From sequence record OP079919.1: a stretch of DNA of 64,000 nucleotides; one strand, given 5' to 3'. How positions within the stretch are numbered: the stretch's first letter is position 1; every line of letters begins with the position of its first letter. Of the stretch, positions 1 through 64,000 are shown one piece after another. The notes under the pieces were generated by a model, which saw only the letters and a list, made by a program, of their open reading frames with translations, was not told the DNA's origin and ran no database searches. A program made the position numbers and the translations under genes. This DNA comes from Klebsiella phage KPN8.

Positions 1-552
1 TCTTTCTTTGAGCGGGGCAAATGGGATATCAAAAGTGAAGTAACCTCTTTTGATACCTGGCTGGCTAACAAGGAATTGGATTTCTCTAATTATACTGACG
101 ATGAGTTATTAGGGCTGGCTTGGGATACGTTCTCGTTAGCAACTGGCTGGGATAGTTCAAACGTAACGTTACGCACGCTGCAATCTAGTCTTATTAAACT
201 GATGCTGGAACTTTCTAGTTACACCATCCACGTTTACACGACTATTGACGACGGTAATAATACTATTGAAGCAGGTTCCCGTATAGATTTGGGGATCCGT
301 AAGGATTCCTTCACCTCTACTATGGATAGTAGGGCGGTTCTGCTTCCGGCTATGTTGCACGTCGTACCTAATATCGACATGAAGGGCAAAACAACATCCA
401 TCGTTGATTTTAATACTTACGGTGGTGTTGACACGGGGTCTGTTGGCGAAGCCACGTTGCCTCTCGATCCCGAGTTAGTAGAGAATACAACAAGGAAATC
501 CTCTTCCTACGGATTACTCCCCATGTTCTTTACACTCACTAACTCGGAATGA
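1..552 (+). CDS. hypothetical protein, 5' partial (reading frame open to window edge)
   Basis: The frame of the listed 76..552 ORF stays open from nt 1 with no stop. The listed TTG at 76 is probably internal. No recognisable motif. Confidence 0.5.
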   Translation, partial: SFFERGKWDIKSEVTSFDTWLANKELDFSNYTDDELLGLAWDTFSLATGWDSSNVTLRTLQSSLIKLMLELSSYTIHVYTTIDDGNNTIEAGSRIDLGIRKDSFTSTMDSRAVLLPAMLHVVPNIDMKGKTTSIVDFNTYGGVDTGSVGEATLPLDPELVENTTRKSSSYGLLPMFFTLTNSE

Positions 553-558
553 TAAAAA

Positions 559-966
559 ATGACTAATACACAGCAATGGCCTATCAATCTCGTTAAAAAC
601 GAATACTTCAAAGACAACGGAATACGTGGAGAAAGATTACAGCAACTCATCTCCTTTATTCCGTTAGGCAGGACAGAAGAAGGCAATTATCTTTATGAGG
701 TCACCAAATCAGGAAGCTGTCCGAATACTGAACAGTGGGAATTAGAACGATACGATCTTTCTTTTATCTCAAGAAAACATCTGATAAGTGATAGCGAAAC
801 CGTAAATCATTTGAACATGCTAATCCCTTTTATTAGTAAGGCGACGGGTTATCACTTATTACCGGGTGACATCGGTGGCGTGACCTTTCATAAAACATAC
901 TGGATTATCGACGTAGCGAAAGACTCGTTGAGATTCACCGGCTCTTTCTCAATCATGAAGAAATAA
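559..966 (+). CDS. hypothetical protein
   Basis: 135-aa ORF with an ATG start 6 nt after the previous stop. Tight same-strand packing. Confidence 0.55.
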   Translation: MTNTQQWPINLVKNEYFKDNGIRGERLQQLISFIPLGRTEEGNYLYEVTKSGSCPNTEQWELERYDLSFISRKHLISDSETVNHLNMLIPFISKATGYHLLPGDIGGVTFHKTYWIIDVAKDSLRFTGSFSIMKK

Positions 967-977
967 GGATTTATTCA

Positions 978-1883
978 ATGGCAACTGACACTCAACAATC
1001 TTCCAACTCCAGACTGCCCAGTCAGATTGTTACCGCAACAGCATTTGGTGTGAAGATCGCGATCGCCGCTATTACCAAACAAAACGTGGAAGTCGAACAA
1101 TACACCACGCTCAACGAAATACATTCCGTCCTGGCCGATGAAAGTTTGGGTGTAAAAGCTGGTTCTGACTTTACCCTGAAGTATTATGGGTTAGGTGTTA
1201 AGGGTTCTCAATTCATTGGTAACGACGCCAACGGCATCGCCCGTATGTTGGTTAACCAACATCAGCCGATCGACTGTAACGCGTTCTATCCCATTCCGCT
1301 TGTCGTAAGAGAGCTCTCCGACGACCTCACCGCGGATCAACGTGCTAACTACCGTATGCGTGTTGTTTTTACTAAAGATAGCGTGACTTACGTCGCTTAC
1401 TATCTGCGGGTTATCAGTTTTGCGGCGTTCAGTCCGTCGATTGTAAAAATCACGAAGGATCCTACAACGGGTAACGAAGATCCTGATGTTTACGTTCCGA
1501 CCTCTGACTATCAGCACCCGACTCCGATCACGCCTAATAGCGACGGTACCGTTCCGCTTTCCAATCAGTATGTTTCGGCAACGGGTAAACTGGATCTCAG
1601 TATCGATGCTTCAGGTCTGGCTGAACTTCGCAACGCCTGTTCAATTATGTTCGGCGATGAGTCTTACGCCGCTCCAAACGAATATTACGTTTGCACCGGT
1701 ATCGATACCCCGAGCTCTGGTCAGACGTCCGGTTCCATTAATGTTTCCTATACAGAAGCTGTCAGCGCAATCATCGCTTACTTCATTACGGAAACTCATC
1801 CTCGTGATGCTAATGCGAACGGCGCAATTGAAATGTTCTTTGATATCGGAGCAAGTGCCCCGTTGTTGCTGGCTTCTAGCTAA
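978..1883 (+). CDS. hypothetical protein (possibly virion structural)
   Basis: 301-aa ORF. AGGA-like SD ('aaggatttattca ATG'). No catalytic motif seen. Lies in the structural neighbourhood. Confidence 0.6.
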   Translation: MATDTQQSSNSRLPSQIVTATAFGVKIAIAAITKQNVEVEQYTTLNEIHSVLADESLGVKAGSDFTLKYYGLGVKGSQFIGNDANGIARMLVNQHQPIDCNAFYPIPLVVRELSDDLTADQRANYRMRVVFTKDSVTYVAYYLRVISFAAFSPSIVKITKDPTTGNEDPDVYVPTSDYQHPTPITPNSDGTVPLSNQYVSATGKLDLSIDASGLAELRNACSIMFGDESYAAPNEYYVCTGIDTPSSGQTSGSINVSYTEAVSAIIAYFITETHPRDANANGAIEMFFDIGASAPLLLASS

Positions 1884-1894
1884 GGAGAAACATC

Positions 1895-2542
1895 ATGCTC
1901 TTTAAAGAGTTATCTCCTACCGGGGGTGTTCTTCAACTCCCTAAGCTGGTCGTTGGTAAGTTATCCACGGATTACTTTGAGACGATTACCGATTTCTATG
2001 AAGTCGTTCTGGATCAAAGTGTTTACAAAGTTTCCCAGGTTTATCTCGGCAGTGATGGCAAGCCCAAACTCGAACTCGTTCCCAATGAAATCAATGTGTT
2101 TAACGACATACTTTATTTCACTGGTAAAGGGGTAACAGGATTAACTTCACAGGATGCCGTTACCACTATCGCTAACCCCATGCAGACCGTCGCTGATGCG
2201 TTTTTGGATCAGTCCCCTGTTTGGGTGCCGGCTATAGAAGAGCTGAGTTTCTTTTCTAATATCGAACTCAATACCCCACGTGACATCTTCACCGTGACCG
2301 ATCAATATCCTCGTAAACTTGCTAATTTGTTGAGCGGGGGAAGGAATCACGTGAAGTGGGGTGTGGGGTCTTTGAACGAGTATTCCACCGCGGGATTCTC
2401 TTTACTGTATTACGGTGATGTGAGTAACGCACCATCGTCTTACGCTTATCCGCCTGCTGCTAAAACAATCGCTATTGTTTCGCTTAATTCAGGCAATAAC
2501 AAAGGAATGGTAATGCTGTGCTCGGACAAAAAGATCGAATAA
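1895..2542 (+). CDS. hypothetical protein
   Basis: 215-aa ORF. SD 'aaggagaaacatc ATG'. No motif recognised. Confidence 0.6.
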   Translation: MLFKELSPTGGVLQLPKLVVGKLSTDYFETITDFYEVVLDQSVYKVSQVYLGSDGKPKLELVPNEINVFNDILYFTGKGVTGLTSQDAVTTIANPMQTVADAFLDQSPVWVPAIEELSFFSNIELNTPRDIFTVTDQYPRKLANLLSGGRNHVKWGVGSLNEYSTAGFSLLYYGDVSNAPSSYAYPPAAKTIAIVSLNSGNNKGMVMLCSDKKIE

Positions 2543-3117
2543 GAGAAAAAACGATTATTCGGATTATCGGGACCGACCCCAGTACAACGCACATGGGTAA
2601 TGCCGTTATTGACGTCAACATTACGGAAACTCAAAAATTCCAATTACGTTACGTCAATACGGTTATCGGCGACAAGGTCGATTTTTACGAGAAGCTGAAC
2701 TACGCTGAGAGACCTGTTACCAAACGCACATTGGGGATGTCAAGATCGTATAAGGATCTCTTAGAGATCTTTGAGCCTGACATCGCCATTTGCGAGGATA
2801 ACTTCTTAGGGGCTTCTGCGGATACGTATAAACGATTAGTTGAAACCGTCTCTATGTTGCGCGATACTGTTAAAGAGCACAGTAAATCGCTGTTCTTTAT
2901 GAGCGTTCTCCCTAATCTTGCTAAGGCCATTGTTGGAGCCAATTTTAAAGGTACTCAAAAAGAAGACGTGCTGAAGGGTTTAAAGAACTATCCGCACCTA
3001 GATCTTAACGGTATCGATCTTGACACCCTCGATGACCACAGCGTTGACAGTATCGTTATCGCATTGTATCTTTGTGAAATGGTCGCAAAAGACTATAAGG
3101 TATTTCCTCATGACTGA
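2518..3117 (+). CDS. RuvC-like Holliday junction resolvase (GTG start)
   Basis: N-terminal IIRIIGTDPSTTHMG resembles the RuvC ILGIDPG..TG motif. A central AICEDNF acidic residue is present. C-terminal DDHSVDSIVIALYLC resembles RuvC D-A-AD-ALAIA. GTG start overlaps the upstream gene by 25 nt. Confidence 0.5.
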   Translation: MLGQKDRIREKTIIRIIGTDPSTTHMGNAVIDVNITETQKFQLRYVNTVIGDKVDFYEKLNYAERPVTKRTLGMSRSYKDLLEIFEPDIAICEDNFLGASADTYKRLVETVSMLRDTVKEHSKSLFFMSVLPNLAKAIVGANFKGTQKEDVLKGLKNYPHLDLNGIDLDTLDDHSVDSIVIALYLCEMVAKDYKVFPHD

Positions 3118-3514
3118 ACAAAAAGCACAGGGGGAAGAGGCCGCAGAAGAAGATCCGCTGCTCGAAGTTGAGCATCCTCAGGGATTAGAAGGAAAGGTAT
3201 TCGGTAAATGGACCGTAAGGCTGCGCAATATCTGTGGTGTTGTCGCTTGCCTTTCGGTTTGTTATAACGCCATTAATTATACCGATACCATAAAGAAAGC
3301 CGTTCTAGCAGGATATGGTTATCCTGACAGGACCAGCTTGGGGATCGTTTTTATCGGGCCGATCGTCATCGCTCTCGTTTTCATGAACGCCAGCAAAATT
3401 TTGCAGGTCATCATGAAGATCCCTAGCGTAGCCGAAAAACTACGAAAAGGGACGATCGGGATCCTGACTCGTCCTGGAGATAATCCGCCGCCTCCGCCAC
3501 CTCCACAAAACTAA
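3110..3514 (+). CDS. membrane protein with C-terminal poly-proline tail (possible holin-like or lysis-associated)
   Basis: ATG at 3110 overlaps the previous stop (ATGACTGA). One clear TM helix (LGIVFIGPIVIALVFM). Ends in PPPPPPPPQN. Convergent with the spanin-like genes. Confidence 0.45.
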   Translation: MTEQKAQGEEAAEEDPLLEVEHPQGLEGKVFGKWTVRLRNICGVVACLSVCYNAINYTDTIKKAVLAGYGYPDRTSLGIVFIGPIVIALVFMNASKILQVIMKIPSVAEKLRKGTIGILTRPGDNPPPPPPPQN

Positions 3515-3520
3515 GAAAGT

Positions 3521-3562
3521 TATACTCCTCCTACCCTAGGGTAGGAGGAGTATATTTATTTT
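3521..3562. terminator. bidirectional intrinsic terminator between convergent genes
   Basis: Perfect 34-nt palindrome tatactcctcctaccctagggtaggaggagtata, flanked by T-rich DNA on both strands. Confidence 0.6.
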
Positions 3563-3566
3563 ATTA

Positions 3567-4100
3567 TTATTTTTGCTCGGTAGTCGTCGAGGAAGTGACT
3601 TTTGTTACAACAGATTTAGTTGCTGCTTTGGCTTTGGTCATTAGGAATTTAGGATCAAAGACATTGACCGTTCCTGAAGCCTGATCGACAATTTGATCAA
3701 TGTTACCGAGTAGGCCCTTGATGGCAACTTGCGAAGCATAAACCAAATCGTTGGCGTTATCTAAATCCCTCGTAGTCGTAATAAGTTTTAAACGAGTGAG
3801 CTTGTAGCATCTAACATAGTCAGTATTCTGATCCAAGCAATCATTTGCCTTAAGCCATTCATCGAGTACGATGAGTTGACTAATAGGCTCTACCGGATTA
3901 TCAGAAACGAGTTCCTTTGGGACGGTATGGGCGGCTTCTTTCAATTGCTGAAGATTGATTCCCATGCTACTGACTTGAGCGGCTTGAGCCTCCACCTGAA
4001 GTTTGGTGTTGGCTTCGCTGACTGTGGTCTTGTGGCTGCACCCCGTCACTAAGATCATCAGCGCCGTAACGGCTAAGCATTTCATTATACGTTTTTTCAC
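3567..4100 (-). CDS. outer-membrane lipoprotein, o-spanin-like (alternatively a superinfection-exclusion-type lipoprotein)
   Basis: Signal peptide plus lipobox MKKRIMKCLAVTALMILVTG|C. Coiled-coil-like Q/A-rich region. GTG start with a GAGGT SD. Its 5' end overlaps the 3' end of the upstream TM-protein gene in another frame. Confidence 0.45.
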   Translation of the reverse strand: MKKRIMKCLAVTALMILVTGCSHKTTVSEANTKLQVEAQAAQVSSMGINLQQLKEAAHTVPKELVSDNPVEPISQLIVLDEWLKANDCLDQNTDYVRCYKLTRLKLITTTRDLDNANDLVYASQVAIKGLLGNIDQIVDQASGTVNVFDPKFLMTKAKAATKSVVTKVTSSTTTEQK

Positions 4101-4359
4101 GATCTTGACCTCGACGATCTAACATAAGAGCAAGTTGAGCGTTAAGTTTAGTTTGGCTGGCTGTGGAGATTTCGATAGCCTCCCGTAAACTCTTCATTTG
4201 GTCAGTGATTTTTGCCATCTGACCCACGGTTTCTTGATCGACTGTATCCTTAGGGAAAAACCGATTAACCCCAAGAATAATCATGATGACCAATAATAAT
4301 AAAATAACGATCCCATCTTTAACTACACTTCCGACATTATCTTTAGTAATAACCGACAT
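3967..4359 (-). CDS. type-II membrane protein, i-spanin-like
   Basis: N-terminal TM segment IVILLLLVIMIILGV followed by a charged, helical periplasmic region. Overlaps the downstream lipoprotein gene by 134 nt, as in overlapped Rz/Rz1 arrangements. Confidence 0.4.
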   Translation of the reverse strand: MSVITKDNVGSVVKDGIVILLLLVIMIILGVNRFFPKDTVDQETVGQMAKITDQMKSLREAIEISTASQTKLNAQLALMLDRRGQDREKTYNEMLSRYGADDLSDGVQPQDHSQRSQHQTSGGGSSRSSQ

Positions 4360-4370
4360 GACGAATACCT

Positions 4371-5603
4371 CTAAACTAGAGCATGGATTTTGAACACAAA
4401 GCCAGTCACAAGGTCGTCGCTAAAGTAACGGTTACGGAAAGCATGATAGAGATCCCCCCCGTTATCGACGCCCGTGAGGCCATTAACGTAATCCGGGGTT
4501 AACCGGATATCGGTACTCCACAGCATTTGATTACCGCCTCTTTTAGAAATATAAGAGGGGAACAGGCCGTTGCTCAACATAAGAGGATGAGCGTAGGTGT
4601 CGTTAACCAAGAAGACTGTAGGGTAGCGATAGGTGATCAGTGGGGTTATCGTAATCCCGAAGTCTGGATTATCAAACACCACAAAGAAACTGTTTTGATT
4701 TAAAAGAAGCGCTTTAAACGTTTCCGCAGTATAAAGCTTATCTTTAGCAATGACTTTGCGTTCCTTAGGATAAAGGTTACTTAAGTCAACGTAATTAAGA
4801 GATTCGAAAATTCGCTCGGGCCATTTATAATGACGGTAGTCGATACGTAGTCTTTTCTCACCCGTTCTTGTAACCAGAGGAGAACCCGTGACTAATCTTC
4901 CAGCGATAACTAACCAAACCTTCTTATCTTTGATAGGAACGTCTAGTTCGACTTCTAAACCAGTGAATCCATCTTCGTCAATGAACTTTATCATATCTTC
5001 GGTAAATGGACGTGTTTCTAAAGTAGATACTTTAGAGAAGTCATAGATGTCGACGTGACTACTATCATTAATGCGGTAGTTCTTCCCACCGTTTAAAAGA
5101 TAGATTCCGTCTTCCCTATTGATCCCTCTAATGAAATGACCGTTGAGATTAAAAAGACATTTCGTGATAAGGTCGTCGTATTTGCGGGTTGTCACAATGG
5201 TAGTTAGTAACAGATCCGGCGCTTCACTAACACTAACCAGGGCTTGACGATCCACGGACAACAGATGATTAGCCGGAGCGATACGATAGCCGCTTAATTG
5301 AGCGTCACCACGTTGAACATAAACCAACTTCTCTCCCGGGAGTTCCGAAGAGAGAGTAAGCGGATCATTCTCTTTTGTCAGCAGCCAGGCTTCAATGGTC
5401 CCATCGAAAGTTTGAAATTCATACTGATAGTCAAAGGCGTTCAGACAAAGTTGTTTACCTACTAATTCGTCGAGAATAACTATTCGTAATTTACTGTAGG
5501 TTTTGAAGTACTGATTGGTCTTTAAAGTACTTAAATCTACAACGGCTTCTCCAGCGTGCCCTGTGAGAGCAACGCCTACGGCTCGTACATACTGATAAGA
5601 CAT
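4371..5603 (-). CDS. hypothetical protein (likely structural or baseplate-associated)
   Basis: About 410-aa ORF. The second in-frame ATG (5603) has an AGAGGG SD, whereas the first ATG (5633) has none. No motif recognised. Confidence 0.55.
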   Translation of the reverse strand: MSYQYVRAVGVALTGHAGEAVVDLSTLKTNQYFKTYSKLRIVILDELVGKQLCLNAFDYQYEFQTFDGTIEAWLLTKENDPLTLSSELPGEKLVYVQRGDAQLSGYRIAPANHLLSVDRQALVSVSEAPDLLLTTIVTTRKYDDLITKCLFNLNGHFIRGINREDGIYLLNGGKNYRINDSSHVDIYDFSKVSTLETRPFTEDMIKFIDEDGFTGLEVELDVPIKDKKVWLVIAGRLVTGSPLVTRTGEKRLRIDYRHYKWPERIFESLNYVDLSNLYPKERKVIAKDKLYTAETFKALLLNQNSFFVVFDNPDFGITITPLITYRYPTVFLVNDTYAHPLMLSNGLFPSYISKRGGNQMLWSTDIRLTPDYVNGLTGVDNGGDLYHAFRNRYFSDDLVTGFVFKIHALV

Positions 5604-5704
5604 AGCGCCCTCTTCCGGAATTCTATGGTTCATTATTTAAATTCATTCATAGGATCGGGCCGCTTAGCGTGGCGAGGTCTTCTAACCGCCAAACAGGATT
5701 CGAT

Positions 5705-8476
5705 ATGTCAGAATATTTATATCCTTGGAATCCCTTCCAAGATGATGATGACGCCCGTATCACTGGAGAGCTCGCGAGTGTACCCGGGGGAACCCGTGTG
5801 CTGGTCGTTCCTAGAGCCGCTCCTTTCTTTTCCGAAAACTTAACTATTGTCAATTCGGATACTAATGCCCCGTTGGTATTAGGTGAAGACTACGTCTTCA
5901 GTTATCCGTTTATGGATTTTATCAAGAATTATTCCAAAAACGTTTATGGTGGGATAATTCTTCTCAAAGCAACCACTGCTTTGAACATCTCAATAAGTTA
6001 TGACACCATTGGCGGGCCGTTCGTTTTAGATGACGTTGCGTACGCTGAAGCTGTGGCCAATATCATCTCATCCGGGAGATTGGCAGATTGGAGTCAGGTC
6101 GTTAATCTCCCTTCTGGTTTCCCAGCCGATCCCCACGACCATCCAGAAAGCCAGACTTATAACTACAACGAGTTCATGGCTAACCTCACTCTGATGATTG
6201 AGGCGATGAACAATGAAACGAATAACCCAACTGTCCAGACACAGCTGACACAGCACAGTGCCGATAACTTAAGAATCGCGCATCCCAACGGCGAGCCAGA
6301 GGATGTGGGATTAAGCAATCTTCACGATTACCCGGTGGCTCAAGAAAGTGATTTCGACGGTAATTCCAACCAGTTATATATGGTTCTTGGTATTACGAAG
6401 AAACTCATCGATAAAATGTTAGCCGAGTTCTTGAACGGATCGTTGCCTGCTGATTTCGAAGAAACGGTTCAAGAAATCTACGATCAAATGAACTCTTACT
6501 TGCAGCAAACGGCTACGCTCGCCGGGCAAGTTGATAACAAGTTGTCGAACACCATCAACGGTTTGGAAACCTTCGATAATGGTGCGACGCTGAAGTCAAC
6601 CAAGGATATGTTATTCCATACCCCAACTAACAGTTGGTACTATTGGGGTGGGGCTTATCCTACTGGCGGTTACGTTGTCAGCGGCGGCGCTTCCCCTTAT
6701 GATGCTTCGGGCAATCTGATAGCCGGTTGGAAAGTAGCGGGTGCAGTTGAGCTTGAAACCAGACTCTCTTCGCAAACCATCGGCCTGGGTGGGGATATCG
6801 TAGGTTATACAGCAGTGGCTGGAGCGATAGCCCGTACTGTGAATGACCGACTCCGGGATGCGATTAGCGTAAGAGACTATTATCAAAGTAGCGATAATGG
6901 TAACTGGGCTTTGGCTTATAATCGAGCCAAAGCGGTCAACCCTAAGGTGTTTTTTCCACGTCAATCCAGTGTATACATGGTTAGCACCACTCTTGTGGTC
7001 GACTCCGGTGGTGCGATTCTTTCGGATGGCGCAATCATAGGGTCGCCTGTTTCGGCTAACGCCGGGGCTACGGCGATCATTACGGTAATCTCGGCAACAT
7101 CCGCGACAGACATAGAGTTAGCCGGATTTACTATCAATGGCGGGGTTAACGATACCCAAACCACGGCTAATGTAAAATCAGCGATCTCCTTAAACTCTTG
7201 TGTTGGGGTGAGGGTTGGTAACATTAAGGTGGTCAACTGTTCTGGACGAGGTATTCATTTCGATACCTGCACCGACATTACGGTGAGTGATTATCGTTTC
7301 CGTAAATTTAATTACGCCACTGCGTCCCTCAACACCTCTCTCGCCACCAATAGGAACGGAATTAAATTTGTCGATTGTTCCGATGTTTATGTTTCTGGGA
7401 CGGATATTGATTCCGATGACACCTGTATACGAATCAGCGCTAAATCTGCCGCAGTTAACAACGTGAATGTGAATGGTGTTAAAGGGGCCTCCACTACAAG
7501 TTCTTTGGTTGGGTTCGCCGAAGAACTTAATTCGGGATCCACTTATTATTCGCAGAACGTAACGGGCATCAGAATAAAGGACGTTCGTTTATTATACGGT
7601 AAAACCGCAAACGGCGTGGTTAGTGTTACTAAATTAGGGTCGACCTCCGTCCTAAAAGATTTTTCAATTGTTGGTGTGTCTGGGAAACCGACCACAGGAA
7701 ACGGAGTGACCGTTAACGGAGTGACAGGAGTTGAATTTGACGATATCAATGTGGAATCAGTAAACGGCCACGGAGTTCATATCGCGTCTTCGACACTCGT
7801 CAAAGGTACTGTCAAGGGAAGAACCGACGCCTCTGCCAGTTATGGGGTTAACCTCAACGCTGTAAGTTTTTCTGAGCTAATTGCTAATTCAGCCAATAGT
7901 TCGGGATACGGCATTAACTTAGATGGGGTGACTTATTCGGTTATCAAGCCATCGGCTTATAACTGCGGGGCCGGATTGTTCTCTACCTCGGCAGGTGGCG
8001 GATGTAGGATGGTGAACTGTACCAACGTGAACATGCCGGAAGGTAATCTCTACGGTACAACCACAGTATCCTATTATGGCTTGAACTACTCCACAGGCAA
8101 CACCGGATGTACGTTTGGCTTGGATCTGATGTTCTATGGTCTGGTTCCGTCTACCCGTCTCCCTACGGCGTATTACCTTAAGACCCCAGCGGTCAGCCTT
8201 AAGTTTAAGGAAGATTCTGCGGGAACATTGAGTACGTATTCCAATATCGGATGTACGTTAACCAGAAACGCCGTGGGCAACTACACTGTTGCTTTTTCAA
8301 GTAACATGAACTCAACTGGGTTCCAATGGGTTCTAGAAGCCTATCACAACGGCGCACGTAGGACGGTCCAATTGTCCTCAGCGGTGACTGTCGGTGGATT
8401 TAGTTTCTTAACTCAGGACGCGGCGGGAACAACGACTTACGCCGATCACGTCAGTCTGGTCGCCTGGAACACCTAA
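5705..8476 (+). CDS. tail fibre/tailspike protein with right-handed beta-helix body
   Basis: Start chosen at MSEYLYPWNP (AGGA SD). N-terminal VVPRAAPFF module shared with the next two large proteins. Repeated beta-helix-type segments (NIKVVNCSGRGIHFDTCTDITVSDY, VDCSDVYVSGTDIDSDD). VGLSNLHDYP resembles the fibre LGNVDN motif. Confidence 0.75.
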   Translation: MSEYLYPWNPFQDDDDARITGELASVPGGTRVLVVPRAAPFFSENLTIVNSDTNAPLVLGEDYVFSYPFMDFIKNYSKNVYGGIILLKATTALNISISYDTIGGPFVLDDVAYAEAVANIISSGRLADWSQVVNLPSGFPADPHDHPESQTYNYNEFMANLTLMIEAMNNETNNPTVQTQLTQHSADNLRIAHPNGEPEDVGLSNLHDYPVAQESDFDGNSNQLYMVLGITKKLIDKMLAEFLNGSLPADFEETVQEIYDQMNSYLQQTATLAGQVDNKLSNTINGLETFDNGATLKSTKDMLFHTPTNSWYYWGGAYPTGGYVVSGGASPYDASGNLIAGWKVAGAVELETRLSSQTIGLGGDIVGYTAVAGAIARTVNDRLRDAISVRDYYQSSDNGNWALAYNRAKAVNPKVFFPRQSSVYMVSTTLVVDSGGAILSDGAIIGSPVSANAGATAIITVISATSATDIELAGFTINGGVNDTQTTANVKSAISLNSCVGVRVGNIKVVNCSGRGIHFDTCTDITVSDYRFRKFNYATASLNTSLATNRNGIKFVDCSDVYVSGTDIDSDDTCIRISAKSAAVNNVNVNGVKGASTTSSLVGFAEELNSGSTYYSQNVTGIRIKDVRLLYGKTANGVVSVTKLGSTSVLKDFSIVGVSGKPTTGNGVTVNGVTGVEFDDINVESVNGHGVHIASSTLVKGTVKGRTDASASYGVNLNAVSFSELIANSANSSGYGINLDGVTYSVIKPSAYNCGAGLFSTSAGGGCRMVNCTNVNMPEGNLYGTTTVSYYGLNYSTGNTGCTFGLDLMFYGLVPSTRLPTAYYLKTPAVSLKFKEDSAGTLSTYSNIGCTLTRNAVGNYTVAFSSNMNSTGFQWVLEAYHNGARRTVQLSSAVTVGGFSFLTQDAAGTTTYADHVSLVAWNT

Positions 8477-8485
8477 GGAAAAAAT

Positions 8486-8749
8486 ATGCCTGTTACAGCC
8501 GTACTTGCTGCCACTGTTAATCTCACTACTCTGAAAGATAAGAGCTTGGAAAATGAGGTTCTCCAAACCATTAAAGAAAGAATGGCTTACGAGAAACCAG
8601 ACATTGAACTGACCTTATCTAAAGACGACAGTGTTGTTAACAGTTACACCTTTGTTAGTGGCGACGCCCTAACCGTTTCCGATGATTTCAGTTTTGTTTT
8701 TAACGGGATCGTCGCGGACGTAATCAGTAACGTTAATCAAGCAACTTAA
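8486..8749 (+). CDS. small hypothetical protein between fibre genes (possible fibre assembly factor)
   Basis: 87-aa ORF. ATG 9 nt after the fibre-gene stop. Followed by a strong hairpin. Confidence 0.45.
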   Translation: MPVTAVLAATVNLTTLKDKSLENEVLQTIKERMAYEKPDIELTLSKDDSVVNSYTFVSGDALTVSDDFSFVFNGIVADVISNVNQAT

Positions 8750-8751
8750 TA

Positions 8752-8795
8752 AGGTAGGGGAGGGCTGACGCCCTCCCCTACCTAGTCGATTTTAT
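8752..8795 (+). terminator. intrinsic terminator
   Basis: aggtaggggagggc-tgac-gccctcccctacct, then agtcgatttt. Confidence 0.6.
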
Positions 8796-8851
8796 GATTC
8801 AGGCTTAATATTCGTGGAGTGCGATACTCACTCCATCACGAGGTGAGATCA

Positions 8852-11800
8852 ATGAACTATCCTAATATTCCCGAATACCGTTTGGATATCACGGGGAAGA
8901 ACCCAGAAAACTTGATTCCTTTCGAGCATCTTCAAAGGGAAGATAATGATCGAAAAATGATCGTCGTCCCACGTCACGCTCCCTTCTTTATCGACAGCGT
9001 GATTTTGAGCTTCCCTGACGGCACCCCAATGGTTTACGGAACCCATTATGAATTCTTCAACATCATGGGTGAGCTTTCCAGAAGAACCGGTAAGGCGGTC
9101 GGTTGTTTTATTCGCATTCTGGATAAAACCATAACTCGGTTTAACGCTCGCTATCAAACAGTTGGTTCGGTGTCTCTCTTTGATAAGAGTTTCCTGGATC
9201 TCTATAATACCGTCATAGACGATGGCCGGGCCGTCTGGTTCGACGATATCGCTAACAAACCTATATTGTTTGATCCGGAACAACATGGTCATGACGTCAG
9301 GTACGGGGTGTACGCATTTAAAGACCTCGCAGATGCTTTCGAGCAGATGGTGGCGAACACCGTAGGCGGGGAAGGTTATCACGCCCCATACGAAGAATTC
9401 TTCGTTCAGCGTATCAACAACGCCATTAGTTACCTTTCACAAGTACAAAGTCGTTGCATCGCACTCATTAACGAACACGCCGGTAACAAGATCAACGTGC
9501 ATGGGATCGATAATGTTAAAGTGGGATTAGGTAACGTTGATAACATTGGGACTTATACTTCCGATAATTGGGGGGACGCCATCGATGATAAACATCGCAT
9601 AACCCCGGGGTATCTGAAAAAGTTAGCTGAAAACACCACTGTTGATCTTAGCAACTTAGTCCAGCCCGGTGTTCTCCCAATTGCACGCTACGGTGAAAAC
9701 TTTTACATCCCTCCGGTCATCGATGGATCTTTTAAAGGCGTCGGGACCCGCCAACCTTGGCGAGTGGCATGTTTAGAAAGAAACGGTTATTTAGTAGCAA
9801 TAGGTAATTACAAGGATGTCAATACGGACGTTTTGATGTACATGTATAACAAAACACCGTTTGTTTCTCCGGCCAATTCCAGTAATTGGATAAATACACG
9901 TTACGAATATAAACCCACTCGTGCCGTTGAAGATGACGTTAAACTCACCACAGTTATTAAAGGCGGTGATTACCGTTGGATGATCGTAGGTAACGACCAA
10001 ACCAACAAGTGGTATGTAGTTAACTGCAATTCCACATTCAATCCGGTTAGTCACGTTCTCACGCCAATCAGCAATGTGGACTTTTTCTCCAACATTAGCC
10101 ATATCAGAATGTCCGTTTGCGGAGAGAGCATTTATCTGTTCAAGATTACGGATACCCAAGCCGACGGACGTAAATATGTGACGATGAGGAAGATCGACGT
10201 AAGTTCTGTTGACGTTAACACGGAAAGTGTCGCTCTGACTACACCTTCGCTTATTTACACCGATTCATCTAATGCCAGCAAAACATCCACCACCGGGGTT
10301 TTCGATCCTTTCGTTGTTACCAAAGACGGGTCTAATAAAGTCACTAAAGTGTTGGGTAGCTTTAACCCAGTATTGGACTATATTGAAATGGAAAGGGATA
10401 TTCATATTGAAATGATTCCTGATCCAACTAACCCCACAGTAAGTTATATGCGTTGGTGGACCCCCTGTATGCATCATCTGGGGACTAAGGCAGTAACGAC
10501 GACTTACTCCCCGTCCTGGAAATTGCAGGAGAGTGGTGGGTTTACAACGATGACGTGGACAAAAGGACTGGGGTCCGCTACGATGAACATCACTGCGTGG
10601 GATTTAAATTACGCGCCGTGGATGGGTAATCAAAATACAGCGAATACCGACTTCTTCAAGCAAACCTCATCGTGGTTCCACTCACCGGCAATGGGTAACG
10701 GGTTTACTGGTTCGTCTTCAATACTGTCCAATGATGCAAGATTCTCATGCGCGTCGACTCACTGGAACTTCTTCCCGTTATTGACAGCAACGAGCATGTC
10801 GGACTTCTTTACGTCTAGTGACCCTTCCACATTTACGACTGCCGATCCGGCAATAACAAATATGGATGTTAATGAAGCCGGTGGTTATAACCTGAGAACT
10901 TTACAGTGTGGTATTACCAATACCACCGTGTACGGCTCAGCTCCCGCTTCCAGTTGCCACTCTACTTTACCCTTTACTGAGGCGAATAACTCGATAACAC
11001 ATTATGAACTTATTAAGTCAGAAGTTAATGACGATACCTTTGTTCATACGGCTAAATTGAGAACGGGTGATAGAACAACGGCTTCTGTATACGACGCCAA
11101 CACTTATTACCATATGAGTTACACCAACGACATTTATAAAACCAACATCCCTCCAAGGGGTGTACGTGTTTCTTACGTTGATGAAATGAATACGACTAAT
11201 AAGGGAGAGACGTTCTTCTCAGTGACTGGCGGGACGGTTTATAGTCTTGGTACCGGGCTTCAGGATAATCTGTTAACTCACTCTTTCACTACGACCAGAG
11301 ATTCTTCTACCAGGACGTTGTCGTTTAATCCATCTCTGTATGTTCAAATTACTAATGCTTTGGTTTTGTCTTTAGTAACAGCGAACTTCCCAAATGCGGC
11401 GGCTTACTATCAGAAAGCTTGGACTTTGTTATGGGTGCCAGGGAAAGAGAGTATTATAGCTCCTATGCTGATCGTAGAGTGGATGGGTACGGGTTCTGAT
11501 ACTAACGCTTATATCGGCGTGATGACGTTAAACGTGGTTAAAAACCCAACGCTGGCCGCTAACCAAACTGCGACTGTGAATGGTGTAAAAACCTGCGTAA
11601 TGAATGTAGGTGATTTGACAGTAGTCAACAAATATACTGTGGCGAACGGAACCTATTCTGGTGATCGTTCTTGGTTTGATGCGATTGGCAACCACTACAT
11701 CAACTCAGGATATTTTACTGTTTATCGCAATGCGTCTGGCGAAGTCTCTTTCTATTGGGGTTCTACCAACTCTAAGAACTACGGAAGTGCGACCAGTTAT

Positions 11801-12466
11801 GGTGTGGCTAAAACGGCATATCTCTCAGGTAAAATGTCGGGACCGACAGTTATTTCTGCTATTAATAACTACCCTGGCGGAAGAGATATGTTGGGATCCG
11901 TCGTCTACGCGTTAAAAGGTGTCGGTTTATTACTGATTTCCGATACGATGGCTACCGATATCTTTGTGGGCGGCGGCATTACTCCGGCTAAGCTGGCGGG
12001 TAGCACCTACCAGTCAGTTCTGGATGGATATGCTAACACAACGCTGTTAGGATCGTTCTACATCGTTGCCGACATCATCCCGGTCAATCAATGGACGTTG
12101 TTCTTCTCAGCGAGTAAGATCGTTTTGAAAGGAACCTATTTTGAGCTCCCCGTTGGTACTCTGACATTAACAGATTACTTCACCAATGTTCAAAATAAAA
12201 CGTTCTATTTGTTTTTAAAACTCACTGAAGGTAGCCCGGTATATGAGTTGTCATCAACTATGTTGTCGGAAACCTCGACGTGTATGTTGATAGCGACGGT
12301 CACTACCGATGCCTTCAGCATTGTTTCTGTAGATACACAAAAGGTCTTTTCAATGACCGGCTATCGCGTATCGTCTCAAGCTATCGGTTCGATCATACCT
12401 GGGTCGACCGGGGGGATCAACGAATTGGGCGAGACACCGTGGCTGTCGTCTACCTTGGTTGATTAA
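8852..12466 (+). CDS. large tail fibre protein
   Basis: Start at MNYPNIPEY with a GAGGTGA SD. N-terminal IVVPRHAPFF module is paralogous to the 5705 and 12514 genes. KVGLGNVDNIGTYTSDNWGDAIDDK fibre motif. Confidence 0.75.
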   Translation: MNYPNIPEYRLDITGKNPENLIPFEHLQREDNDRKMIVVPRHAPFFIDSVILSFPDGTPMVYGTHYEFFNIMGELSRRTGKAVGCFIRILDKTITRFNARYQTVGSVSLFDKSFLDLYNTVIDDGRAVWFDDIANKPILFDPEQHGHDVRYGVYAFKDLADAFEQMVANTVGGEGYHAPYEEFFVQRINNAISYLSQVQSRCIALINEHAGNKINVHGIDNVKVGLGNVDNIGTYTSDNWGDAIDDKHRITPGYLKKLAENTTVDLSNLVQPGVLPIARYGENFYIPPVIDGSFKGVGTRQPWRVACLERNGYLVAIGNYKDVNTDVLMYMYNKTPFVSPANSSNWINTRYEYKPTRAVEDDVKLTTVIKGGDYRWMIVGNDQTNKWYVVNCNSTFNPVSHVLTPISNVDFFSNISHIRMSVCGESIYLFKITDTQADGRKYVTMRKIDVSSVDVNTESVALTTPSLIYTDSSNASKTSTTGVFDPFVVTKDGSNKVTKVLGSFNPVLDYIEMERDIHIEMIPDPTNPTVSYMRWWTPCMHHLGTKAVTTTYSPSWKLQESGGFTTMTWTKGLGSATMNITAWDLNYAPWMGNQNTANTDFFKQTSSWFHSPAMGNGFTGSSSILSNDARFSCASTHWNFFPLLTATSMSDFFTSSDPSTFTTADPAITNMDVNEAGGYNLRTLQCGITNTTVYGSAPASSCHSTLPFTEANNSITHYELIKSEVNDDTFVHTAKLRTGDRTTASVYDANTYYHMSYTNDIYKTNIPPRGVRVSYVDEMNTTNKGETFFSVTGGTVYSLGTGLQDNLLTHSFTTTRDSSTRTLSFNPSLYVQITNALVLSLVTANFPNAAAYYQKAWTLLWVPGKESIIAPMLIVEWMGTGSDTNAYIGVMTLNVVKNPTLAANQTATVNGVKTCVMNVGDLTVVNKYTVANGTYSGDRSWFDAIGNHYINSGYFTVYRNASGEVSFYWGSTNSKNYGSATSYGVAKTAYLSGKMSGPTVISAINNYPGGRDMLGSVVYALKGVGLLLISDTMATDIFVGGGITPAKLAGSTYQSVLDGYANTTLLGSFYIVADIIPVNQWTLFFSASKIVLKGTYFELPVGTLTLTDYFTNVQNKTFYLFLKLTEGSPVYELSSTMLSETSTCMLIATVTTDAFSIVSVDTQKVFSMTGYRVSSQAIGSIIPGSTGGINELGETPWLSSTLVD

Positions 12467-12472
12467 CCCTTT

Positions 12473-12505
12473 AAAAGGAGGGATCCCCCTCCTTTTATTT
12501 TTATA
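12473..12505 (+). terminator. intrinsic terminator
   Basis: aaaaggaggg-atc-cccctcctttt, then a T-run ttttattttt. Confidence 0.7.
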
Positions 12506-12513
12506 GGTGTAAT

Positions 12514-15500
12514 ATGTCTGACTTTAAAATCCTATCTTTCGATCCCAGAGGGGATAACGCAGATAATCTGTTAACCGAGCAGGTGACGTTGGATGACACC
12601 ACCCTCGATTACATTAAACCGGATTACAGTCCATTTTATTCTAGTACCGTGGTTATTGCTGATAAAGACGGTCAGGTGAGAAGCGAAGGGACAGATTATG
12701 TTCTGGAAGGTTTAGTCGTCCCACTGGTAAAGACTTCCGGTAAGGACGTGAAGGCTTACATCAGAATCGTCAATACAGAACTCTATGCTAAGTCCCCACT
12801 AAGTATTCAGTATCACTCTTGCGGGATTAACCACTTTCCGAGAGATATGGTTAAGAACACCCCAACTGGGTCAGAAGGTAACAACCTCCCTGTCGATTGG
12901 AATACGCAAGTTTTAGGCAAACCCGATTCTTATCCTTTTAAACCGCATATTCATAACGTTGAGACTGAAATAGCGGCGTGGACTGACTTGGCCGATGAAA
13001 TAGAAGAGATTTATCAATATAGAAAAAATCACATCCTCGCCAAGTATCAGGAATTAAAAGGGTTAAGCGACGCGGTTTGGGCAGCGACCGATATCACCGC
13101 CAAGCAGCTCCGCGATAATGTGATGAACCACGATCGCGATCTTGATAACCCTCATGACGTTGATGCCGCTGACGTTTTACTTGGTAACGTGGATAACTTC
13201 GCTACGGCCACCGCCAATGACGAACTCCTGGGATTAGCCGACAAGTTCTCAACCCCCCTGGGGGCGCAGTCTATACTTAATAATTCATTACAAAGTACGG
13301 ACGGTTATCATCACATTGGTCGGCTCCCTCTTTCTTATTACGGAACTGATTTTTATATCCCCCCTCCGATAGAGGGAGACTTTAAAGGGATGTGGACTAA
13401 CTGTGAAACGGCCGGATTCTGTTTGGAAGATAACGGGACGTTAATGATGCTTGCCAATGCGTCCGATGGGAAGCACAACGGTCTGTTTTACACCACCATT
13501 GAAAATTGGGATAGCACCAATCCAAAAGTCAGATATACCGGTTATCCTTACCAATGGGGGAATTTGGATTACCGTAAACTCAACGCCATTGTTGAAGGCT
13601 CTGGTAAAGACGTGATGATCGTAGGGAACCGTGTTTCTCAGGATTGGTACATTACTCTGACCAAAGGGACCTTCGACCCAGCGAAACACAATCTGCACAA
13701 AATCTCTTTCGATACCACCCCTCCTGGGATGTGGGACAATTATGTCGTTAACGAAAGATTCCCTTGGTTCGATATCAGCAAGGTTTTTGTTGCAGGGAAC
13801 TATGTTTGGCTGATGTATCTCAACCATCAGTATTTTAGCAATGAGTTGAGGATGGCTAAGGATCTTTATTTTTATCGCATCCCTTTATCAGCCTTTGATA
13901 CTGATGGTCCGTTGGTATTCCAGGCGGTAACTCTGACAAGCGCGCATAACGTTTTCGGGACATTATTCTCTAACGTTAAACCGCTTAGAATGACGGATCC
14001 TGTTAAGAAGTCCAACGGGTATTATAACAATAGTTGGTGCAGAACTTCCCTGGATCTCGTCTCGTCTTACCAGTGGATAAAATCAGTCATCATCCCGACA
14101 GATTACGACGCAACGTCCAACAAGAAGCTGATTTATTTAGAAACTAGAATGCATAACTATTATTATAATGGTTCTGTTTATAACTTCTATACTCCGGCGC
14201 TGCAGTTCATTTATATCTTTGATCCCGATAATAACACATTTTTACTCCATCCTGATAGCGGAAGAAACTACCTAATTGATTTGGGGAACACTTCCAATAA
14301 TCCCCAGAGGGTAGAGGGGAGAATGGGTAATGGAGATAACTGGGTTAACATCGGTAGGAGTCAAAGGCCTAGTATCTGTGCGATGAACGGCTACATTGTA
14401 AAATCGGAGATAAATCAGACTTACACCACCTTTAAATTAAAAACTGATTTACTCAGTTGGTTCAAAGACCCTTATTCTGGAGCAACAGGTGGAACAAATG
14501 CATTAACCTACATCAAGAAGTCTTATCCGATGGTAGAGCCTCCTGGAGCCGTCCAATCGAGTTATTTTGATGGCGCGGAGATCTATGGGGTTTATGGCCC
14601 TGATCCGACTAAGGTTAATAATGGCTCGATTAGAATGGGTTTATATCTCAGAACTGGGTTAGGTGATTATTCGAACCATCCGGAGATGCGCTGGGATAAC
14701 ACCAATCTCATGATACGTCTTCCTAGTAACCAGGATTTCAAAATTGCAGGTGGGGGGAACTATGCGAGATGCAGTGTCACCGGTGATGCGGCCGCTTTAA
14801 CCGCCGCCGGGACAACGATAGGTTGGACCGGATTCAGTGTTTATGAGGACCGGGGCATTTTCGATAAATTCACCAACTGGCCCGCTCAGCCAAGTAATCA
14901 GGTGGTTTTACCCGGGAACATCACCTGGGATACAAGTATTCCTGGGGTCGCGACAGCCCAGGTGAATTCTACGGTGAAATACCCAACCACCATTGTTAAC
15001 CAGATTAAAGCGGTGTTGACTAATGGTATCGGGGCGACGAAATATTCATCGTTCACGCTTTACGATTTCACCTATTCCCCGTTTGCGGACGTCTATTCGG
15101 TAGCCACCCTTTTCTATACGAAGCCTGGATCTGCTGGATTGTGGACAAGGTTTATTTTGTTTAAACCTACGGTAACAACGTCCGGTACCGTAAAAACGGT
15201 GACGGGTTATTCGGTTCTGTACAACTCCGGTGAAGTGGTCAACGATGGCTCGAGGTTCTTCGCAAACATAGATATGACTTATTTTAGGGGATATGACACC
15301 TATCCCATAGTAGAAGTTTATGTCAATAAAACCACCGGGATCCATTACTACAACATTTATCCGGGCGTTTGTTTCTATCCGTCAGGAAGTACGACAGCAT
15401 ACGCGGTTTCTTATATCGTCCAATCCCGTATACAGCTGCAGAGAGCGACCTCTAACAACGCTATTACTGTTACCGAAAACACAACAAGACCTACTTGGTA

Positions 15501-16026
15501 TAGTGACGAATTTTACATTACCATGATTCCTAAAGTAGGGAGAGTGACCATTTACGGCATTGATGTGTTAACCGAGATGGCGAATACTGGATCGATCGCA
15601 ACAGTAAACGGGACGCGATATGTGACCGCTCACACTTATCCAGCGGATAACTGGTATGTGTACTTTACCAACGCGATTAACGTAACGATAGAAGGCGGCA
15701 GTTATCTCATGCCGACTGGCAGTATATCGCTTTACGACATTGTAAGTAATCCCGTTGATAAGACGTTCTACGTTTATATCAGGTTGAACGGAACCAAAGC
15801 GGAATATTTCGTTACTACCAAAAAGCTTTACGTTTCTAGCAAAATGTTGTTTGTTGCGACGATAACGACTAACGATAAAGGGATCAGCAGCATCGATCTT
15901 CTCCAACCGATGATGGTGGGAGATTTGGTACTCTCTAACGTTCGTCGTGGTCAAGCAATTCCTGTTGTGGACGGGTCGCTGGGTCAAGAAGCAACTGTGG
16001 TATGGAAACGCAGCCAAGATAATTAA
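12514..16026 (+). CDS. large tail fibre protein
   Basis: 1170 aa. LLGNVDNFATATANDELLG motif. SD 'ataggtgtaat ATG'. Terminator hairpins flank the gene. Confidence 0.75.
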   Translation: MSDFKILSFDPRGDNADNLLTEQVTLDDTTLDYIKPDYSPFYSSTVVIADKDGQVRSEGTDYVLEGLVVPLVKTSGKDVKAYIRIVNTELYAKSPLSIQYHSCGINHFPRDMVKNTPTGSEGNNLPVDWNTQVLGKPDSYPFKPHIHNVETEIAAWTDLADEIEEIYQYRKNHILAKYQELKGLSDAVWAATDITAKQLRDNVMNHDRDLDNPHDVDAADVLLGNVDNFATATANDELLGLADKFSTPLGAQSILNNSLQSTDGYHHIGRLPLSYYGTDFYIPPPIEGDFKGMWTNCETAGFCLEDNGTLMMLANASDGKHNGLFYTTIENWDSTNPKVRYTGYPYQWGNLDYRKLNAIVEGSGKDVMIVGNRVSQDWYITLTKGTFDPAKHNLHKISFDTTPPGMWDNYVVNERFPWFDISKVFVAGNYVWLMYLNHQYFSNELRMAKDLYFYRIPLSAFDTDGPLVFQAVTLTSAHNVFGTLFSNVKPLRMTDPVKKSNGYYNNSWCRTSLDLVSSYQWIKSVIIPTDYDATSNKKLIYLETRMHNYYYNGSVYNFYTPALQFIYIFDPDNNTFLLHPDSGRNYLIDLGNTSNNPQRVEGRMGNGDNWVNIGRSQRPSICAMNGYIVKSEINQTYTTFKLKTDLLSWFKDPYSGATGGTNALTYIKKSYPMVEPPGAVQSSYFDGAEIYGVYGPDPTKVNNGSIRMGLYLRTGLGDYSNHPEMRWDNTNLMIRLPSNQDFKIAGGGNYARCSVTGDAAALTAAGTTIGWTGFSVYEDRGIFDKFTNWPAQPSNQVVLPGNITWDTSIPGVATAQVNSTVKYPTTIVNQIKAVLTNGIGATKYSSFTLYDFTYSPFADVYSVATLFYTKPGSAGLWTRFILFKPTVTTSGTVKTVTGYSVLYNSGEVVNDGSRFFANIDMTYFRGYDTYPIVEVYVNKTTGIHYYNIYPGVCFYPSGSTTAYAVSYIVQSRIQLQRATSNNAITVTENTTRPTWYSDEFYITMIPKVGRVTIYGIDVLTEMANTGSIATVNGTRYVTAHTYPADNWYVYFTNAINVTIEGGSYLMPTGSISLYDIVSNPVDKTFYVYIRLNGTKAEYFVTTKKLYVSSKMLFVATITTNDKGISSIDLLQPMMVGDLVLSNVRRGQAIPVVDGSLGQEATVVWKRSQDN

Positions 16027-16038
16027 TCGTTTTCACAC

Positions 16039-16057
16039 GGGGGAGTAACCCTCCCCC
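16039..16057 (+). terminator. weaker stem-loop at a gene end (no T-run): 16039..16057 (gggggag-taacc-ctccccc)
   Basis: GC-rich hairpin immediately 3' of the stop codon. Same GGGAGG/CCTCCC stem flavour as the stronger terminators, but with no T-run. Confidence 0.35.
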
Positions 16058-16071
16058 TAAGAGGTCAGATA

Positions 16072-19000
16072 ATGATCATTTTAGATGAAACCATTCCTCC
16101 TAATGGTCAAGAGGATGAGCGCTTCGGTCTTTTACTTTACGCGTTAACCGACTACGGGATTAAAAGGGAGTTACAGCACGTCGCCAGTGTGGCTGTGTTG
16201 ACCGATAAAGTTGCCGAAGCGAATGCTAAGATGACATCGGTCAGCTCAGCGGTAAACGATGCTCTTGACGCCCACATTGCGACAAAAGGCCCTATCCATG
16301 GGGAGACCAAGGAAACGATAGGTCTGGGTCTTGTTGACAATTTACGGACAGCCACGTTAGAAGAACATGTTGACGGCAGTGACGATCTGTTCTGTACTCC
16401 CGCCGGGGTAAAGTACGCGGCTCAGTTTTTGGTTGAACCTGATTACACCGGGTTTATTCCACAGACAGTTCTTCCTATTGCCTATTTCAAAAGACTGACT
16501 GGAGATCTGAGTATTAACTCAATCTCTTTCAGTCCATGGACTCAGAGCAATAAGAAAGGTAACCTGTACATCACAGACGGTGCTTATTACGTCAGTCTGT
16601 TAAGTAAGAATGGCGGTGGAGTCAACTACCTGAGTGATCTTTTAACATCAAGGGATTTGATGTACTTCACACCTAGTGGTGGGACGACGGTACCTAAACT
16701 GGCGTACGGTTGGAACGCTAAGACGGGATACCAAACTCTGAGTGATGGTTCGAAGCAACTTACCTTTTTCGATTACACTCATAATGGCACCGGTGGGGAG
16801 TTCGCTCTTAATTTTTCGGGGTCTGTAACAGGTGACTATCTGTCGACCTTATTCGATCCTTTACTCGACACGTCTTCTTTAATAGGCGGGCTACGCTTAA
16901 CTCAGGCTGGATTAAATGTCAGTCTGACGACCATTACCCAGCCGGATGAGTCGGTCGCAACGCTACTGGTGGATAACACCACTGGGTTCAGTTTTAACGC
17001 TATAGGACCAAAGGGAACGGTCAGAACAGGAACCATTAACAACCTCATTCCTTTAGCTGACTTCATTACTGTAACGGACGCTACGGCGGTTACAATTGAC
17101 CCGACCTACACAGCCATTGACCAAACCCACGGCTATGGGAATATGGAATGGGAAGTTAAGGGAAAATCTGCGATTCTTTACACAGATGCTATCCTGAGGA
17201 CAACATTCCAGGGAGTCGTTAAGAAGATCGTCGCCAGAATAGCGTTAAGGTTGACGATAAGTGGGTCCACTTACACGATCGCTCCCTTGTCTCAAGTGAG
17301 TATGGCGACAATAACTGCTGGCGCTATTGCTGTATCTGGGAACATCCTTTTTGAAGAAGAAATTGATAGCGCTTTACACCCCGTTTACGGAAAAGGTCCG
17401 TTCTTAAGCGAGGGTGGACACGCCACATCAATGGCTTCCAACCAAAGCTTCTTCTTAAGGGCGTTTACTCACGATCTAACCAGCCTCGTTGACCTGGCTA
17501 AAAACTACCATGAAACCCTTTCTCTCTCCGGAGAGTATACAAAGGAATATCCGGGTAGTTTTGCTGCCCCGATAGGGGTGAACATTAAACGCTTCATACC
17601 GTTTAATAGCACTGCTTCGGGGTTAAAGGTTTTGACCTATCCGATGGCCAATACCTCAGAAGATTACTACGGAGTATTAAGTTGGGATAGTCCTCAGATT
17701 CTCCAGTCGTCTAAGAACAAGCCGCTGTATTATCGGTTCAAGCAGGCGAGCTCTTTAACCAACTTTACATTAAGCTCTACCATACCGGCCAGACTGATTG
17801 TTAACTCCGGTGCTGATGGCAGTGTTACTGTGAGGGGGCTGAGTTTCTTACGCAGTGATTATACTGCCGGTACGGGTAAACTGGTCATTACGGAGAATGA
17901 GGTTAAAGCGTCTGAAACTTGGGCGTTGGATGCGGATTCCATTACCACGATGGAATCTATCTTGTCAACATTCTCCACCAGAAGTCACACAGCGTACTCT
18001 TCTGCCGGCGTGGCGTACGACGCAACCAAACAGTCAATGAGCTGGTCTGTTGGGATTTTGACGACCTCTGACGACATTACCGCAGTAACAAGATGTGTTG
18101 TGTTATTATCGGATGGTTGCGGTTATGTGGGGTGTCAAATCGTTCCTACGACACCTAATAGCGGAACAAGAACGTTTACCATCAACAGAGCGTCATTGGG
18201 TACGCTGACATCCATGACTTTTGGGATGGCTGCCGTTCCTGATTTTAGTGCGGCCGAATATCTGACCCCGCCGGCGTACAACGACATAATGGTATTAACT
18301 CGTTCCGATAATTCGTTAGAGATCGCATTTAATAACGCGTTTAAAACGAAATACGGGATGGCGTCATTCTTATATTCCGGAACAACGCTGACACTGGATA
18401 AAATAGAAAATCCAAGAGTCAGTGTAGGGAATTTTCCCATCATCGGGAAACGTGGCTGTTGCCCTATCAGTATTCCTTACTACGGTATTTTCAGGATGAC
18501 GGATAACGAAGAGGAGTTCTTCAACGCCAACCTCAATCGTTATCTTAACCAATATGGCGATTTAACGGACGACGTAGTCACTATGGGGGGGTCGGATTAT
18601 CACCTAATCAGAATCCCTGCCGGGACCAAAGTGTTCTTGGATGGTCGAGAATTCCAAATGATCTCCGGTTTAGTCGTCTATGCTCAGGTAGGAGTGACGT
18701 CGTATATTTATCTCACAGCGGCGGCTGATAACGTGATGGCCGAGGCCAGAACCGTAAAATCAGAACCTGCTGTTGATGAAATCATTTACGCGGTAATGGA
18801 TGAAGCAGGGAATCTCGTTATCAACGACACGTACACCGTCATTGATGGGTTCGCGGTATCCTACACTCGTCAGGGTAGCTCTATCCCGTACACGACGGGT
18901 TACCCTATGGATCTTGGCGAAACACTCTTCTTTAAAACAACCTTTGGGGATCCTGATCTTGATGTAATCATGAACGCCACCATGCCAGAGTTTGGCGGGA

Positions 19001-19287
19001 TGGAGTACATGCCTGATCTTGATGAGGAGATCAACGACATCATTCCTTCTTGGGATAATCTCGAAGATCAAGCCATGGACCTCATGATGAACCAGATTCT
19101 CCCAGAGGATATTGGAACATTAGAGGAAAATATCGATGAGTGCATCAACGAAATTCAACCTGAGTACGTCGAAGACTACAGAGATTCCAACGACATCATT
19201 GTTAACCAATTGATGCCGGAAATCGGTATGTCTCGATTTGTATTGACGGATTATATCGTTAACCAGATCTTACCTGATTCGGAATAA
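16072..19287 (+). CDS. large tail fibre protein with acidic repetitive C-terminus
   Basis: 1071 aa. GLGLVDNLRTATLEEH motif. AAGAGG SD. The C-terminal ~110 aa are highly acidic with reiterated NQILP / NQLMP / PDLD peptides. Confidence 0.7.
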   Translation: MIILDETIPPNGQEDERFGLLLYALTDYGIKRELQHVASVAVLTDKVAEANAKMTSVSSAVNDALDAHIATKGPIHGETKETIGLGLVDNLRTATLEEHVDGSDDLFCTPAGVKYAAQFLVEPDYTGFIPQTVLPIAYFKRLTGDLSINSISFSPWTQSNKKGNLYITDGAYYVSLLSKNGGGVNYLSDLLTSRDLMYFTPSGGTTVPKLAYGWNAKTGYQTLSDGSKQLTFFDYTHNGTGGEFALNFSGSVTGDYLSTLFDPLLDTSSLIGGLRLTQAGLNVSLTTITQPDESVATLLVDNTTGFSFNAIGPKGTVRTGTINNLIPLADFITVTDATAVTIDPTYTAIDQTHGYGNMEWEVKGKSAILYTDAILRTTFQGVVKKIVARIALRLTISGSTYTIAPLSQVSMATITAGAIAVSGNILFEEEIDSALHPVYGKGPFLSEGGHATSMASNQSFFLRAFTHDLTSLVDLAKNYHETLSLSGEYTKEYPGSFAAPIGVNIKRFIPFNSTASGLKVLTYPMANTSEDYYGVLSWDSPQILQSSKNKPLYYRFKQASSLTNFTLSSTIPARLIVNSGADGSVTVRGLSFLRSDYTAGTGKLVITENEVKASETWALDADSITTMESILSTFSTRSHTAYSSAGVAYDATKQSMSWSVGILTTSDDITAVTRCVVLLSDGCGYVGCQIVPTTPNSGTRTFTINRASLGTLTSMTFGMAAVPDFSAAEYLTPPAYNDIMVLTRSDNSLEIAFNNAFKTKYGMASFLYSGTTLTLDKIENPRVSVGNFPIIGKRGCCPISIPYYGIFRMTDNEEEFFNANLNRYLNQYGDLTDDVVTMGGSDYHLIRIPAGTKVFLDGREFQMISGLVVYAQVGVTSYIYLTAAADNVMAEARTVKSEPAVDEIIYAVMDEAGNLVINDTYTVIDGFAVSYTRQGSSIPYTTGYPMDLGETLFFKTTFGDPDLDVIMNATMPEFGGMEYMPDLDEEINDIIPSWDNLEDQAMDLMMNQILPEDIGTLEENIDECINEIQPEYVEDYRDSNDIIVNQLMPEIGMSRFVLTDYIVNQILPDSE

Positions 19288-19291
19288 CGTT

Positions 19292-19335
19292 TATAGTGGA
19301 GAGGGGCTCGCGCCCCTCTCCACTATATTTATTGT
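19292..19335. terminator. bidirectional terminator between convergent fibre and spike genes
   Basis: tatagtggagaggggc-tcgc-gcccctctccactata with a 16-bp stem; tttattg follows. Confidence 0.6.
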
Positions 19336-20321
19336 TAACCACCGCCAACTGGCATACCACCTGTACCGCTGCCACCTGAATTGCTATGACGATGCCTCAA
19401 TAGGGATACCGCACCGCCTCCTGCGGTAACGTCGCCTTTGGCATTTATAGATTCTTCTGCGTTAATGGTTCCTGAACACCGCATGGTTCCATCACCGCCT
19501 TCACCCGCAATTGTGGTAATGTTACCCGCCACACCCAGGTTACCAATAACTGATGTGTTAGCCTTTATATTCACCCCTTCTGGAGCAACGACGTTGACAT
19601 CTTGCGCACTAACCAGCATTTGTTTGCAGATTATGCTTAATAGTTTATCGGCACTAATTCCAAATGTGTCCGCGCACTTAATTAAGATGTTCATCTTAGC
19701 CAGTGTAATTTCTGACCCATCCTGATTTCGTACGCTCGTGGTGTGTGACATCGAATCAGTAGCGATAATGTTGCCTTCGCCATCCCCTAGTAGAACAGTA
19801 CCTGCCTGAGCATCTACCTGGAACTGATATTTGGTCTTCTCTCCATTAGCTTGGGATGTCATAAACCCAACCTTACCCGTATGAGTAGAGATCTCAAACG
19901 TGTAATAGTTATCCAGAGAGAATTCAGCATTCTCGTCTAAATTAGGATTGGCGGAAAATCCCCAAACCACTGTCTCCAGTCGTTTAGTCTTCGTATCGAC
20001 CCCATGGAGTGTCCAGAGTAATTGATCTGAATCTCCATACCGATATATGGCAACTGGTGTCCCTTCTCTGACATCCGGAGCTGTCATTCGGTTACCGCCG
20101 TCACCCATCCACTTAGCCGTCACTGAGTTAGATCCCAAAACCTGAGAAGTTTTGTTAGTTCCGTCGGCTGTTTGCGATGTTTGAACAGAGGTTTGGGCTG
20201 TGGCTACTTCCCTACCATCAGCCATCATGTTATACGATGGAAGGGAAACGGTAATTTCTTTTGAGTCAGTTTGTTTAGTCGATGTTACCGTTCCGACACC
20301 TAAACAATTCAGTAAATTCAT
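19335..20321 (-). CDS. baseplate central spike-like protein (gpV/gp5-like), Gly-rich C-terminus
   Basis: 328 aa. Beta-helix-like VxGxxNI repeats near the C-terminus (VNVVAPEGVNIKANTSVIGNLGVAGNITTIAGEGG). Gly/Ser-rich tip ending in GGG. The only minus-strand gene inside the + strand fibre block. Confidence 0.4.
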   Translation of the reverse strand: MNLLNCLGVGTVTSTKQTDSKEITVSLPSYNMMADGREVATAQTSVQTSQTADGTNKTSQVLGSNSVTAKWMGDGGNRMTAPDVREGTPVAIYRYGDSDQLLWTLHGVDTKTKRLETVVWGFSANPNLDENAEFSLDNYYTFEISTHTGKVGFMTSQANGEKTKYQFQVDAQAGTVLLGDGEGNIIATDSMSHTTSVRNQDGSEITLAKMNILIKCADTFGISADKLLSIICKQMLVSAQDVNVVAPEGVNIKANTSVIGNLGVAGNITTIAGEGGDGTMRCSGTINAEESINAKGDVTAGGGAVSLLRHRHSNSGGSGTGGMPVGGG

Positions 20322-20371
20322 ACCCTGTCCCTTTATTTATAAGACTTTGTCATTTAAAAAATGGTTACTAT

Positions 20372-22846
20372 ATGATCGTTAAGCTGATATTAAAAGGTTA
20401 CATTCCTTTGAACACCAAAGGAGTAGAATATTTTGAAACGGATCAATTGGGCTTAATGAATATCCTGATTGGACGCAATGGACATGGGAAGAGTTCCATA
20501 CTCAACGAGGCTTCACCGATGCCTCCTGAAAACGCCGACTATGTAGAAGACGGATATAAATACGTCGAAATAATTAATAAGGGAAAACGGTATTATTTGG
20601 AATCTTTCACGGGATCAAAAAGCAAACACTCGTTTAAAGATTCAGAAGGTAACGAACTCAACTCAGGTGGTACCCAAGCGGTACAAAAAGAACTGGTTAA
20701 ACAGTATTTCGACCTCACCCCGCTGTACTTTAAAGTTCTTACCGCAATCAACGAAAACTATCGTTTCACAGCATTAGGGGTGGCGGAAAGAAAGTTCCTC
20801 TTAATGGACCTCTACCCTAACGATACCAAATACGCGCTGATTGTCTATAACAAAATCAAATCAGCGTATAGCGATACTGTAGGGGCGTTAAAGAACCAAA
20901 GTCAGAGATTGATTGAGGAACAGCAACGCGTAAGTGCCTTAGGAGGAAAAACCAAAGAAGAACTCCTCCACGACATCTCTCAGCTCGATAAACGTATTAA
21001 CGAAATTGTTTACCTGCAAGGAGAACTCAACGGAACGCCTAACGTTAGCGGGGATCTTCGTTTAGAAATTGAGGATTTCAATAGTAAAGTAAAATCCTTG
21101 CTCGTGATGGGGATGACTACAGGGACACTGTCACGTCAACAGTTAATAGCGAGCATCGAGAGTTTAAAAGCTTCGTTGGTTTATCACGAAACCCAGCAGA
21201 AGATGTATCAGACGCAACTGAATGATATTTCCTCTGCGATGAGTGGACTGGAGTTGAAAGACCACGACCCTAAACAATTTGAAACGCAGCTGTTGGATCT
21301 CGAGTATCGTCATGCTGTACTCGAAACGGTATTGAACGACTCGGAAGAACTCATCAAACGAGAACCGTTTATTTCCGAACACCGGGAACGGTTGATTAAT
21401 CTTGCTCCTGGTTTCAGAACCTTGATAGATCGGATAAACTTAATCCCCCTTTGTTCTAATCCAGAGTTAACCACGAGTCAGTACCAAAACTGGTTAGACA
21501 AGTCTGAACAGATTTTTAACGAAGGTAAACAATCCAGAGTTGAGTTGGAACACGTCCAACATCAACTCAAACATTATCGTGATGCTTCAGAAGTCCAGTG
21601 TCCTGAATGCTCTTCTCAGTTTAAACCTGGGTTCGATAAGACCTACGAATCTAAATTGATTAAACAGGAAGATGGATTAAAATCGACCATTGCTCACCTA
21701 ACGAGTAAGTATAAACAATACAAACAAACCCTCGCTTTGGATCAAGAATGGTTCAGCCAAATGAGGGCTTTGGAACAGTACGTAGAAAGCAGTCATGAAG
21801 CGAAATTCTTACTTCATCTGTTAAGCGAATATAAGGTCGGTTATGAGCCAGCCGATAGACTCATAAACGTCATTAAAACGCTCGCTACGACGCTGGATTA
21901 TAAGAAACAACATGATGCCTTGACCGAAGAAATAAACGTCTTAAAAACCCGTATAAACGTGTTTAAAACGAATAATATGGAAGAGGCTCTGGCCGCGTAC
22001 TCACTCAGCGAAGAAAGGCTGGGTGATAGTAATCGTGCAATTCGTCGCTGTATGACGTTGATGAGGGAGCATCAGAAGACCTTAAAGGATTATGACGCTT
22101 ACGAAATAACGATTGACGCGATCAGAGAAGGGCAAGCAAGAATCCTCGACTTATTACGGGATGAGGGTAAAGTAAGTTTGCATAGAAGACTCAACGAAGT
22201 AATGTCAAGTCTTCTCCCTCAGAAAGATGAAGTCATGTCTCTGATGATCAGACAGGAGTCGTTAAAGACTCTGGTCGAGTCTATCGAAGATAACATTGCG
22301 GGTCTTAAGAAAAGACAATCTGATCTTAAGATCTTGATGGACGGACTCTGCCCTAAGAAAGGATACATCGGGGAATTGATGAAGGACTTTATTACCGCAA
22401 TTTGTGCGAACATGAACGCGGTAATACGGGACATATGGAGTACACCTCTCTTTGTTAAACCGTGTGTTAATAAGAAAGGTGAAATGGATTATAACTTCCC
22501 AGTTATTAATGGCGACTCTAGCAGAACAGCTTCTGACGTGGCTAAATGTAGCGGGGGAGAAAAGGAGATTATTAACTTCGCATTTCGGTTAGTTGTCTCA
22601 CGGTACGTGAAATACGACAGTCCTCTTTTCTTGGACGAGGTTGGCGTTAACATGGACGAATACCACCGTGGTCGCTTCTTTGATTATGTCAAACGACTGA
22701 TGGCGACGGGTAAGATCGATCAATGTTTTATGATCAGTCATTACTCTTCACAATACGGACTTATGGACAACGCCAACATTATTGCTTTAAATACAGAAGG
22801 TTTAACGGTTCCCCCTAACGTCAATCTCAGTACAACGATAAGGTAA
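20372..22846 (+). CDS. Rad50/SbcC-like ATPase (T4 gp46-like) with zinc hook
   Basis: N-terminal MIVKLILKGYIP...LMNILIGRNGHGKSS (Walker A). Long coiled-coil middle with a CPEC hook motif. C-terminal CSGGEKE (ABC signature), LFLDEVGVNMD (Walker B/D-loop) and MISHY (H-loop). Confidence 0.7.
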   Translation: MIVKLILKGYIPLNTKGVEYFETDQLGLMNILIGRNGHGKSSILNEASPMPPENADYVEDGYKYVEIINKGKRYYLESFTGSKSKHSFKDSEGNELNSGGTQAVQKELVKQYFDLTPLYFKVLTAINENYRFTALGVAERKFLLMDLYPNDTKYALIVYNKIKSAYSDTVGALKNQSQRLIEEQQRVSALGGKTKEELLHDISQLDKRINEIVYLQGELNGTPNVSGDLRLEIEDFNSKVKSLLVMGMTTGTLSRQQLIASIESLKASLVYHETQQKMYQTQLNDISSAMSGLELKDHDPKQFETQLLDLEYRHAVLETVLNDSEELIKREPFISEHRERLINLAPGFRTLIDRINLIPLCSNPELTTSQYQNWLDKSEQIFNEGKQSRVELEHVQHQLKHYRDASEVQCPECSSQFKPGFDKTYESKLIKQEDGLKSTIAHLTSKYKQYKQTLALDQEWFSQMRALEQYVESSHEAKFLLHLLSEYKVGYEPADRLINVIKTLATTLDYKKQHDALTEEINVLKTRINVFKTNNMEEALAAYSLSEERLGDSNRAIRRCMTLMREHQKTLKDYDAYEITIDAIREGQARILDLLRDEGKVSLHRRLNEVMSSLLPQKDEVMSLMIRQESLKTLVESIEDNIAGLKKRQSDLKILMDGLCPKKGYIGELMKDFITAICANMNAVIRDIWSTPLFVKPCVNKKGEMDYNFPVINGDSSRTASDVAKCSGGEKEIINFAFRLVVSRYVKYDSPLFLDEVGVNMDEYHRGRFFDYVKRLMATGKIDQCFMISHYSSQYGLMDNANIIALNTEGLTVPPNVNLSTTIR

Positions 22847-22850
22847 TGCC

Positions 22851-23135
22851 ATGTTGACCTTTACTACCACGGTGCGTAATAAAGCCGACAAGCTCGCAGC
22901 GGAACTCGATAAGGTTATCAGTAACTCATCGACGAACCCTCGTAAAGCGACTTGGTTATTGCGTTACGCCAATGTCATTAACTACGCAAACGTCAATGGA
23001 TTAACATTAGTTGAATTCAATACCAGGGCCGAAACTATTCGCAAATGGATAGCGACGGGGCATGTTTTCTTTGAGGGTAACAAAGCCATCTCTCTTGAAG
23101 AAATCGGTATGGATTTCAATACCGGTCGCCGGTAA
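22851..23135 (+). CDS. hypothetical protein
   Basis: 94-aa ORF. ATG 5 nt after the upstream stop. Followed by a hairpin. Confidence 0.5.
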   Translation: MLTFTTTVRNKADKLAAELDKVISNSSTNPRKATWLLRYANVINYANVNGLTLVEFNTRAETIRKWIATGHVFFEGNKAISLEEIGMDFNTGRR

Positions 23136-23165
23136 AATAAGACAGATCTATATTATCTTAGAGAA

Positions 23166-23208
23166 CCGTGAAGGGTGTCTCATTTTCTCTTACACCCTTC
23201 ACTTTTTA
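23166..23208 (+). terminator. intrinsic terminator
   Basis: gtgaagggtgt...acacccttcac with an 11-bp stem, then ttttt. Confidence 0.5.
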
Positions 23209-23225
23209 CTACGAGGAAATAAAAA

Positions 23226-23894
23226 ATGAAGACCGCATTTGGTTTAATGTTCATTCTTATCATGGGGATAAGTAGCGCATTCGCATCAGTGAGTACATCT
23301 CAGTCGGATTATCACTATTTTAATAAACAGAAAACTTACATTTTCGAAGCATCCAAACTTACGGGGATCTCCCCTGAATTAGTTACCGCAATAGGTTCCA
23401 TAGAAAGTGGCCTGGGGCGTAATAAAGTTAATCGGTATTCTAAAGTCAAAGGTGTGATGCAAACCACCAAGCGGACTTATAACTCTAACCTCAAGAAACA
23501 CCACGAAAGACTTGGGTTATCTCCTAACGCTTCTATCAAAAACGATAGAGCAAATATCTTAGTTGCTACCGCAGCATTAGCAGATAACAAACGTTACTTA
23601 GAGAAAGTCACGAATAAAAAAATCACAGATGGGGATGTGTTCATTTCCCATCTGGTAGGTTTAGGTGGCGCAGCTAAAATAATCAAAGGCAAACCCAACG
23701 CCCCCATAAGCCGTTATATCGCACTTCATAAAGGTAACATGCGACTCTATACTGACAAAGGACGGGTATTGACCGTGGCGCAGTTTAGGAGGAGTATGGA
23801 TCGGCTGGTAAAGAAAGAAAGCGCGAAGTATGCCGTGGTTATCAATCAGAACAAGTTGGATCGTTTGATAACAGCTGTCGCGTATAATCAATAA
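23226..23894 (+). CDS. secreted lytic transglycosylase (SLT domain)
   Basis: Signal peptide MKTAFGLMFILIMGISSAFASVS. SLT motifs IGSIESGLGRN (catalytic E-S) and KGVMQTTKRTY. SD 'gaggaaataaaaa ATG'. Confidence 0.7.
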   Translation: MKTAFGLMFILIMGISSAFASVSTSQSDYHYFNKQKTYIFEASKLTGISPELVTAIGSIESGLGRNKVNRYSKVKGVMQTTKRTYNSNLKKHHERLGLSPNASIKNDRANILVATAALADNKRYLEKVTNKKITDGDVFISHLVGLGGAAKIIKGKPNAPISRYIALHKGNMRLYTDKGRVLTVAQFRRSMDRLVKKESAKYAVVINQNKLDRLITAVAYNQ

Positions 23895-23984
23895 ATTTCC
23901 ACCGATCGAATCCTTTATATAGGAGGATGTTTACTGTGGGTTGAGCGTGGTAACTTAACCCACTCTTTTTAAAGAGGCAGTATT

Positions 23985-24242
23985 GTGAACAAGACAATGC
24001 AATTTTCCCTTAACGACAAAGGGGTTTTAGTACAAGACGACAACGGTAACATTCCCGTTCAAATTATTGAAAATCAGACTGAGGACGGGCGTAAAACAGC
24101 CGCTATCGTATTCGGTGGAGAAACCCAAGGTTTCGCTTGTTTCGATTCTAATCAGAATAAACCGATAAGCGTAATCCCCTCCAAACCGTTTCAAGATCCA
24201 AATCTCGATGAATCGCTGTACAATATTTGTAAAGCCATCTGA
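23985..24242 (+). CDS. hypothetical protein
   Basis: 85-aa ORF followed by a hairpin. Confidence 0.5.
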   Translation: MNKTMQFSLNDKGVLVQDDNGNIPVQIIENQTEDGRKTAAIVFGGETQGFACFDSNQNKPISVIPSKPFQDPNLDESLYNICKAI

Positions 24243-24246
24243 TTTA

Positions 24247-24275
24247 ATAGGGGAGGTTCTTCCTCCCCTATCCCT
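24247..24275 (+). terminator. weaker stem-loop at a gene end: 24248..24271 (aggggagg..cctcccct)
   Basis: GC-rich hairpin immediately 3' of the stop codon. No clear T-run follows (cccttatacc). Confidence 0.35.
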
Positions 24276-24301
24276 TATACCGCATTTTCGGAATTCTAAG
24301 A

Positions 24302-24712
24302 ATGAATAAAAATGAAATTATTGACCTCCGTTTTGGTCGCAGCGAATTCAAAGTCAATGGGTATTTCGTAGCCTTTACCGCCGGGATGACTAAGCAATTC
24401 GGCAGGGCTGTTAAAATAGAATTTAGAATTAAAAACACCGCCTCTCGTTTTAGATTGGTCGCTCACGCATTGACGGTTATTGAAGAAAGCGATCTTATTC
24501 TTTTGCATGGCGGAGATTCAAATATTATGGAATTTGTGCTCGATGCCTGCGAGCAAAGCAAGGGCATAGTTGAATACGGCGGTGAGCAGTTCGAAGCCTT
24601 TAATGTTTTGGAACGCGCTATCAAAGAAGACCCCGTTAATTGGGAACGGATGTTAAGTAAAGTGCAGTCGTCCCTGTTAACTAATAGTCCTTTGAGACAA
24701 CATTATCACTGA
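24302..24712 (+). CDS. hypothetical protein
   Basis: 136-aa ORF. No motif recognised. Confidence 0.5.
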   Translation: MNKNEIIDLRFGRSEFKVNGYFVAFTAGMTKQFGRAVKIEFRIKNTASRFRLVAHALTVIEESDLILLHGGDSNIMEFVLDACEQSKGIVEYGGEQFEAFNVLERAIKEDPVNWERMLSKVQSSLLTNSPLRQHYH

Positions 24713-24731
24713 CTTTAGATGGGAGTGCGCT

Positions 24732-25202
24732 ATGGATACGACGGTTGCTTCAGAGATACCATTAGATCAAACCCCTCAGTACGCAGACGATGTAGAGTGC
24801 ACGGATGCGTATATTTTTGAAACCGACGAAGACGGAGTAGGTTTAGAACTTGCTTTGTTCTCTCCCCTGCCCGATAGCTTTACTCCCGTATTAAGAATGG
24901 CTTTGGTTAAATTGGATACCGCTATGCCTATTGACGGTATAGAGGGTTTATACCGGGATCTTGACCAGACATTTGTCAGTAATTACATGACCGGGTATCT
25001 GGAAGATGACTTCGAACGCTTCTTTATCCATTTAGCAGAGCATCTGGAAAGATATGGCGGGGATACTCACCCGGCGATGATTGCGACGATTGAACAGATA
25101 GCCTGCATGACTGAAATCTACGACCTAAAAGATTTCAGAGAATTCATTTACGGTGTAACCGTTATGGTTAAACTCTTTAATCCAGAACCCACCATCCACT
25201 AA
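24732..25202 (+). CDS. acidic hypothetical protein
   Basis: 156 aa, strongly D/E-rich (DDVECTDAYIFETDEDGVGLE...). Confidence 0.5.
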   Translation: MDTTVASEIPLDQTPQYADDVECTDAYIFETDEDGVGLELALFSPLPDSFTPVLRMALVKLDTAMPIDGIEGLYRDLDQTFVSNYMTGYLEDDFERFFIHLAEHLERYGGDTHPAMIATIEQIACMTEIYDLKDFREFIYGVTVMVKLFNPEPTIH

Positions 25203-25210
25203 AGGTTTTT

Positions 25211-25837
25211 ATGGACACCAAATCCCCGGATTTTTATTTTGATTTAGACGACACCCTGACCGGCACCAACCCTTATTTATATCGCCGCGCTAAAACGTTT
25301 ACTAAGCTGAATGGAGAACATGACGTTCACGACGTTCTCGTTCAATCAGAAAAGAATGGATTAACGACCCTACAACTACCTAAACCAATAGGTGATTACA
25401 TTTTTACCAACTTCCTGGAAGACGGTAACTTTATGTTATCTGTTAACCGGTCTCCGTTATTAGAAGGGAATCTGGAAGCTTTTATTTGCTTGCTCAAAAC
25501 AATAAAAGCTAAAGGTGGAAAGGTAGGTGTTTGTACCCATCGCGGGTTTCATCCCAAAGCTAAATCTTACTCCGAATATTGGCTAGATGCTAATATCGGA
25601 ATGAAGCATTTTGACGAAGTCCACGTCCTCGACCCCAAGGTTCATCCTGATAAGTTGAAGTACCTCGAGACCCAGTCAGAATCCTTTAAGTTGGTTGACG
25701 ATAACCCGCTACATGATCTGAATAAGGTTCATGCTAGAGATAGTCGAATTCTGCATTATAACGGCATTTCCGATTACTCCGGTTATCGCCTTCAGCGCAA
25801 GGTTAAATCCGTTTCTGATATCATGCAACTGCTTTAA
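25211..25837 (+). CDS. HAD-superfamily phosphatase
   Basis: Motif I FDLDDTLTG (DxDxT), S/T motif VGVCTHRG, and late VDDN motif. Sits directly upstream of the ligase. Confidence 0.6.
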   Translation: MDTKSPDFYFDLDDTLTGTNPYLYRRAKTFTKLNGEHDVHDVLVQSEKNGLTTLQLPKPIGDYIFTNFLEDGNFMLSVNRSPLLEGNLEAFICLLKTIKAKGGKVGVCTHRGFHPKAKSYSEYWLDANIGMKHFDEVHVLDPKVHPDKLKYLETQSESFKLVDDNPLHDLNKVHARDSRILHYNGISDYSGYRLQRKVKSVSDIMQLL

Positions 25838-25851
25838 ATTTAAACGATACC

Positions 25852-25895
25852 TACTATCTCTTGGGAAACCAAGAGATAGTAAAACCACTATTTTT
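25852..25895 (+). terminator. intrinsic terminator with GAAA tetraloop
   Basis: tactatctcttgg-gaaa-ccaagagatagta, then ...ctatttttg. Confidence 0.55.
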
Positions 25896-25915
25896 GCATT
25901 TAGGAAATTTTTACC

Positions 25916-27820
25916 ATGAGAGAGCAACTAGCTGAACAAATCAGGTATCATAATAAACGTTATTTTTTAGATAACGATCCGGAAATATCCGACGATCAAT
26001 ACGACGAATTAAAACGGCAATACGACGCGTTGGGTGGTAATAAAAGTGCTTCCCCCATCTTGTTAGACATGGAGGGGAGTGCTCTGCACAAGGTAGGGTT
26101 AGACATCCCCATGCTATCTTTATCTAAGAAATTGAACTTATCGGAATACGAAGCCTGGGAATCCGATTACGAAGATAAGGATAAATATCATTCTTACAAA
26201 CTGGACGGTCTGGCGATTGAAGCCTGTTATGAGTTTGGCTTGTTAACTAAGCTCCGTACACGAGGAGATGGGTTAACTGGCGAAGATATCTTAGATAATG
26301 CCGGGGTCTTCTCACCAGATCAGCTCCCTTTAGAAAATCCAGCTTTAAAGGATTTCCACCGAGTTTGGTTACGAGGGGAAGGGTACGTCAGACTGGACGA
26401 TCTGGTTGTTATCAATGAGATCAACGCCAAGAGTTATCCCAATTGTCGTAGTGCGGCATCGGGTCTTATTCGTAGAAATCCAAAAGACAACGTGGATCTG
26501 GCAGGTAAGATCTCTTATAACGTTTATTGGTGTAGTGACCGTTTCGGTTTAGAGACTTACTCCGCCGTTATGGATAAACTCCGTGACTTCGGTTTCAGTA
26601 CTGCGCCGGAATGTCAGTATGAAGACATCGTCAATAATAACCGCCCTCCCCTTCTTCCTACCGACGGAATCGTTTCCGTTATTGATAGTTTTTCTGATCA
26701 AGACGAATTGGGTTCGACTAATGAATACCCTCGCTGGGGCGTTGCTTATAAGTTCCCTCCAGAGCAAGCGGAAACCATTGCTGAAAACGTTTCGTGGGAA
26801 ACGGGTAGAACCGGTCGGGTCACCCCTGTTCTCACCTATAAGGCGGTCACATTAGGTGGCAACACAAATACGGAATGTTCTTTGTTTAATTATCGTCACT
26901 TTATCAAAACGGGTGTGCGTAAAGGAAGCCGGATTATCATTGCTCGTAACGGTGACGTCATTCCTTATTTCGTTAAGGTTGTGGAAGCCGGATTAGGGGA
27001 TGAGTTTAAAACCCCTAAAGTCTGTCCGTCATGTTCGTCTATCCTGATGTATGAAGGGAAAGACGAGAAGAACATCTTCTTAACCTGTAAAAATACCGCG
27101 GATTGTCCAGCGCAGCATATCCAGAGATTCATTAATTTTGTCAGTCGTAAGGGATTGGATATCAAAGGTTACGGCGATAAGATGATGGAGAAGCACGTCG
27201 GGGAAGGGAAAGTCAGTACGCTTTCTGACATTCTTAACTTAGGAGAAATCCTTTCAGGGGAGGGTTTGGATAGGAATACGGAGAAAGTTATTGAGAAACT
27301 TAATAACTTAGGAAGTTACCCGGCGTATAAAGTGCTGGGGGCTTTAGGGATTCCTGGTGTCGCGGAAGGAACAGCTAAACTCATCACTGCTCGAGTCAGT
27401 AGCGTAGAAGATCTGATTGCTCTACTCAAGGACGTTAATCGTTTACTGGAGATTGAGGGCGTTGGGGTGAGTACCGTAAATGAGATCCAGTCGTTTTTAG
27501 GCAATCCCGTTCTCCTTACGGATACTGAAAACGTGCTGAATAAACTAACACTAACGTTTGAAAAAGGGCAAGAGCACGATATCAAAGTGTGTGTTACTGG
27601 CGGGTTGTCTATTCCACGCAGTGCAGCAGAAGAGTTGTTCAATCTTTCTGGGATTGAGTTACTGGACGGGGTAACTAAAAAGATGGATGTTCTCGTCTTC
27701 GCACCTGGAGGGAGTCAGGGTAAGAAAGATAAAGCTATCGCCATGAATAAAGTGGTTATAGAAGCAACCGACGTTCACACTGTAGAACAAATTATCGATC
27801 AAATATTAACAGCCATTTAG
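25916..27820 (+). CDS. ligA: NAD+-dependent DNA ligase
   Basis: LigA-type N-terminus (IRYHNKRYFLDNDPEISDDQYDEL). Adenylation motif KLDG. Cys4 zinc finger (CPSCSS...CKNTADC). HhH region and C-terminal BRCT-like domain. Confidence 0.9.
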   Translation: MREQLAEQIRYHNKRYFLDNDPEISDDQYDELKRQYDALGGNKSASPILLDMEGSALHKVGLDIPMLSLSKKLNLSEYEAWESDYEDKDKYHSYKLDGLAIEACYEFGLLTKLRTRGDGLTGEDILDNAGVFSPDQLPLENPALKDFHRVWLRGEGYVRLDDLVVINEINAKSYPNCRSAASGLIRRNPKDNVDLAGKISYNVYWCSDRFGLETYSAVMDKLRDFGFSTAPECQYEDIVNNNRPPLLPTDGIVSVIDSFSDQDELGSTNEYPRWGVAYKFPPEQAETIAENVSWETGRTGRVTPVLTYKAVTLGGNTNTECSLFNYRHFIKTGVRKGSRIIIARNGDVIPYFVKVVEAGLGDEFKTPKVCPSCSSILMYEGKDEKNIFLTCKNTADCPAQHIQRFINFVSRKGLDIKGYGDKMMEKHVGEGKVSTLSDILNLGEILSGEGLDRNTEKVIEKLNNLGSYPAYKVLGALGIPGVAEGTAKLITARVSSVEDLIALLKDVNRLLEIEGVGVSTVNEIQSFLGNPVLLTDTENVLNKLTLTFEKGQEHDIKVCVTGGLSIPRSAAEELFNLSGIELLDGVTKKMDVLVFAPGGSQGKKDKAIAMNKVVIEATDVHTVEQIIDQILTAI

Positions 27821-27830
27821 GAGAAAAGCA

Positions 27831-28157
27831 ATGCGAATTATTAAAATCGTAACTGTTTTTGTAGATGCGACTATGGAGGAGATCAAAGCGATCGTGAAAC
27901 AACACGTCGATCGTAATTTATACGAAGATCATATCCTCGAATACAAAGAAGGTTCGGCCGTTTTCTTGGTTGCCGAAAACCAAGCTGGATTGGTTGCGAC
28001 CTCTTTGCAAGGCGCTTTCGATAATTCGGAATACATGCCTCGCTCTACGTTAACGGATACTGACAAGGGATTGATCGTATTGCGTTACACCAAACTCACT
28101 GGGGACCTGCGCGCTTCTAACGGTACTCGTAATCAAGCCAAAGCCATGTTTAACTAA
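27831..28157 (+). CDS. hypothetical protein
   Basis: 108-aa ORF with an SD. 10 nt after the ligase stop. Confidence 0.5.
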   Translation: MRIIKIVTVFVDATMEEIKAIVKQHVDRNLYEDHILEYKEGSAVFLVAENQAGLVATSLQGAFDNSEYMPRSTLTDTDKGLIVLRYTKLTGDLRASNGTRNQAKAMFN

Positions 28158-28172
28158 TTGGATATCGACAAA

Positions 28173-29450
28173 ATGACCAAAGAAACTAAAGTAGAGAACA
28201 AATCCGACGTTACCCTTTCTGCAGATAAACAAAAAGAGGCGAATGGATTTAAAATTCGAGAGAAGCGAGCGCAGGTCGCTAGTCCTAAACGCGATTATAG
28301 TTTGGTAATCGATGGGGAGGATAAAACTTCGGAGCTGGCTGAGGTTGAAGAACCCAAACTCACCGAAATCAAACTCATCCTTGGGGTTGGCGGCGGACGT
28401 TATAAAAATGAAGGTAGCTTAAAAAATCTTTTTGAAAAAGAAGGCGTTGAATTAAAAGAATTTACCTTTAAACATAACGGTAAAGATCTCAGTGTCATTT
28501 TAAGTAAGGGATCGCGCGTAACGCTGAATCTTAATTCTAAAAATCGGATGTACTTCCTCGATGAAGAATACGATAACCGCGAAACGTTCGTCAGAGACTA
28601 TCGATTGCAAGGACTCTTCCATCCGTCTTTTGCTTGGGGTGAACGCAAAGATTTTGACAGTATGTTAGTGGTTCTTAATTCCGTCGTCGAATTGAAATAC
28701 GTCAGAGGCGTCAATCTTGTTATCAACCAAGATATCTCTGAGGGGTCGCTGACTTCTTCTTACATCTATAACAATTGCCAGCGTGAATACATCAAGCTCA
28801 AAAACCCCACCGTCTACTATTCCGAAATAGAAGAAGGAAATCTGGGCGATCATTCATACATCGGAAGAAGTGTGCTGCGCGATAGTTCTGTGAGGGGTAA
28901 ACATATCTCGATCACTAACTCAGCTTTGGTGGAGACAAGGATTGACTCTGAAGCCGGATTGAATGCTTCTCAAATACGTCTGAACCGTTCTAATATCAAC
29001 TGTTTGAAAGGAAAGGTTAACTTTGACGGAGGTTCTTTTAAAGAATACTCCGACCTGAATATTGGGACGGTAAATGACATTTTTATCAAACGCAAAGTTG
29101 ACGTGCTGGAATACTCCATTGGTGATATCACCCTGGTGGGGGTTCGTAAAGGTACCGGCTACCCCCGTTCTATCGATGACGAGAATGGTGTTGAAATGAT
29201 CATTTCGATGCCTTATCGCTACGTCGATAATGCTTCAGAAATCATTGTTAGAGATAAAGATACTCGCAGCGAAATCTCAGCTAAGGTCGCTAAGCTCATT
29301 TTCAATAGAGACGTCGATAAGATCATTTATCAGGGTCCGTTCCAGAGTAACACCGTGGAGTCGACCATCGTAGAATCTTTCTCCGACGCCATTATGTCCC
29401 GTCTTCGTCTGCTGACGATGATTGATGCGGCTTTACACGTAGGAATTTAA
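28173..29450 (+). CDS. hypothetical protein
   Basis: Long ORF. First ATG at 28173; a TTG at 28158 is also possible. No motif recognised. Confidence 0.55.
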   Translation: MTKETKVENKSDVTLSADKQKEANGFKIREKRAQVASPKRDYSLVIDGEDKTSELAEVEEPKLTEIKLILGVGGGRYKNEGSLKNLFEKEGVELKEFTFKHNGKDLSVILSKGSRVTLNLNSKNRMYFLDEEYDNRETFVRDYRLQGLFHPSFAWGERKDFDSMLVVLNSVVELKYVRGVNLVINQDISEGSLTSSYIYNNCQREYIKLKNPTVYYSEIEEGNLGDHSYIGRSVLRDSSVRGKHISITNSALVETRIDSEAGLNASQIRLNRSNINCLKGKVNFDGGSFKEYSDLNIGTVNDIFIKRKVDVLEYSIGDITLVGVRKGTGYPRSIDDENGVEMIISMPYRYVDNASEIIVRDKDTRSEISAKVAKLIFNRDVDKIIYQGPFQSNTVESTIVESFSDAIMSRLRLLTMIDAALHVGI

Positions 29451-29453
29451 ATC

Positions 29454-30059
29454 ATGTTAAAAATTCGTTTCGAAGAATTAAAGACGTTTAACAAACTCAT
29501 TGTTAACGACTTTACCATTAAGGTCGATAAAGGTCACGAGAACCTCCCAGCCGAGCTTTACGAAGGTAAGACGCTCATCGCTACCATACCGACAACAAAA
29601 TCGTCCTCAGGCGTTCCTATTAAGCCTATGGGGTTATTCCCGTTCGTTACTTTAATGGCCATGGGTGGGGCTATTATCAGTCAACAGAAAGAAGGGGTCT
29701 TTGATAAACTCCAGGGTTTATCCGAAGAGATCTTTTCTCAAGTAATCCATCGACAAACGATGGGAGAGCAGTTCTGCGACGATCCTAAGAATCACAAGTA
29801 CCTTCGTGTGTGCTTGGATAATGGGGCGTGGTCAACTGAGAAGGAAATCCAACCCGGTATTTTTGTGAATAACGAGTTTTACGTGTCGTCCAACGTTAAT
29901 TCGAAAAATCAACGTTTTATGAAGGTTATTTCCATAACCGACGTCGCCTCCCCTAATCGTAAAAATATCGTTAGGCAGGAACTCCGTCAGGTTTACGTCT
30001 TCACCGTACCGTTTGGGGAATTCGGATTTAAACACGAATTGGTCCAATCGATTAAATAA
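29454..30059 (+). CDS. hypothetical protein
   Basis: 201-aa ORF. ATG 3 nt after the upstream stop. Confidence 0.55.
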   Translation: MLKIRFEELKTFNKLIVNDFTIKVDKGHENLPAELYEGKTLIATIPTTKSSSGVPIKPMGLFPFVTLMAMGGAIISQQKEGVFDKLQGLSEEIFSQVIHRQTMGEQFCDDPKNHKYLRVCLDNGAWSTEKEIQPGIFVNNEFYVSSNVNSKNQRFMKVISITDVASPNRKNIVRQELRQVYVFTVPFGEFGFKHELVQSIK

Positions 30060-30065
30060 CGTTGA

Positions 30066-30095
30066 GAGGGGAGATTAAGTTCTCCCCTATTTAAC
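30066..30095 (+). terminator. weaker stem-loop at a gene end: 30066..30088
   Basis: GC-rich hairpin (agaggggaga..tctcccct) 3' of the stop codon. Confidence 0.35.
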
Positions 30096-30111
30096 CAACG
30101 AGGATAAGATT

Positions 30112-30633
30112 TTGGATCAAATTACTATTTACACCGATGGTAGTTGTCTTGAAAATAGTTCTGCCGGAGGACCGGGTGGGTGGGCGTACATTATCGTCGG
30201 TAAGGATGAAAAATATTCGATAGAACAAAACAAAGGTTATTTTAAAACCACAAATAACCGAATGGAAATGATGGCGTGTTTAGAAGCGTTATTGGAGTTC
30301 GATTACCCGAAAAGAATTATCATTCATACCGATAGCCAATATCTCATCGACGGGATGACTAAATGGATCTACGGTTGGAGAAAAAGGAATTGGGTGACGG
30401 GTTACGGGGAAGCGGTTAAAAATAAAGACCTTTGGCAGGCGTTGATTGACGCAAGCAAATTTCATAAGGTCACCTACGTGAAAGTTAAAGCGCACAACGG
30501 CGATAAGTATAATGAACGTTGCGATGTTCTCGCTAAAGAAGCAGCGAGAAACCCAGAGCTTGATGACGTAGGATTTGTTCCCGTACACAACCCACCCAAA
30601 ATTAAATATCCTTATTACTTTAGGAAAAGATAA
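30112..30633 (+). CDS. rnhA: ribonuclease HI (TTG start)
   Basis: IYTDGSC (Asp), MEMMACLEAL (Glu), IIIHTDSQY (Asp) and KVKAHNGDKYNERCDVLAKEAA (His/Asp) match the RNase H1 catalytic pattern. GAGGA SD precedes the TTG. Confidence 0.85.
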   Translation: MDQITIYTDGSCLENSSAGGPGGWAYIIVGKDEKYSIEQNKGYFKTTNNRMEMMACLEALLEFDYPKRIIIHTDSQYLIDGMTKWIYGWRKRNWVTGYGEAVKNKDLWQALIDASKFHKVTYVKVKAHNGDKYNERCDVLAKEAARNPELDDVGFVPVHNPPKIKYPYYFRKR

Positions 30634-30635
30634 TC

Positions 30636-31976
30636 ATGGTTTCAATTGATGATGTGCAGAAAAAACTCACCGCTTATTTTGACGACCGTTTAATCGGACA
30701 ACCTGAATTAGTAGAGGGTATCGTAACCAATATCAAACTACGAGAAATCTACCATAACAATTTAGCCTTTGCTAAAGAAACTGGGATTTATATCCCCCCT
30801 TTAAATATGCTGGTTAGGGGGAAATCCGGTAACGGTAAAAGTCATTCAATTAACTTTATCTGCCGATCTTTGGGATTACCTTTCGTCAGCGTCAACGCCA
30901 CGGATTTTACTTCTTCCGGTTATGTTGGGGCTTCGCTGTCAGATATTCCTAAAATGCTGATCGATGAAGCAGAAAGGATTCTTAAAGAAAACGATCAAAA
31001 TAAAGTAGGGTTCGACACATCCACTCCAGCACGGGATGATAAGGATATTGAGGAAGCCGACAATCGTTTTAAAGCGATAGAAAAAGAGTTGGTCGATTTG
31101 GGTATCGGAGTTGATAAATTAGGACCTAAGAGACCCGCCTTTGCCCACTCCATACGTTTGTATGAAAAGGCAAACGCCCACAAAATCAGAGTTTGTTTCC
31201 GTAACAAAATGCCTAAGAAACTTTATGCTGAATTGACGGAAGGAAAAGACTTTACCGGGAAAGAGAAGACGAAGATTAATAGTTTGTTAAATAAACTTTG
31301 TTTACCTCATAAGCCCTACGTCTTTAAATTCGACACAAGTTTCATCGATAAATTCAAGTTAGGGAAAACAAGGGATTCCGACCCTGAGGCTAAAGAGTAT
31401 GCCCAAAATAAGGGCATCGTCATGATCGATGAGATCGATAAAATCCTTATGGGTAAGAACGGACAATACAACGTTGGTACTCATGGGATCATTAGGGAGA
31501 TTTTAGCGTATCTGTCCGGATCGAACATTATGTGCGGAGGGGATATGTTTGATACGTCAAACATCATCTTTATCTGTGCTGGTGCTTTTGACATGGTTGA
31601 CTTTAAAGATATCCCCACCGAACTCTTAGGTCGGCTCCCTACACGTTTAACTGTTAAGGACCCTACTGAAGATAGCCTTTACCGGATGCTGACTTCCCAG
31701 GTAGTCGATCCGTGGGGTATGGTAAAACTCATTCTTCGTAACAAAGGATGTGAGAATTTTATCATTAGTGATGAAATTTCTAGGTATATCGCCAAACGTG
31801 TTATTGAGGACGAAAAGATCAAACCCATTGGGGTCAGACGTTTAATGGCCGTGATTAGCGAAATAGCTAAAATCTATTATCTCATGGACGAGATAGATAA
31901 AGAGATAACTTTATCAGAGTTCGTAGCGGATAAAGCACTTAAAACGATTAGAGACGGTTTATTAGAATCGGTTTAA
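30636..31976 (+). CDS. HslU/ClpX-family AAA+ unfoldase
   Basis: LIGQPELVEG. Walker A GKSGNGKSHS followed by ...FVSVNATDFTSSGYVGASL. About 165-aa insertion before Walker B (GIVMIDEIDKI), like the HslU I-domain. LLGRLPTRLTV sensor region. Confidence 0.75.
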   Translation: MVSIDDVQKKLTAYFDDRLIGQPELVEGIVTNIKLREIYHNNLAFAKETGIYIPPLNMLVRGKSGNGKSHSINFICRSLGLPFVSVNATDFTSSGYVGASLSDIPKMLIDEAERILKENDQNKVGFDTSTPARDDKDIEEADNRFKAIEKELVDLGIGVDKLGPKRPAFAHSIRLYEKANAHKIRVCFRNKMPKKLYAELTEGKDFTGKEKTKINSLLNKLCLPHKPYVFKFDTSFIDKFKLGKTRDSDPEAKEYAQNKGIVMIDEIDKILMGKNGQYNVGTHGIIREILAYLSGSNIMCGGDMFDTSNIIFICAGAFDMVDFKDIPTELLGRLPTRLTVKDPTEDSLYRMLTSQVVDPWGMVKLILRNKGCENFIISDEISRYIAKRVIEDEKIKPIGVRRLMAVISEIAKIYYLMDEIDKEITLSEFVADKALKTIRDGLLESV

Positions 31977-31978
31977 AC

Positions 31979-32012
31979 TTATATCCTGGGCGGATCCGCC
32001 CAGGATATAATC
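31979..32012 (+). terminator. intrinsic terminator / palindrome
   Basis: ttatatcctgggcggatccgcccaggatataa is a perfect palindrome. Confidence 0.5.
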
Positions 32013-32039
32013 TGTTAATTTAACTTTTGGAAACTCATC

Positions 32040-32534
32040 ATGCTTTTAGACGAATGGGTCGGTGTTTTTAACTCGCTATCCTCGGATTTGAAAGGAAGGG
32101 ATGTAGAGGGTTACATTTACTTGTTTGGAGATATCATTAACGGTTTGTTGTGGACGGGATTAGTAGGATGGTGGATATGGTTGGTGAAGGGACGTAAGAA
32201 AAACAAACGAAGAGAAGAGAATGATTATAAGTTAGCGGAATTAATTGAGTCATTCCTTGTCTTTGAAGGCATTACGCCGGATAAGTATTCCATCCCCAAG
32301 TTCCTAATAAAGAATGAGAAAGAACTCCTTATCGCACTAGACTACTTTTTAAGGAAGGACCCATTACTACGTAAGAAGCTGAGATTCAAGCGATTAGAAG
32401 TTAAATTATCGGAGGATAAGATCAAAATAAGATTTAAGTCTATCTTTAGAGCTGGCGTATACGGCGTATCGGCCGATTCCTCAAGGTTACTAATCTTCTT
32501 AGGCCTGTTACTGGAGAAAAATAAAAATGGTTGA
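32040..32534 (+). CDS. membrane protein, hypothetical
   Basis: TM segment LLWTGLVGWWIWLV, then a basic stretch. Confidence 0.5.
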   Translation: MLLDEWVGVFNSLSSDLKGRDVEGYIYLFGDIINGLLWTGLVGWWIWLVKGRKKNKRREENDYKLAELIESFLVFEGITPDKYSIPKFLIKNEKELLIALDYFLRKDPLLRKKLRFKRLEVKLSEDKIKIRFKSIFRAGVYGVSADSSRLLIFLGLLLEKNKNG

Positions 32535-32612
32535 ATTATCGTTACCTTCTATCGCATTTTAGGTGGACTCATCTAAGTTCTATTTCTAAGGCATACACTC
32601 ATTAGGTAAATT

Positions 32613-32849
32613 ATGAAACTCGAAGATTATCAGCATCACGTTTCCATTCTTCAACACGAAGATGGAAAAGAACTCCCTTATTTCAAACAAAAGACTTACT
32701 GTAGTGACAAACCTGAACCTTGGATGTTCCAGGGAGCTGGACATGCCATACTGGCGATTTCTAATCAAAGCTATACACAACCATGTCCTGAGTGTATGAA
32801 AGCTATACAGGGCGTTATAGATGGTTATTTGAAGGAAAACCAATCATGA
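32613..32849 (+). CDS. small Cys-containing hypothetical protein
   Basis: 78 aa with a CPEC pair near the C-terminus. Confidence 0.4.
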   Translation: MKLEDYQHHVSILQHEDGKELPYFKQKTYCSDKPEPWMFQGAGHAILAISNQSYTQPCPECMKAIQGVIDGYLKENQS

Positions 32850-32938
32850 GTAAAGCTTACTATAACGGTGTCAATCCTAATTTGATTTTCGCGCCGCGCG
32901 TCATTTATTTGTTTTGATTTAGTTACGGAGTAAGTATA

Positions 32939-33817
32939 ATGAAAAAATTTAGGGCGGTCATCTCAGCTTCTCAGAGTAAAGAAAAATTAGAGCACAACGA
33001 AGATACTTGTTTGGTTGACTTAGGCGGAGTATCCGATCAACTTTTTAGTGAACGGTCTTTAGAGGCTTCTTTAGAGGCTTTAATTGAGAAAGGAGAGGTG
33101 GGGGAAATTATTACAGACCCCGTTTATTTCGATAACGAAGAATGTTTAAATAAACCCACTATCAGTTTCGAAACACTCTTTGCTTTCTTCACTGGAGGAT
33201 GGCAGTACGAACGCAAGGAAGGGTTTTATCACATTAGCGCCAAAATAAGATTCTTAAAGGAATATGAATCGCACTCTGAACTGGAGTTTATCCCCAGGGT
33301 GGTTTGTGACACGACTGGAAGACCAAAAATCGTTGCGTTTGATCTTAAACCAGGGGAATCTAAAATCGATCCATCAATTATTTCGGAGTGCAAAAATAAT
33401 TCCGCCGGATATGCTTTTGGCCGGACCGAGGTGAAGTCAGATTATTCAGTTATATTTATCTTGGGGTATTTCTGTAAAAAACGATGGAGTCGGGATGAGC
33501 TTATTAATGCGATGCGCTACCTTTGCGATAAAAAATCCGTTGGTGAGTTTGGCCGCCCTCCTACTGGAAGATCGAAAGAAAGATGGAGAAAAATTGATTT
33601 AGCTCTATCACTAGGATCCATTAAGGAGTTTCACATCGAAGATTATAGCGACGATGCGTTCGTTATTAAAGCGAAAATCGATTTTAATTTCCCTGTCGGG
33701 AAAGTCCCATGTTTTATTCGTCGGACACAATTCGTCTTCGCTCCTCGTGTCTCAGTATCGTCAGATTTCTATAAATATAATAGAACTCTTATTTGTTTCG
33801 ATCTCGTTCAGGTATAA
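32939..33817 (+). CDS. hypothetical protein
   Basis: 292-aa ORF. No motif recognised. Confidence 0.55.
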   Translation: MKKFRAVISASQSKEKLEHNEDTCLVDLGGVSDQLFSERSLEASLEALIEKGEVGEIITDPVYFDNEECLNKPTISFETLFAFFTGGWQYERKEGFYHISAKIRFLKEYESHSELEFIPRVVCDTTGRPKIVAFDLKPGESKIDPSIISECKNNSAGYAFGRTEVKSDYSVIFILGYFCKKRWSRDELINAMRYLCDKKSVGEFGRPPTGRSKERWRKIDLALSLGSIKEFHIEDYSDDAFVIKAKIDFNFPVGKVPCFIRRTQFVFAPRVSVSSDFYKYNRTLICFDLVQV

Positions 33818-33917
33818 CCTATGGCCAAGCATAAGCTTTCTGATTTCTTTGATATCGCTGCGCTGTTCCTTTGCGTGACAATAGTTTTGATCGTTTTCTT
33901 TTACGCTATTATTAAAT

Positions 33918-34268
33918 ATGGATAAAATTACTATGTTTGACCTTATTAAACTTCTCGAGATCTTCCTGGGATTCTTTATTTGTATCTTACTGATCGTTCT
34001 GCTCGTCATAACGACACGTAAGAATAAACGCCCCCAACTCCCTCCTACGCATGAAACCCTTCGGTACATCATCTCTGGCGCCCTACAGACGGGAGTTTAT
34101 AATACTCCCGATCTTTATGTCGAGCTCGCCTTAAAGCTCTCTAAGGACTACGGAGAGCTCTTAAACGTTAAAATAGAGTACGACCATTTATCGTCGTCTA
34201 GCCATAAAACGTTTTATATAAAGGATTATACACTTAAACGAGTTTACCCGCTAACCTTTAACGCATAA
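33918..34268 (+). CDS. membrane protein, hypothetical
   Basis: N-terminal TM helix FLGFFICILLIVLLVITT. Confidence 0.5.
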   Translation: MDKITMFDLIKLLEIFLGFFICILLIVLLVITTRKNKRPQLPPTHETLRYIISGALQTGVYNTPDLYVELALKLSKDYGELLNVKIEYDHLSSSSHKTFYIKDYTLKRVYPLTFNA

Positions 34269-34278
34269 AACGTTGATC

Positions 34279-34313
34279 TACTCCCTCTCCCTATTACGGG
34301 AGAGGGAGTACTC
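34279..34313 (+). terminator. weaker stem-loop at a gene end: 34279..34306
   Basis: Hairpin ctccctctccc-tattac-gggagagggag 3' of the stop codon. Confidence 0.35.
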
Positions 34314-34644
34314 TTATGAATTTATTTTTAGTTAATTAATGTTAAACCTAGGATATTATAGTATAATTAGCTCTAGCGCTATATATTAGGCCGAAGGCCT
34401 AAAGGGTTAGGGTAAGTCAATTCGTTCGTTTCAGCATCAATCAAGGTATTCGCTACGCTCATACTTTCTTATGCTTACACTCACCCATGCAACCTGGAGA
34501 GAAACCCCGACTGAACAAAGTTGTTTATTCCTTCTCAGGGGAATAAACAGTTCGTCGGCTAAAGACATAGGATGTTTTATGATCAGTAAAGAAATACGAT
34601 AATCTAAACTTATTAGTTCAAACACTGTAATCTAGGAGATAACC

Positions 34645-34761
34645 ATGAATATCATAATGCCATTAAAGCTACTCGGAGGGTTACTTATCCTGGGAGTGGG
34701 TTTTGGATTACTGGTTTATCTCATTGTTAAACTCTCCGTTAAAATGGCGTATAAAAAATGA
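34645..34761 (+). CDS. 38-aa hydrophobic micro-protein (not in the supplied ORF track)
   Basis: Perfect SD 'taggagataacc ATG'. Translation MNIIMPLKLLGGLLILGVGFGLLVYLIVKLSVKMAYKK is a single TM helix. Its stop overlaps the next start (ATGA). Confidence 0.35.
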   Translation: MNIIMPLKLLGGLLILGVGFGLLVYLIVKLSVKMAYKK

Positions 34762-35225
34762 GTGAAGAAGAGCTGTCATTAGGTTATATTTCGGTTAAAG
34801 TCATTCCCACTCAGGAAGGGATTCTTAAAGATAAGGTGTTGGATGCAGGCTGTCTTCCGTTAGATGAAGGGTCGTACCACGCTACGCTTATTTTTGATAT
34901 TCATCAGGATGGCGTCATTCCCAACGTACCTATGATTCCTGAAAAGATCTTCGAGGGAAAGGTTATCGGAATCAAGGAACTCGGAGAGCGTAAAGGAGAT
35001 ATTATCTCAGCCGTTGTACTCGAACTGGATTCTCCTGAACTGGCAGAAGAACACGATCGGTTAATACAATGTGGGTATGGTCATTCCTATCCGGATTACA
35101 TCCCCCATATTTCGCTCGCTTACAAGGTCACAGAAGAGCAAATGGAAGATCTCAAACGACAGTGTGAGTCGCTTATTGGTAAAACGTTCTACTTATCCGG
35201 AGAAAGCATCGACTGGATAGATTAA
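34758..35225 (+). CDS. 2H-phosphoesterase superfamily protein (Acb1-like anti-CBASS nuclease or LigT-like cyclic phosphodiesterase)
   Basis: Two H-x-T/S-x motifs ~76 residues apart (H41 ATLIF and H117 ISLAY) in a ~155-aa protein, which is the hallmark of the 2H fold. Size and spacing resemble phage Acb1 proteins. Confidence 0.45.
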   Translation: MSEEELSLGYISVKVIPTQEGILKDKVLDAGCLPLDEGSYHATLIFDIHQDGVIPNVPMIPEKIFEGKVIGIKELGERKGDIISAVVLELDSPELAEEHDRLIQCGYGHSYPDYIPHISLAYKVTEEQMEDLKRQCESLIGKTFYLSGESIDWID

Positions 35226-35238
35226 GAGGTAAAGGGGT

Positions 35239-35667
35239 ATGCCTGATAAACTTACTGTATCACTTTTTAAGCTTATAAAAAACCACACTGGGTTAACGTT
35301 AAAGGAAGGCGAATTCTCTTTAACGGGAGAAAGACCCTTTTGGTTCAGAATACCTCCTTTTCCCCTTAACCCTAGTTCAAGAGAGAGATTGAGAGATCTC
35401 TTTCAAGATAACTTTGATGTGACTGTAGTTGATTATGTTGACGATTACCAGATCATATTCAGCCAAATTGAACCAACAACTTCTCGTCGTATAAAACGCG
35501 TCAGGAACATCCTAGATGTGTTAGAAAGAGAGTACGGTAGAAACTGTCTCAGACCAGAAACCGGTAGAATCTTGAGCGGATATTACTCTACCCATAAAGA
35601 CAGAATAGAACAGGAAGAACTTGCTTATAATAAAAAGATTTTAAATGAAGCGTTACGAAGACGTTAA
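35239..35667 (+). CDS. hypothetical protein
   Basis: 142-aa ORF with a GAGGTAAAGGGGT SD-like leader. No motif recognised. Confidence 0.55.
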   Translation: MPDKLTVSLFKLIKNHTGLTLKEGEFSLTGERPFWFRIPPFPLNPSSRERLRDLFQDNFDVTVVDYVDDYQIIFSQIEPTTSRRIKRVRNILDVLEREYGRNCLRPETGRILSGYYSTHKDRIEQEELAYNKKILNEALRRR

Positions 35668-35708
35668 TCTTATGCAATATTTTTAATCTTAAAACGTGGG
35701 GTGGGTAA

Positions 35709-36029
35709 ATGACGTACAATGAAGTCGAGAAATATCTGGAAATGGGAGAGGCCGTCTCTAGGCGTAGTTGGAAAGCGAACGAAGCGGTTTATTTAGAGCC
35801 GACGACGTTACTTAATCCAGCGCACTATCCTGAGTGTTTAAAAGCCGCAGGTATTAACTCCCTTTTGAGAGTCGATCGACATTTAGTGCGTGTTACCGCG
35901 AGTAACACTGTTGAGCGTTTTATTCCCAACTTTGTAGAAAGAAACGAAAACGATTGGTACGTTAAAAGTTATACCTTCGAACAAAATAAAGCATTACCAG
36001 AACATAATCAAGCACAAGAAGTCGCATAA
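35709..36029 (+). CDS. DUF2829/Tad2-like small protein (candidate signalling-nucleotide sponge)
   Basis: N-terminus MTYNEVEKYLEMGEAVSRRSWKANEAVYLE fits the DUF2829 pattern M-x-F-x-EA-x(3)-L-x(2)-G-x(2)-V-x-R-x(2)-W ... Y-L as I recall it. About 100 aa. Confidence 0.35.
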   Translation: MTYNEVEKYLEMGEAVSRRSWKANEAVYLEPTTLLNPAHYPECLKAAGINSLLRVDRHLVRVTASNTVERFIPNFVERNENDWYVKSYTFEQNKALPEHNQAQEVA

Positions 36030-36034
36030 TAACA

Positions 36035-36045
36035 CCCCCCCCCCC
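36035..36045 (+). repeat. intergenic C11 homopolymer tract
   Basis: acaccccccccccctacac between the stop of the DUF2829-like gene and its terminator hairpin. Confidence 0.6.
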
Positions 36046-36059
36046 TACACTTAGATTTT

Positions 36060-36096
36060 AACCAGGAGAGGCGTAAGCCTCTCCTGGTTTATTTTA
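36060..36096 (+). terminator. intrinsic terminator
   Basis: aaccaggagaggc-gtaa-gcctctcctggtt, then tattttaca. Directly preceded by an 11-C homopolymer. Confidence 0.65.
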
Positions 36097-36163
36097 CATG
36101 TATTCTTTTTTGGATCGATATTATTTATGTGTAAACCTCAATAACTTTTTAGGAATCAACATC

Positions 36164-36379
36164 ATGAACGGTCTTTTTGGAACAGGTTGTTTGCTGTTAG
36201 GTGCTGCAGTGTATTTCTTCCTGAAGTACCTGGAACTGCGTAAAGATTTTAAAGAGAATAAGATTAAAGACAAGGGTCGGGCGTCTGGGTATAAAAATGC
36301 CTATTTCTCTTTAACCATTTGTGTTTTGGGTCTGGGTGTCTTTTTAATGGTTAATGGGACTCTGTTGGAGATCAGATAA
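36164..36379 (+). CDS. small membrane protein
   Basis: Start moved to MNGLFGTGCLLLGAAVYFFL. Two hydrophobic segments. Confidence 0.4.
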   Translation: MNGLFGTGCLLLGAAVYFFLKYLELRKDFKENKIKDKGRASGYKNAYFSLTICVLGLGVFLMVNGTLLEIR

Positions 36380-36846
36380 TGGATATCGTTATGCTGACCG
36401 ACGCAGAAACAGTTTTGGATGTCGTCGATGCAGAGGAATACTATCTTCCTACGGGAATTATGCGGCATTGGATACAGATGGCTATCCGAAGAGGGCCTGG
36501 GCATTGTAGGGCGTTTTGGTTTGAAGGCGGGATCTTTGTTTTGACCAAAATACCCTTAACAGGTAATAATACATGGAACGCTTCGATTTGGATTTCTGAA
36601 GATTACAGGCGAAAGGGACTGGCCAAGCGAATAACAGTTTTGGCTTTGGATATGTTCAGACTGGCTAACGCGACTCTACGTTTCCATCCTTGGGATCAGC
36701 GTAGCGTTGCATTCTTTTCTAATTTGGTTAACGAGGGATTGTTGACCGGGAAGAATTTTGGGGATATTGGGTCCAGACGTCTTTTATCGTCTGAACTCCT
36801 TAAAGATCCGGAAACCTTTACATCCCAGCGCGTTGAGCTGGTTTAA
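36379..36846 (+). CDS. GNAT-like acetyltransferase (tentative)
   Basis: YRRKGLAKRITVLALDMF resembles GNAT motif A. TAATG overlap with the upstream gene. Confidence 0.4.
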   Translation: MDIVMLTDAETVLDVVDAEEYYLPTGIMRHWIQMAIRRGPGHCRAFWFEGGIFVLTKIPLTGNNTWNASIWISEDYRRKGLAKRITVLALDMFRLANATLRFHPWDQRSVAFFSNLVNEGLLTGKNFGDIGSRRLLSSELLKDPETFTSQRVELV

Positions 36847-36870
36847 TCTTTCATAGTAAGAGGTAATAAA

Positions 36871-37251
36871 ATGGACCGTAACGAATTAGCGATTATTCTC
36901 ATCGATCAACTTAACAAATTCCTTTACCCTAAACTTGAGAAAACCAATATGACGAAATTTTGTCTATTGGGAACGCTGAGCCTTGAGGTCGTCACCGGTC
37001 AGTTTTATGATCATAAAACATGCGTGGGGTCGGAGGATATCCTTGCATTGCTCAAAGAGCACGGGATTAACGACGATGGATTCTTAAGCGTAGAAAAACG
37101 ACTATCGGCCTTTGGCGATATTCTGACTTCCTATTCTTATAGAGTTCTAGGGGATCGTTATGGTGATGCTTTTGTTACCGTGAATTTCAATTTGAATTTA
37201 ACTAATCTTAACATGCTTGAGTTCGCTAATGAACTCGCGCGCTACGAATAA
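36871..37251 (+). CDS. hypothetical protein
   Basis: 126-aa ORF. SD 'agaggtaataaa ATG'. Confidence 0.55.
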   Translation: MDRNELAIILIDQLNKFLYPKLEKTNMTKFCLLGTLSLEVVTGQFYDHKTCVGSEDILALLKEHGINDDGFLSVEKRLSAFGDILTSYSYRVLGDRYGDAFVTVNFNLNLTNLNMLEFANELARYE

Positions 37252-37296
37252 ATCATAATCCCGTCAATTTATTTTATACTTTTAGGAAACACCATC

Positions 37297-38052
37297 ATGA
37301 ACATCAATCAACTGCCAGAGAATCATCACGTCATTTCTTCTATGGTCAATCCGTTTGACCCTAACGAAGAATTGTTCTTCGTTACCCATCCTCGTGTAAA
37401 TACTTACCTGGATCTTGATGTTTGGTTCTGCGATATGGGTACTGGAGACATGAGGGTAATCGAGTCTTACAGTAAAGTATCCGACGTTCGGCTGCTTGGT
37501 TATATGGAAGGGCACGTTGCTAACAATCCGGATCAATTTCTTTACCCCACAGTTATTACCCCTCTTAGCCTGCGAGAGACTGAGATGGTCGTAGATGGCG
37601 TTCTCGGCGCTTTCAATCCTTCACCTCTTGAAAGAGCTAACGCCAGTAAATCTCTTCATCACCCTTCGCCAGAGGAAATATCCGATGGGGCATTTAAGGA
37701 GTACGAAGCGAGGAAAGCGGCTTTGAAAGAACTGCTGGAAAGCGGAGGTGAGATTAAACCAATTCCGAAAACGGTTTACTACACTAAAGAGTTTTCTGAT
37801 GCTTTAGAGGGCGTCCGCGCTGAACAGAGAGAGGCGACTGACCAACAAAGTTCCAAAATCCCCACTGAGTCTAGCGTAACCGTGACTGACCTTGGTGACG
37901 GATTTTCACGGATAGAAAAAGTAATCGGGGGAAGAACCTTGGTAAGTTACGATGAAAAGGCTCACATTCCTTTTCCAAGAAAGCGTAAGCCCAAGAAACC
38001 CAACCATAATCTTAACGCGATCATGGGTTTGTTAGCGAGGGCCAAGAAGTGA
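37297..38052 (+). CDS. hypothetical protein
   Basis: 251-aa ORF preceded by a TTTAGGAAA box. Basic C-terminus. Confidence 0.55.
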   Translation: MNINQLPENHHVISSMVNPFDPNEELFFVTHPRVNTYLDLDVWFCDMGTGDMRVIESYSKVSDVRLLGYMEGHVANNPDQFLYPTVITPLSLRETEMVVDGVLGAFNPSPLERANASKSLHHPSPEEISDGAFKEYEARKAALKELLESGGEIKPIPKTVYYTKEFSDALEGVRAEQREATDQQSSKIPTESSVTVTDLGDGFSRIEKVIGGRTLVSYDEKAHIPFPRKRKPKKPNHNLNAIMGLLARAKK

Positions 38053-38423
38053 CAGAAACGTATCAGAGTTGGGCCGCTGAGTTTAAAAAATCCGTCAGCG
38101 AGCTCAAAGAAGTCGAATCGGCCGGCTACGGCAAATATCGTTTAGGGGTGCAGGATCCGCCAGGAAAGCCCTACGTTCTGGTGGAAGTAAAAACTTCCGA
38201 TTGCGCGTACACACCCAACTATTCGTTGGATCTTGTGAAAACGATTAAGATTCCAAAACCTAAAGGGTTGCGGTTATCGGTAGAACGTCGTATTCGGTTA
38301 GTGGGATATCTTTTAGAAATCGGCGTGTTTGATTTACTCACTCAGGCCGAATGGGGGATGATCTTTAATGTCTCTCGTGGATCCATTTGGCATTATAAGA
38401 AACAGAACGAGGAATTGCTATGA
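38049..38423 (+). CDS. small HTH-like DNA-binding protein (GTG start)
   Basis: C-terminal LTQAEWGMIFNVSRGSIWHYKK resembles a sigma region-4 or HTH helix pair. GTGA overlap with the upstream gene. Confidence 0.45.
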   Translation: MTETYQSWAAEFKKSVSELKEVESAGYGKYRLGVQDPPGKPYVLVEVKTSDCAYTPNYSLDLVKTIKIPKPKGLRLSVERRIRLVGYLLEIGVFDLLTQAEWGMIFNVSRGSIWHYKKQNEELL

Positions 38424-38734
38424 AGATTTATGCTGTAGTTAGCAAGGAAACCGATAATGTGATCGCTAAGTTTCTCGATCACGGGACGGAGAAAATCAAG
38501 TTCAATGGGATCAAATTGGGTATCCTGGATCAACAGGTTCAGCCTGATGAAAGAGAGTTGCTGAAAGTTGTAGAGGTTTATCTTTCGTCGTCAAAAGGAA
38601 AGATGGATCAGACGAAACAACTCGATCCAGACACGTTTATTGTTGAGACGCTCAGTTATTATGAGGAGGTCGATTTTGTCTATCTATCTCGTAACCCTGA
38701 GCATGACATCGCTCTGTGCACACCAAAGGAATAA
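38420..38734 (+). CDS. hypothetical protein
   Basis: ATGA overlap. 104 aa. Confidence 0.5.
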   Translation: MKIYAVVSKETDNVIAKFLDHGTEKIKFNGIKLGILDQQVQPDERELLKVVEVYLSSSKGKMDQTKQLDPDTFIVETLSYYEEVDFVYLSRNPEHDIALCTPKE

Positions 38735-38736
38735 CG

Positions 38737-39102
38737 ATGCCCGAGATTGTAACCGCTTTTAGTGCTTGGGAATCGAAGTTCGTTTCCAGTTTAAATGAAA
38801 TGGAAAATTTTCTGAAGACTCCACCCGAACACACCAAAATCGAATCGACGATCAAAGGGACTAAACACGGTGTTTGGATTACGTTACTTTATTTCAAAGA
38901 CCGGGACGTTGTTCTAGGGAGAAGTTTCTCTATCACCAAGTGCCCTATCTACGTTGCGAATAACGTCGTGAGAACCAAACTGATTCGTCATATCGCCGAC
39001 CGTGGATTAGAGTCAATTGTTTCGATGACTCGGTGGGGTGGTATCTTAGGAATGAGTTCCGCCACCACCATTCGATGTTTTAAAGAAACTAAAGCACAAT
39101 AA
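38737..39102 (+). CDS. small HTH-like protein
   Basis: Start at MPEIVTAF (AAGGA SD). C-terminal SIVSMTRWGGILGMSSATTIRCFKETK is HTH-like. Confidence 0.45.
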   Translation: MPEIVTAFSAWESKFVSSLNEMENFLKTPPEHTKIESTIKGTKHGVWITLLYFKDRDVVLGRSFSITKCPIYVANNVVRTKLIRHIADRGLESIVSMTRWGGILGMSSATTIRCFKETKAQ

Positions 39103-39133
39103 CCTTTCAATACCTTTATTTAGGAAAAATATC

Positions 39134-39661
39134 ATGGCCAAACATTTTGCAGAAGATTTTAAATTAATGTTAGATCTTCACCAGCGCGTACCAGTTGAAG
39201 TACTCAGGGCCTCAGACCAGGTTAAAGCCGCAGTTAAGGTTATCGTAGACACTGTGTCTAAAATCAACGAAGCTCACCCTAGCAAACTCTTACAATCAGG
39301 GTTTGTTATCACGGGATCTCATATTGCAAAAAATACTGATTTTGTTATTGAGCAAACCGAACTTAAGTTGGCATTATCAGAAATAGTGAGTTCTTCTTGT
39401 TACCGTGTAAAGATTGATCTGGTGAACACGAAAAATGACCGTCCTTCCTCGGCGGACCACCACATCTTATCCGAAGCTATTTTACTAGCTTTGGATATTT
39501 ATGCGGTCTCCCCCTCTGGGGTTAGAGTGAATGATAAACCTAAACCCAGCCTGTGTTTAGCAAATCATTTACAAGAAAGTTTTAAAATGTATTCTTGCGA
39601 AGCTTTCGTTAATATCAACCCCTACGCGATAGACATCCTCTTCCCTATCGTTTCATTATAA
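39134..39661 (+). CDS. hypothetical protein
   Basis: 175-aa ORF preceded by a TTTAGGAAA box. Confidence 0.55.
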   Translation: MAKHFAEDFKLMLDLHQRVPVEVLRASDQVKAAVKVIVDTVSKINEAHPSKLLQSGFVITGSHIAKNTDFVIEQTELKLALSEIVSSSCYRVKIDLVNTKNDRPSSADHHILSEAILLALDIYAVSPSGVRVNDKPKPSLCLANHLQESFKMYSCEAFVNINPYAIDILFPIVSL

Positions 39662-39692
39662 TCAAAAATCTCCGTACCCTACCTAAATAAGG

Positions 39693-40046
39693 ATGAAGAA
39701 AATGAGTACATTTCTGTTAGTTGTATCCGGCTGGTTCGCTCTGTCTATTATCTGTGTCGCTGGCTACTCCTTCGTAAGAGAGGGGTGGAAAAAAGAAGAT
39801 CTCTCTTGGTCGGAGTTTATTAAACAAAGCACGATCTGCGCTAACGTCATTAAAGACAAAGCGGCGCATAAACCTCACGATGTGACTCTGGGGGATTTCT
39901 TAAGCTCCGAAGAAGTTAAACCCTGGTTAAAAGGTTTTGACTACGACGTTGAAGAGAAAACCGATTCTTACGTTATTACGTTGAGAACCCCGGCGCACGC
40001 AAGAGATTTCCTGTTACCACGACAGTTGTTTCCTAATGCCGCATAA
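39693..40046 (+). CDS. signal-anchored membrane protein
   Basis: MKKMSTFLLVVSGWFALSIICVAGYSFV N-terminal TM. SD 'aaggatgaagaaa ATG'. Confidence 0.5.
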   Translation: MKKMSTFLLVVSGWFALSIICVAGYSFVREGWKKEDLSWSEFIKQSTICANVIKDKAAHKPHDVTLGDFLSSEEVKPWLKGFDYDVEEKTDSYVITLRTPAHARDFLLPRQLFPNAA

Positions 40047-40049
40047 AAC

Positions 40050-40105
40050 AGTATAGTCCATCCCCTAGGGGATGGACTATACTCAACATTTCATTTTTTT
40101 TTTCA
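40050..40105 (+). terminator. intrinsic terminator before the tailspike array
   Basis: agtatagtccatcccctaggggatggactatact, then a T10 run. Confidence 0.65.
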
Positions 40106-40195
40106 CTAACGAATTTTATGCTTTGAAAACCGAGTATGTGGGACGCCGCATAAACGTAATCATACATGTATGCTTATTGGTGAATAGAGGACGCT

Positions 40196-42076
40196 ATGAC
40201 CACACCAACTCAACTACCGATACCCAGTAGCAATTTGCTGGATTCGAGATTTAACTTTGAGAAGTTAGACCAGATAGTAAACTCAGATGCCGATTTCTAT
40301 TTGGACCGTTTTGGCAAACAACGTCTTACCGTTTTGGGCGCCACCAATCAGCTCATCCAAAGCCTGAAAGATCAAACTGGTGCCAACAATGTAACCTACG
40401 TCAAATCCAAGGTGGATAAAGTACTGTCATCGATAGGGTATTCCCTTGACGTCATTCCAATGAATATCTTTGACAAGGCTTATTTGTGTTCGGGAACTGA
40501 CAACCCAGATCCTAATACTTGGATCTGGACCGCCGCCCTGCAGGGCGTTTTATCGGATATCGCTTCTTATAAGCTTTTTACCCTCAACGGAAATGACTAT
40601 TATACAACTTTCTCCCTACGAATACCTGGAGGGGTTTATCAGATCGACGATCTGGTTAGTTTGGGTAAGGTAGCAGGGACTGGAGGAGGAGCATCCTTTA
40701 GGACCAACATCGTTATCAACGGAGATGGAAAAAGCAGTTCGGTTCTTCGTCTTATAGGTGATGATAAACAATTGTTTAAATTCACAGAAAGCCGTTTAGT
40801 CATGAGGGATATAGGGCTTCAAACTAACGGGGCTCGTAACATAGGGATGGAATTAGGCGATCAAAATAATTGGGTCCCGATGGCCCACTCCCATCTTGAC
40901 AATGTTTCGATTACCGGATTTTGTCGCGGATTGCTAATAAGCCATTGCTTTGACAGCACGTTCGATTCTTTATTCATATCCGAGATAGCCGATACGGGTA
41001 ATGCGGTTATACCCGCTACCGGTATTGAAATTGCGCAGTTTTTAGGAAAAGATTCCTCTAACAATCCAGATAACTCTAACCAACTGACGTTTATTAACTG
41101 TGTAGTTGAGACGGCTAGGACCGATAACGCTATTTTGTTTTACGTCAACGGAATTAGTAAAAGTTATCCCCACCACGCCATCAACTTCTTAGGTGGGCAC
41201 CTGGAAACCCATAGACGGAACACGGTCTGTTATAAATTTAACAACATGGCCCTGTCAACCTTCACAGGAGTGACATTCAGTCAGAACGGCACTGATTCTA
41301 CTAACCCTGTAAACGTTGGGGTAATAACTGACTCCTGGAATATTATCTTTAATGGCGGAAGAACAGTAACCAATAATGCTAAAAACACTTACGATGATAC
41401 TTGGGATAAATTGATAACCGTAGCGGGATCTAGCATGGGGATCACGTACATGAATCATCATTTTATTACCCCATACCAGACGTATTCTTCGTATAACCGT
41501 AATGCCAACACCGTGTTCAATTTTACCGGGGCGACCGCGGGAATAAACGCCATCGATGCCGATCGCTGTAGATTGAACGACTTCACGTTCAAGCCGTTCA
41601 CCAAATCTATAGAAATAACCAGAATGGATTTGATTACTCAGCGTTTCAGGATATCCGTAAACACTTCTGGTAGTCTGGTTTTCGCGTACTCTAATGATGT
41701 TACTGGCGCCGCCGCTATGACGGATTTGGTAACCATCACCAATACAGGGAATGCGACTTTTCTTGGGTCCGTTACGGCAACTAACGTAACCGGGACGTCC
41801 GATGAGAGGTTAAAAACAGAAATAGGAGAAGTTGATCAAGTTTTAATTGATGTTGTTAAAAGTCTACGGCCTAAGAAGTATCGACTGAAAAACGACCCCC
41901 AAAACAAAATTAGAGTGGGATTCATCGCCCAAGACCTAATAGAACTTATGGATAAAGCTGGATTGGATTTCAAGAAATACAGTATTATCGCAGAGTTTAA
42001 TATTCCTGGGGATGATTCAGAAAACACGTATTATTCCTTGGACTATGATGAAATAATGTTGTTAAGATCCTTGTAG
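40196..42076 (+). CDS. tailspike/depolymerase-like protein 1 with C-terminal S74 intramolecular chaperone domain
   Basis: Conserved N-terminal module MTTPTQLPIPSSNLLDSRFNFEKLDQIVNSDADFYLDRFGKQRLT. Beta-helix body. C-terminus TGTSDERLKTEIGEVDQ ... GFIAQDL matches the S74 self-cleaving chaperone signature (S-D-x-R-x-K). Confidence 0.8.
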   Translation: MTTPTQLPIPSSNLLDSRFNFEKLDQIVNSDADFYLDRFGKQRLTVLGATNQLIQSLKDQTGANNVTYVKSKVDKVLSSIGYSLDVIPMNIFDKAYLCSGTDNPDPNTWIWTAALQGVLSDIASYKLFTLNGNDYYTTFSLRIPGGVYQIDDLVSLGKVAGTGGGASFRTNIVINGDGKSSSVLRLIGDDKQLFKFTESRLVMRDIGLQTNGARNIGMELGDQNNWVPMAHSHLDNVSITGFCRGLLISHCFDSTFDSLFISEIADTGNAVIPATGIEIAQFLGKDSSNNPDNSNQLTFINCVVETARTDNAILFYVNGISKSYPHHAINFLGGHLETHRRNTVCYKFNNMALSTFTGVTFSQNGTDSTNPVNVGVITDSWNIIFNGGRTVTNNAKNTYDDTWDKLITVAGSSMGITYMNHHFITPYQTYSSYNRNANTVFNFTGATAGINAIDADRCRLNDFTFKPFTKSIEITRMDLITQRFRISVNTSGSLVFAYSNDVTGAAAMTDLVTITNTGNATFLGSVTATNVTGTSDERLKTEIGEVDQVLIDVVKSLRPKKYRLKNDPQNKIRVGFIAQDLIELMDKAGLDFKKYSIIAEFNIPGDDSENTYYSLDYDEIMLLRSL

Positions 42077-42160
42077 TTTGGGAAATTGGGGGCGTATTTT
42101 TAACTAACGTACCATAACGTCCCCCCCCCACTCCAATTTAGTCAAACAAAGGGTGTTATG
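42077..42160 (+). promoter_or_regulatory. conserved tailspike leader element, copy A (imperfect inverted repeat, C9 tract, AGTCAAACAAAGGGTGTT ATGATGAC)
   Basis: Homologous to 54481..54577 at the nucleotide level: ggaa(a)ttggggg..tttttaac(t/c)aac(g/t)taccat..c(a)ccccaatt(t/c)agtcaaa(c/t)aaagggt. Confidence 0.35.
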
Positions 42161-44299
42161 ATGACGACTCCAACTAAGAACGACATTCCAAGCAATAATT
42201 TGTTGGATGCTCGTTTTAACTTTGAAAAGCTCGATCAGATTGTTAATAGCGACGCGAACTATTACCTTGATCGATTTGGTAAACAACGACTCACTTCGGC
42301 CGGATTGGAAGATTTAGCCAGACGATTATCTGAAGATTATGAATCCACCCTATCTAATCAGGATGGGTATAAGAAAATGGGGATGGTGTCTGATTTTACT
42401 ACTCTCAGAACTATCGCCCCAACAATGGAAGGTCAACGCATTCTGCTCAGGTCGGTTGACGCTGGTTCGAATAATGGATCGGGAGAGTTTATAGGACATT
42501 TAGGGAGCAATGGGGTTGACGACGGGGTTAATGTCGCGGTGGGATCCAACTTCTATTGGGAGAGGCTTTCGACTGATTTTGTTAAATCTTCTTCTATAGG
42601 TGATTACACTCGGATTAACTCCTTTATTTCAGCCGGAAATAAGAAGATCACTGTCGATGCCGATCTCAGCGGGTGGCTTAACGTCAAAAGTAACACCACG
42701 ATAACTTTTAACCCATTGTGTCGGCTGATACCTGATACCGATGACAAAGTCGGCATAAGTATTAGAGGAGCCGCCCCAACCTCCTATGTTAATCTAGCTA
42801 CTGATGCATTAGGGATAGATGGCTCAATTACCACCACTAATGACGTTTTTAACATTGGTGATTGGCTGGAAATTAGATCCAACAAGGTTCTTCCCGGCGC
42901 GAATTTTTATCAGGTTAAGCAATCTGTTTTACGCAAAGTGCTTCGTAAAACACAAAATGGAAATGGAACTTGGACATACCGTCTCCACAGTAGTTTAGGT
43001 TATAACTTTAACGTCAGCGACGGTGCTTCCGCTGGGGTTGCGACAGTATTGGAAAATATTGTTATCGATGGGGCTAACTTAAATAAAGACAATTTCACCA
43101 ATATCTTCACCATAGGGATAAACTGTTATTACGTTTATAACCTCACTATAAAAAATATCAACCTATTCGGAACAAAAGTAAAGGATTCTGCCTCAGACAC
43201 TCCAGGAAGATCCGGAATAAAACTGTATAATTGCGTTAACGTTAGAATCGATAATGTGAACGCCTCTTATATAGGGTGGTATGGTGTAGAGGTTATGGGA
43301 TGCAGTGAAAACGTAGATGTAAATCGTTTATACGGTGTGGATTGTCGACATACCGTTTCCATGAACTGGATCGAATCTGGCGACCTTTATGGTGGGCCTA
43401 TGTGGGTTTCGGTAAGGAACTCAGCAAGTCACGCTGCAAGATTAAGTGGGTTTGACACTCATGATCTAGGAAAGGGGATCGCATTTATTAATTGCCAGAG
43501 TTTCGATTCTGGTGATGATGGATTCCAAGTAAGGGCGATGGACACCGTTCTAATCGATTGCCATGCTGAAGGATCGACACTTGATGGCTTCGGCGGCGCT
43601 ACTGGCGCAAAGAACAGCAAATTAGTAAACTGTTCTTTCAACTACAACGTCAGATACGGAATTAATTTAGGTTATGAAGGCGGTATTGTTATCGACTGTG
43701 ACGTCGATAATAACGGTTACATGGGGATTTGTACCATCGGCGGACTCATTCAAGGAGGGTCGGTCACCAATAATTATCCGGCTGCTATCGATATAGGCGC
43801 CGGATTTAATGCCGCCCAAACCGATCTCAAAATCGATGGTGTTAGAATGCCCTCTTCGACCGCCCAGACAAAAATTTTGAGTTTTGCTGGTGACGCGGTA
43901 GCCGCTAACAACAAACCTGAGTTGGTTAGAATGGAAAATTGTTACGTTCCTGGTTACGGAAGAGATTGGGTCAGACTGGTATCGTTCACCGTCCAACCTT
44001 TACCCCCGGTGCTTAATAATAATCTACTTACTTCCAGCTTAACCTCCCCTGGAAAAATAAGCGGGCAAGTCCAATTATCTGCAGGGACAGCCACGGTGAC
44101 AACCACAGAGGTTTTCTCACAACTTGGTAGCGGTGCAAATGTTTTAAAATACTCATCGCAGATTAAGTTGAAACCTATCGCTCGTTCTGCCAATATAGGC
44201 GCTCATTATGTTTCAGCAATCAACAACGGGACGTCCTTTGTAATCAATTCAACCAATTCCTCGGATGGCTCGACCATTTATTGGGAAATAACACTTTAA
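42161..44299 (+). CDS. tailspike/depolymerase-like protein 2
   Basis: N-terminal ~45 aa nearly identical to protein 1 (MTTPTKNDIPSNNLLDARFNFEKLDQIVNSDANYYLDRFGKQRLT). Beta-helix segments (NCVNVRIDNVNASYIGWYGVEV, IDCHAEGSTLDGFGG). A second ATG lies at 42158. Confidence 0.8.
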   Translation: MTTPTKNDIPSNNLLDARFNFEKLDQIVNSDANYYLDRFGKQRLTSAGLEDLARRLSEDYESTLSNQDGYKKMGMVSDFTTLRTIAPTMEGQRILLRSVDAGSNNGSGEFIGHLGSNGVDDGVNVAVGSNFYWERLSTDFVKSSSIGDYTRINSFISAGNKKITVDADLSGWLNVKSNTTITFNPLCRLIPDTDDKVGISIRGAAPTSYVNLATDALGIDGSITTTNDVFNIGDWLEIRSNKVLPGANFYQVKQSVLRKVLRKTQNGNGTWTYRLHSSLGYNFNVSDGASAGVATVLENIVIDGANLNKDNFTNIFTIGINCYYVYNLTIKNINLFGTKVKDSASDTPGRSGIKLYNCVNVRIDNVNASYIGWYGVEVMGCSENVDVNRLYGVDCRHTVSMNWIESGDLYGGPMWVSVRNSASHAARLSGFDTHDLGKGIAFINCQSFDSGDDGFQVRAMDTVLIDCHAEGSTLDGFGGATGAKNSKLVNCSFNYNVRYGINLGYEGGIVIDCDVDNNGYMGICTIGGLIQGGSVTNNYPAAIDIGAGFNAAQTDLKIDGVRMPSSTAQTKILSFAGDAVAANNKPELVRMENCYVPGYGRDWVRLVSFTVQPLPPVLNNNLLTSSLTSPGKISGQVQLSAGTATVTTTEVFSQLGSGANVLKYSSQIKLKPIARSANIGAHYVSAINNGTSFVINSTNSSDGSTIYWEITL

Positions 44300-44357
44300 C
44301 CTTTGCTGGATGGTGATTGGTCGACGCCGGTCTAAAACTAATTTGTTAGGGTCATTT

Positions 44358-44391
44358 AAAATCCAACCGGTCTTAAGACCGGTTGGATTTT
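44358..44391 (+). terminator. intrinsic terminator
   Basis: aaaatccaaccggtc-ttaa-gaccggttggatttt with a 15-bp stem and flanking A/T runs. Confidence 0.65.
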
Positions 44392-44433
44392 ATGCTTACC
44401 GATATTTCAACCTTCCTGACCCGAGGAATAGCA

Positions 44434-46665
44434 ATGACTTTACCAACGCAAAAACCTATTCCGAGTTCATCCATAACTGATCAATTATTTAATGCCGAAA
44501 AGATAGATCAGGTTGTTAACTCGGATGAACTAGAATATTCCGATCGTTTCGGAAAGAAACGATTCACCTTTTCAGGATTATACAACGTTGTACAGAATTG
44601 GATCAGCAGTTTGGGGTCAAGTTCCGGGGCGTCAGCTGTAGGTCTTAGCCAGGGCGGTACGGTTCAGGCCGGTCTCTACAACGTTGTTAATGTCGAACAA
44701 TTCGCTTATCTCAATACTTCAGATGATGATTGGGGTCCGGCTTTTAGAGGGGCCAGGGATAAAGCAATCGAGATATCTGCTCCGGTCGTTACTTTTAAAG
44801 GTCAGTACAAAATAAAAGTAAGCTCCGGTCCGACCACTCACACCCTGCCTTTCGACGACGGAACTTACGATACAAGAAGAACTGGCGAAGTTTTACTTTC
44901 TCCAGAAACCTTGAATACAATGCCTGTAGGATTGGAATGGCCTTCCGGACTCTCCCTTAAATCAGACGGGATCGGAAATAACTCAATTACTTTCGATTGG
45001 GATAATGCCACTGTTGGGCTGTCTCAGGGGATTGGTATCTGCATCAGGGTCAGAAACTGGGACGGAACTTATCTTGCTAAGGCCGGGTCAGTTAATCGCA
45101 TGAATAGCGATATAGCCAATGTGGAGTTTGATGGGTTTAGCGTAAATAATGCCTTTATCGGAATACTGGCCGACGGTATCGTGGGATCAGTCAGTTGGGG
45201 CAGTCTCCAGTTTAAGAAATGTTTCTTACCTATGACTTGGCAGGGCGCCGACAGATGCACGATTAAGAAACTGAGATTTACAGATTGTCCTACCGGATTC
45301 TCGGTAGGTGGATGGTGGCTGACCCGTAACGACATATCAGGATCCAATACCGGATTGGGGGTCCCGCCTTACATTGCAGGAACCGACGTGTACTGCATCG
45401 GATGGATGGACTTCGTTAAAATTGAATCTCTGGAGTACTCTAATAGTACTTCGTTTGACAATTCCCCGTTGTTTGCCGCGGTAGATACTTTCTTCGACAC
45501 CTATTTCTACAAAAGCGCGAACAGCGCTAGAACTGCTAGTGGTGGTCGATGCACTAATACAGGCCCTAACCTAACTAGCGCGAGTACGTTAGCGGCAGAT
45601 TCTCCGTTCTTAGGTATCGCCGGGCGCGCTCACTCACAAATGGGGCGTTACCACCGAAATCACATCTTGAATGAAATTATTTCTCTCAAGACGTGGGGAT
45701 GTTTCAGGGCATCAGTCCTTACCACTGCTAATGGAAACTCGGAGCTCAACGTCCCGGGGTGCATAGTGGGTACCGCGTACATCGAACAGGCCTGTAAGGT
45801 CACGGTTGGCGGTGACGCCACGGTGGGGGGAAGTAATGACTTCGTTACATCAGGTAAAGATGTTTGGAAAGGGACAAAAACTTATTCTAAGTATTATGCT
45901 GGTGAAGGATCCGTAATCGTTAAAGATGGATGGTCTGTTAATAGTTTGGGGTTGTTCCCGTCAGCGCGGACTGTTGCAAGAAATGATAATGGGTATAATA
46001 ACAGACTAAGAAGAACAATTGTCGACGATGGCACAGGGAAACCGGTCATACTCGAACAGCTTTCTGAAACGGTCTATGCGACCCCTCCTCAGAAATTTAT
46101 TCCTAACGCCGTGGGTTCAGTAGACGACAAATATTACTGGGTTCAACTAGAAAAGAACGTCTCTTCAAAGGCTACTATTTATTCTGGTGTTCCAACGACG
46201 GCGGCGCAAACACCTATAACCTCTCCGGCCATTAAAGTAATAATGGAACGTTTAGGTAACAGAGTTAAATTAAAAATTAATTTGGATGCGTCAAATTACG
46301 CAGCCGGCGGCAGTAATCCGGTGGTAATCGGATTTACTGGGGTCTATAAACCTATTCTTACTGCAAGTCCCGATTACGCCCTTGGGGCGTACGGTCCGGT
46401 GAGACCCATAATGGTCAGCACCAAAACATTTACAGTTACCGATTCTACTTCAGTGAGTCGGACGTTTAGGATCGAGCCGGTCGCGCATCAAGCTGGGGTA
46501 TTCACTGATGGCGGCGGGGTTAATAATTACTACTTTGTTTTGCTCACCCAGCATCATACTTCTGACACTAATAGACTGTTGTGGTCGGATTTCACCGGTT
46601 CGTTATGTCAGATAGAAATAGAATATGATACGAATGACGCTATCACTTCATCCAGCGTATTTTAA
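44434..46665 (+). CDS. tailspike/depolymerase-like protein 3
   Basis: Start moved to MTLPTQKPIPSSS so that the conserved module begins the protein. The listed 44383 start lies inside the upstream terminator hairpin. Shares an extended ~75-aa N-terminus with protein 4. Confidence 0.75.
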   Translation: MTLPTQKPIPSSSITDQLFNAEKIDQVVNSDELEYSDRFGKKRFTFSGLYNVVQNWISSLGSSSGASAVGLSQGGTVQAGLYNVVNVEQFAYLNTSDDDWGPAFRGARDKAIEISAPVVTFKGQYKIKVSSGPTTHTLPFDDGTYDTRRTGEVLLSPETLNTMPVGLEWPSGLSLKSDGIGNNSITFDWDNATVGLSQGIGICIRVRNWDGTYLAKAGSVNRMNSDIANVEFDGFSVNNAFIGILADGIVGSVSWGSLQFKKCFLPMTWQGADRCTIKKLRFTDCPTGFSVGGWWLTRNDISGSNTGLGVPPYIAGTDVYCIGWMDFVKIESLEYSNSTSFDNSPLFAAVDTFFDTYFYKSANSARTASGGRCTNTGPNLTSASTLAADSPFLGIAGRAHSQMGRYHRNHILNEIISLKTWGCFRASVLTTANGNSELNVPGCIVGTAYIEQACKVTVGGDATVGGSNDFVTSGKDVWKGTKTYSKYYAGEGSVIVKDGWSVNSLGLFPSARTVARNDNGYNNRLRRTIVDDGTGKPVILEQLSETVYATPPQKFIPNAVGSVDDKYYWVQLEKNVSSKATIYSGVPTTAAQTPITSPAIKVIMERLGNRVKLKINLDASNYAAGGSNPVVIGFTGVYKPILTASPDYALGAYGPVRPIMVSTKTFTVTDSTSVSRTFRIEPVAHQAGVFTDGGGVNNYYFVLLTQHHTSDTNRLLWSDFTGSLCQIEIEYDTNDAITSSSVF

Positions 46666-46680
46666 CATTTAAGGTGTGAT

Positions 46681-48441
46681 ATGACGCTCCCAACTCAAAA
46701 CGCTGTTCCTAGTTCAGCTAAGAACGACCAGCTCTTTAATGCTGAAAAAATAGATCAGGTCGTCAATAGTGACGACCTCCAGTACACAGATCGCTTCGGT
46801 AAGAAGCGATTTACTTTCTCTGGTTTATACAACATAATCCAAACATGGGTTGCGAGTTTAAGTGATACCACCGGAGCAGGATCGGTCGGGATCGCGCAAG
46901 GGGGGTACATCCAGCAATCTCTTTTGGAAGTGACACCGATGATGCAAGGTGCCGTAGGAGACGGCGTCGCTGATGACTCACAGGCGTTGATCAAAACATT
47001 TACTACTGCTAAAACACTTGGATTGCGGGTTAAAATAGATCGCGCTTATCTTTGCTCCTCAGCGCTTGCCGTTTCTGGACCGCTATACTTAGAAGGAATC
47101 AACCCGGAAACAGGAAAAATTATTTTTACAAATAAAGATGACTTCGGTCTTTACATTACTCAGATCAAATCCACAGACTTCATAACCATAAAAAATATCA
47201 GCATTACGGCCGGAGCTAAAATCGTTAATCCAAAGGGCCTCCTAACCATCGACGGAAGCTCTCAATTAACAACTGATCAGTCGGCAGGCAAATACCTCTT
47301 AGCAGATAGGACAATCCGCCGCGGGCTGTTGGATAATGTTAATCTCGATTGCCTTAGTGGGAACTACGCGGTTAACTACCTTAACATTATTTCATGGATG
47401 AATTATTCCGTTAGAAACATATTGATAAGAGGGTCAAGGGACAACCTGTCGGCGCTCACTAATGGAATACTTTTAAACGGCGATGGTTTCCCCGTCGACA
47501 TCCACATGACCGACCTTTTGATGTATAACCTAGGTCGGGCTATTAACTCCGTGGATTACGTGGAAGGACTCCACATTTCAGAGTTTGAATTTGTAAACGT
47601 TTTAAGGGGGATTAGCGCCGATTACGACTCAAATTATTCCAAACTCAGCTCATCGGTATGCGGATGTTACGGACCTATGATTCACACGGGTCATGTAAAC
47701 CTGGGAACGATGACTGGCGCTGACTCATGCATTTACATTAAAAATACTGTCACTCCTCGTATCAAAGATCTTTTGCTTTTCAATAGCGCCGGCGCTGCCG
47801 TCACAAACAGTTACGGGGTTTACGTTTACGGATCAACCAGCGGTGGGGAAATATCCAGCGTTTATGTTGCGGGTGGTGGTGCCGCCAACACGAAGACCAA
47901 TAATTATTCAATTAGAGTATATGGCGCCAATGGATTAAACATCAAGGACTGTACCGGAAGCTATGCGGGAGCCGTAGTGTATCTTGAAGGGGTTTCCACT
48001 AACTGTGTCATATCAGGAAATAGTGGTATCAGCACCACTAACGTCGTTTATATTTTCAGTGCCAATAACGCCAACAATAAAATAACTTCTGATAACTCGG
48101 GAATAGGAATCACGGATAAGGTGGTCGGCGGAGATCCTAGCGGGTCTTATGTGGAACCTCTAATCTGGCAGAGGAAGTACACACTGAATTTAGCCGCGGC
48201 CAAAGATGCCGGGACGTCTTTCACTTTTAACGTCCCGATTCCCGGGGGAAATTTTGGTGTTGCTCCAGATGCCGCTTTCGCGACATTACCCTCCAATCTT
48301 ATCGGACAATTTTCATATAACCCTTCGGCCAGTTCAGCAACAAGTCTGAATGTAACCATTTATTTTATCTCGGCCGCAGCCATAGGGAGTTACGATATTT
48401 TAATTTCGGCAGCTGGTTTTGGCGTAAGCAGAACGCAATAA
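46681..48441 (+). CDS. tailspike/depolymerase-like protein 4
   Basis: MTLPTQNAVPSSAKNDQLFNAEKIDQVVNSDDLQYTDRFGKKRFTFSGLYN. Only 15 nt downstream of protein 3, so co-transcribed. Confidence 0.75.
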   Translation: MTLPTQNAVPSSAKNDQLFNAEKIDQVVNSDDLQYTDRFGKKRFTFSGLYNIIQTWVASLSDTTGAGSVGIAQGGYIQQSLLEVTPMMQGAVGDGVADDSQALIKTFTTAKTLGLRVKIDRAYLCSSALAVSGPLYLEGINPETGKIIFTNKDDFGLYITQIKSTDFITIKNISITAGAKIVNPKGLLTIDGSSQLTTDQSAGKYLLADRTIRRGLLDNVNLDCLSGNYAVNYLNIISWMNYSVRNILIRGSRDNLSALTNGILLNGDGFPVDIHMTDLLMYNLGRAINSVDYVEGLHISEFEFVNVLRGISADYDSNYSKLSSSVCGCYGPMIHTGHVNLGTMTGADSCIYIKNTVTPRIKDLLLFNSAGAAVTNSYGVYVYGSTSGGEISSVYVAGGGAANTKTNNYSIRVYGANGLNIKDCTGSYAGAVVYLEGVSTNCVISGNSGISTTNVVYIFSANNANNKITSDNSGIGITDKVVGGDPSGSYVEPLIWQRKYTLNLAAAKDAGTSFTFNVPIPGGNFGVAPDAAFATLPSNLIGQFSYNPSASSATSLNVTIYFISAAAIGSYDILISAAGFGVSRTQ

Positions 48442-48554
48442 TCTTTTAGTATTTAATAGATTGAGGGCGTGTAATCGATAATAACTGAGGGATGATGATT
48501 AAATTTATATTACGTCGACTTCATCCCAGATTGATCGTCATTTAGGAGTTTTCA

Positions 48555-50696
48555 ATGACACAGCCAACTCAGAATCCTATTCCCAGTGGGAATATACTGG
48601 ATCAGATTTTTAACGCAGAAAAGATAGATGAAGTTGTCAACAGTGGCAGCGAGCAATATACGGATAGGCTGGGAGTTAAAAGATTCACTATAGCCGGACT
48701 CACTGCTTTAGTCAGAAATTTGATCAATTCGATATCGGGGAATACTGGCGGAGGGAACGTAGGATTAGCTAATGATGAAATGCTTCAGTCTTATTTGGAT
48801 AAGTACGAAAATGCGTCATGCTCGATCTTCAAGTTCCTTTCCCCAGAAGAAGCTAGAAATGCGAATTTAAAACTTCTCGTCAATATAGACCAGGCAGTTG
48901 CCTCCGCAGCCGATGCTGGCGTGAGTTCCATTAAACTCCCACCCGGACACTTTGAGTTTAATACCACCACAATGCTTTATAATGTTTGTATTGTGGGTAG
49001 TAATGAATCAGAAGCCCCAGATCTTCAACTCGAAGCGACAGATGGCTCTTCAGGGAAGTTATCACTGAATACCAAAGGTACCGTATTGCACCTTACTGGT
49101 AATTCCGCAGCAAATGGCATCACCTTTAATACGAATACCCCGTCGTCTTCTGTAGTTGGGGTAAGCCGTTGTTCTGTTTATTATCCCGATCAAGACTGGG
49201 CCAACTGGTCAGTGGGAGGGACAGATATAGATGGCGTGACTTATTATCAGCCGACGGTGTACCCGGCGGCGTTTATAATAAACGGTGGAATGCGGGCTTT
49301 CTTCGATAAAGTCTTTTTTATCAACGCATATCAATGGATAGAAATAAGAGACACCCAAATACCGATGATCGGTAAGATAGCGGGAACCCTCATCAATCGT
49401 GGTGTTCAGATCACACGTATGGGAGCGGGAGGATACACGGATACGGTTAACTCCTATCCTTTCTGGACATGGGCTTGTGGGTTTAGGGGTAACTCCATGC
49501 GAGCCAACCTGTACCAAACCTTTAAGGGAATTTGTTATGAGGTAGGTAACGATGACGGAACGACGCGAACTGTAGAACAGATGCTGATTAATCGTCTTAA
49601 CGTTATCGGGTGTGCGGACGGACTCATTTGTGGTGGAAAGGGCGTGACGCTCAATAGCGCTAAATTCGATAACTGTATGCGAGCCATCACGGTTAACAGT
49701 TTGGATAATTCTGCTTACCACAGTTTCAGCAATGTCTGGGCGTCGTGTTATTACAATAACAATTATGTGTTTAAACAGAGAACTGATGGGAGCGTTTACG
49801 TTTTCTCTACGAATAGTTCGACCCCTGTAAATATTAATAATTTTAATGTTGTAAGATCCGACGGTATAGGGATAAACATGCCGTATGCCTCTGGGTCAAA
49901 CATCAGTAATGTGGTCATTCAACAATTGGGTTGGAAAGGGTTTGTTTTGGGTTCTGCCGGAAGAAGCACAGACGTGTTGAATGTTAACACGTGTAATGTG
50001 AACTTTTATACCGGGGATTCGGCTTTAACCCAGATAGGTTATGAGATTGGCGATTTTGTAAGATGCTCGATTAAAGGACTGCAGTACAAAGGTGGGAGTA
50101 ACGTAACGCCTTACGTCATGACAGGGACATTGAATCCGTACGAATCCGGCAAAGAAATAGATTTAAGTTCTCTCGACGGCCCGCTTTATAAAGGGGTAAG
50201 CCAGTCTATCGTTTCTGTTATTCGTGGGAGAATACGCCGTCTTGTGGGGGTAACAGCAAGTTCTACAGACAGTGTTCTCGTGACATCGTTATCGGGGACT
50301 AATACCGGCGGTACAGCTTTAAACTGCGGCGTGGGTGTAAGAAACACGGTATCAACCGGAAATGGCCATGGGGTGTTAGTACTTTATTCGTCTAAGGCGG
50401 GAGAGCTCGTTGAGACAGCAGAAGTTTTTAACGACGGAGCCGTTTTAGGGGTCAGGCCGCGATCAACAACTGCCGTGCTAGGAGATACGAGTAACCCTTG
50501 GAATTCGGCGGATATAAAAACCATCAGGGCGACCTCGTCGATTACACTTAACGGCAATCCAGTTGGGGTTAAAGTTAGTGTGCCGGCGTCAGCTACCGCC
50601 ACTGGAGTGGTAGGTCAGTGGGCGGCCGATACGACCTATATCTATATTTGTGTGGCCACCAATACTTGGGTGAGGGCCAGTTTAGCAACCTGGTAA
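48555..50696 (+). CDS. tailspike/depolymerase-like protein 5
   Basis: MTQPTQNPIPSGNILDQIFNAEKIDEVVNSGSEQYTDRLGVKRFT. TTTAGGAG box upstream. Confidence 0.75.
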   Translation: MTQPTQNPIPSGNILDQIFNAEKIDEVVNSGSEQYTDRLGVKRFTIAGLTALVRNLINSISGNTGGGNVGLANDEMLQSYLDKYENASCSIFKFLSPEEARNANLKLLVNIDQAVASAADAGVSSIKLPPGHFEFNTTTMLYNVCIVGSNESEAPDLQLEATDGSSGKLSLNTKGTVLHLTGNSAANGITFNTNTPSSSVVGVSRCSVYYPDQDWANWSVGGTDIDGVTYYQPTVYPAAFIINGGMRAFFDKVFFINAYQWIEIRDTQIPMIGKIAGTLINRGVQITRMGAGGYTDTVNSYPFWTWACGFRGNSMRANLYQTFKGICYEVGNDDGTTRTVEQMLINRLNVIGCADGLICGGKGVTLNSAKFDNCMRAITVNSLDNSAYHSFSNVWASCYYNNNYVFKQRTDGSVYVFSTNSSTPVNINNFNVVRSDGIGINMPYASGSNISNVVIQQLGWKGFVLGSAGRSTDVLNVNTCNVNFYTGDSALTQIGYEIGDFVRCSIKGLQYKGGSNVTPYVMTGTLNPYESGKEIDLSSLDGPLYKGVSQSIVSVIRGRIRRLVGVTASSTDSVLVTSLSGTNTGGTALNCGVGVRNTVSTGNGHGVLVLYSSKAGELVETAEVFNDGAVLGVRPRSTTAVLGDTSNPWNSADIKTIRATSSITLNGNPVGVKVSVPASATATGVVGQWAADTTYIYICVATNTWVRASLATW

Positions 50697-50697
50697 T

Positions 50698-50736
50698 AAT
50701 TATTACTCCTTCTCCGGTTAACCGGAGAAGGAGTAA
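50698..50736 (+). terminator. intrinsic terminator
   Basis: ttactccttctccgg-ttaa-ccggagaaggagtaa. Confidence 0.55.
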
Positions 50737-50821
50737 TAGATACGTCCGATTTTATGCTGATCTAAATTCAGTAGACTTGCGCAAGTCTTTTATACTACAT
50801 TCTTTTTAAAGGAGTAACCTC

Positions 50822-52711
50822 GTGGCTACAACTCCAACTACGGGTGATATCCCCAGCAATGCTGCGGTGGACCTTAAGTTTAACTCGGAACAATTCGACC
50901 GAGTAATGAATTCTGACGATCTGACTTATACGGATCGTTTTGGTAAAAAACGTATTACAATGAAAGGGGTTCAGGAACTCGCTAATGGCTTCCAGGATAC
51001 TTTCACTAATCTGTTGGGTTCTCCCGACGGGTTCAAATTAATCGGCGGGGTTAAATCTTTTGATACCCTGAGATCGACACCAGTGAGAACCGAAGGCCAA
51101 CGTATTTTCCTCAAATCCTATTATGAAAACGGAGTTACTGGGAGTGGGATTTTTATTGGGCGCATCGGAACAAAATTAGATGACGGTGGGACAGTAGCTC
51201 AGGGAATTGGATATTACTGGGAACGTATTCCTTGGTCGAGTCTTACTGCGGAAGACTTCGGAGCAAAAGGTGACGGCGTTACTGATGATAGCTCGGCCAT
51301 ACTAGCTGCCGTGGCTTTTTCCTCAAGCACCGGAACATCGATGGGTCTTTTATCTGGCAAAACCTATGTCTTTAAAGGATCTGTTGGATTATCGATCGAC
51401 CTGGGTAAATTTTCTTTCGGTTGTTTTAACGGGAGAAGTAAACTTGATTTTTCTGCTTTCACCGGATCCAACGCAATAAATGTATTTAGTTCCCCGGGCT
51501 ACCCTACCTCCATGTACAGAAACACAACTAACAGACTGATAGGTTTGGAGGTTTACGGTGGGTTAGTTGCTGGCGTAAACGGCTTGCTGCTGGGGCACGA
51601 CGATTATTCCTACAATGGTCAAAGTGTGATAGAACACTGCGCCTTTGTCAGGTTCGATAATGTGATTCTTTGCGGCAAGAACACATGGCGAACTAAGTTT
51701 ATTTGTTGTACAGTCTCCACCGGAATAACCTCGGTCTTTAATGCGCCTGCGGGATTAGAGAATTCAGGAGAATCGGTGACGTTCTCCGGATCGCAAATTA
51801 GCGATTCAAACGGAGCCCCTATTATTGTTAACTGTGCTAGTTTTTCCCTGGGGCTTGTCGGGGGGACTTCAGTACTAAATACACGCATCCTCATTAACGC
51901 CCAAGGCGCGACGGTACTGATGGATGACATGGGTAACGAAGAAAACCCGGGTCAGCAGGGCTTTTATGTTTACGCTGATGTTAAAGGCGCGGGAGCCCGA
52001 CTAATTATCACCAGTTCTACGATAGTTTGCAATAACCCATCAGCTCAAACTAAATCTTTGTTTAATGTCGATCAAAACGCATACATCATCCTTAACAATG
52101 TAAAAATGCAAGGTAATGGTTATAAATTCGAAGTAGATCCGACAGGCGACCAGGTTGGGAAATGGATTAGCGGGAAAGGTAAAGTCTTGGTATCTGGGGT
52201 TACGGGCGATCCGTTATCAGGGGCAGGAAATATCCCAATCCACGAATCGTTGTCACCGATCAGGAACTGGAACTTTGATTCGGGAGATCTGAGCGATTGG
52301 ACCATCAATAATTCAGGATCCGCATCCCAAACCGGAGTGGTCGGTACGGCGTATAAAAAAGTAGGGGATTACGGCCTTCGTCTTACTTCAGTGGCCGGCC
52401 TTAATGTTTTTGCTACCTCTTCTTTCCCTGTGAGACCTGGCGGGTATTATAAAACAAGTTTCTGGGCCAAAGTAGTTACCGCCAACTCAGGTGCGACTAG
52501 TGCCGGCAACCTCACCCTGTCGTTCAAAACAGCTTCCGGAGTACAAATAATCTCACAAACCGCCAATCTTCCTTCCGCGGTCACTGATTGGGCTGTTTAT
52601 GGCGCATTCATTTGTGGGGACGTCCCTGTAGGGGCTGTCACTGCTGAGATAAGTCTGAGAGCGTCTTCCGGAGCTGTGGTTGATTTCGACGCGGTTCTTT
52701 TTAATTTTTAA
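50822..52711 (+). CDS. tailspike/depolymerase-like protein 6 (GTG start) with C-terminal CBM-like domain
   Basis: (V)ATTPTTGDIPSNAAVDLKFNSEQFDRVMNSDDLTYTDRFGKKRIT. SD 'aaaggagtaacctc GTG'. C-terminal NWNFDSGDLSDWTINNSG resembles the opening of a CBM4/9-type jelly-roll module. Confidence 0.7.
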   Translation: MATTPTTGDIPSNAAVDLKFNSEQFDRVMNSDDLTYTDRFGKKRITMKGVQELANGFQDTFTNLLGSPDGFKLIGGVKSFDTLRSTPVRTEGQRIFLKSYYENGVTGSGIFIGRIGTKLDDGGTVAQGIGYYWERIPWSSLTAEDFGAKGDGVTDDSSAILAAVAFSSSTGTSMGLLSGKTYVFKGSVGLSIDLGKFSFGCFNGRSKLDFSAFTGSNAINVFSSPGYPTSMYRNTTNRLIGLEVYGGLVAGVNGLLLGHDDYSYNGQSVIEHCAFVRFDNVILCGKNTWRTKFICCTVSTGITSVFNAPAGLENSGESVTFSGSQISDSNGAPIIVNCASFSLGLVGGTSVLNTRILINAQGATVLMDDMGNEENPGQQGFYVYADVKGAGARLIITSSTIVCNNPSAQTKSLFNVDQNAYIILNNVKMQGNGYKFEVDPTGDQVGKWISGKGKVLVSGVTGDPLSGAGNIPIHESLSPIRNWNFDSGDLSDWTINNSGSASQTGVVGTAYKKVGDYGLRLTSVAGLNVFATSSFPVRPGGYYKTSFWAKVVTANSGATSAGNLTLSFKTASGVQIISQTANLPSAVTDWAVYGAFICGDVPVGAVTAEISLRASSGAVVDFDAVLFNF

Positions 52712-52720
52712 TGGTGAGCT

Positions 52721-52755
52721 AGGGGAGGGGGCGCCCTCCTCCCTTATTTATGAGG
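52721..52755 (+). terminator. weaker, imperfect stem-loop at a gene end: 52721..52745
   Basis: GC-rich imperfect hairpin (one mismatch, two G-U wobbles) 3' of the stop codon, followed by ttatttatg. Confidence 0.35.
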
Positions 52756-52764
52756 TTTCTAAAA

Positions 52765-54480
52765 ATGACCACGCCTACCAATAATGACATTCCGAGCAGT
52801 TCGGTACAAGATAGGTTGTATAACGCCGAGAAATTTGATGAATTCATGAATTCATCGAACACTAATTTCACTGATCGCAAAGGAGTTTCACGATGGACAC
52901 TAAGCGGAATCAGAACTGTTATAAGTAACTGGATGACGAGTCTGAGTAGCAATGCAGGCGGAAACACCATAAAGGTCGATAATGCGCTACTACCAGACTT
53001 GGACTATGCGCCGAGCATTTTTAGATTTATGACCGACGCAGATATCGATTCGATGAAGAACACTCTGGGTAGCGAAGTTCCTGTCGATTACGCCTTACAA
53101 GCAGTTATCGATGCCGGTTATAAGTCAGTCAGATTCCCCCACAACGTTAAGGGCATCTATATTCTTTCTGGGTTGGTAACACTCCCTTCAGCCTTCACAA
53201 TCTTTGGAACGTGTTCCAAACCATATAGTAGTATTACCGACTCTTCCTTCTTAAATAAAGGGGTGACTTTACGTAAAGCCGTCGGGGCGGATTATCTGTT
53301 CGGAGCCGGTTCGGTATTCAGAATTTATGGGTGTAATCTAGATGGAAGAGACAACCTTCGCCCTCTAATCAACCAGACCAATCAAATACGCGGCGGAATA
53401 TTAGAAGATTGCGGGATCTACCGTTTTCTTTATGGAGTCGGGAGTTATGGTTACACCTCTATTGTTGTTAAACGATCATCCATTTGTTCAAATAACATAG
53501 GAATAAGGAACCTTATCGACAGCCGTATTATGGACGTTACCCTCAATGCCAATAAAGGTAACGGGGTCGATAACCAGGTCGGGGCCAATAATAATATTTT
53601 TGAAAACGTCAGGAATGAATGGAATGAAGGGATAGGGTATTATTTTTATGGGTCGGTGGGGAACATCATTACTGGTGAACTTATTGATAGATCTGGTTCG
53701 GCCAATGTTGTCGTCCTGGCCGGTGGATCCGCATTGATTTCAGGGGTTATCTCCCAACGACCCGCTCGTACGTTGAGTGAGGACTCAAGTTATAACACTC
53801 ATTTCTATGTGGCCGGAAGTAAATCAAAACTTTGTTTATCCGGTGTAACTACGGCAACGGGCATTGACGACGGGGGTACCGGAACTTTAACGCCACAAAG
53901 GACAATCGTGATAGGCGGGACGAATACCGACGTGACCGTTCTTTCTAGCGGGTGCGATTTATCGGGAAGTATTCTCTCGCCGTTAAGATTCGACGTTACT
54001 CCAGCTACGGTAGGATTTAGAAACAATATTGGCGTTGACGACTGGGTTAACACCGGGCAATATCAGTTCATCAAAGGAAGAGCGTCGATCGGTAGTCAGA
54101 AAAATGCGGTGATCTTGGCCAGTGGTGTGGGGAGTACCGCGACGTTAGTTTTTGATAACACAGGGTTCGTCGACCCCACTTCTAATTTCCCCGATATACC
54201 TAAGAAACGAAAAATTATCATAGAAAGCATGACTTCGGTATCGGCTTCCAGAACTGTAGGTTTTTATGAAGTTTCGTTATTGACCAGGCGTTTCTCTAGC
54301 ACTGCCGGTTTTGATGTCTTACAGGAAACATCTTATCCTGCTGGAGCGTGGGCGCGGACTACCGCAACTGGTGTTTCTATAAACATTGCCCTCTCAGCGG
54401 ACGCCAAACAGATAACAGTTACGCTAACCAACGTAGATGGCGTCGGAAGATTTATAGATGCTGCTCTTAAGTGGGATTAA
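52765..54480 (+). CDS. tailspike/depolymerase-like protein 7
   Basis: Start moved to MTTPTNNDIPSSSVQDRLYNAEKFDEFMNSSNTNFTDRKG. Shares an extended N-terminus (RWTLSGIR..ISNWMTSL) with protein 8. Confidence 0.75.
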   Translation: MTTPTNNDIPSSSVQDRLYNAEKFDEFMNSSNTNFTDRKGVSRWTLSGIRTVISNWMTSLSSNAGGNTIKVDNALLPDLDYAPSIFRFMTDADIDSMKNTLGSEVPVDYALQAVIDAGYKSVRFPHNVKGIYILSGLVTLPSAFTIFGTCSKPYSSITDSSFLNKGVTLRKAVGADYLFGAGSVFRIYGCNLDGRDNLRPLINQTNQIRGGILEDCGIYRFLYGVGSYGYTSIVVKRSSICSNNIGIRNLIDSRIMDVTLNANKGNGVDNQVGANNNIFENVRNEWNEGIGYYFYGSVGNIITGELIDRSGSANVVVLAGGSALISGVISQRPARTLSEDSSYNTHFYVAGSKSKLCLSGVTTATGIDDGGTGTLTPQRTIVIGGTNTDVTVLSSGCDLSGSILSPLRFDVTPATVGFRNNIGVDDWVNTGQYQFIKGRASIGSQKNAVILASGVGSTATLVFDNTGFVDPTSNFPDIPKKRKIIIESMTSVSASRTVGFYEVSLLTRRFSSTAGFDVLQETSYPAGAWARTTATGVSINIALSADAKQITVTLTNVDGVGRFIDAALKWD

Positions 54481-54577
54481 GTAGCTAAATTCCTTATTAG
54501 TAGTGGAATTGGGGTGTTTTTAACCAACTTACCATTGTCTTTTGCCTCCACCCCAATTCAGTCAAATAAAGGGTTCA
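54481..54577 (+). promoter_or_regulatory. conserved tailspike leader element, copy B (stem gaattggggtg ... caccccaattc with ~33-nt loop)
   Basis: See copy A. The inverted repeat is perfect here, and the element ends in the SD plus ATGATGAC start. Confidence 0.35.
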
Positions 54578-56311
54578 ATGATGACCGCACCGACTAATAA
54601 CAATGTACCGAGTAGCTCGGTTCAAGACAGATTGTACAATGCTGAAAAATTCGATGAATTTATGAATTCGGATAATCCCAATTATACCGATCGTAAGGGG
54701 AACTCCCGCTGGACTCTGAATGGGATAAGAATAGCCATATCCAATTGGATGACGTCATTGGGTACGTCAGTCGGGTCAGCCTATATTGGTAAAGGAAACG
54801 ATACTGTATCCAATCTTTTAGAGGCCTCCATCACTGAATATCTCACCGCTGAAGATCAAAATACACTCAGAAGTTCGTTGGGGGCGGAAGTCAATGTAGA
54901 TTATGCTTTAAAGGCAGCGATCGACGCAGGTATTCTCCGATTAAGATTCCCTAGGATGATAGGGATTTATGTTCTGGGCGCCGACCCTGTTACCCTTCCA
55001 ATAGGCTTTTCTATGGTCGGGGATAGAACCAGGTTATATACAGCGCCTTCCGATTCTACCTTTCTTAACAAGGGTACTGTGCTAAGATTAAGTTCCGGAG
55101 CCTCTTCGCTGTTCTTGTTAACTCAAAAGCATCAGTTTAGCGGAATTAATTTCGATGGCCGTGATAAAACGGTTAACTTAATGAAAGGAGCGGACCAAAC
55201 TCAATTCTGTAGGTTCTATAATTGCGGAATCCATCGATGGTTAAACGGATTGGGCGGATCTTCTTCAGGCGGATATACGGCTACACTTTCAGTATCTTTT
55301 TGTGATATTTCTGGAAATTATCGGGGCGTGCGTAATCTTATCGATTCCAAAATATCGGATAGTACCATTAACGCCAATGACACCAATGGGGTCGAACTTA
55401 ACGTAGGCGCCAATAACAACGTCTTTATTAATGTCAGAAACGAATGGAACAATGGCGTTAACTACTACGGGTATGGGGGTAAGCGCAACATCGTCGTCGG
55501 GGAGCTATGCGATCGAGCCGGACTCAACGGAATTGTTGCTGCGGGAGGCGCCCAGTGGTCCCTCGAAGGAGTGAATGTGCAGCGTTCGGGCAGGCTCGCC
55601 ACCCAGGGATCTGTCGACGACGCCCATTTCTATGTGACTGGTGAAGGATCATCTATCATAATGAGCGGAGTTTACACAACTCAAGGCTCTGACGATACAG
55701 GGGGTGGGAGAGTCTCCCCGTCGTACACTCTGGCTGGTGGAGGAAATTCATCTGACACGAAAACATTCTCGGCCGTGAACAGCGTCTTGAGCGGATTTGG
55801 GGTTTCAGCGATAAGACCTGGGTCCTCCACTTTCTCTAATATGAGCGTTGTGGGTTGTAACGGCTTTTACGATAGAATATCCGGAAACACAATAAATTTC
55901 TACGAAGGAAACTTCTCTTTGGGGAAAAGGGCTTCGTCGTTGAGTTTAAGTGGAACGGGTTCTACGGCACAGATCACATTCCCTACAACAGACTCGTTTC
56001 CGCAATACAGGGTGGGTTTTACCAGACAGTTGCATATAACAGCTAGGAACAACATCAATACGGGATCGGTCGCTTATTACAACGTCCCGCTATTCTTTTA
56101 TAGAGAACAATCGACCGCCGTTGTGCGAGCGAATACAAGTAAAGAAGAAACAATGGTGACCCTCAGCGGAGGAACTTGGGGTTTAACCGCGGCGTCCCCG
56201 ACCGGGGTCGCTATTGACCTGGCGGTTTCTTCTGATGGCCTGACGTTAACCGTAACGCTGACAGCCATCGATAACTCATCAAGAATCATTGATGTGGAAC
56301 TGAGGGCTTAA
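54578..56311 (+). CDS. tailspike/depolymerase-like protein 8
   Basis: MMTAPTNNNVPSSSVQDRLYNAEKFDEFMNSDNPNYTDRKG. The upstream leader is homologous to the leader of protein 2. Confidence 0.75.
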   Translation: MMTAPTNNNVPSSSVQDRLYNAEKFDEFMNSDNPNYTDRKGNSRWTLNGIRIAISNWMTSLGTSVGSAYIGKGNDTVSNLLEASITEYLTAEDQNTLRSSLGAEVNVDYALKAAIDAGILRLRFPRMIGIYVLGADPVTLPIGFSMVGDRTRLYTAPSDSTFLNKGTVLRLSSGASSLFLLTQKHQFSGINFDGRDKTVNLMKGADQTQFCRFYNCGIHRWLNGLGGSSSGGYTATLSVSFCDISGNYRGVRNLIDSKISDSTINANDTNGVELNVGANNNVFINVRNEWNNGVNYYGYGGKRNIVVGELCDRAGLNGIVAAGGAQWSLEGVNVQRSGRLATQGSVDDAHFYVTGEGSSIIMSGVYTTQGSDDTGGGRVSPSYTLAGGGNSSDTKTFSAVNSVLSGFGVSAIRPGSSTFSNMSVVGCNGFYDRISGNTINFYEGNFSLGKRASSLSLSGTGSTAQITFPTTDSFPQYRVGFTRQLHITARNNINTGSVAYYNVPLFFYREQSTAVVRANTSKEETMVTLSGGTWGLTAASPTGVAIDLAVSSDGLTLTVTLTAIDNSSRIIDVELRA

Positions 56312-56378
56312 GGTTATTTCCTACGAAGTGTTAATGCTATGAAGGTAAGGAGTTAACCCACACACAGCAGGTACTTAT

Positions 56379-57152
56379 ATGCATAATCGTAGTGTTAAGC
56401 GTGCTAACCGCGACGCTCGTCGCGAAGCAAGACGTCAAGATAAGTCCCAAAGTAGCCAACTGAAACTGGTGGACAGCAATTTCAGTGAAGTAAATCTACC
56501 TCTTGCAAAAGCTGATCGGAGTAAGATTGAGCCGAAAAACCCAATGCAGCAAAAATATTGGGATGGGTTACATGCCCACGATGTTGTCATCGGTATAGGG
56601 GAAGCGGGTAGCGGTAAAACGTTCCTCCCAACTTGTTATGCCGCGGAACGTCTGATGGCTAAAGACGTGGAAAAGATCATCGTTACACGGCCAGTTTTAC
56701 AGGCCGATGAAGATCTGGGTTTTCTCCCCGGGGATGTTAATGAGAAATTCGCACCTTACTTCCGACCGGTCTACGATATCTTACTGAAACGCCTGGGTGG
56801 TGGAATGCTCAACTATTGCATGAAGCCTGGCGTGGAGAAAGTTGAAGTCGCCCCCTTTGCTTTTATGAGAGGTCGTACTTTTTCTGACTCAGTAGTGATT
56901 CTTGACGAAGCGCAAAACGTTACAGTCATGCAGATGAAAATGTTCATCACTCGTATGGGTGAGAACACTACGGTAATCATCAACGGCGACCTTACCCAGT
57001 GCGATCTTCCTAAAGGAGTTAAATCCGGTCTGGAAGATCTGCTGGAACGCATCGAACGAGATCCTGAAAATGGATTCCCGGTTTATCGTTTCAACGCCGC
57101 TGATAGTGTGCGGTCAGATATTTGCTCCAAAGCCCTGAAGCTTTACAAATAA
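56379..57152 (+). CDS. phoH: PhoH-like ATPase
   Basis: P-loop GIGEAGSGKTFL. VILDEAQN Walker B. Overall PhoH architecture and size. Confidence 0.85.
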   Translation: MHNRSVKRANRDARREARRQDKSQSSQLKLVDSNFSEVNLPLAKADRSKIEPKNPMQQKYWDGLHAHDVVIGIGEAGSGKTFLPTCYAAERLMAKDVEKIIVTRPVLQADEDLGFLPGDVNEKFAPYFRPVYDILLKRLGGGMLNYCMKPGVEKVEVAPFAFMRGRTFSDSVVILDEAQNVTVMQMKMFITRMGENTTVIINGDLTQCDLPKGVKSGLEDLLERIERDPENGFPVYRFNAADSVRSDICSKALKLYK

Positions 57153-57157
57153 GTCCT

Positions 57158-57200
57158 AATAACTCCTATTCCCTTATCGGGAATAGGAGTTATTTTAAAC
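57158..57200 (+). terminator. intrinsic terminator
   Basis: aataactcctattccc-ttatc-gggaataggagttatttta. Confidence 0.6.
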
Positions 57201-57242
57201 GCGCCACGGCCATTTATGAACTTTTCATAAGAGACTGTAATC

Positions 57243-57710
57243 ATGAACCTCATGTACGATAATTACTACGGAAAAGAAATAATTGGATTGGGTTTAGAGG
57301 GAGAAGTCATCACAATGTTAAATTTGGCGATGACTGACATTAATCACTTCGCTAAGAAAAGTATCGCTAAAGACATCAACCCCTATCCGTTCAATCTGGA
57401 AGATTTTAAACACAACCGTTTAAACGAACACTACTTCCTCGTTTTTGATGGGAAGAAAATAGCGTCGATTCTATCCGTCGTTTACGCTTTAGAGCATCAT
57501 CTCAAAATAGCTAAAATCTTTAACGTTTATACGTTACCGGAGTATCGCCATAAAGGGCTTGCTAAACGCAACCTAATCGCCGCTATCGTGTCGGCAAGAT
57601 CAAATGGGTACATTGTGCAGTTAAACGTTTACAGGTCTAATAAAGCCGCTCAGAGGCTTTACAAGAGCCTTAAATTTAAACCCGTCGAATACACTATGCA
57701 GCTCGGTTAA
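57243..57710 (+). CDS. GNAT family N-acetyltransferase
   Basis: YRHKGLAKRNLIAAIVSARSNGYIVQLNVYRSNKAAQRLYKSLKF matches GNAT motifs A/B. Confidence 0.65.
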   Translation: MNLMYDNYYGKEIIGLGLEGEVITMLNLAMTDINHFAKKSIAKDINPYPFNLEDFKHNRLNEHYFLVFDGKKIASILSVVYALEHHLKIAKIFNVYTLPEYRHKGLAKRNLIAAIVSARSNGYIVQLNVYRSNKAAQRLYKSLKFKPVEYTMQLG

Positions 57711-57819
57711 TTTTAACGACCATAATGTTTTATTGGTAATAAACGAGAATACGTTGTTTTAAACATCGGTTTGAAATAACACGTTCTCATTTTAAACTGT
57801 AAAATAAAAGGTGAATGGA

Positions 57820-58608
57820 ATGAAAGTGACTAAAGAAGAATTGATTGAACGCTTTAATCTAGTAATAGAAAAAGAAGATATTAATTTCAGTGATGGGAGT
57901 GATTCGCTTAAACTGGTCTTAGACAACCCTAAGATGACCTCTCAGGCGTTCGAGAATATAGTGGGGTGGTTAACAGAGATCCTATTCGTTGGGAGCAACC
58001 TGATACATATTAGCGAAGAAACATCATTAACTGGCGTGATTTTCTTAAACGATTTAACAAGCTACTCCAAAAAACTTCATTTAAATAACTCCCGGGTTCA
58101 TCGCACCAATATTTCAAATTTGGCTCAGTGCACCATTGCCGACTCCAAACTCCAAGATGTTTCGATTACGTCGAACGGGGAATTTGGGGAAGGAATTACT
58201 ATTAAATACAGTGATCTTATCGGCTGCGATTTGGTCAATGACTTTATTGATCACAGTTATATCATCAACAGAGATTTGACCGGAAGAACGACTTTGAGGA
58301 ATTGCCGAGTTGCGCACTCCAGACTTTTCTTTGGACTGCAAACGATAACGAATAAAAGATTCTCGTCCGTTATTATCGACGCCCCTCAATTTAGCGGCGA
58401 TTATTTCTCCATCGGATTAAATGGAGAAAGCACCGTAGGGTATATCAATGGAACCGAAAAAGTCATCGTAGCGGGTGAGAAGAGATATAACCTGGGGAGT
58501 TGGGAAGAACAATTTGTTAAGAAAGAACAAAATTTATTCATTAAAATGATGAATCAAAAGAAATTAGAAATGATGAATATGTTCTTCGATAGTTTGGCGT
58601 TTAAATAA
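57820..58608 (+). CDS. pentapeptide-repeat-like protein (tentative)
   Basis: Reiterated (S/T/A)(D/N)(L/I)xx units (NDLTS, ISNLA, SDLIG, CDLVN, RDLTG) in the middle third. In-frame ATG at 57820 after a GTG at 57811. Confidence 0.4.
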   Translation: MKVTKEELIERFNLVIEKEDINFSDGSDSLKLVLDNPKMTSQAFENIVGWLTEILFVGSNLIHISEETSLTGVIFLNDLTSYSKKLHLNNSRVHRTNISNLAQCTIADSKLQDVSITSNGEFGEGITIKYSDLIGCDLVNDFIDHSYIINRDLTGRTTLRNCRVAHSRLFFGLQTITNKRFSSVIIDAPQFSGDYFSIGLNGESTVGYINGTEKVIVAGEKRYNLGSWEEQFVKKEQNLFIKMMNQKKLEMMNMFFDSLAFK

Positions 58609-58610
58609 TA

Positions 58611-58650
58611 AAGTTTTACTCTACCTCGCGATATCGCGAGGTAGAGTAAA
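58611..58650. terminator. bidirectional terminator between convergent genes
   Basis: ttttactctacctcgcgatatcgcgaggtagagtaaa. Confidence 0.6.
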
Positions 58651-58654
58651 TTGT

Positions 58655-61225
58655 TTAACTTACATAAATGGAAGTTAACGATAACTGAGAGAATATCCCT
58701 GAAATGTACGCCTGAACGCCTCGTGTCCCTACGGTGTAGCGATCAATAAAACTATTCATTTGGGTCGAACTAGTTCCTGAATAGTCAGTCCCTGAAACCG
58801 ACACGGAGGTTGTTCCCGATAGAGTATTGACTGAACTGGTAATATTAGTGGCGATGGATCTCGCCAAAATACCACTTCCGGGATAGTCAATTTTAAAAAC
58901 ATCAAAAAAGGTATTACCGGATTGCAAATGGGTGGCCTGCAGACAATTTCCTTTGGCCACATACAAAGCGCCGGACCAACTGCTATTATTTACTCCGGTA
59001 TTCCAGATCATCAGAGAAGAAATTGGTGTACCTGAGTTATTATAATAGGAGCAGTCACTTAACCGGAACCATTGGGCTAAATTCAAATTAGATGATGTGA
59101 CCGAACTTAACGAGTAGTCGCCGGAAAAACTTACCCCTGACGCTTTCAGTCTGTGAAGGAACGCCGAATCGGCGGTCGTTAAAGGCAAATTAGTCCCTGA
59201 TTTGACACTCCCTCCCCTCATGTTAATTTCTACACGTTGATTGGCTTCCTGGGTGCCGTCGTTGGTAATGAACCTTGATAACTCACAGTCGTTGAAATTA
59301 TAGGACCCCCTTTGTGAGATTCTCACTAGGGTGGGGGTGCCGTTGTAATTGGGGTTGTGTAATCTCCTAGCGTCGAGCCTGATATTGTGTTGAAATCCGT
59401 AAGATGGACGTTTGATAATTAAATTATCCACCCCTACGTTGTTCATACTGACTTTCATGTCGATAGGTTCGAACATAGTGTCGGTCGATGCAGAAGTATT
59501 GCTTGCCCTGGGCTTCGTGTTGGTGAAATCAATTTTTAACGTCCCGCCGGCGGCGTAGGTAACGTTGTCAAATCGAATATTCATAGGAGGAGTAACCGTT
59601 CCGTCGCGGTTTATCCAATAAATATTTTGAAGGCAACTAGAAGCTTCCGGAGTCTCAATAGTCAAGCCATCAATATCTATTTTATTAAATAGCTCACCGG
59701 CCATCTGAGACCCAGTAGGTAAAGAAGTGTAATTATCGGCGGCTCCCTGTACAATGGACCCTTCTCCATTGGACGCTAAACTGTAATATTTCCAAAATCC
59801 TCTGACCCTGACGTTACGCATAATCAGCGTCCCATCGGTGATTCCTCCGGAAGTAGTCCTGGCCTGCACAAGTGAAGGGAAAAGAAATTTTCCGTAGTAA
59901 GGGTCTCCGGATCCTCTCCCCAGTTCGTATACTGTGTCAAGTATCTCGAGAGTTGAGTTTTTAGTACCTAAGAAAACAGCAGCTCCGTCACCAATCTTGC
60001 AGTTTACAAGTTTGTAATATCCGATGCTTGGGTTATGGCTATCGAAGTTGTTGGCCGAGCAATTATCAAAAATGGTATCGGCTATCCAACCGGCCGCGGA
60101 TATCGACCCCCATCCGTAGCCAAACGCGTTTACGTTTCTTACGTATAACTTCGCCCCCCACCCATGGTGGAGTGTGTAAGATGCATAAGTGGTCGTTTGA
60201 TCCGAGGAAGAAAAGGAAGCGGTTGGGTGAGCGTCGTAGATGAAATCCACGTAGGTGTTGTAGTAATACTGAATGTCGATAACGTGACGTGATCCTATTT
60301 CCGTAATCGGTTTATTGAGTATTCTCCCCTCTTTTATGATCAAGTTGGACACATAAAAGAACTGGAAGAATATAGGTCTAGGCCCATAACGATAGTCGAC
60401 GTCCGGCATAATAAATTCACTGAAACCAGCCTGGATAGGTAGCGCCGATATGCTAGTAATCGACGTCCCGTTGTAAGGGAAGACGTTATCCATTTTGCCG
60501 TTAGCACTTATCCTGGTTACGTGAGCGAGTTTCTGAGTTTTTGCGCCAGCTTGGGTTTGTGTGCTATTATAAACATATAGGTCGTCTGAAAAATTCATAA
60601 TGACCATGCTGTCGTTTAAAGTCGTGTCCGATCCCAACGAATCTAAACAACCGTTTCCGCTTAAGAAGTCTGTGGAGGCATTAGTATTTAACTTAGTTAC
60701 CACGGAAGATCCGGAGGCATGGTTAACTAATCCGCTCGATTGAGAGATCCAGAAAGTCCCGGTAAAATCAGCCGCCGGAATAATTTTCATTCCCCCTAAA
60801 TCGGTCTTCTTATTATCGATGATCCAGTTAAACTTGGCGTTACCGGAAATCAAGTACTCACCAGATTTTTGTTTTATAGGAATGCCCGTCAATGTCGACA
60901 ATTGAATAAGGGCTAAAAGTTTGTCGGTGACGTCAACATCCCCCGTGTTCTCTATACCAAACATGTCACAGGAAAGAAATGTTTGAAGGTTAGAGACTTT
61001 ACCTCCATAAGGAAGATTTATAATTGACGACCCGTCCCCTCCGGTTAAAACATTCAGGGTTTCCTGGACGGCCGCCGCTACCCCCTTAGCGGTCAATCTC
61101 TGGTTACCAAAACGATCAGTATAGGTATTCTCATCGGAATTAATGATCTCATCTAACTTTTCGGCATTAAATCTAACATCTATAGCGGTGCTACTGGGTA
61201 TACCATTTTGTGTTGGAGTCGTCAT
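58655..61225 (-). CDS. tailspike/depolymerase-like protein 9 (inverted orientation)
   Basis: MTTPTQNGIPSSTAIDVRFNAEKLDEIINSDENTYTDRFGNQRLT N-terminal module. 856 aa. The only minus-strand member. Confidence 0.8.
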   Translation of the reverse strand: MTTPTQNGIPSSTAIDVRFNAEKLDEIINSDENTYTDRFGNQRLTAKGVAAAVQETLNVLTGGDGSSIINLPYGGKVSNLQTFLSCDMFGIENTGDVDVTDKLLALIQLSTLTGIPIKQKSGEYLISGNAKFNWIIDNKKTDLGGMKIIPAADFTGTFWISQSSGLVNHASGSSVVTKLNTNASTDFLSGNGCLDSLGSDTTLNDSMVIMNFSDDLYVYNSTQTQAGAKTQKLAHVTRISANGKMDNVFPYNGTSITSISALPIQAGFSEFIMPDVDYRYGPRPIFFQFFYVSNLIIKEGRILNKPITEIGSRHVIDIQYYYNTYVDFIYDAHPTASFSSSDQTTTYASYTLHHGWGAKLYVRNVNAFGYGWGSISAAGWIADTIFDNCSANNFDSHNPSIGYYKLVNCKIGDGAAVFLGTKNSTLEILDTVYELGRGSGDPYYGKFLFPSLVQARTTSGGITDGTLIMRNVRVRGFWKYYSLASNGEGSIVQGAADNYTSLPTGSQMAGELFNKIDIDGLTIETPEASSCLQNIYWINRDGTVTPPMNIRFDNVTYAAGGTLKIDFTNTKPRASNTSASTDTMFEPIDMKVSMNNVGVDNLIIKRPSYGFQHNIRLDARRLHNPNYNGTPTLVRISQRGSYNFNDCELSRFITNDGTQEANQRVEINMRGGSVKSGTNLPLTTADSAFLHRLKASGVSFSGDYSLSSVTSSNLNLAQWFRLSDCSYYNNSGTPISSLMIWNTGVNNSSWSGALYVAKGNCLQATHLQSGNTFFDVFKIDYPGSGILARSIATNITSSVNTLSGTTSVSVSGTDYSGTSSTQMNSFIDRYTVGTRGVQAYISGIFSQLSLTSIYVS

Positions 61226-61338
61226 CTCTCCCTCCGACTATAAAAATTAACGGCCACACATATTACTATGCATGACTCCTAATGAACTTGGGTCATAAAA
61301 TTCAACATGATATTAATCTACATTATTGAGGTTTTATT

Positions 61339-61614
61339 ATGAAATTTACTTCTGCTGTTGCAAAACTCAAACCCGGTTACGGGATTCAGTGCACCGATTG
61401 GAATGGTGCTAATCAATTTGTTTTTGATGCCTCTTTGACCATGTCTCTCGTTGAAGCACGCAAACAGGGATTCCCGGGCCCGGTTAAACTGAAGCCGGTT
61501 TACGTGTTGCATAACGCTAAAGGTGAGCTGCAACCTGGTTGGGTGCCGTCCCAGGGCGATCTTCGCAACGAGAACTGGATCGTTGTCAAAATCAAAGACG
61601 CGTTGGCGAAATGA
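61339..61614 (+). CDS. small hypothetical protein (weak DUF2829-like pattern)
   Basis: MKFTSAVAKLKPGYGIQCTDWNGANQFVF loosely fits A..LK.G.......W-N-G. 91 aa. Confidence 0.3.
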   Translation: MKFTSAVAKLKPGYGIQCTDWNGANQFVFDASLTMSLVEARKQGFPGPVKLKPVYVLHNAKGELQPGWVPSQGDLRNENWIVVKIKDALAK

Positions 61615-61937
61615 ACTACCATCTCTTCTTCGTCGTAGGATTGACGGTTTGTTTGATCGTTTTTAGTGTCTTTGACGATTACTACACGAAAAGAGCGATT
61701 GGGCTTAAAGGTTACGTTCCTTTCTGGGTCGTCGCCGTAATTCCAGGAAAATCCAAACTTAGTCTTAAACTGATTAAGTTTAAGATGACGTGTTATGTTT
61801 TAGTTTGGATTGCGTGGCTGGTCATTTTATCATCTCCGTTACCTTTTCTTGTTGCGTTGATGATGACGATCTTGGGATTGCTCAGTTGCATCATGTTAGG
61901 ATCGTTGCTTCACAACATCGCTCAATCTAAAAAATAA
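61611..61937 (+). CDS. multi-pass small membrane protein
   Basis: Start moved to MNYHLFFVVGLTVCLIVF (ATGA overlap). About three hydrophobic helices. Confidence 0.5.
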   Translation: MNYHLFFVVGLTVCLIVFSVFDDYYTKRAIGLKGYVPFWVVAVIPGKSKLSLKLIKFKMTCYVLVWIAWLVILSSPLPFLVALMMTILGLLSCIMLGSLLHNIAQSKK

Positions 61938-61940
61938 ATC

Positions 61941-61972
61941 TAAGTAGGAGAGGTTTCCCCTCTCCTACTTAA
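61941..61972 (+). terminator. intrinsic terminator
   Basis: taagtaggagagg-tttc-ccctctcctactta. Confidence 0.5.
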
Positions 61973-61988
61973 TAAAGGATAATCTTTT

Positions 61989-62912
61989 ATGCCCATCATT
62001 ATCGTTCCAGTTAGCGGTGGGGTGGAATCCACTGCTTTACTCCATAAAGCCTTACAAGGTGACAACGAAGTTCATCCTGTATACGTTGCTGTCAACGGCG
62101 ATCCCAGATCATCAGTATTTGATTTAACCGCAGCCGAACATATAGTGAATTGGTTTGAAGAACATAAAGGTGGTTACGTCGGGAGATTAAGACCCTTAAC
62201 GTATATGATCAATCCGGTTTTCTTTCATCTCCATAACAACAACAAAATAGAAAACACTCCGGCCAATTATGGAGTGACCCAACAATTTCAATTGGTTTAC
62301 AACATTAGTCTTCTTCGATCTAAATTTTGGGATTGTAATCCAGGTGTCTGGATTGGTTGGTTAAAGGAGGATGGCAATGAATTTTCTTTTAACGAATACG
62401 ATTTCTCGGCAGAGGAGTATAAGGAACTCTTAAAATTACCCGTGACGCTAGGGACGTTATCTAATATAGATAGAACGTGTAAGCCTTTTAGACCCCCCTT
62501 CTGGGAAATGACTAAATCCGATGTTTATCTAAGCCTGCCTGAAGAGCTTAAAACTTTAGTCGTTCCTAACGGTTCCGAGTATTATAACGGAGACGGTGAC
62601 TTGGTCAGAACGCCTTGGAAAGCTAAAAGGAAAGAATGGATCAATGCGAATATACCTATTAAAGACAGTTATGTGTTTTCAGCAGCTCAGATCTCCCGCA
62701 TAGGGCGATACGCCGGAAAGAAACTCTTGGGGAAAGATTTCAATCTCTCTCCTAATTACGACGCTTTAATCGAATTAGTTTATCGAGACTCTCGATGGCA
62801 CCCACTCCCCTTTACCAATAAAGACTTCTACACCATTTGTAGTGCGAATAACTTAAAAGCCATCGTCAGGGAAGCCCAACACAACATCCCTGCTATCAAA
62901 CTAATCGGTTAG
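61989..62912 (+). CDS. PP-loop ATP pyrophosphatase superfamily protein (QueC/ExsB-like N-terminus)
   Basis: MPIIIVPVSGGVESTALLH matches the SGGxDS PP-loop in the position typical of QueC or N-type ATP pyrophosphatases. The rest of the protein is not recognised. Confidence 0.5.
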   Translation: MPIIIVPVSGGVESTALLHKALQGDNEVHPVYVAVNGDPRSSVFDLTAAEHIVNWFEEHKGGYVGRLRPLTYMINPVFFHLHNNNKIENTPANYGVTQQFQLVYNISLLRSKFWDCNPGVWIGWLKEDGNEFSFNEYDFSAEEYKELLKLPVTLGTLSNIDRTCKPFRPPFWEMTKSDVYLSLPEELKTLVVPNGSEYYNGDGDLVRTPWKAKRKEWINANIPIKDSYVFSAAQISRIGRYAGKKLLGKDFNLSPNYDALIELVYRDSRWHPLPFTNKDFYTICSANNLKAIVREAQHNIPAIKLIG

Positions 62913-62962
62913 TTGGATAGTTCATCTATTTTTAGTTCTACATTATCTTTTCGGAGTAATCA

Positions 62963-63151
62963 ATGAAATGTAATCACGATTTTGAAAAACCCACCTATGA
63001 ATTCTTAAAGAAGGAGTTGGGGTTCTTTCATTGTTTTAAACGAACGTGTAAACTATGCGGCCATGTTCACCAACAAGAAGTGAAACGTAAATCAGATGCA
63101 CCTCTCTGGGCTAAAGAAGCAGAAGAGGTATTTCACTATCACAAATTTTAG
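62963..63151 (+). CDS. small zinc-ribbon-like protein
   Basis: 62 aa with C-x(n)-H ... C-x2-C-x2-H (CNHD...CFKRTCKLCGHVH). Confidence 0.4.
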   Translation: MKCNHDFEKPTYEFLKKELGFFHCFKRTCKLCGHVHQQEVKRKSDAPLWAKEAEEVFHYHKF

Positions 63152-63163
63152 GAGTTAACACCC

Positions 63164-63730
63164 ATGGGTTTCTTTGTTTCTGAAAATGGTCTAAAGGCAA
63201 AGGGTTTAAGGACCCCTAATTGCTCTTGGATTAAAAATGCGAATGATCGATTCTATTCAATCGATAATGGTTGGGAGCGGTATATGAAAGCTTCTACAGA
63301 AGAGATCATTAATGGGGTAAAACGCATTAACCTCAGCTCACCTGATTTTGGTATTAACGATATTTTGATTAGTTTAATCGTTAGATTCAATACCGATATT
63401 CGTTTGAGCAAAATCTTCAGGGAGGTTAACAATAACGACGTCCCTTCTTTGTTTAACGATAACGACTACGTTAAACGCTTTACCCAACGTCCTTACGTAG
63501 AAAACGGGTTATTGAAATATAACAGTTGGACGGTGGGGGTGGGACGTCTGCCAAAAATTCAGTCTTTTGATTGGAGAGTGCATGGATCTGAGGGATTTAA
63601 CGTCATAACTGTTGCCGCCCCAAAACCTAAACTAAAGGTCTGGTTTACAAGAAGCGATAAACCGGGTTACGTTAATTTTGTCGTTAAAGATCAGCCGGGA
63701 CTTAACGAATGGGAGAAAGTTTATGGGTAA
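63164..63730 (+). CDS. hypothetical protein
   Basis: 188-aa ORF. No motif recognised. Confidence 0.5.
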   Translation: MGFFVSENGLKAKGLRTPNCSWIKNANDRFYSIDNGWERYMKASTEEIINGVKRINLSSPDFGINDILISLIVRFNTDIRLSKIFREVNNNDVPSLFNDNDYVKRFTQRPYVENGLLKYNSWTVGVGRLPKIQSFDWRVHGSEGFNVITVAAPKPKLKVWFTRSDKPGYVNFVVKDQPGLNEWEKVYG

Positions 63731-63941
63731 AGCGGATCGAATTAAAGTTAAACGGGCCGCGAAGTCATTGGCCTCGATGAAAGACGAGATGGCACGGGCG
63801 TTAGACAGGTCGTTTTTAGCCGCAATCGAAGCGTTAAAATCGGTTACGGTCCCACCCCAACCGGCTTTGGTGAAAAGGCCAGAAGTAGAGGTCCTGGAAG
63901 AGGATACGATAGTTGAGGAACGCGGTAATGACAAAACGTAA
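63723..63941 (+). CDS. small basic hypothetical protein
   Basis: ATG overlaps the upstream stop (ATGGGTAA). K/R-rich N-terminus. Confidence 0.4.
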   Translation: MGKADRIKVKRAAKSLASMKDEMARALDRSFLAAIEALKSVTVPPQPALVKRPEVEVLEEDTIVEERGNDKT

Positions 63942-64000
63942 GTTACTCTCTGGTCAAGGCATGACACGATCTGAAAAGAAGATTTTCAGATATTTCGAGG

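Follow-up and report, generated by a model that had tools for sequence, protein, structure and literature searches.

A terminator-bounded accessory operon with an Acb1-family phosphodiesterase gene and a divergent Tad2-like gene in a Miamivirus-type Klebsiella jumbo phage

Overview

In the genome of Klebsiella phage KPN8, four genes enclosed by two hairpin terminators form an accessory operon, whose best-supported role, as judged from sequence, is probably counter-defence against nucleotide-signalling immunity. One of these genes is predicted to encode an Acb1-family 2H phosphodiesterase (ORF1), and another a divergent Tad2-like protein (ORF3). These two genes, with 484 bp between them, are both inside the same terminator-bounded unit, which makes a compact counter-defence module, as proposed in an initial annotation of this DNA, plausible. 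The unit is completed by ORF2, which lies between them, and by a gene for a 38-aa peptide.

Organisation of the locus

The window, i.e., the whole stretch of 64,000 nucleotides that was analysed (sequence record OP079919.1), comes from a Miamivirus-type Klebsiella jumbo phage, and the locus shares 95-97% nucleotide identity with Klebsiella phages phiKp_32 and Miami. The three plus-strand ORFs reported in the initial annotation were recovered with the same limits and lengths, and the third of them starts with the N-terminal sequence that had been quoted for it, MTYNEVEKYLEMGEAVSRRSWKANEAVYLE. KPN8_62 is 100% identical to ORF3. The features referred to in the text are the following:

34280..34309, + strand: upstream hairpin terminator, with a perfect 12-13 bp stem, ACTCCCTCTCCC/GGGAGAGGGAGT
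34645..34761, + strand: gene for a 38-aa hydrophobic, single-TM-like peptide, read from the sequence and equivalent to the annotation CPT_Miami_079
34758..35225, + strand: ORF1, 155 aa, assigned to the Acb1-family 2H phosphodiesterases by Pfam, PHROG and PDB matches and by alignment
35239..35667, + strand: ORF2, 142-aa orphan between ORF1 and ORF3
35709..36029, + strand: ORF3, 106 aa, divergent DUF2829/Tad2-like protein according to Pfam, phrog_1048 and hhalign
36060..36089, + strand: strong intrinsic terminator closing the unit, with a 13-bp stem followed by TTTATTTT
61339..61614, + strand: canonical Tad2/DUF2829 gene, 91 aa, according to Pfam, PHROG and a Tad2 HMM

The upstream terminator closes the preceding gene (33918-34268) and constitutes the 5' boundary of the four-gene unit; folding gave a dG of -26.4 kcal/mol and a z of -5.9 for this hairpin. 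The one at the 3' end has 8 GC pairs in its 13-bp stem (dG -26.8 kcal/mol, z -7.5, also by folding), and in phage Miami the sites homologous to both hairpins carry a terminator annotation. Each gene of the unit is preceded by a ribosome-binding site, that of the 38-aa peptide gene being AGGAGA. The TGA of this gene overlaps the ATG of ORF1 (ATGA), which suggests that the two are translationally coupled. A scan for sigma-70 promoters returned 10 sites versus 8.2 in shuffled sequences, and, since these sites are not enriched, no promoter is named here. Scanning of positions 33800-36400 with Rfam gave no match near the gathering score.

ORF1, ORF2, ORF3 and the 38-aa peptide gene are real genes under purifying selection. 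In comparisons with related phages, ORF1 has a dN/dS of 0.04-0.05, ORF2 of 0.05-0.09 and ORF3 of 0.17-0.24, and the peptide gene one of 0.07-0.09 (at dS 0.16-0.66). Six phage genomes, as well as metagenome contigs, keep the trio ORF1-ORF2-ORF3, whose order is preserved in the phage clade even where dS reaches 0.6-0.9. Word-index searches for homologues returned close relatives only (2, 4 and 4 clusters).

The Acb1-family phosphodiesterase

The product of ORF1 had been described as an Acb1-like 2H phosphoesterase on account of two H-x-T/S motifs, and both are present, HAT from residue 41 and HIS from residue 117. Two H-x-[TS] motifs are weak evidence by themselves, about 0.6 being expected by chance in 155 aa with 5 His residues (a rough estimate), and the significance of this assignment, like that of ORF3, comes from profile matches and not from motifs alone. 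ORF1 matches Pfam family PF23474 (Acb1) with an E-value of 6.4e-13 and 49.1 bits, above the cut-off of 27, and phrog_755 over its full length (87 bits, E 1.5e-24). This PHROG is common to ORF1, to the crystallised Acb1 of phage FBB1, which scores 198.8 bits against it, and to KVP40 57B. When the PDB was searched with ORF1 using phmmer, the Acb1 structures 7t26/7t27 were retrieved, together with 9q2g, with both catalytic motifs aligned. The Acb1-like designation is thus borne out, both catalytic histidines being present, and the assignment of ORF1 to the Acb1-family 2H phosphodiesterases by sequence can be considered solid.

In an alignment with FBB1 Acb1, KVP40 57B and jumbo-phage homologues, H41/T43 and H117/S119 of ORF1 correspond to H44/T46 and H114/T116 of FBB1. 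These residues match the tetrad known in T4 numbering as H44/T46 and H113/T115, and the catalytic roles of the Acb1 His/Thr tetrad have been reported (PMC9117128). H41, T43 and H117 are invariant over 8 homologues, as is G9, and the position of Y10 is aromatic. Regarding the stacking aromatics of Acb1 (Y12, W74, F107 and W147), Y10, Y111 and W153 of ORF1 are at or near equivalent positions, Y10 aligning with FBB1 Y12 and Y111 with FBB1 Y108, and the W/F74 position is occupied by Gly76, both in ORF1 and in every jumbo-phage homologue aligned. The C-terminus of ORF1, ...ESIDWID, which contains W153, resembles the ...DLEWSDKD of FBB1. E149 is a candidate equivalent of the adenine-specific E141 of Acb1, its placement being unreliable in this gapped C-terminal region.

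Like Acb1 (the T4 gene 57B product; the enzyme of Erwinia phage FBB1, 7T26/7T27; PF23474), ORF1 has a single domain and about 150 aa, with the HxT/HxS tetrad, the block 'S/D-Y-P-D-Y-x-P-H-[IV]-[ST]-L' and, as predicted from sequence, the N-terminal stacking Tyr and the C-terminal Trp lid. However, its identity to FBB1 Acb1 and KVP40 57B is only 26-27%, the second motif is HxS instead of the HxT of Acb1, and it falls in a subclade of jumbo-phage proteins that have Gly at W/F74, which includes homologues from Vibrio phage USC-1, Pseudomonas phages EL and OBP, and Klebsiella phage N1M2. ORF1 also matches the 2H enzyme PDE-9 (PDB 9Q2G/9Q2Y) in sequence, with an E-value of 1.9e-4 over a region spanning both catalytic motifs. 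PDE-9 has been grouped with T4 Acb1 in structural group 3 (Doherty et al., bioRxiv 10.1101/2025.08.21.671373); it has 165 aa and an N-terminal lid, whereas ORF1 shows the Acb1-type C-terminal end, ...DWID.

By homology, the ligand of ORF1 would be a cyclic di- or trinucleotide, held in a pocket of U shape over which the C-terminal Trp lid would close. The 3'-5' phosphodiester would then be cut by metal-independent acid-base catalysis through the H41-x-T43/H117-x-S119 tetrad, via a 2',3'-cyclic phosphate intermediate. We infer that CBASS-type signals are cleaved in this way, and it is proposed that such a signal would be linearised and, therefore, that the effector would never be activated. It has been reported that viral 2H PDEs with intact histidines sometimes have narrow or unknown substrates (10.1101/2025.08.21.671373).

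As an alternative, the initial annotation considered an RNA-repair enzyme of the LigT type, working with a nearby HAD phosphatase and ligase. ORF1 would be, in that case, a housekeeping LigT/ThpR-like 2',3'-cyclic phosphodiesterase for RNA or nucleotide ends, involved in phage nucleic-acid metabolism and unrelated to its neighbours, which is quite improbable. It is true that ORF1 matches PF13563 (2_5_RNA_ligase2) weakly, but the 20.3 bits obtained are below the 27-bit cut-off and cover residues 85-136 only, compared with 49.1 bits for Acb1. Similarly, database labels name this gene 'RNA ligase', but this is a legacy annotation of T4 57B, and the PHROG holds biochemically and structurally validated Acb1 (PMC9117128). 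The genomic context of the homologues would also fit such a role: the gene comes immediately after RNase HI in L003, in Vibrio phage USC-1 and in Pseudomonas phage EL, and in EL it also adjoins a DHH/DHHA1 phosphoesterase; the RNase H synteny of the jumbo-phage Acb1 homologues could instead reflect a role in nucleic-acid metabolism. The lack of one Acb1 stacking aromatic (G76) points in the same direction. Against this, Acb1 entries head the PDB matches of ORF1, and the E-value of the cellular CPDase 1fsi is about 1. The RNA-repair alternative is a weak one because the sole nearby ligase, encoded 7 kb away at 25916-27820, is an NAD-dependent DNA ligase and not an RNA ligase. Furthermore, the phosphatase could not be traced, since Pfam reveals no HAD domain in the 38 neighbouring ORFs scanned. 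An RNA-repair module was rejected, taking into account the nature of this ligase and the absence of HAD, PNK and RNA-ligase domains from the neighbouring ORFs scanned.

The divergent Tad2-like protein

ORF3 had been proposed to be a DUF2829 protein and, as such, a Tad2-type sponge for Thoeris/CBASS signals, and the first part of this proposal stands. Its sequence matches PF11195 (Tad2-like) with an E-value of 8.5e-7 and 29.9 bits, above the cut-off of 25, from position 1 to position 72 of the 73 in the profile. It also matches phrog_1048 (E 3.6e-6), in the same region of the profile as the canonical copy encoded at 61339-61614. Comparison by hhalign with a profile of 76 Tad2 sequences gave a probability of 72%, an E-value of 3.4e-5 and 85 collinear columns, the controls being below 1%, and MAFFT aligned ORF3 collinearly, from one end to the other, with 8kbi, 8wjd and 9eib. 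The solved Tad2 sequences had been retrieved from the PDB with a consensus-style DUF2829 probe used only for that purpose. A narrow canonical Tad2 HMM scored only 6.8 bits on ORF3; since this HMM was built from loci chosen by the patterns GWNGKG and DxLAxDW, and is biased towards canonical members, that value is no evidence against family membership. Judged by sequence, ORF3 is a genuine, although remote, member of the DUF2829/Tad2 family.

Relatives of ORF3 are confined to Miamivirus-type phages. BLAST reveals no similarity between ORF3 and other DUF2829 proteins of phages, not even the canonical one of KPN8 itself, direct sequence and profile searches of the PDB with ORF3 retrieved no Tad2 entry, and a scan of IMG/VR with its alignment returned nothing. 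The AF2 model, obtained from an alignment of 5 near-identical sequences, is unusable (pLDDT 50.9, pTM 0.39), and its comparison with the PDB by Foldseek gave only noise, with no match at E <0.1.

Tad2 sponges of solved structure (SPO1 Gp34.65, 8SME; HgmTad2/AcrIIA7, 8KBI; SptTad2, 8WJD; MoTad2, 9EIB) share with ORF3 the N-terminal helix G-x-x-V-x-R-x-x-W and, after a variable insertion, the C-terminal '[WF]-x-P-[SN]-x-x-[DE]-x(4)-D-W' block. The difference resides in the pocket, where WNG is changed to WKA and W87/S90/T92/D93 to F/N/V/E. Thus, residues W21, N22, G23, W87, S90, T92 and D93 of HgmTad2 are found in ORF3 as W21, K22, A23, F71, N74, V76 and E77, W21 being the sole identical gcADPR-contact residue of this conserved pocket for ADPR derivatives. 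The three solved homologues in the alignment all retain W-N-G, W, S and D, and binding is abolished in the W21A/N22A and S90A/T92A/D93A mutants of HgmTad2 (10.1101/2023.11.15.567273). The cyclic-dinucleotide site of HgmTad2 (R31, S47, F70 and N85) is not conserved either, its positions being E30, H39, V55 and R70 in ORF3; this site is not family-defining, because SPO1 Tad2 also lacks it (10.1101/2023.11.15.567273). In addition, ORF3 carries an extra C-terminal tail of about 20 aa, absent from the solved Tad2 proteins. The sponge designation goes further than these data allow, because most of the residues to which gcADPR or His-ADPR binds in solved Tad2 proteins are replaced and a canonical Tad2 is encoded 25 kb away.

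These observations give some weight to a different reading, in which ORF3 has the DUF2829 fold and lost, or never had, the role of signal sponge. It would then act as an anti-CRISPR-like or protein-binding inhibitor, or as a structural or regulatory accessory protein, Tad2 function being provided by the gene at 61339-61614. We consider this somewhat unlikely. Besides the replaced pocket, the tail and the presence of the canonical copy in the window, the higher dN/dS of ORF3 is in line with it, as is the history of AcrIIA7, a DUF2829 protein originally isolated as an anti-CRISPR (10.1101/2023.11.15.567273). Nevertheless, ORF3 keeps W21, the equivalent of P31, D82-W83 and the overall order of secondary structure, and several of the changed positions carry a conservative substitution (F for W, E for D, N for S). 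Moreover, it is still under purifying selection and co-transcribed with the Acb1 enzyme, and Tad2 homologues are able to re-tune one scaffold to differing ligands, members of this functionally plastic family inhibiting CBASS, Pycsar and Thoeris I, II and IV (bioRxiv 10.1101/2025.08.24.671296). Most probably, ORF3 would be a small oligomeric ligand-binding sponge with a remodelled pocket, and, if it sequesters an immune signal, this is likely to be other than that of the canonical Tad2.

The canonical Tad2 gene at 61339-61614, 25 kb from ORF3, had been missed by the initial annotation. Its product retains W21-N22-G23 and the GW-V-P-S-Q-G-D...NW motif, and scores 52.7 bits against PF11195, 54.3 bits against phrog_1048 and an E-value of 2.9e-12 with the Tad2 HMM; homologues were found by tblastn in 111 phage records. 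The possibility that this gene and ORF3 are recent duplicates was rejected, as no BLASTP similarity exists between them.

The orphan gene and the 38-aa peptide

ORF2 had been reported as uncharacterised, and this agrees with our results, as it has no Pfam or NCBIfam match and only a weak one in PHROG. An exhaustive HMMER search against 1.84 billion representatives returned its own cluster and two spurious repeat-protein matches, and a profile search of the PDB gave nothing. Its AF2 model, from an alignment of 5 near-identical sequences, is unusable (pLDDT 50.5). By these sequence searches, ORF2 is a lineage-restricted orphan. The 38-aa peptide has no PHROG match. Both ORF2 and this membrane peptide may be co-expressed passengers or partners of the other two proteins.

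Association of the Acb1-family and Tad2-like genes

Among the loci examined, the adjacency of Acb1 and DUF2829 genes is specific to the clade of the source phage. No Acb1 gene was found within 5 kb of canonical Tad2 at any of 80 loci, and no DUF2829 gene next to the Acb1 homologues of six other phages, the pairing being absent from these 86 other loci examined. Anti-defence islands have been defined as at least two known anti-defence families within 1-10 kb in an accessory region of a mobile element, in a survey with AntiDefenseFinder (PMC11724313), and the locus contains two such families, by sequence assignment, at that distance. As in the islands described in phages, the two families are less than 1 kb apart in a variable accessory region; in contrast to those, the assignments here are at family level only. 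In phages, 17.8% of the known anti-defence systems are located at no more than 1 kb from another one (PMC11724313).

It might be thought that this adjacency is coincidental, that is, that three unrelated accessory genes happen to be in the same transcription unit in a single phage lineage without forming a functional module. The absence of the pairing from the 80 canonical Tad2 loci and the six other Acb1 loci would agree with this, and about two thirds of the known anti-defence genes stand alone (PMC11724313). The chance that one of two DUF2829 genes lies within two genes of Acb1 in a genome of about 290 genes is roughly estimated at 3%, which is low and not negligible. However, the terminator-bounded unit, the clade-wide gene order at dS 0.6-0.9 and the functional theme shared by both family assignments speak against coincidence, which is rather unlikely.

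A more ambitious proposal is that the counter-defence operon is a multi-signal cassette, in which ORF3, with its W21-K22-A23/F71-N74-V76-E77 pocket and its tail, would sequester an immune or decoy nucleotide beyond the reach of canonical Tad2 and Acb1, and ORF2 would be a new anti-defence protein. As a whole this is distinctly unlikely. If it were so, the ligand of ORF3 could be Acb1-resistant, such as cGG or 3'2'-cGAMP, or else a decoy or product with a bearing on the monitoring of Acb1 activity by Panoptes-type systems.

Significance

The locus described here adds one more example to a known type of phage counter-defence cluster, with no new mechanism; both families and the idea of islands had already been described, and current concepts are unchanged. 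It matters because, by family assignment, a signal nuclease of the Acb1 family and two genes of the Tad2 family are present in Miamivirus-type Klebsiella jumbo phages, a group with potential interest for phage therapy. ORF3, with its rewritten pocket, and the canonical protein of the same phage offer a natural pair for the study of changes in ligand specificity on the Tad2 scaffold, and the co-transcribed ORF2 is a cheap guilt-by-association candidate for a new anti-defence function. In addition, the GenBank labels of these genes, 'RNA ligase' and 'hypothetical protein', can be corrected.

The operon and its boundaries

The window matches Miamivirus-type Klebsiella jumbo phages of ~252 kb, and the segment 33900-37300 has nucleotide identities of 97.0% to phiKp_32 and 95.2% to phage Miami. 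The three ORFs in which the initial annotation saw a counter-defence island were all found in place, the first with its H-x-T/S motifs (HAT from residue 41, HIS from residue 117) and the third being KPN8_62 of Klebsiella phage KPN8 (100% identity). Together with a small upstream gene, they lie between two strong hairpins.

Elements of the operon, with dN/dS calculated between the window and related phages and metagenome contigs
34280-34309: upstream hairpin, dG -26.4 kcal/mol, z -5.9; homologous Miami site annotated as a terminator
34645-34761, +: 38-aa hydrophobic peptide (MNIIMPLKLLGGLLILGVGFGLLVYLIVKLSVKMAYKK, read from the DNA), CPT_Miami_079 in the Miami annotation; dN/dS 0.07-0.09
34758-35225, +: ORF1, Acb1-like; dN/dS 0.04-0.05
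35239-35667, +: ORF2, orphan; dN/dS 0.05-0.09
35709-36029, +: ORF3, DUF2829-like; dN/dS 0.17-0.24
36060-36089: downstream hairpin, then a T-run, dG -26.8 kcal/mol, z -7.5; homologous Miami site annotated as a terminator

The four genes are all under purifying selection. The TGA stop of the peptide gene shares an ATGA with the ORF1 start codon, an overlap suggesting translational coupling to the Acb1-like gene; the peptide itself has no family match.

Upstream of the operon, a 116-aa TM-containing gene (33918-34268, +) shows 81% aa identity to Miami (dS 0.73). Since this divergence far exceeds that of the flanking genes (98-99% aa identity), a recombination breakpoint at the operon 5' boundary is suggested. 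In phiKp_32, a 1.39-kb IS200/IS605-type TnpB element (L002 3581-4972) sits in the non-coding leader that immediately precedes the operon; its insertion point corresponds to 34474/34475, and it is absent from the window and phage Miami. A run of 11 C (36035-36045), which could be prone to slippage or to sequencing errors, separates the ORF3 stop codon from the terminator hairpin.

ORF1, an Acb1-family enzyme

The proposal that ORF1 is Acb1-like was borne out. It scores 49.1 bits against PF23474 (Acb1; curated cut-off 27) and 20.3 bits, under the cut-off of 27, against the LigT-type PF13563. It also matches phrog_755 over its full length (E 1.5e-24), a family that takes in the Acb1 of Erwinia phage FBB1 (198.8 bits), crystallised and biochemically validated (PMC9117128), and KVP40 57B (166.2 bits); its name, "RNA ligase", is a legacy label of T4 57B-like proteins. 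Direct phmmer searches of the PDB gave significant matches to Acb1 entries only (7t26, 6.6e-5; 9q2g, 1.9e-4), with both H-x-T/S motifs aligned. When ORF1 was aligned with FBB1 Acb1, KVP40 57B, the USC-1, EL, OBP and N1M2 homologues and a 59%-identical metagenomic protein, G9, H41, T43 and H117 were invariant and the Y10 position was aromatic throughout. S119 and Y111 correspond to T116 and Y108 of FBB1 Acb1, and the C-terminus (...ESIDWID) resembles its lid (...DLEWSDKD). Thus, sequence evidence argues strongly for an Acb1-family 2H phosphodiesterase. Any current Pfam scan would reach this assignment; PF23474 is already listed in the annotation pre-computed for the homologous cluster.

In Acb1, an HxT/HxT tetrad cleaves 3' of adenosine by metal-independent acid-base catalysis through a cyclic-phosphate intermediate; base stacking is provided by Y12, W74, F107 and W147, and a C-terminal lid shuts over the bound ligand (Hobbs et al., PMC9117128). 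The W/F74 stacking position is Gly76 in ORF1 and in all the jumbo-phage homologues aligned, which may give the subclade a different range of substrates. Caution on this point is strengthened by the finding that viral 2H phosphodiesterases with intact histidines have broad, narrow or no detectable substrates, specificity being determined by the enzyme core (Doherty et al., 10.1101/2025.08.21.671373).

Relatives of ORF1 occur in 270 phage records (tblastn). The Miami homologue (CPT_Miami_080, L001 6937-7326, 129 aa) bears the same legacy label, "RNA ligase", and its annotated start is 26 codons too late, removing the conserved G9-Y10.

An alternative role in RNA repair, with a nearby HAD phosphatase and ligase, lacks its proposed partners: no HAD, PNK or RNA-ligase domain was found among 38 ORFs scanned, and the ligase (25916-27820) is an NAD-dependent DNA ligase. 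In several distant jumbo phages the Acb1 homologue lies directly downstream of RNase HI.

Acb1-family genes downstream of RNase HI
L003 5953-6967: metagenomic relative
L007 2074-3471: Vibrio phage USC-1
L008 983-3414: Pseudomonas phage EL

The order could be inherited synteny or point to a functional connection; it has the look of an ancestral state, which would have received HslU and small accessory genes in the Miamivirus lineage. The two EL genes are separated by ORF125, a DHH/DHHA1 phosphoesterase.

ORF3 and the canonical Tad2

The description of ORF3 as Tad2-like held at the domain level. It matches PF11195 (29.9 bits, cut-off 25; profile positions 1-72 of 73) and phrog_1048 (E 3.6e-6, positions 110-197), and aligns collinearly end to end with solved Tad2 proteins obtained by probe search (HgmTad2 8kbi, SptTad2 8wjd, MoTad2 9eib), MAFFT and hhalign being concordant. 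Against a profile of 76 canonical Tad2 sequences from IMG/VR loci, hhalign gave a probability of 72% (E 3.4e-5, 85 columns), compared with 0.7% and 0.15% for control alignments of ORF2 and ORF1. The domain assignment rests on these concordant results; BLAST-type and phmmer searches connected ORF3 to no other DUF2829 protein, PDB searches gave no match, and tblastn found it in six records only, all Miamivirus-type.

The ligand pocket is rewritten. Binding of gcADPR by HgmTad2 is abolished by the mutations W21A/N22A and S90A/T92A/D93A (10.1101/2023.11.15.567273), and W21 is the sole ligand contact conserved in ORF3.

HgmTad2 ligand contacts (10.1101/2023.11.15.567273) and ORF3 equivalents
W21: W21
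N22: K22
G23: A23
W87: F71
L88: I72
S90: N74
T92: V76
D93: E77

Residues of the cyclic-dinucleotide site differ too, and ORF3 bears a ~20-aa tail that the solved proteins lack. As the gcADPR site is highly conserved and ~1% of Tad2 proteins are predicted not to bind (Li et al., 10.1101/2023.11.15.567273), ORF3 would fall, by its residues, in this minority. However, the Tad2 scaffold has been re-tuned to many ligands, and family members inhibit CBASS, Pycsar and Thoeris types I, II and IV (10.1101/2025.08.24.671296), which counts against reading these changes as non-binding. Two readings are left for ORF3: a specialised paralogue that takes another ligand, or a protein with the DUF2829 fold and a different role.

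A Tad2 HMM scan of all window ORFs ranked ORF3 second (6.8 bits, non-significant), behind a gene overlooked in the initial annotation (E 2.9e-12).

The canonical Tad2 and its neighbours
58655-61225, -: tail-fibre-like gene
61339-61614, +: canonical Tad2/DUF2829 gene, 91 aa; PF11195 52.7 bits, phrog_1048 54.3 bits
61989-62912: QueC/PAPS-reductase-like gene
Further neighbour: multi-TM ORF

This protein keeps W21-N22-G23 and GW-V-P-S-Q-G-D...NW, including the W-x-P-S-x-x-D pocket motif; given these motifs and the profile scores, the phage already has an orthodox Tad2. It shows no BLASTP similarity to ORF3. Homologues occur in 111 phage records, among them KVP40, where Acb1/57B and the DUF2829 gene are ~22 kb apart.

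ORF2 and the case for a module

ORF2 is a clade-restricted, strongly constrained orphan: no Pfam, NCBIfam or PDB profile match was found, its PHROG match is weak, and 1.84 billion representatives, scanned exhaustively with HMMER, yielded nothing beyond its own cluster. Its AF2 model has pLDDT 50.5. By association alone, it is an anti-defence candidate.

The locus is an anti-defence gene cluster of an already known sort in a jumbo phage; the initial observation is confirmed and its interpretation partly supported. That the operon may work as one counter-defence module is favoured by its single terminator-bounded organisation with probable translational coupling at the start, a gene order kept across the clade (including contigs at dS 0.6-0.9), the membership of both assignable genes in families neutralising nucleotide immune signals, and the described clustering of anti-defence genes (PMC11724313). 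Against this, the Acb1-DUF2829 pairing is not recurrent: none of 80 canonical Tad2 loci has an Acb1 within ±5 kb, the Acb1 homologues of FBB1, KVP40, USC-1, EL, OBP and N1M2 adjoin neither a DUF2829 gene nor an ORF2 relative, and several jumbo phages have RNase HI beside Acb1 instead. Chance adjacency is roughly estimated at ~3%, taking two DUF2829 genes among a genomic total of ~290 and a separation of ≤2 gene positions. For the whole operon, any mechanism beyond family membership would be a reading from sequence. Of moderate interest are the DUF2829 paralogue, with its remodelled pocket, and the constrained orphan, which share a transcription unit with Acb1.

Other genes and records

Further genes in the window
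36379-36846, +: GNAT-type acetyltransferase, just after the operon; weak on Pfam (21.6 bits)
40196-56311, +: array of large tail-fibre/depolymerase-like genes, including a Peptidase_S74 chaperone domain (40196-42076, +) and a K1-lyase-like capsule depolymerase (42158-44299, +)
57243-57710, +: clear GNAT gene, adjoining PhoH (56379-57152)

The array fits a multi-capsule-type Klebsiella host range. Across the region, OR529409.1 ("Stenotrophomonas phage BUCTxx100") has 93.5% nucleotide identity to these Klebsiella phages, an unexpected host assignment that may deserve checking.

Follow-up and report, generated by a model that had tools for sequence, protein, structure and literature searches.

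How nine different tailspike-like proteins could be mounted on one phage particle, and what the N-terminus they share contributes, is the question raised by positions 40196-61225 of a 64,000-nucleotide stretch (the window) of the genome of Klebsiella phage KPN8 (vB_KpnM_KPN8; OP079919.1). The locus is the receptor-binding-protein (RBP) array of a Klebsiella jumbo myophage that is Miami-like and belongs to the chimallin family, and the backbone of the window is 91-96% identical to that of Miami-like phages. The published description of KPN8 comprises electron microscopy and the genome sequence only. Miami has been used as a phage distantly related to the nucleus-forming phage RAY; no analysis of the RBP array itself was found in papers on KPN8, Miami, and their relatives.

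The nine ORFs listed in the initial annotation are present (40196-56311 on the plus strand and 58655-61225 on the minus strand), with minor start-codon alternatives: g2 may start at 42158 or 42161 and g8 at 54578 or 54581, and the g6 start is GTG. All nine are intact, and each proposed start is preceded by a Shine-Dalgarno-like sequence. The common N-terminal module of ~50-60 aa that had been proposed is also borne out: the first 60 residues of all nine proteins align gap-free, 17 of the 60 columns are invariant (T2, P4, T5, P10, S11, D16, N20, E22, D25, N29, S30, D37, R38, G40, R43, T45, and G48), and N-terminal BLASTP comparisons are significant in 36 of 36 pairs (E from 5e-8 to 1e-123). A module HMM matches 9 of the 572 six-frame ORFs of the window, exactly g1 to g9 (E from 1e-30 to 6e-38), and the module is N-terminal in all 1,821 representative proteins.

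The module profile matches residues 2-60 of the tailspike gp13 of Shigella siphophage Sf11 (PDB 9OCC; E 1.8e-23), as does the N-terminus of each of the nine proteins individually (e.g., g1 residues 2-50 with 9occ_G). In the AF2 model of g5, the module consists of a helix (residues 14-29), a hairpin, and a second helix (residues 46-61), and superimposes on the 9OCC chains with TM scores of 0.86-0.91 and an rmsd of 1.1-1.2 Å. By cryo-EM, Sf11 gp13 residues 4-59 form a bundle with one helix of the distal tail protein gp17, three gp13 docking helices being arranged around a single adaptor helix of the tail protein (J Virol 2025, PMC12724387). By homology to this element, the shared N-terminus of the KPN8 proteins is supported as a virion-docking module. 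The KPN8 myovirus baseplate is unrelated to the siphophage tail tip, so the docking geometry of Sf11 may not transfer.

The nine modules fall into classes A, B1, B2, B3, C, D, and E, with A and D doubled, and are joined to proteins of tail fibre, tailspike, or depolymerase families (PHROGs, Pfam, and PDB). In g1 (40196..42076, plus strand, 626 aa), which is 100% identical to the KPN8 'putative tail fiber protein', a class A module at residues 1-~50 precedes a tailspike body that matches the tail protein phrog_27613 (E 7e-86), is 31% identical to a 779-aa tail spike of PhiK64-1, and ends in a Peptidase_S74 intramolecular chaperone (Pfam, residues 535-590, E 9.5e-14). The class A module of g2 (42161..44299, plus strand, 712 aa; variant A2) is followed by a body of the K1-capsule-lyase family, identified by the Pfam domains K1-lyase_Rider (E 4e-35), K1-lyase_C (E 1e-21), and Beta_helix and by PDB entries 9k4a (E 8e-113) and 7w1c (E 2e-91); the catalytic Tyr/His/Arg are kept as Y374/H434/R458, and this body is 99.5% identical to that of the first RBP of phiKp_32. 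Class B1 is represented by g3 (44434..46665, plus strand, 743 aa), with a tailspike body matching phrog_22560 (tail protein, E 5e-62) that is partly KN1-depolymerase-like (residues 232-428; PDB 9m4c/9m4d, E 1e-21) and 97.7% identity to the counterparts in phiKp_32 and L007. In g4 (46681..48441, plus strand, 586 aa; class B2; 98% identical to its L007 counterpart), residues 42-140 resemble phi92 gp150 (6e0v, E 8e-15), and weak PHROGs matches to pectate-lyase and colanic-acid-degradation families were obtained. The class B3 protein g5 (48555..50696, plus strand, 713 aa; 100% identical to KPN8_76) has a body that is 51-54% identical to Klebsiella prophage tail proteins bearing other N-termini.

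Class C is found in g6 (50822..52711, plus strand, 629 aa), whose K2-2-like tailspike body (residues 79-628; PDB 8iqe/8iq5, K2-2 TSP, E 4e-58) also matches phrog_4217 (E 2e-131) and which is 99.5% identical to its L009 counterpart. The two class D proteins, g7 (D1; 52765..54480, plus strand, 571 aa; 100% identical to a partial L009 gene) and g8 (D2; 54578..56311, plus strand, 577 aa), both have bodies of the Kp9 gp42 type and match phrog_6518 (E 2e-146 and 9e-153, respectively), and g8 residues 137-567 match the type I tail fibre gp42 of Klebsiella phage Kp9 (PDB 7xy1, E 5e-36). Lastly, the class E protein g9 (58655..61225, minus strand, 856 aa; 99.7% identical to Miami gp099) has a lyase-family body like K64-ORF41 (residues 55-763; PDB 8x8m, E 7e-51) and shows, from residue ~51-81 onward, 25-49% identity to tail fibres from other Klebsiella phages.

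For at least eight of the nine proteins, the body is of tailspike or depolymerase type; g4 is the one in doubt. Beta-helix folds had been expected throughout; a right-handed beta-helix is predicted for g5 (AF2 pLDDT 70; best Foldseek matches to Kp9 gp42, rhamnogalacturonase A, CBA120 TSP3, and Sf6 TSP), but such a body is not supported for g4, whose AF2 model has a pLDDT of 42, too low to use for the fold. Capsule specificities of the bodies are putative, as identities of 25-40% are too low for reading them. Since the nine proteins belong to tailspike and depolymerase families and the N-terminus is homologous to the Sf11 docking element, the architecture proposed earlier, one adaptor with variable enzymatic heads, is correct.

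Contrary to what had been stated, divergence past the module is not complete in all of the proteins: g7 and g8, the only pair homologous over their whole length, are paralogues with 42.5% identity over 590 aa, and BLASTP shows shared stretches past the module in g2 and g6 (135 aa), in g3 and g4 (99 aa), and in g5 with g7 and g8 (about 130 aa). The homologous 5' leader ascribed to g7 and g8 is instead common to g2 and g8. As to the suggested pairwise tandem duplication, only the doublets A,A and D,D resemble duplications of a class; for the rest of the array this origin is not supported, as the class order is ancient and common to nine genomes and the bodies are swapped by recombination.

Class gene order is identical in the nine Miami-like genomes or contigs examined (six genomes and three further contigs), with five module clusters in the same order in the six genomes. 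Purifying selection maintains the classes: class C is identical in all genomes examined (0 nonsynonymous versus 72 synonymous codon differences), and nonsynonymous/synonymous ratios of the other classes are 0.33-0.62. Each class unit has a TATG-type, late-promoter-like motif of its own. The motif ATTTTATG, which ends in TATG and is a candidate late promoter, lies on the plus strand upstream of the class A unit g1-g2 (40113..40120), the class B unit g3-g5 (44387..44394, behind a hairpin at 44363-44386), and the class C gene g6 (50749..50756, where DNA conservation with relatives begins), and on the minus strand upstream of the class E gene g9 (61294..61301); the class D unit g7-g8 has a variant, TATTTATG (52745..52752, plus strand), behind a hairpin at 52722-52741. 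The same four positions, ahead of the A, first-B, C, and E genes, have ATTTTATG in 8 of 8 related loci as they do in the window, and TATG is the late promoter consensus of phiKZ (PMC4666361). A 16-bp palindromic hairpin (58615..58650) between the convergent 265-aa ORF and g9 is likely a bidirectional terminator.

Based on the discrete classes, their purifying selection, their common order, and their own TATG-type motifs, it is proposed that the module classes probably are slot-specific addresses for different docking sites. Each gene would encode a presumably homotrimeric tailspike, composed of a helix-hairpin-helix docking module of ~50-60 residues and a swappable capsule-recognising or capsule-degrading body. 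The three N-modules of a trimer may, as in the homologous Sf11 element, wrap a helix of a tail or baseplate protein and so plug the spike into the virion. The set of spikes on each virion would then be a defined one, possibly comprising all nine, and host range would evolve when recombination swaps a body just downstream of its address.

Alternatively, the modules could be equivalent, with nine trimers vying for a limited number of identical sites, e.g., six per baseplate; virions would then differ in their spike mixture (bet-hedging), and the classes would be a phylogenetic residue of old duplications. The invariant residues common to all nine modules and the single adaptor type used in Sf11 are compatible with such competition, and a profile of 120 Sf11 gp17 homologues detected no gp17-like adaptor and no set of distinct partner helices in the window, five related loci, and ~99% of the phiKp_32 genome. 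Modules that combine a class A head with a class B tail also exist (Miami gp092 and P0088); such chimeras blur strict addresses, the subdivisions A1/A2 and D1/D2 are not sharp, and synteny alone could account for the conserved class order. However, the classes are discrete and remain distinct within each genome despite homologous sequence nearby, selection holds them (class C being invariant), and their order persists while bodies turn over, which makes shared docking sites unlikely.

Slot-specific addresses are also consistent with the way bodies are exchanged. DNA similarity to relatives ends 90-200 nt into each gene (about 400 nt in class C), public data contain at least 85 distinct full-length bodies joined to these classes, and related bodies are found on different classes; as the breakpoints show, recombination replaces the bodies immediately past the module. 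What is new is that the module classes hold a fixed gene order while the bodies behind them are exchanged. As the breakpoints coincide with the module, the shared segment might be seen mainly as a recombination or expression cassette boundary, i.e., portable homology for gene swapping, several of the nine being free non-virion depolymerases or decaying copies. Cassette gain and loss among related loci and truncated module-bearing ORFs in relatives (273 and 121 aa) would suit this; it is nevertheless highly improbable given that conservation is at the protein rather than the DNA level (within classes, synonymous differences are found at 33-42% of the compared codons), that the module folds as a domain and has a docking element of known structure as its homologue, and that the nine ORFs are intact with ribosome-binding sites.

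The initial annotation had also counted four giant fibres at 5669-19287 as additional host-range tools. These large proteins are conserved structural paralogues (91-96% nucleotide identity to relatives), not variable ones, and the module HMM, applied to the window ORFs, does not detect the module in them. One of them (5669-8476) has a Pfam Tail_spike_N (TSP1/gp66) domain and shares a segment with Sf11 gp13 residues 66-143, and could therefore be a branching scaffold. This would suit hierarchical branching, the accepted model in other multi-RBP Klebsiella phages, in which, as in CBA120, G7C, PhiK64-1, and RaK2, one or a few proteins are baseplate-bound and the others hang on them via T4 gp10-like or XD domains, the shared N-terminus being the 'conserved peptide' that docks onto these. 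Yet gp10-like, XD, and Tail_spike_N domains occur in none of the nine proteins (Pfam and PHROGs), all nine have the same kind of module rather than an anchor and a variety of peptides, the module homologue of known structure binds one alpha-helix and not a gp10-like domain, and the g1-body homologue of PhiK64-1 lacks the module. Branching is therefore considered doubtful, slightly more so than competition for identical sites, and slot-specific addresses are preferred.

One close comparison is with the other Miamivirus phages (Miami, phiKp_32, YC1, VB_ZK_P1, and BUCTxx100), in which the array has the same location and the same flanking genes, with the same module classes in the same order. The nine module-bearing genes of the KPN8 window are the largest number among the Miami-like genomes examined (4-8 elsewhere), and of the KPN8 bodies, those of g2, g3, and g9 alone are shared with the five deposited relatives. 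Sf11 gp13 is likewise an enzymatic tailspike that begins with the module, with about 45-57% identity over ~60 residues and the same helix-hairpin-helix fold (predicted in KPN8; TM about 0.9); Sf11 and >220 related siphophages of ~46-48 kb have one copy per genome, whereas KPN8, a 257-kb myophage, has nine in ordered classes. Several different tailspikes mounted on one virion widen the host range, and CBA120 and Vi1-like phages (TSP1-4), G7C (gp63.1/gp66), and K1E, K1-5, and SP6 also combine several enzymatic tailspikes with conserved N-terminal attachment elements. In CBA120, G7C, and the K1E group, however, these are gp10-like or XD domains or peptides of 7-11 residues, on 2-4 spikes, as opposed to a helical module of ~55 residues in nine copies. 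PhiK64-1 and RaK2 (Alcyoneusvirus) and PhiKp24 are, like KPN8, Klebsiella jumbo myophages, with tandem clusters of 11, 10, and 14 RBP genes, respectively, so that nine is not exceptional and 'unusually large' overstated the toolkit. Their RBPs are mostly capsule-specific beta-helix depolymerases, to which KPN8 bodies are related (g1 to the PhiK64-1 779-aa spike and g9 to its K64-type fibre, as g2 is to a K1 depolymerase). The KPN8 lineage (~250 kb, 44% GC, chimallin family) is unrelated to these phages, which rely on a single anchor together with several different short conserved peptides and with branching domains of the T4 gp10 type, whereas in KPN8 every RBP has the same Sf11-type module.

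Megablast of the window returned Miami-like Klebsiella jumbo phages of ~250 kb only (Miami, phiKp_32, YC1, VB_ZK_P1, and BUCTxx100), and no relatedness to Alcyoneusvirus was found by this search. Positions 1-25000 are syntenic with phage Miami at 96% nucleotide identity, which places the window in a Miamivirus-like lineage, and g1 and g5, two of the nine module-bearing tailspike-like proteins g1-g9, each match a protein of Klebsiella phage vB_KpnM_KPN8 (256,576-bp sequence) at 100% identity. This backbone (1-25000) is 91-96% identical in all relatives and the flanks of the array are 94-98% identical, whereas the array itself (g1-g8 at 40196-56311, + strand; g9 at 58655-61225, - strand) is just 7-34% covered. 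The flanks are thus conserved, and the array between them forms a hypervariable island. The published description of the myophage KPN8 (OP079919) is limited to electron microscopy, genome statistics, and immunology (PMC9699088); neither the genome note on Miami nor the paper on phiKp_32 analyses the array, and in the literature Miami is treated as distantly related to RAY, a nucleus-forming phage.

The genes between g8 and g9 (56379-58608, + strand) encode a PhoH-like ATPase, a GNAT acetyltransferase, and a 265-aa protein, are kept in all relatives, and are divided from the convergent g9 by a 16-bp palindromic hairpin at 58615-58650. The 265-aa ORF and, ahead of the array, six small conserved ORFs (37297-40046) were considered as possible adaptors, and PHROGs and Pfam were uninformative for them. 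No tRNAs were found in the window. The product of a 155-aa ORF at 34758-35225 (+ strand) is homologous to Acb1, an anti-CBASS phosphodiesterase (Pfam PF23474, E 6.4e-13; score 49 bits, cut-off 27), and the same gene was likewise flagged in two further Miami-like contigs (L008, L009). Two side observations concern the relatives. OR529409.1, deposited as 'Stenotrophomonas phage BUCTxx100', aligns with the window at 94% identity across 25 kb and carries a Klebsiella-type array of receptor-binding protein (RBP) genes with seven module genes; its Stenotrophomonas host label looks doubtful. In phiKp_32, the RBP array is flanked by two IS200/IS605 TnpB genes (876-2012 and 28015-29151 of its locus, L002) that have no counterpart in the window.

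The nine ORFs exist as the initial annotation described them, and so does their common N-terminus: in a multiple alignment the first 60 residues are gap-free with 17 invariant columns, and the N-terminal similarity is significant in all 36 pairs. Among 572 six-frame ORFs of the window, an HMM of this module matches exactly g1-g9, each of which has a Shine-Dalgarno-like sequence before its proposed start (GTG in g6). A second, internal match in g3 (residues 550-584) scored -1.4 bits and was discarded as noise, and NCBIfam holds no family for any of g1-g9. When the profile of the nine modules was compared with the PDB, one solved structure was retrieved, namely the tailspike gp13 of Shigella siphophage Sf11 (9occ_G, residues 2-60, E 1.8e-23); each of g1-g9 also matches 9OCC singly (E 1e-8 to 7e-12), and Sf11 gp13 as a BLASTP query against the window matches all nine. 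The module part of the g5 AF2 model comprises a helix (residues 14-29), a beta-hairpin, and a second helix (46-61) at pLDDT of about 70-84, and superposes on 9occ chains G/I/J/K/L with TM 0.86-0.91 and rmsd 1.1-1.2 A (Foldseek); over the module, the g4 model agrees with it in secondary structure. By homology, N-terminal position, and modelled helical fold, the N-termini of g1-g9 are predicted to be modules of the Sf11 gp13 type. Residues 4-59 of gp13 are resolved in the cryo-EM structure of Sf11, in which the distal tail protein gp17 contributes a single adaptor helix to a bundle with the N-terminal helices of a gp13 trimer, a bundling that fixes six spikes to the tail tip (PMC12724387).

Across public sequences, the module was found on 1,821 of 1.84 billion representative proteins, at residues 1-60 in all of the best 150 of these carriers. 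It is present in 235 phage records, as a single copy in ~46-48-kb siphophages of Salmonella, Klebsiella, Escherichia, Shigella, and others, and in multiple copies (4-7 detected places) in Miami-like genomes exclusively. Weak copies occur on tail spike genes of ~235-kb Aeromonas jumbo phages, i.e., ZPAH34 (NC_071007.1, two places) and CF8 (MK774614.2), so that jumbo phages may have employed this plug before the Klebsiella lineage arose. Pfam PF27114 (Phage_tail_beta) is precomputed on many module-bearing relatives (proteins P0067-P0087, contigs L007-L009) and likely covers the domain directly after the module in g2- and g6-type proteins; the Pfam copy used here, probably older than this family, reported it on no window protein.

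When 41 module-bearing proteins, drawn from the window and five relatives, were clustered by their first 50 residues, five classes were resolved, and their order along the genome is identical in all six: A, B (two or three genes, B1-B3), C, D, then PhoH and its neighbours, and finally E, encoded on the other strand. In class letters, the window is A,A,B1,B2,B3,C,D,D,E and Miami A,C,D,E; each of the other relatives is either A,B,B,B,C,D,E or A,B,B,C,D,D,E. This order also holds in three additional Miami-like contigs, two of which have a D,D doublet. Behind these conserved modules the proteins turn over: at least 85 distinct full-length bodies were counted on the module classes among the fetched public proteins (A 25, B1 4, B2 11, B3 19, C 7, D 7, E 12), and related bodies occur on differing classes, e.g., the g3 body has counterparts elsewhere in a B2 protein (48% identity) and in a D protein (43%). 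Only the bodies of g2, g3, and g9 are common to the window and the five deposited relatives, and the three additional contigs again contain those of g2, g3, g4, g6, and g7.

DNA similarity to the relatives stops 90-200 nt into each gene (~400 nt in class C). Compared with phiKp_32, the window has an extra segment between two class A modules that consists of the g1 body, the intergenic leader, and the start of g2. Recombination inside the module is shown by chimeras whose first half is of class A and whose second half is of class B (Miami gp092, 8001-9638 of the Miami locus L001, and public protein P0088), and the lack of a class B gene in Miami is consistent with a deletion between an A and a B module. 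Truncated ORFs that open with an intact module, of 273 aa in phiKp_32 (L002 14834-15652) and 121 aa in VB_ZK_P1 (L005 21886-22248), were probably left behind by cassette exchange or are spare docking stubs. Together, the breakpoints, chimeras, extra segment, and short ORFs indicate that the array evolves by recombination in and just after the modules, which yields cassette replacement, deletion, and class doubling. Pairwise tandem duplication had been put forward for the array, but simple duplication of whole genes in pairs does not account for it: in view of the conserved class order, the breakpoints behind the modules, and the exchanged bodies, simple tandem gene duplication was rejected as its origin. 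Nor is divergence complete after the module, as had been stated, since the homology of g7 and g8 spans both proteins entirely (42.5% identity), g2 and g6 have 135 residues in common, g3 and g4 have 99, and g5 has ~130 in common with g7 and g8.

Given such breakpoints, a purely recombinational role of the module is a rival reading, though an unlikely one. The class C protein sequence is identical in every genome examined: across 745 codon comparisons, 72 synonymous and 0 nonsynonymous differences were counted. For the remaining classes, synonymous differences affect 33-42% of the codons compared, at nonsynonymous/synonymous ratios of 0.33-0.62. These counts place the conservation of the module at the level of protein rather than DNA.

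For eight of the nine bodies there is evidence of a tailspike or depolymerase nature. The g2 body carries Pfam K1-lyase_Rider (120 bits) and K1-lyase_C (78 bits; cut-off 27 bits for both) plus a beta-helix, and matches 9k4a (E 8e-113) and 7w1c (E 2e-91) in the PDB. The catalytic Tyr311/His373/Arg397 of the K1 lyase NTUH-K2044-K1-1 ORF34 align to Y374/H434/R458 of g2, assuming a 20-residue tag offset in chain 7w1c_A, and g2 thus belongs by sequence to the K1 capsule lyase family. The g6 body matches the K2-2 tailspike (8iq5/8iqe, E 4e-58), that of g9 the K64-ORF41 lyase (8x8m, E 7e-51; its identity to other phage fibres is just 25-49%), that of g8 (and hence of its paralogue g7) gp42, the type I tail fibre of Kp9 (7xy1, E 5e-36), and that of g3, partially, the KN1 depolymerase. 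In g1, a Peptidase_S74 chaperone is present and the body is 31% identical to a 779-aa tail spike of PhiK64-1, a homologue that lacks the module; RaK2 gp530, of the same length as that spike, has been modelled as a beta-helix with a chaperone. The g5 body is a beta-helix in the AF2 model and recurs in Klebsiella prophages at 51-54% identity, behind other N-termini. The expectation of beta-helical bodies therefore holds by homology to solved spikes for g2, g3, g6, g7/g8, and g9, by modelling for g5, and by homology to the PhiK64-1/RaK2 gp530 type for g1. It does not extend to g4, which has a phi92 gp150-like N-proximal segment and whose model, built on a shallow 8-sequence alignment, reached a pLDDT of 42 and was left out of the fold search. 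The identity levels of the bodies are too low for capsule specificities to be assigned.

The classes also have a putative transcriptional counterpart. The motif ATTTTATG has five sites in the window, only upstream of large tail-fibre genes, all on the sense strand and 30-85 nt from the gene: 8789-8796, 40113-40120 (g1), 44387-44394 (g3), and 50749-50756 (g6) on the + strand, and 61294-61301 (g9) on the - strand; g7 is preceded by TATTTATG. In eight related loci (L001, L002, L004-L009), 29 of 29 sites lie close upstream of a module-bearing gene, chiefly of class A, the first B, C, or E, and the conserved class C DNA block begins at this motif. Its 3' end is the TATG of phiKZ type, the late promoter consensus of phiKZ being TATG with G as the transcription start (PMC4666361), and ATTTTATG is probably a late promoter of a phage RNA polymerase. 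By the positions of the motifs, five putative transcription units coincide with the five classes. A scan for sigma-70 promoters and intrinsic terminators found no excess over shuffles, an outcome to be expected of a phage with RNA polymerases of its own. The second gene of the A doublet and that of the D doublet have similar leaders: those of g2 (42090-42160) and g8 (54505-54577; both + strand) share about 75-80% identity, so that the homologous 5' leader pairs g2 with g8 rather than g7 with g8. Both contain TTTTTAACYAACKTACCAT, which occurs nowhere else in the window and is absent from nine related loci; their RNA folds no better than shuffles (z -0.02 and -0.83).

It is concluded that the locus is the RBP array of a jumbo myophage. 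In the proposed mechanism, nine trimeric spikes would plug into the virion by the Sf11-type helical module, and host range would evolve through exchange of the bodies behind it. BLASTP with gp17 gave no match in the window, and phmmer and a 120-sequence profile of gp17, searched in six frames, found no gp17-like adaptor in the window, the eight related loci, or about 99% of phiKp_32 (best E 0.1-3); the docking partner must consequently differ from gp17. Branching of RBPs by gp10-type domains is a less likely rival arrangement, and a large protein at 5669-8476 has a Tail_spike_N domain. This domain was found only in that protein, and g1-g9 contain no gp10-like/XD domains at the sensitivity of Pfam and PHROGs, which is below the HHpred level. 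The protein is the first of four large ones at 5669-19287 (+ strand; 935, 1215, 1170, and 1071 aa), distant paralogues with 25-28% identity near their N-termini that lack the module and are conserved across the genus; its Pfam hit is of the TSP1/gp66 type, and a further segment resembles Sf11 gp13 residues 66-143 (E 5e-6). The four are candidate scaffolds for the spikes. As to how docking by the module is allotted, the spikes might compete for generic docking sites; the class pattern suggests slot-specific docking instead. On this slot-specific reading, it is tentatively proposed, with somewhat less than even confidence, that each class (A, B1, B2, B3, C, D, and E, perhaps also A1/A2 and D1/D2) could have its own baseplate adaptor helix, on an adaptor unrelated to Sf11 gp17. 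Such an arrangement would be a deterministic plug-and-play rack of up to nine different depolymerase spikes on a nucleus-forming jumbo myophage, built from an element that otherwise small siphophages use once per virion.

Multi-depolymerase phages are prime candidates for broad-range Klebsiella therapy. To our knowledge, the number of spikes per virion and the rules by which they are mounted are known only for Alcyoneusvirus-type and CBA120-type systems. The Miami-like lineage appears to use a different, simpler principle, namely one small helical plug in conserved variants, with bodies exchanged behind it. If the variants are true addresses, host-range engineering would gain from them a set of slots, along with clean junctions near residues 50-65. 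The finding also ties a docking element resolved by cryo-EM in a siphophage to jumbo myophages, which implies that the plug moved horizontally between very different tail machines. Compared with the papers found, the multi-copy Sf11-type plug, the ordered conserved classes, and the absence of a gp17-like adaptor are new; the genome was already public. The number of heads, which the initial annotation had called unusually large, is not exceptional, because Klebsiella jumbo phages with clusters of 10-14 depolymerase RBPs are well described. Like the apparatus of the PhiK64-1/RaK2/PhiKp24 type, the window has a tandem cluster of many RBP genes with depolymerase-type bodies, nine in this case. Sf11 differs from KPN8 in that it encodes a gp17-like adaptor, of which none was found in the Miami-like sequences searched, and, while the plug is single-copy in siphophages of Sf11 size, Miami-like jumbo phages carry it in several copies.

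Follow-up and report, generated by a model that had tools for sequence, protein, structure and literature searches.

Homologous stem-loop leaders before two tailspike genes in the array of a Klebsiella jumbo phage

Two tailspike genes in the array of a Klebsiella jumbo phage are preceded by homologous non-coding leaders, referred to here as copies A and B, which belong to a small family of sequences built on an inverted repeat. On present sequence comparison, the leader is best described as a conserved intercistronic stem-loop spacer of phage operons, of a sequence family with no match in Rfam. The reading that we favor, with a probability of about one half, is that of a structured RNA spacer placed between cistrons of late polycistronic mRNA and duplicated through module shuffling mediated by the box encoding the tailspike N-terminus. 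Alignments of the available sequences establish the family, its modularity and the site of one crossover, and from the same material we infer that the leader hairpin acts in RNA.

The window, by which the whole analysed stretch of 64,000 nucleotides from phage KPN8 (record OP079919.1) is meant, shows 93-95% identity over its positions 20000-40296 to the Klebsiella phages phiKp_32, Miami (genus Miamivirus) and YC1, the 'Stenotrophomonas' phage BUCTxx100 and the Raoultella phage VB_ZK_P1. All five relatives are jumbo phages of ~250 kb, and the window can be assigned by similarity to a Miamivirus-like Klebsiella jumbo phage. The annotation of Miami points to phiKZ-like relatives, and this phage is named in a paper about chimallin-encoding, nucleus-forming phages (10.1101/2023.02.24.529968), the jumbo-phage group in which the phage of the window is placed. 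TnpB genes are also present in the relatives, the phiKp_32 locus L001 holding one of them.

The array comprises eight co-oriented tailspike genes (T1-T8, 40196-56311), and a ninth tailspike is encoded on the minus strand (58655-61225). An N-terminal anchor of ~50-70 residues (MTxPTxNxIPS...FNxEKxDxxVNSD) is common to all nine proteins, while their remainders differ, except for T7 and T8, which are full-length paralogues with 42.5% identity. Copy A is flanked upstream by T1 (40196..42076, plus strand, 626 aa), with the shared anchor and a C-terminal Peptidase_S74 chaperone domain, and downstream by T2 (42158..44299, plus strand, 713 aa), with K1-lyase-type domains and a beta-helix. Copy B is flanked by T7 (52750..54480, plus strand, 576 aa as listed, although translation more likely begins at the MTTPT start at 52765) and by its paralogue T8 (54578..56311, plus strand, 577 aa). 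The N-terminus of T2 is closest to that of T1 (81% at the amino acid level) and that of T8 to that of T7; T2 and T8 share 45% identity over just 51 residues and are not mutual closest paralogues.

Outside the window, the first tailspike of phiKp_32 matches the body of T2 at 98% identity, and DNA matches to the other array bodies are absent in the relatives. From residue ~55 on, T8 resembles the depolymerase spikes of many unrelated Klebsiella phages, and a protein search with its N-terminus returned no candidates. Searching IMG/VR with a profile of the N-terminal anchor recovered 40-50-kb contigs, all of them without the leader element, and the search for PhoH in the same collection gave, at best, relatives with 44% identity. 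K64-1 and RaK2 are multi-tailspike Klebsiella jumbo phages with conserved N-terminal anchor modules, and homologies to tailspike systems of this type were found. Their arrays, like that of the window, combine many depolymerase tailspikes, a short common N-terminal attachment module and exchangeable enzymatic bodies; nonetheless, the anchor system concerns proteins, whereas the element described here is a non-coding spacer located before some tailspike genes.

Similarity between copies A and B goes well beyond chance. Their MAFFT alignment gives 79% column identity, and their local alignment scores 55 against 15.7 +/- 2.5 for dinucleotide shuffles (z about 16, or about 16-24 over the shuffle comparisons), ranking top among the 435 intergenic pairs of the window, with a runner-up score of 29. 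The motifs TTTTTAACYAACKTACCAT and CCAATTYAGTCAAAYAAAGGGT each occur precisely at the A and B sites, for a chance expectation of 0-0.13. Homology runs from (A)TCCTT, a few bases either side of the upstream stop codon, to ATGATGAC. Thus, the proposal of the initial annotation that the T2 and T8 leaders are homologous at the DNA level withstands the comparison with shuffled controls, the homologous stretch being slightly longer than was claimed. The coding DNA of T2 and T8 just after the start codon is 49% identical, with matches at 15 of 50 third codon positions (30%), and synonymous sites are therefore saturated. A leader identity of ~80% beside such saturated sites indicates that the leader either is constrained or was copied more recently than the flanking genes. 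Part of this high identity could stem from recent gene conversion confined to the leader, rather than from selection. Within the leader, conservation is distributed in blocks.

Copy A as a whole (42066..42165, plus strand; nhmmer E = 8e-31) is made up of a 5' block, a hairpin, a Shine-Dalgarno block and ATGATGAC, and its start overlaps the last three codons of T1. The 5' block ATCCTTGTAGTTT (42066..42079, plus strand) overlaps the T1 stop codon TAG (42074-42076); its equivalent is CCTTAT..AGT in copy B and in the family members P and M described below, and the diverged CCTCATAAATAGT in member Y4. It is followed on the same strand by the 5' stem arm AAATTGGGG (42083..42091), for which the pair table gives 9 of 11 positions paired, one of them as G-T, by a conserved loop block identified by motif comparison (TATTTTTAACTAACGTACCAT, 42095..42115), by a C9 homopolymer (42121..42129) replacing the 3' part of the loop, and by the 3' stem arm CTCCAATTT (42131..42139), also taken from the pair table. 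The 3' block AGTCAAACAAAGGGTGTT (42140..42163, plus strand), read from the sequence, holds a Shine-Dalgarno-like AAGGG and then ATGATG, whose second ATG opens the MTTPT start typical of the tailspike family. A C11 tract lies elsewhere in the window, at 36035-36045.

The organization of copy B (54488..54585, plus strand; nhmmer E = 3e-28) is equivalent. Its 5' stem arm GAATTGGGGTG (54506..54516, plus strand) is paired at all 11 positions within a 63-nt hairpin of z = -2.4, the conserved loop block TTTTTAACCAACTTACCAT (54517..54535, plus strand) and the 3' block AGTCAAATAAAGGGTTCA (54560..54583, plus strand), with a Shine-Dalgarno-like motif and then ATGATG, were located by motif scan, and the 3' stem arm CACCCCAATTC (54549..54559, plus strand) comes from the pair table. 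Reading of the leaders for a small ORF gave frames of only 3-12 codons, unconserved between A and B.

The outer stem was then read in register across B, A, Y4 and M by means of an explicit pair table. Pairing is complete in B (11/11) and in Y4 (12/12, with 13 pairs in all), reaches 9/11 in A, and is degenerate in M (7/11). The perfect 11-bp inverted repeat reported for copy B is found as GAATTGGGGTG/CACCCCAATTC, enclosing a loop of 32 nt. On the contrary, the downstream arm of copy A, which had been described as replaced by the C9 run, is kept as CTCCAATTT and forms 9 pairs with AAATTGGGG, so that the replacement claim is incorrect. At the base of the stem, B has a G-C pair where A, Y4 and M have A-T, and both arms of Y4 are lengthened by one inserted C-G pair. 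Compensatory changes among the four copies thus amount to one G-C to A-T swap and one paired C-G insertion, to which one G-C to G-T change in A can be added; this G-T pair is tolerated in sense-strand RNA only. With four sequences and two events, maintenance of the stem arms by compensatory change is a suggestive but thin proposal.

Other pairings are available within the leaders. The C9 run and the following ACGT of copy A can pair with GGGGGCGT (42088-42095), and this alternative inner stem (GGGGGCGT/ACGTCCCC) is the minimum-energy fold given by RNAfold. In copies with a weakened outer stem, the same loop is closed by a different G-rich/C-rich pairing, namely the C9 stem in A and GTGGGAG/CTCCCGC in M; the loop of A measures 21-39 nt. 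Folding energies of 96-nt stretches (z = +0.2 for A and -0.8 for B) are not clearly better than those of shuffles, z values ranging from +0.2 to -1.6 across tests and only the trimmed B hairpin reaching -2.4. RNAalifold yielded no meaningful consensus from the automatic alignment, because the Y4 and M arms were misaligned in it. Across the family the loop is less conserved than the stem, yet the loop block is well conserved in A, B and P, a feature that pure stem function leaves unexplained, and hairpins of the stabiliser or terminator kind seldom have a loop of 32 nt.

Running the A+B profile over all fetched DNA, that is, the window and the relatives, revealed three further kinds of copy, in phiKp_32 and YC1, so that the element does recur among relatives, as the initial annotation had proposed to look for. 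The first, P, is a truncated copy found in phiKp_32 (L001 28717-28780) and YC1 (L002 16896-16960), which contains the 5' block, the G-rich arm and the loop as far as TTTGCCTCC (z = 15-17 against A and B) and then ends in a breakpoint. The MAFFT alignment suggested that homology continued into the right half of P; nonetheless, similarity of this half to A and B is not significant, and the suggestion was rejected in favor of a true breakpoint. Beyond it, only the C-terminal part of a tailspike remains, sharing 54% identity with the end of the K751 tailspike. VB_ZK_P1 retains a longer form of the pseudogene linked to P, in which the coding sequence reads TTGGCCTCCAGAGCG, and the deletion in phiKp_32 and YC1 therefore joined the loop sequence TTTGCCTCCA to a near-identical coding 10-mer. 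With an endpoint inside the leader loop and microhomology to coding DNA at 9 of 10 nucleotides (TTTGCCTCCA versus TTGGCCTCCA), the deletion looks like a microhomology event.

The second kind, M, lies on the minus strand of YC1 (L002 19694-19624), right after the stop codon of a minus-strand tailspike gene (z = 11-12 against A and B). It retains the 5' block, TATTTTTAAC and the 3' arm CCACCCCAATTT, and is followed only by ATGACATC and a terminator, which makes it a solo leader. The third, Y4, is the leader of the YC1 tailspike gene at 10701, with arms AAATTGGCGGTGG/CCACCGCCAATTT forming 13 perfect pairs around a 17-nt loop unrelated to those of A and B, and with a 3' flank near-identical to that of M (z = 13). 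In both Y4 and M the stem is followed by AATTTT.

From these members, a family layout can be drawn: upstream stop codon, 5' block (CCTTAT..AGT), G-rich arm RAATTGG(C)GGTG, loop of 17-32 nt, C-rich arm CACC(G)CCAATTY, Shine-Dalgarno block and tailspike start. The loop contains TTTTTAAC in 4 of 5 members, in the form TATTTTTAAC in A and M. Tailspikes downstream of family members belong to three N-terminal subtypes (T2-, T8- and T5-type), and the upstream genes are four and unrelated. Profile and motif searches gave zero copies in Miami, BUCTxx100 and VB_ZK_P1. The hairpin leader of VB_ZK_P1 and the T5 leader of the window were considered as members and rejected, with z below 1. When the loop block was sought by exact pattern, alone or together with the G-rich arm, in IMG/VR and in metagenome and genome collections, the only matches were chance ones in unrelated contexts. 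With the 'distant' setting of blastn against phage records, copy B found nothing, copy A just the 33-nt match to P, and M itself alone; cmscan of 40000-57000 against Rfam (E <= 10) returned no match overlapping A or B. The family thus appears small and lineage-specific, confined to tailspike arrays of Miamivirus-like Klebsiella jumbo phages as far as the searched sequences go.

In the window, T1, T3, T6, T7 and the minus-strand tailspike each have a terminator hairpin upstream with (G)ATTTTATG behind it, and, in the window and the five relatives, operon-first tailspikes are preceded by a perfect G+C-rich hairpin and then by (G)ATTTTATG(C) or TTATTTATG. On the plus strand, such signals include the late-promoter-like motif ATTTTATG at 40113..40120, after the terminator hairpin at 40050-40083, at the start of the T1-A-T2 unit; a terminator-like hairpin (44367-44386) and then GATTTTATG, together spanning 44367..44394, where the T1-T2 unit gives way to that of T3; and the terminator-like hairpin GGGGAGGGGGCGCCCTCCTC (52722-52741) and then CCTTATTTATG, together spanning 52722..52752, at the start of the T7-B-T8 unit. 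The G of the (G)ATTTTATG motifs lies at 40120, 44394, 50756 and 52752. This arrangement of hairpin and ATTTTATG mirrors the phiKZ terminator motif, a hairpin with TTAT (PMC10914365), and the phiKZ late promoter, T(-3)ATG(+1) (PMC7598289).

Neither TATG nor (G)ATTTTATG is present in A or B, consensus scanning detected no sigma-70-like or terminator-like site within 42066-42165 or 54488-54585, and both stems are followed by AGTCAAA, with no T run. Identities as a sigma-70 promoter, an intrinsic terminator or a phiKZ-type late promoter were consequently rejected for A and B. No further gene in ~240 kb of the window and its relatives has the loop sequence TATTTTTAAC upstream, so that it is not a general promoter. 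As the leaders are devoid of the promoter-like and terminator signals that mark operon starts, each would lie inside a late operon, and the late units T1-A-T2, T3-T4-T5, T6 and T7-B-T8(-PhoH) can be proposed. Hairpins with a Shine-Dalgarno sequence behind them, and with no ATTTTATG, also stand before other internal tailspike genes of these arrays, the T5 leader of the window having, for example, a 7-bp stem and a 25-nt AT-rich loop. Copies A and B thus represent one sequence family within a general stop-hairpin-Shine-Dalgarno-ATG architecture. Of the conserved regulatory or recombination sequence initially envisaged, the conservation beyond neutral drift and the keeping of the stem arms hold, while no promoter- or terminator-like signal was found in the leader.

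Comparison with phiKp_32 informs on how leaders and tailspikes are combined. The first tailspike region of phiKp_32 matches that of T1 from the upstream terminator to codon ~21, and T2 (98%) from codon ~19. The switch point is an 11-nt identity, TTTAACTTTGA, situated in the N-terminal boxes of both T1 (40250..40260, plus strand; left crossover zone) and T2 (42215..42225, plus strand; right crossover zone); it is the sole crossover mapped to the base and lies outside the leader. The window and phiKp_32 thus differ by one homologous exchange between N-terminal boxes, which either deleted or inserted the segment formed by the T1 body, leader A and the first 18 codons of T2. The phiKp_32 orthologue of the T2 body has no such leader, being preceded instead by a terminator and a ATTTTATG motif, and, given its 98% identity, the leader is not tied to the T2 body.

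These observations bear on two suggestions of the initial annotation. That the leader travelled with its gene during duplication is contradicted by T2 and T8 not being closest paralogues, by the leaderless T2 orthologue of phiKp_32, and by the three N-terminal subtypes served. That it is a hotspot for cassette exchange is weakly supported, since the mapped crossover falls in the N-terminal coding box, although one deletion endpoint in phiKp_32 and YC1 does fall within the loop. The left edge of homology coincides with the element start in all copies, and the sequences at hand show the gene bodies on both sides to be interchangeable relative to the leader. By the same comparisons, the leader behaves as a separate module that appears to be carried along by recombination of its neighbors and left solo after spike loss, as in P and M.

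Under the favored reading, A and B would be transcribed as internal segments of the late operons T1-A-T2 and T7-B-T8-PhoH. The hairpin might then serve as a decay barrier or processing site, as a weak attenuator, or as a spacer bringing the upstream stop codon near the downstream ribosome-binding site, and any such role would tune the amount of the second tailspike. The existence of two copies would follow from reshuffling of tailspike modules by homologous recombination in the conserved N-terminal anchor box, with the leader as a passenger.

Several other readings were weighed against this one. The leaders might be functionless, their resemblance reflecting only the intergenic DNA of one ancestral tailspike junction that was recently recombined or converted to a second place and has not yet decayed. 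Tailspike modules are plainly reshuffled in this group, the solo or truncated copies P and M persist without a downstream gene, folding energies fall mostly within the shuffle range, and the family is tiny, being present in three genomes only. Nonetheless, a leader identity of ~80% next to saturated third positions would demand a conversion tract ending exactly at the start codon, Y4 retains its arms, with a paired insertion, despite a wholly different loop, and conservation is blocky rather than uniform, and passive homology is the less likely reading. Own control of T2 and T8 by a phage-RNAP promoter in the loop block (TTTTTAAC/TATTTTTAAC) or by a leaky terminator made of the G/C stem and AATTT appears unlikely, even though the polarity of a G-rich 5' arm and a C-rich 3' arm matches the terminator hairpins of this phage, AATTTT follows the stem in Y4 and M, and A, B and P share a strongly conserved loop block. 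All operon-first tailspikes have the (G)ATTTTATG motif and A and B lack its TATG, their consensus scan was empty, TATTTTTAAC is not recurrent, loops of 21-32 nt without a T run are poor terminator features, and the loop block is wholly missing from Y4.

The remaining readings place the function of the element in DNA. As a recombination module, either a cassette boundary resembling the promoter-early stem-loops (PeSLs) of T4-type phages or a structure-specific site, its sequence or a cruciform would promote gain, loss and swapping of tailspikes. PeSLs provide a precedent of regulatory stem-loops mediating modular shuffling (PMC4122927), and the copies here do sit, in five contexts, where a tailspike start meets a non-homologous upstream gene, one deletion endpoint lies within a loop, and the inverted repeat has a variable centre. 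On the contrary, the only base-mapped crossover is in the N-terminal coding box, array homology among relatives is limited to promoter/leader and N-terminal box segments, most of them without the element, the P endpoint is accounted for by microhomology with coding DNA, most tailspike genes have no copy and no recombinase is implicated; a DNA-level recombination role is thus improbable. Its stronger form, a dedicated junction of tailspike cassettes recognised by structure and actively promoting insertion, deletion or inversion of receptor-binding genes, appears more improbable still, consistent though it is with the five module boundaries on both strands, with the two solo copies arising from tailspike loss and with the deletion end in the loop. 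If true, the junction would be a phage counterpart of PeSL- or attC-type boundaries, driving host-range change in jumbo Klebsiella phages. Integron attC sites are imperfect inverted repeats with RYYYAAC ... GTTRRRY core sites and an associated tyrosine integrase. An attC-like identity was rejected, as the loop contains TTTTAAC but the GTTRRRY partner is missing at the 3' end and most tailspikes are copyless. Finally, a miniature mobile element inserted beside tailspike genes, be it MITE-like or descended from the end of an IS200/IS605, would account for terminal inverted repeats of 11-13 bp and for copies on both strands in varied contexts, in relatives that carry TnpB genes. It is, however, a very remote reading: the copies show no visible target-site duplication, they are restricted to junctions of a stop codon with a tailspike start, where their orientation always follows the sense of the flanking tailspikes, the nhmmer profile gives only the known P copy in the TnpB-holding L001 of phiKp_32, and elsewhere in the window, the relatives and public collections there are zero copies. 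A MITE or IS-derived miniature element was accordingly rejected, having inverted repeats but neither duplication nor unrelated contexts in the nhmmer search.

Among known systems, the intercistronic spacer that we favor finds its nearest concept, by analogy, in the T4-type PeSLs, which are composite terminator/promoter units (Arbiol et al. 2010, PMC2839356; Comeau et al. 2014, PMC4122927). Like them, the leader is a short and conserved intergenic module of non-coding DNA with a stem-loop, present in repeated copies beside variable genes where the genome of a large myovirus is plastic, and it may also share with them a place at the borders of swapped or deleted modules. The PeSL trait of copies flanking variable genes is also seen here, the window having two copies and phiKp_32 and YC1 three more members, every one within a tailspike array. 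Unlike PeSLs, the leader has neither a promoter-like nor a terminator-like signal, and the crossover resolved to the base is in coding DNA; it should therefore not be filed as a PeSL. The PeSL-like units of this genome are instead the intergenic regions combining a terminator and GATTTTATGC.

With phiKZ-type signals the leader shares its place directly after a stop codon and the polarity of a G-rich and then a C-rich arm, but its loop is of 21-32 nt rather than 3-6 nt, no TTAT or TATG follows, and its stem leads to the ribosome-binding block of the next gene (PMC10914365, PMC7598289). The leader can also be compared with hairpins that act within operon mRNA. REP-type stabilisers and the RNase III sites of phage T7 are intercistronic mRNA hairpins that set differential stability or processing in operons. 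As in these, the stem of the leader is conserved, its loop is freer, it lies between two cistrons (of a transcript that is here a prediction), and an unpaired stretch rich in A and U, with a Shine-Dalgarno sequence, comes after the stem. Stems of 9-13 bp are, nonetheless, shorter than typical RNase III substrates, and the conserved loop block has no counterpart there.

Jumbo Klebsiella phages with several depolymerases are therapy candidates because the host range of such many-tailspike phages is broad and modular. Predicting or engineering such arrays requires the mode of transcription, the dosage balance among spikes and the points at which modules swap. A map of the array is now obtained, in which late-promoter-like ATTTTATG motifs and terminators bound the units, hairpin spacers lie within them, and the N-terminal coding box is the demonstrated crossover site. 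The leader is a small, lineage-restricted part of this map; should its hairpin tune how strongly the second spike is expressed, engineering would gain a useful part, and otherwise the leader would be a marker of past recombination.

Downstream of G+C-rich terminator hairpins, the window carries the short motif (G)ATTTTATG / TTATTTATG, which was located at 8789-8796, 40113-40120, 44387-44394, 50749-50756, 52744-52752 and 57210-57218, as well as at 61301-61294 on the minus strand, and which is kept at equivalent sites in five relatives. This motif probably constitutes the late promoter of KPN8's phage group, of the phiKZ-like TATG type. The copy at 52744-52752 includes the ATG taken by ORF calling as the start of T7, the seventh of the eight co-oriented tailspike genes. 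Since the called start thus sits within a promoter-like motif, the true one is probably the ATG at 52765 (MTTPT).

The leader of the fifth tailspike gene, T5 (48442-48554), lacks the ATTTTATG motif and contains a 25-nt AT-rich loop flanked by the arms of a 7-bp G/C stem (GGGATGA/TCATCCC). Its architecture resembles that of leaders A and B, the homologous hairpin spacers preceding T2 and T8, respectively; homology of the T5 leader to them was not detectable (z ~1). The core of the loop block conserved in leaders A and B, AACYAACKTA, matches the window five times against ~0.5 expected, and recurs in the 3' portion of the coding sequence preceding each leader. The copy in T1 (41779-41788, AACTAACGTA) is identical to the loop A variant, while that in T7 (54426-54435, AACCAACGTA) has C at the Y position, as in loop B, and departs from loop B at the K position (G for T). 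These coding copies may be coincidental, because both specify Thr-Asn-Val in beta-helix-rich proteins.

A C11 run occupies intergenic positions 36035-36045, downstream of the ORF at 35709-36029, and the equivalent tract is C10 in phiKp_32, C11 in YC1 and C12 in Miami; this tract is hypervariable. The only other long intergenic C run is the C9 of leader A (42121-42129). Also intergenic is the unusually long, 489-nt region at 34269-34757, with no plus-strand ORF of at least 60 aa. Its apparent counterpart in phiKp_32 holds an IS200/IS605-type TnpB gene (7876-9012 of phiKp_32 sequence L001), a second copy of which lies elsewhere in that phage, and the KPN8 region may represent an empty or remnant insertion site.

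In three relatives, the last slot of the tailspike array, upstream of PhoH, is held by decaying tailspike pseudogenes. That of VB_ZK_P1 (L005, 15002-15502) joins a T8-type N-terminus to a C-terminal remnant that carries an internal stop, while only C-terminal remnants, annotated as small hypothetical proteins, are found in phiKp_32 (L001, 28780-29028) and YC1 (L002, 16960-17208).

Regarding the opposite end of these proteins, the motif [FY]N[AFS]E[KQ]xD... of the N-terminal anchor, the ~50-aa module common to all nine KPN8 tailspikes, opens proteins in many 40-50-kb IMG/VR viral contigs (L133-L164), with 43-54% identity. Thus, as judged from sequence, the anchor module of jumbo-phage tailspikes appears to be common to much smaller phages too.
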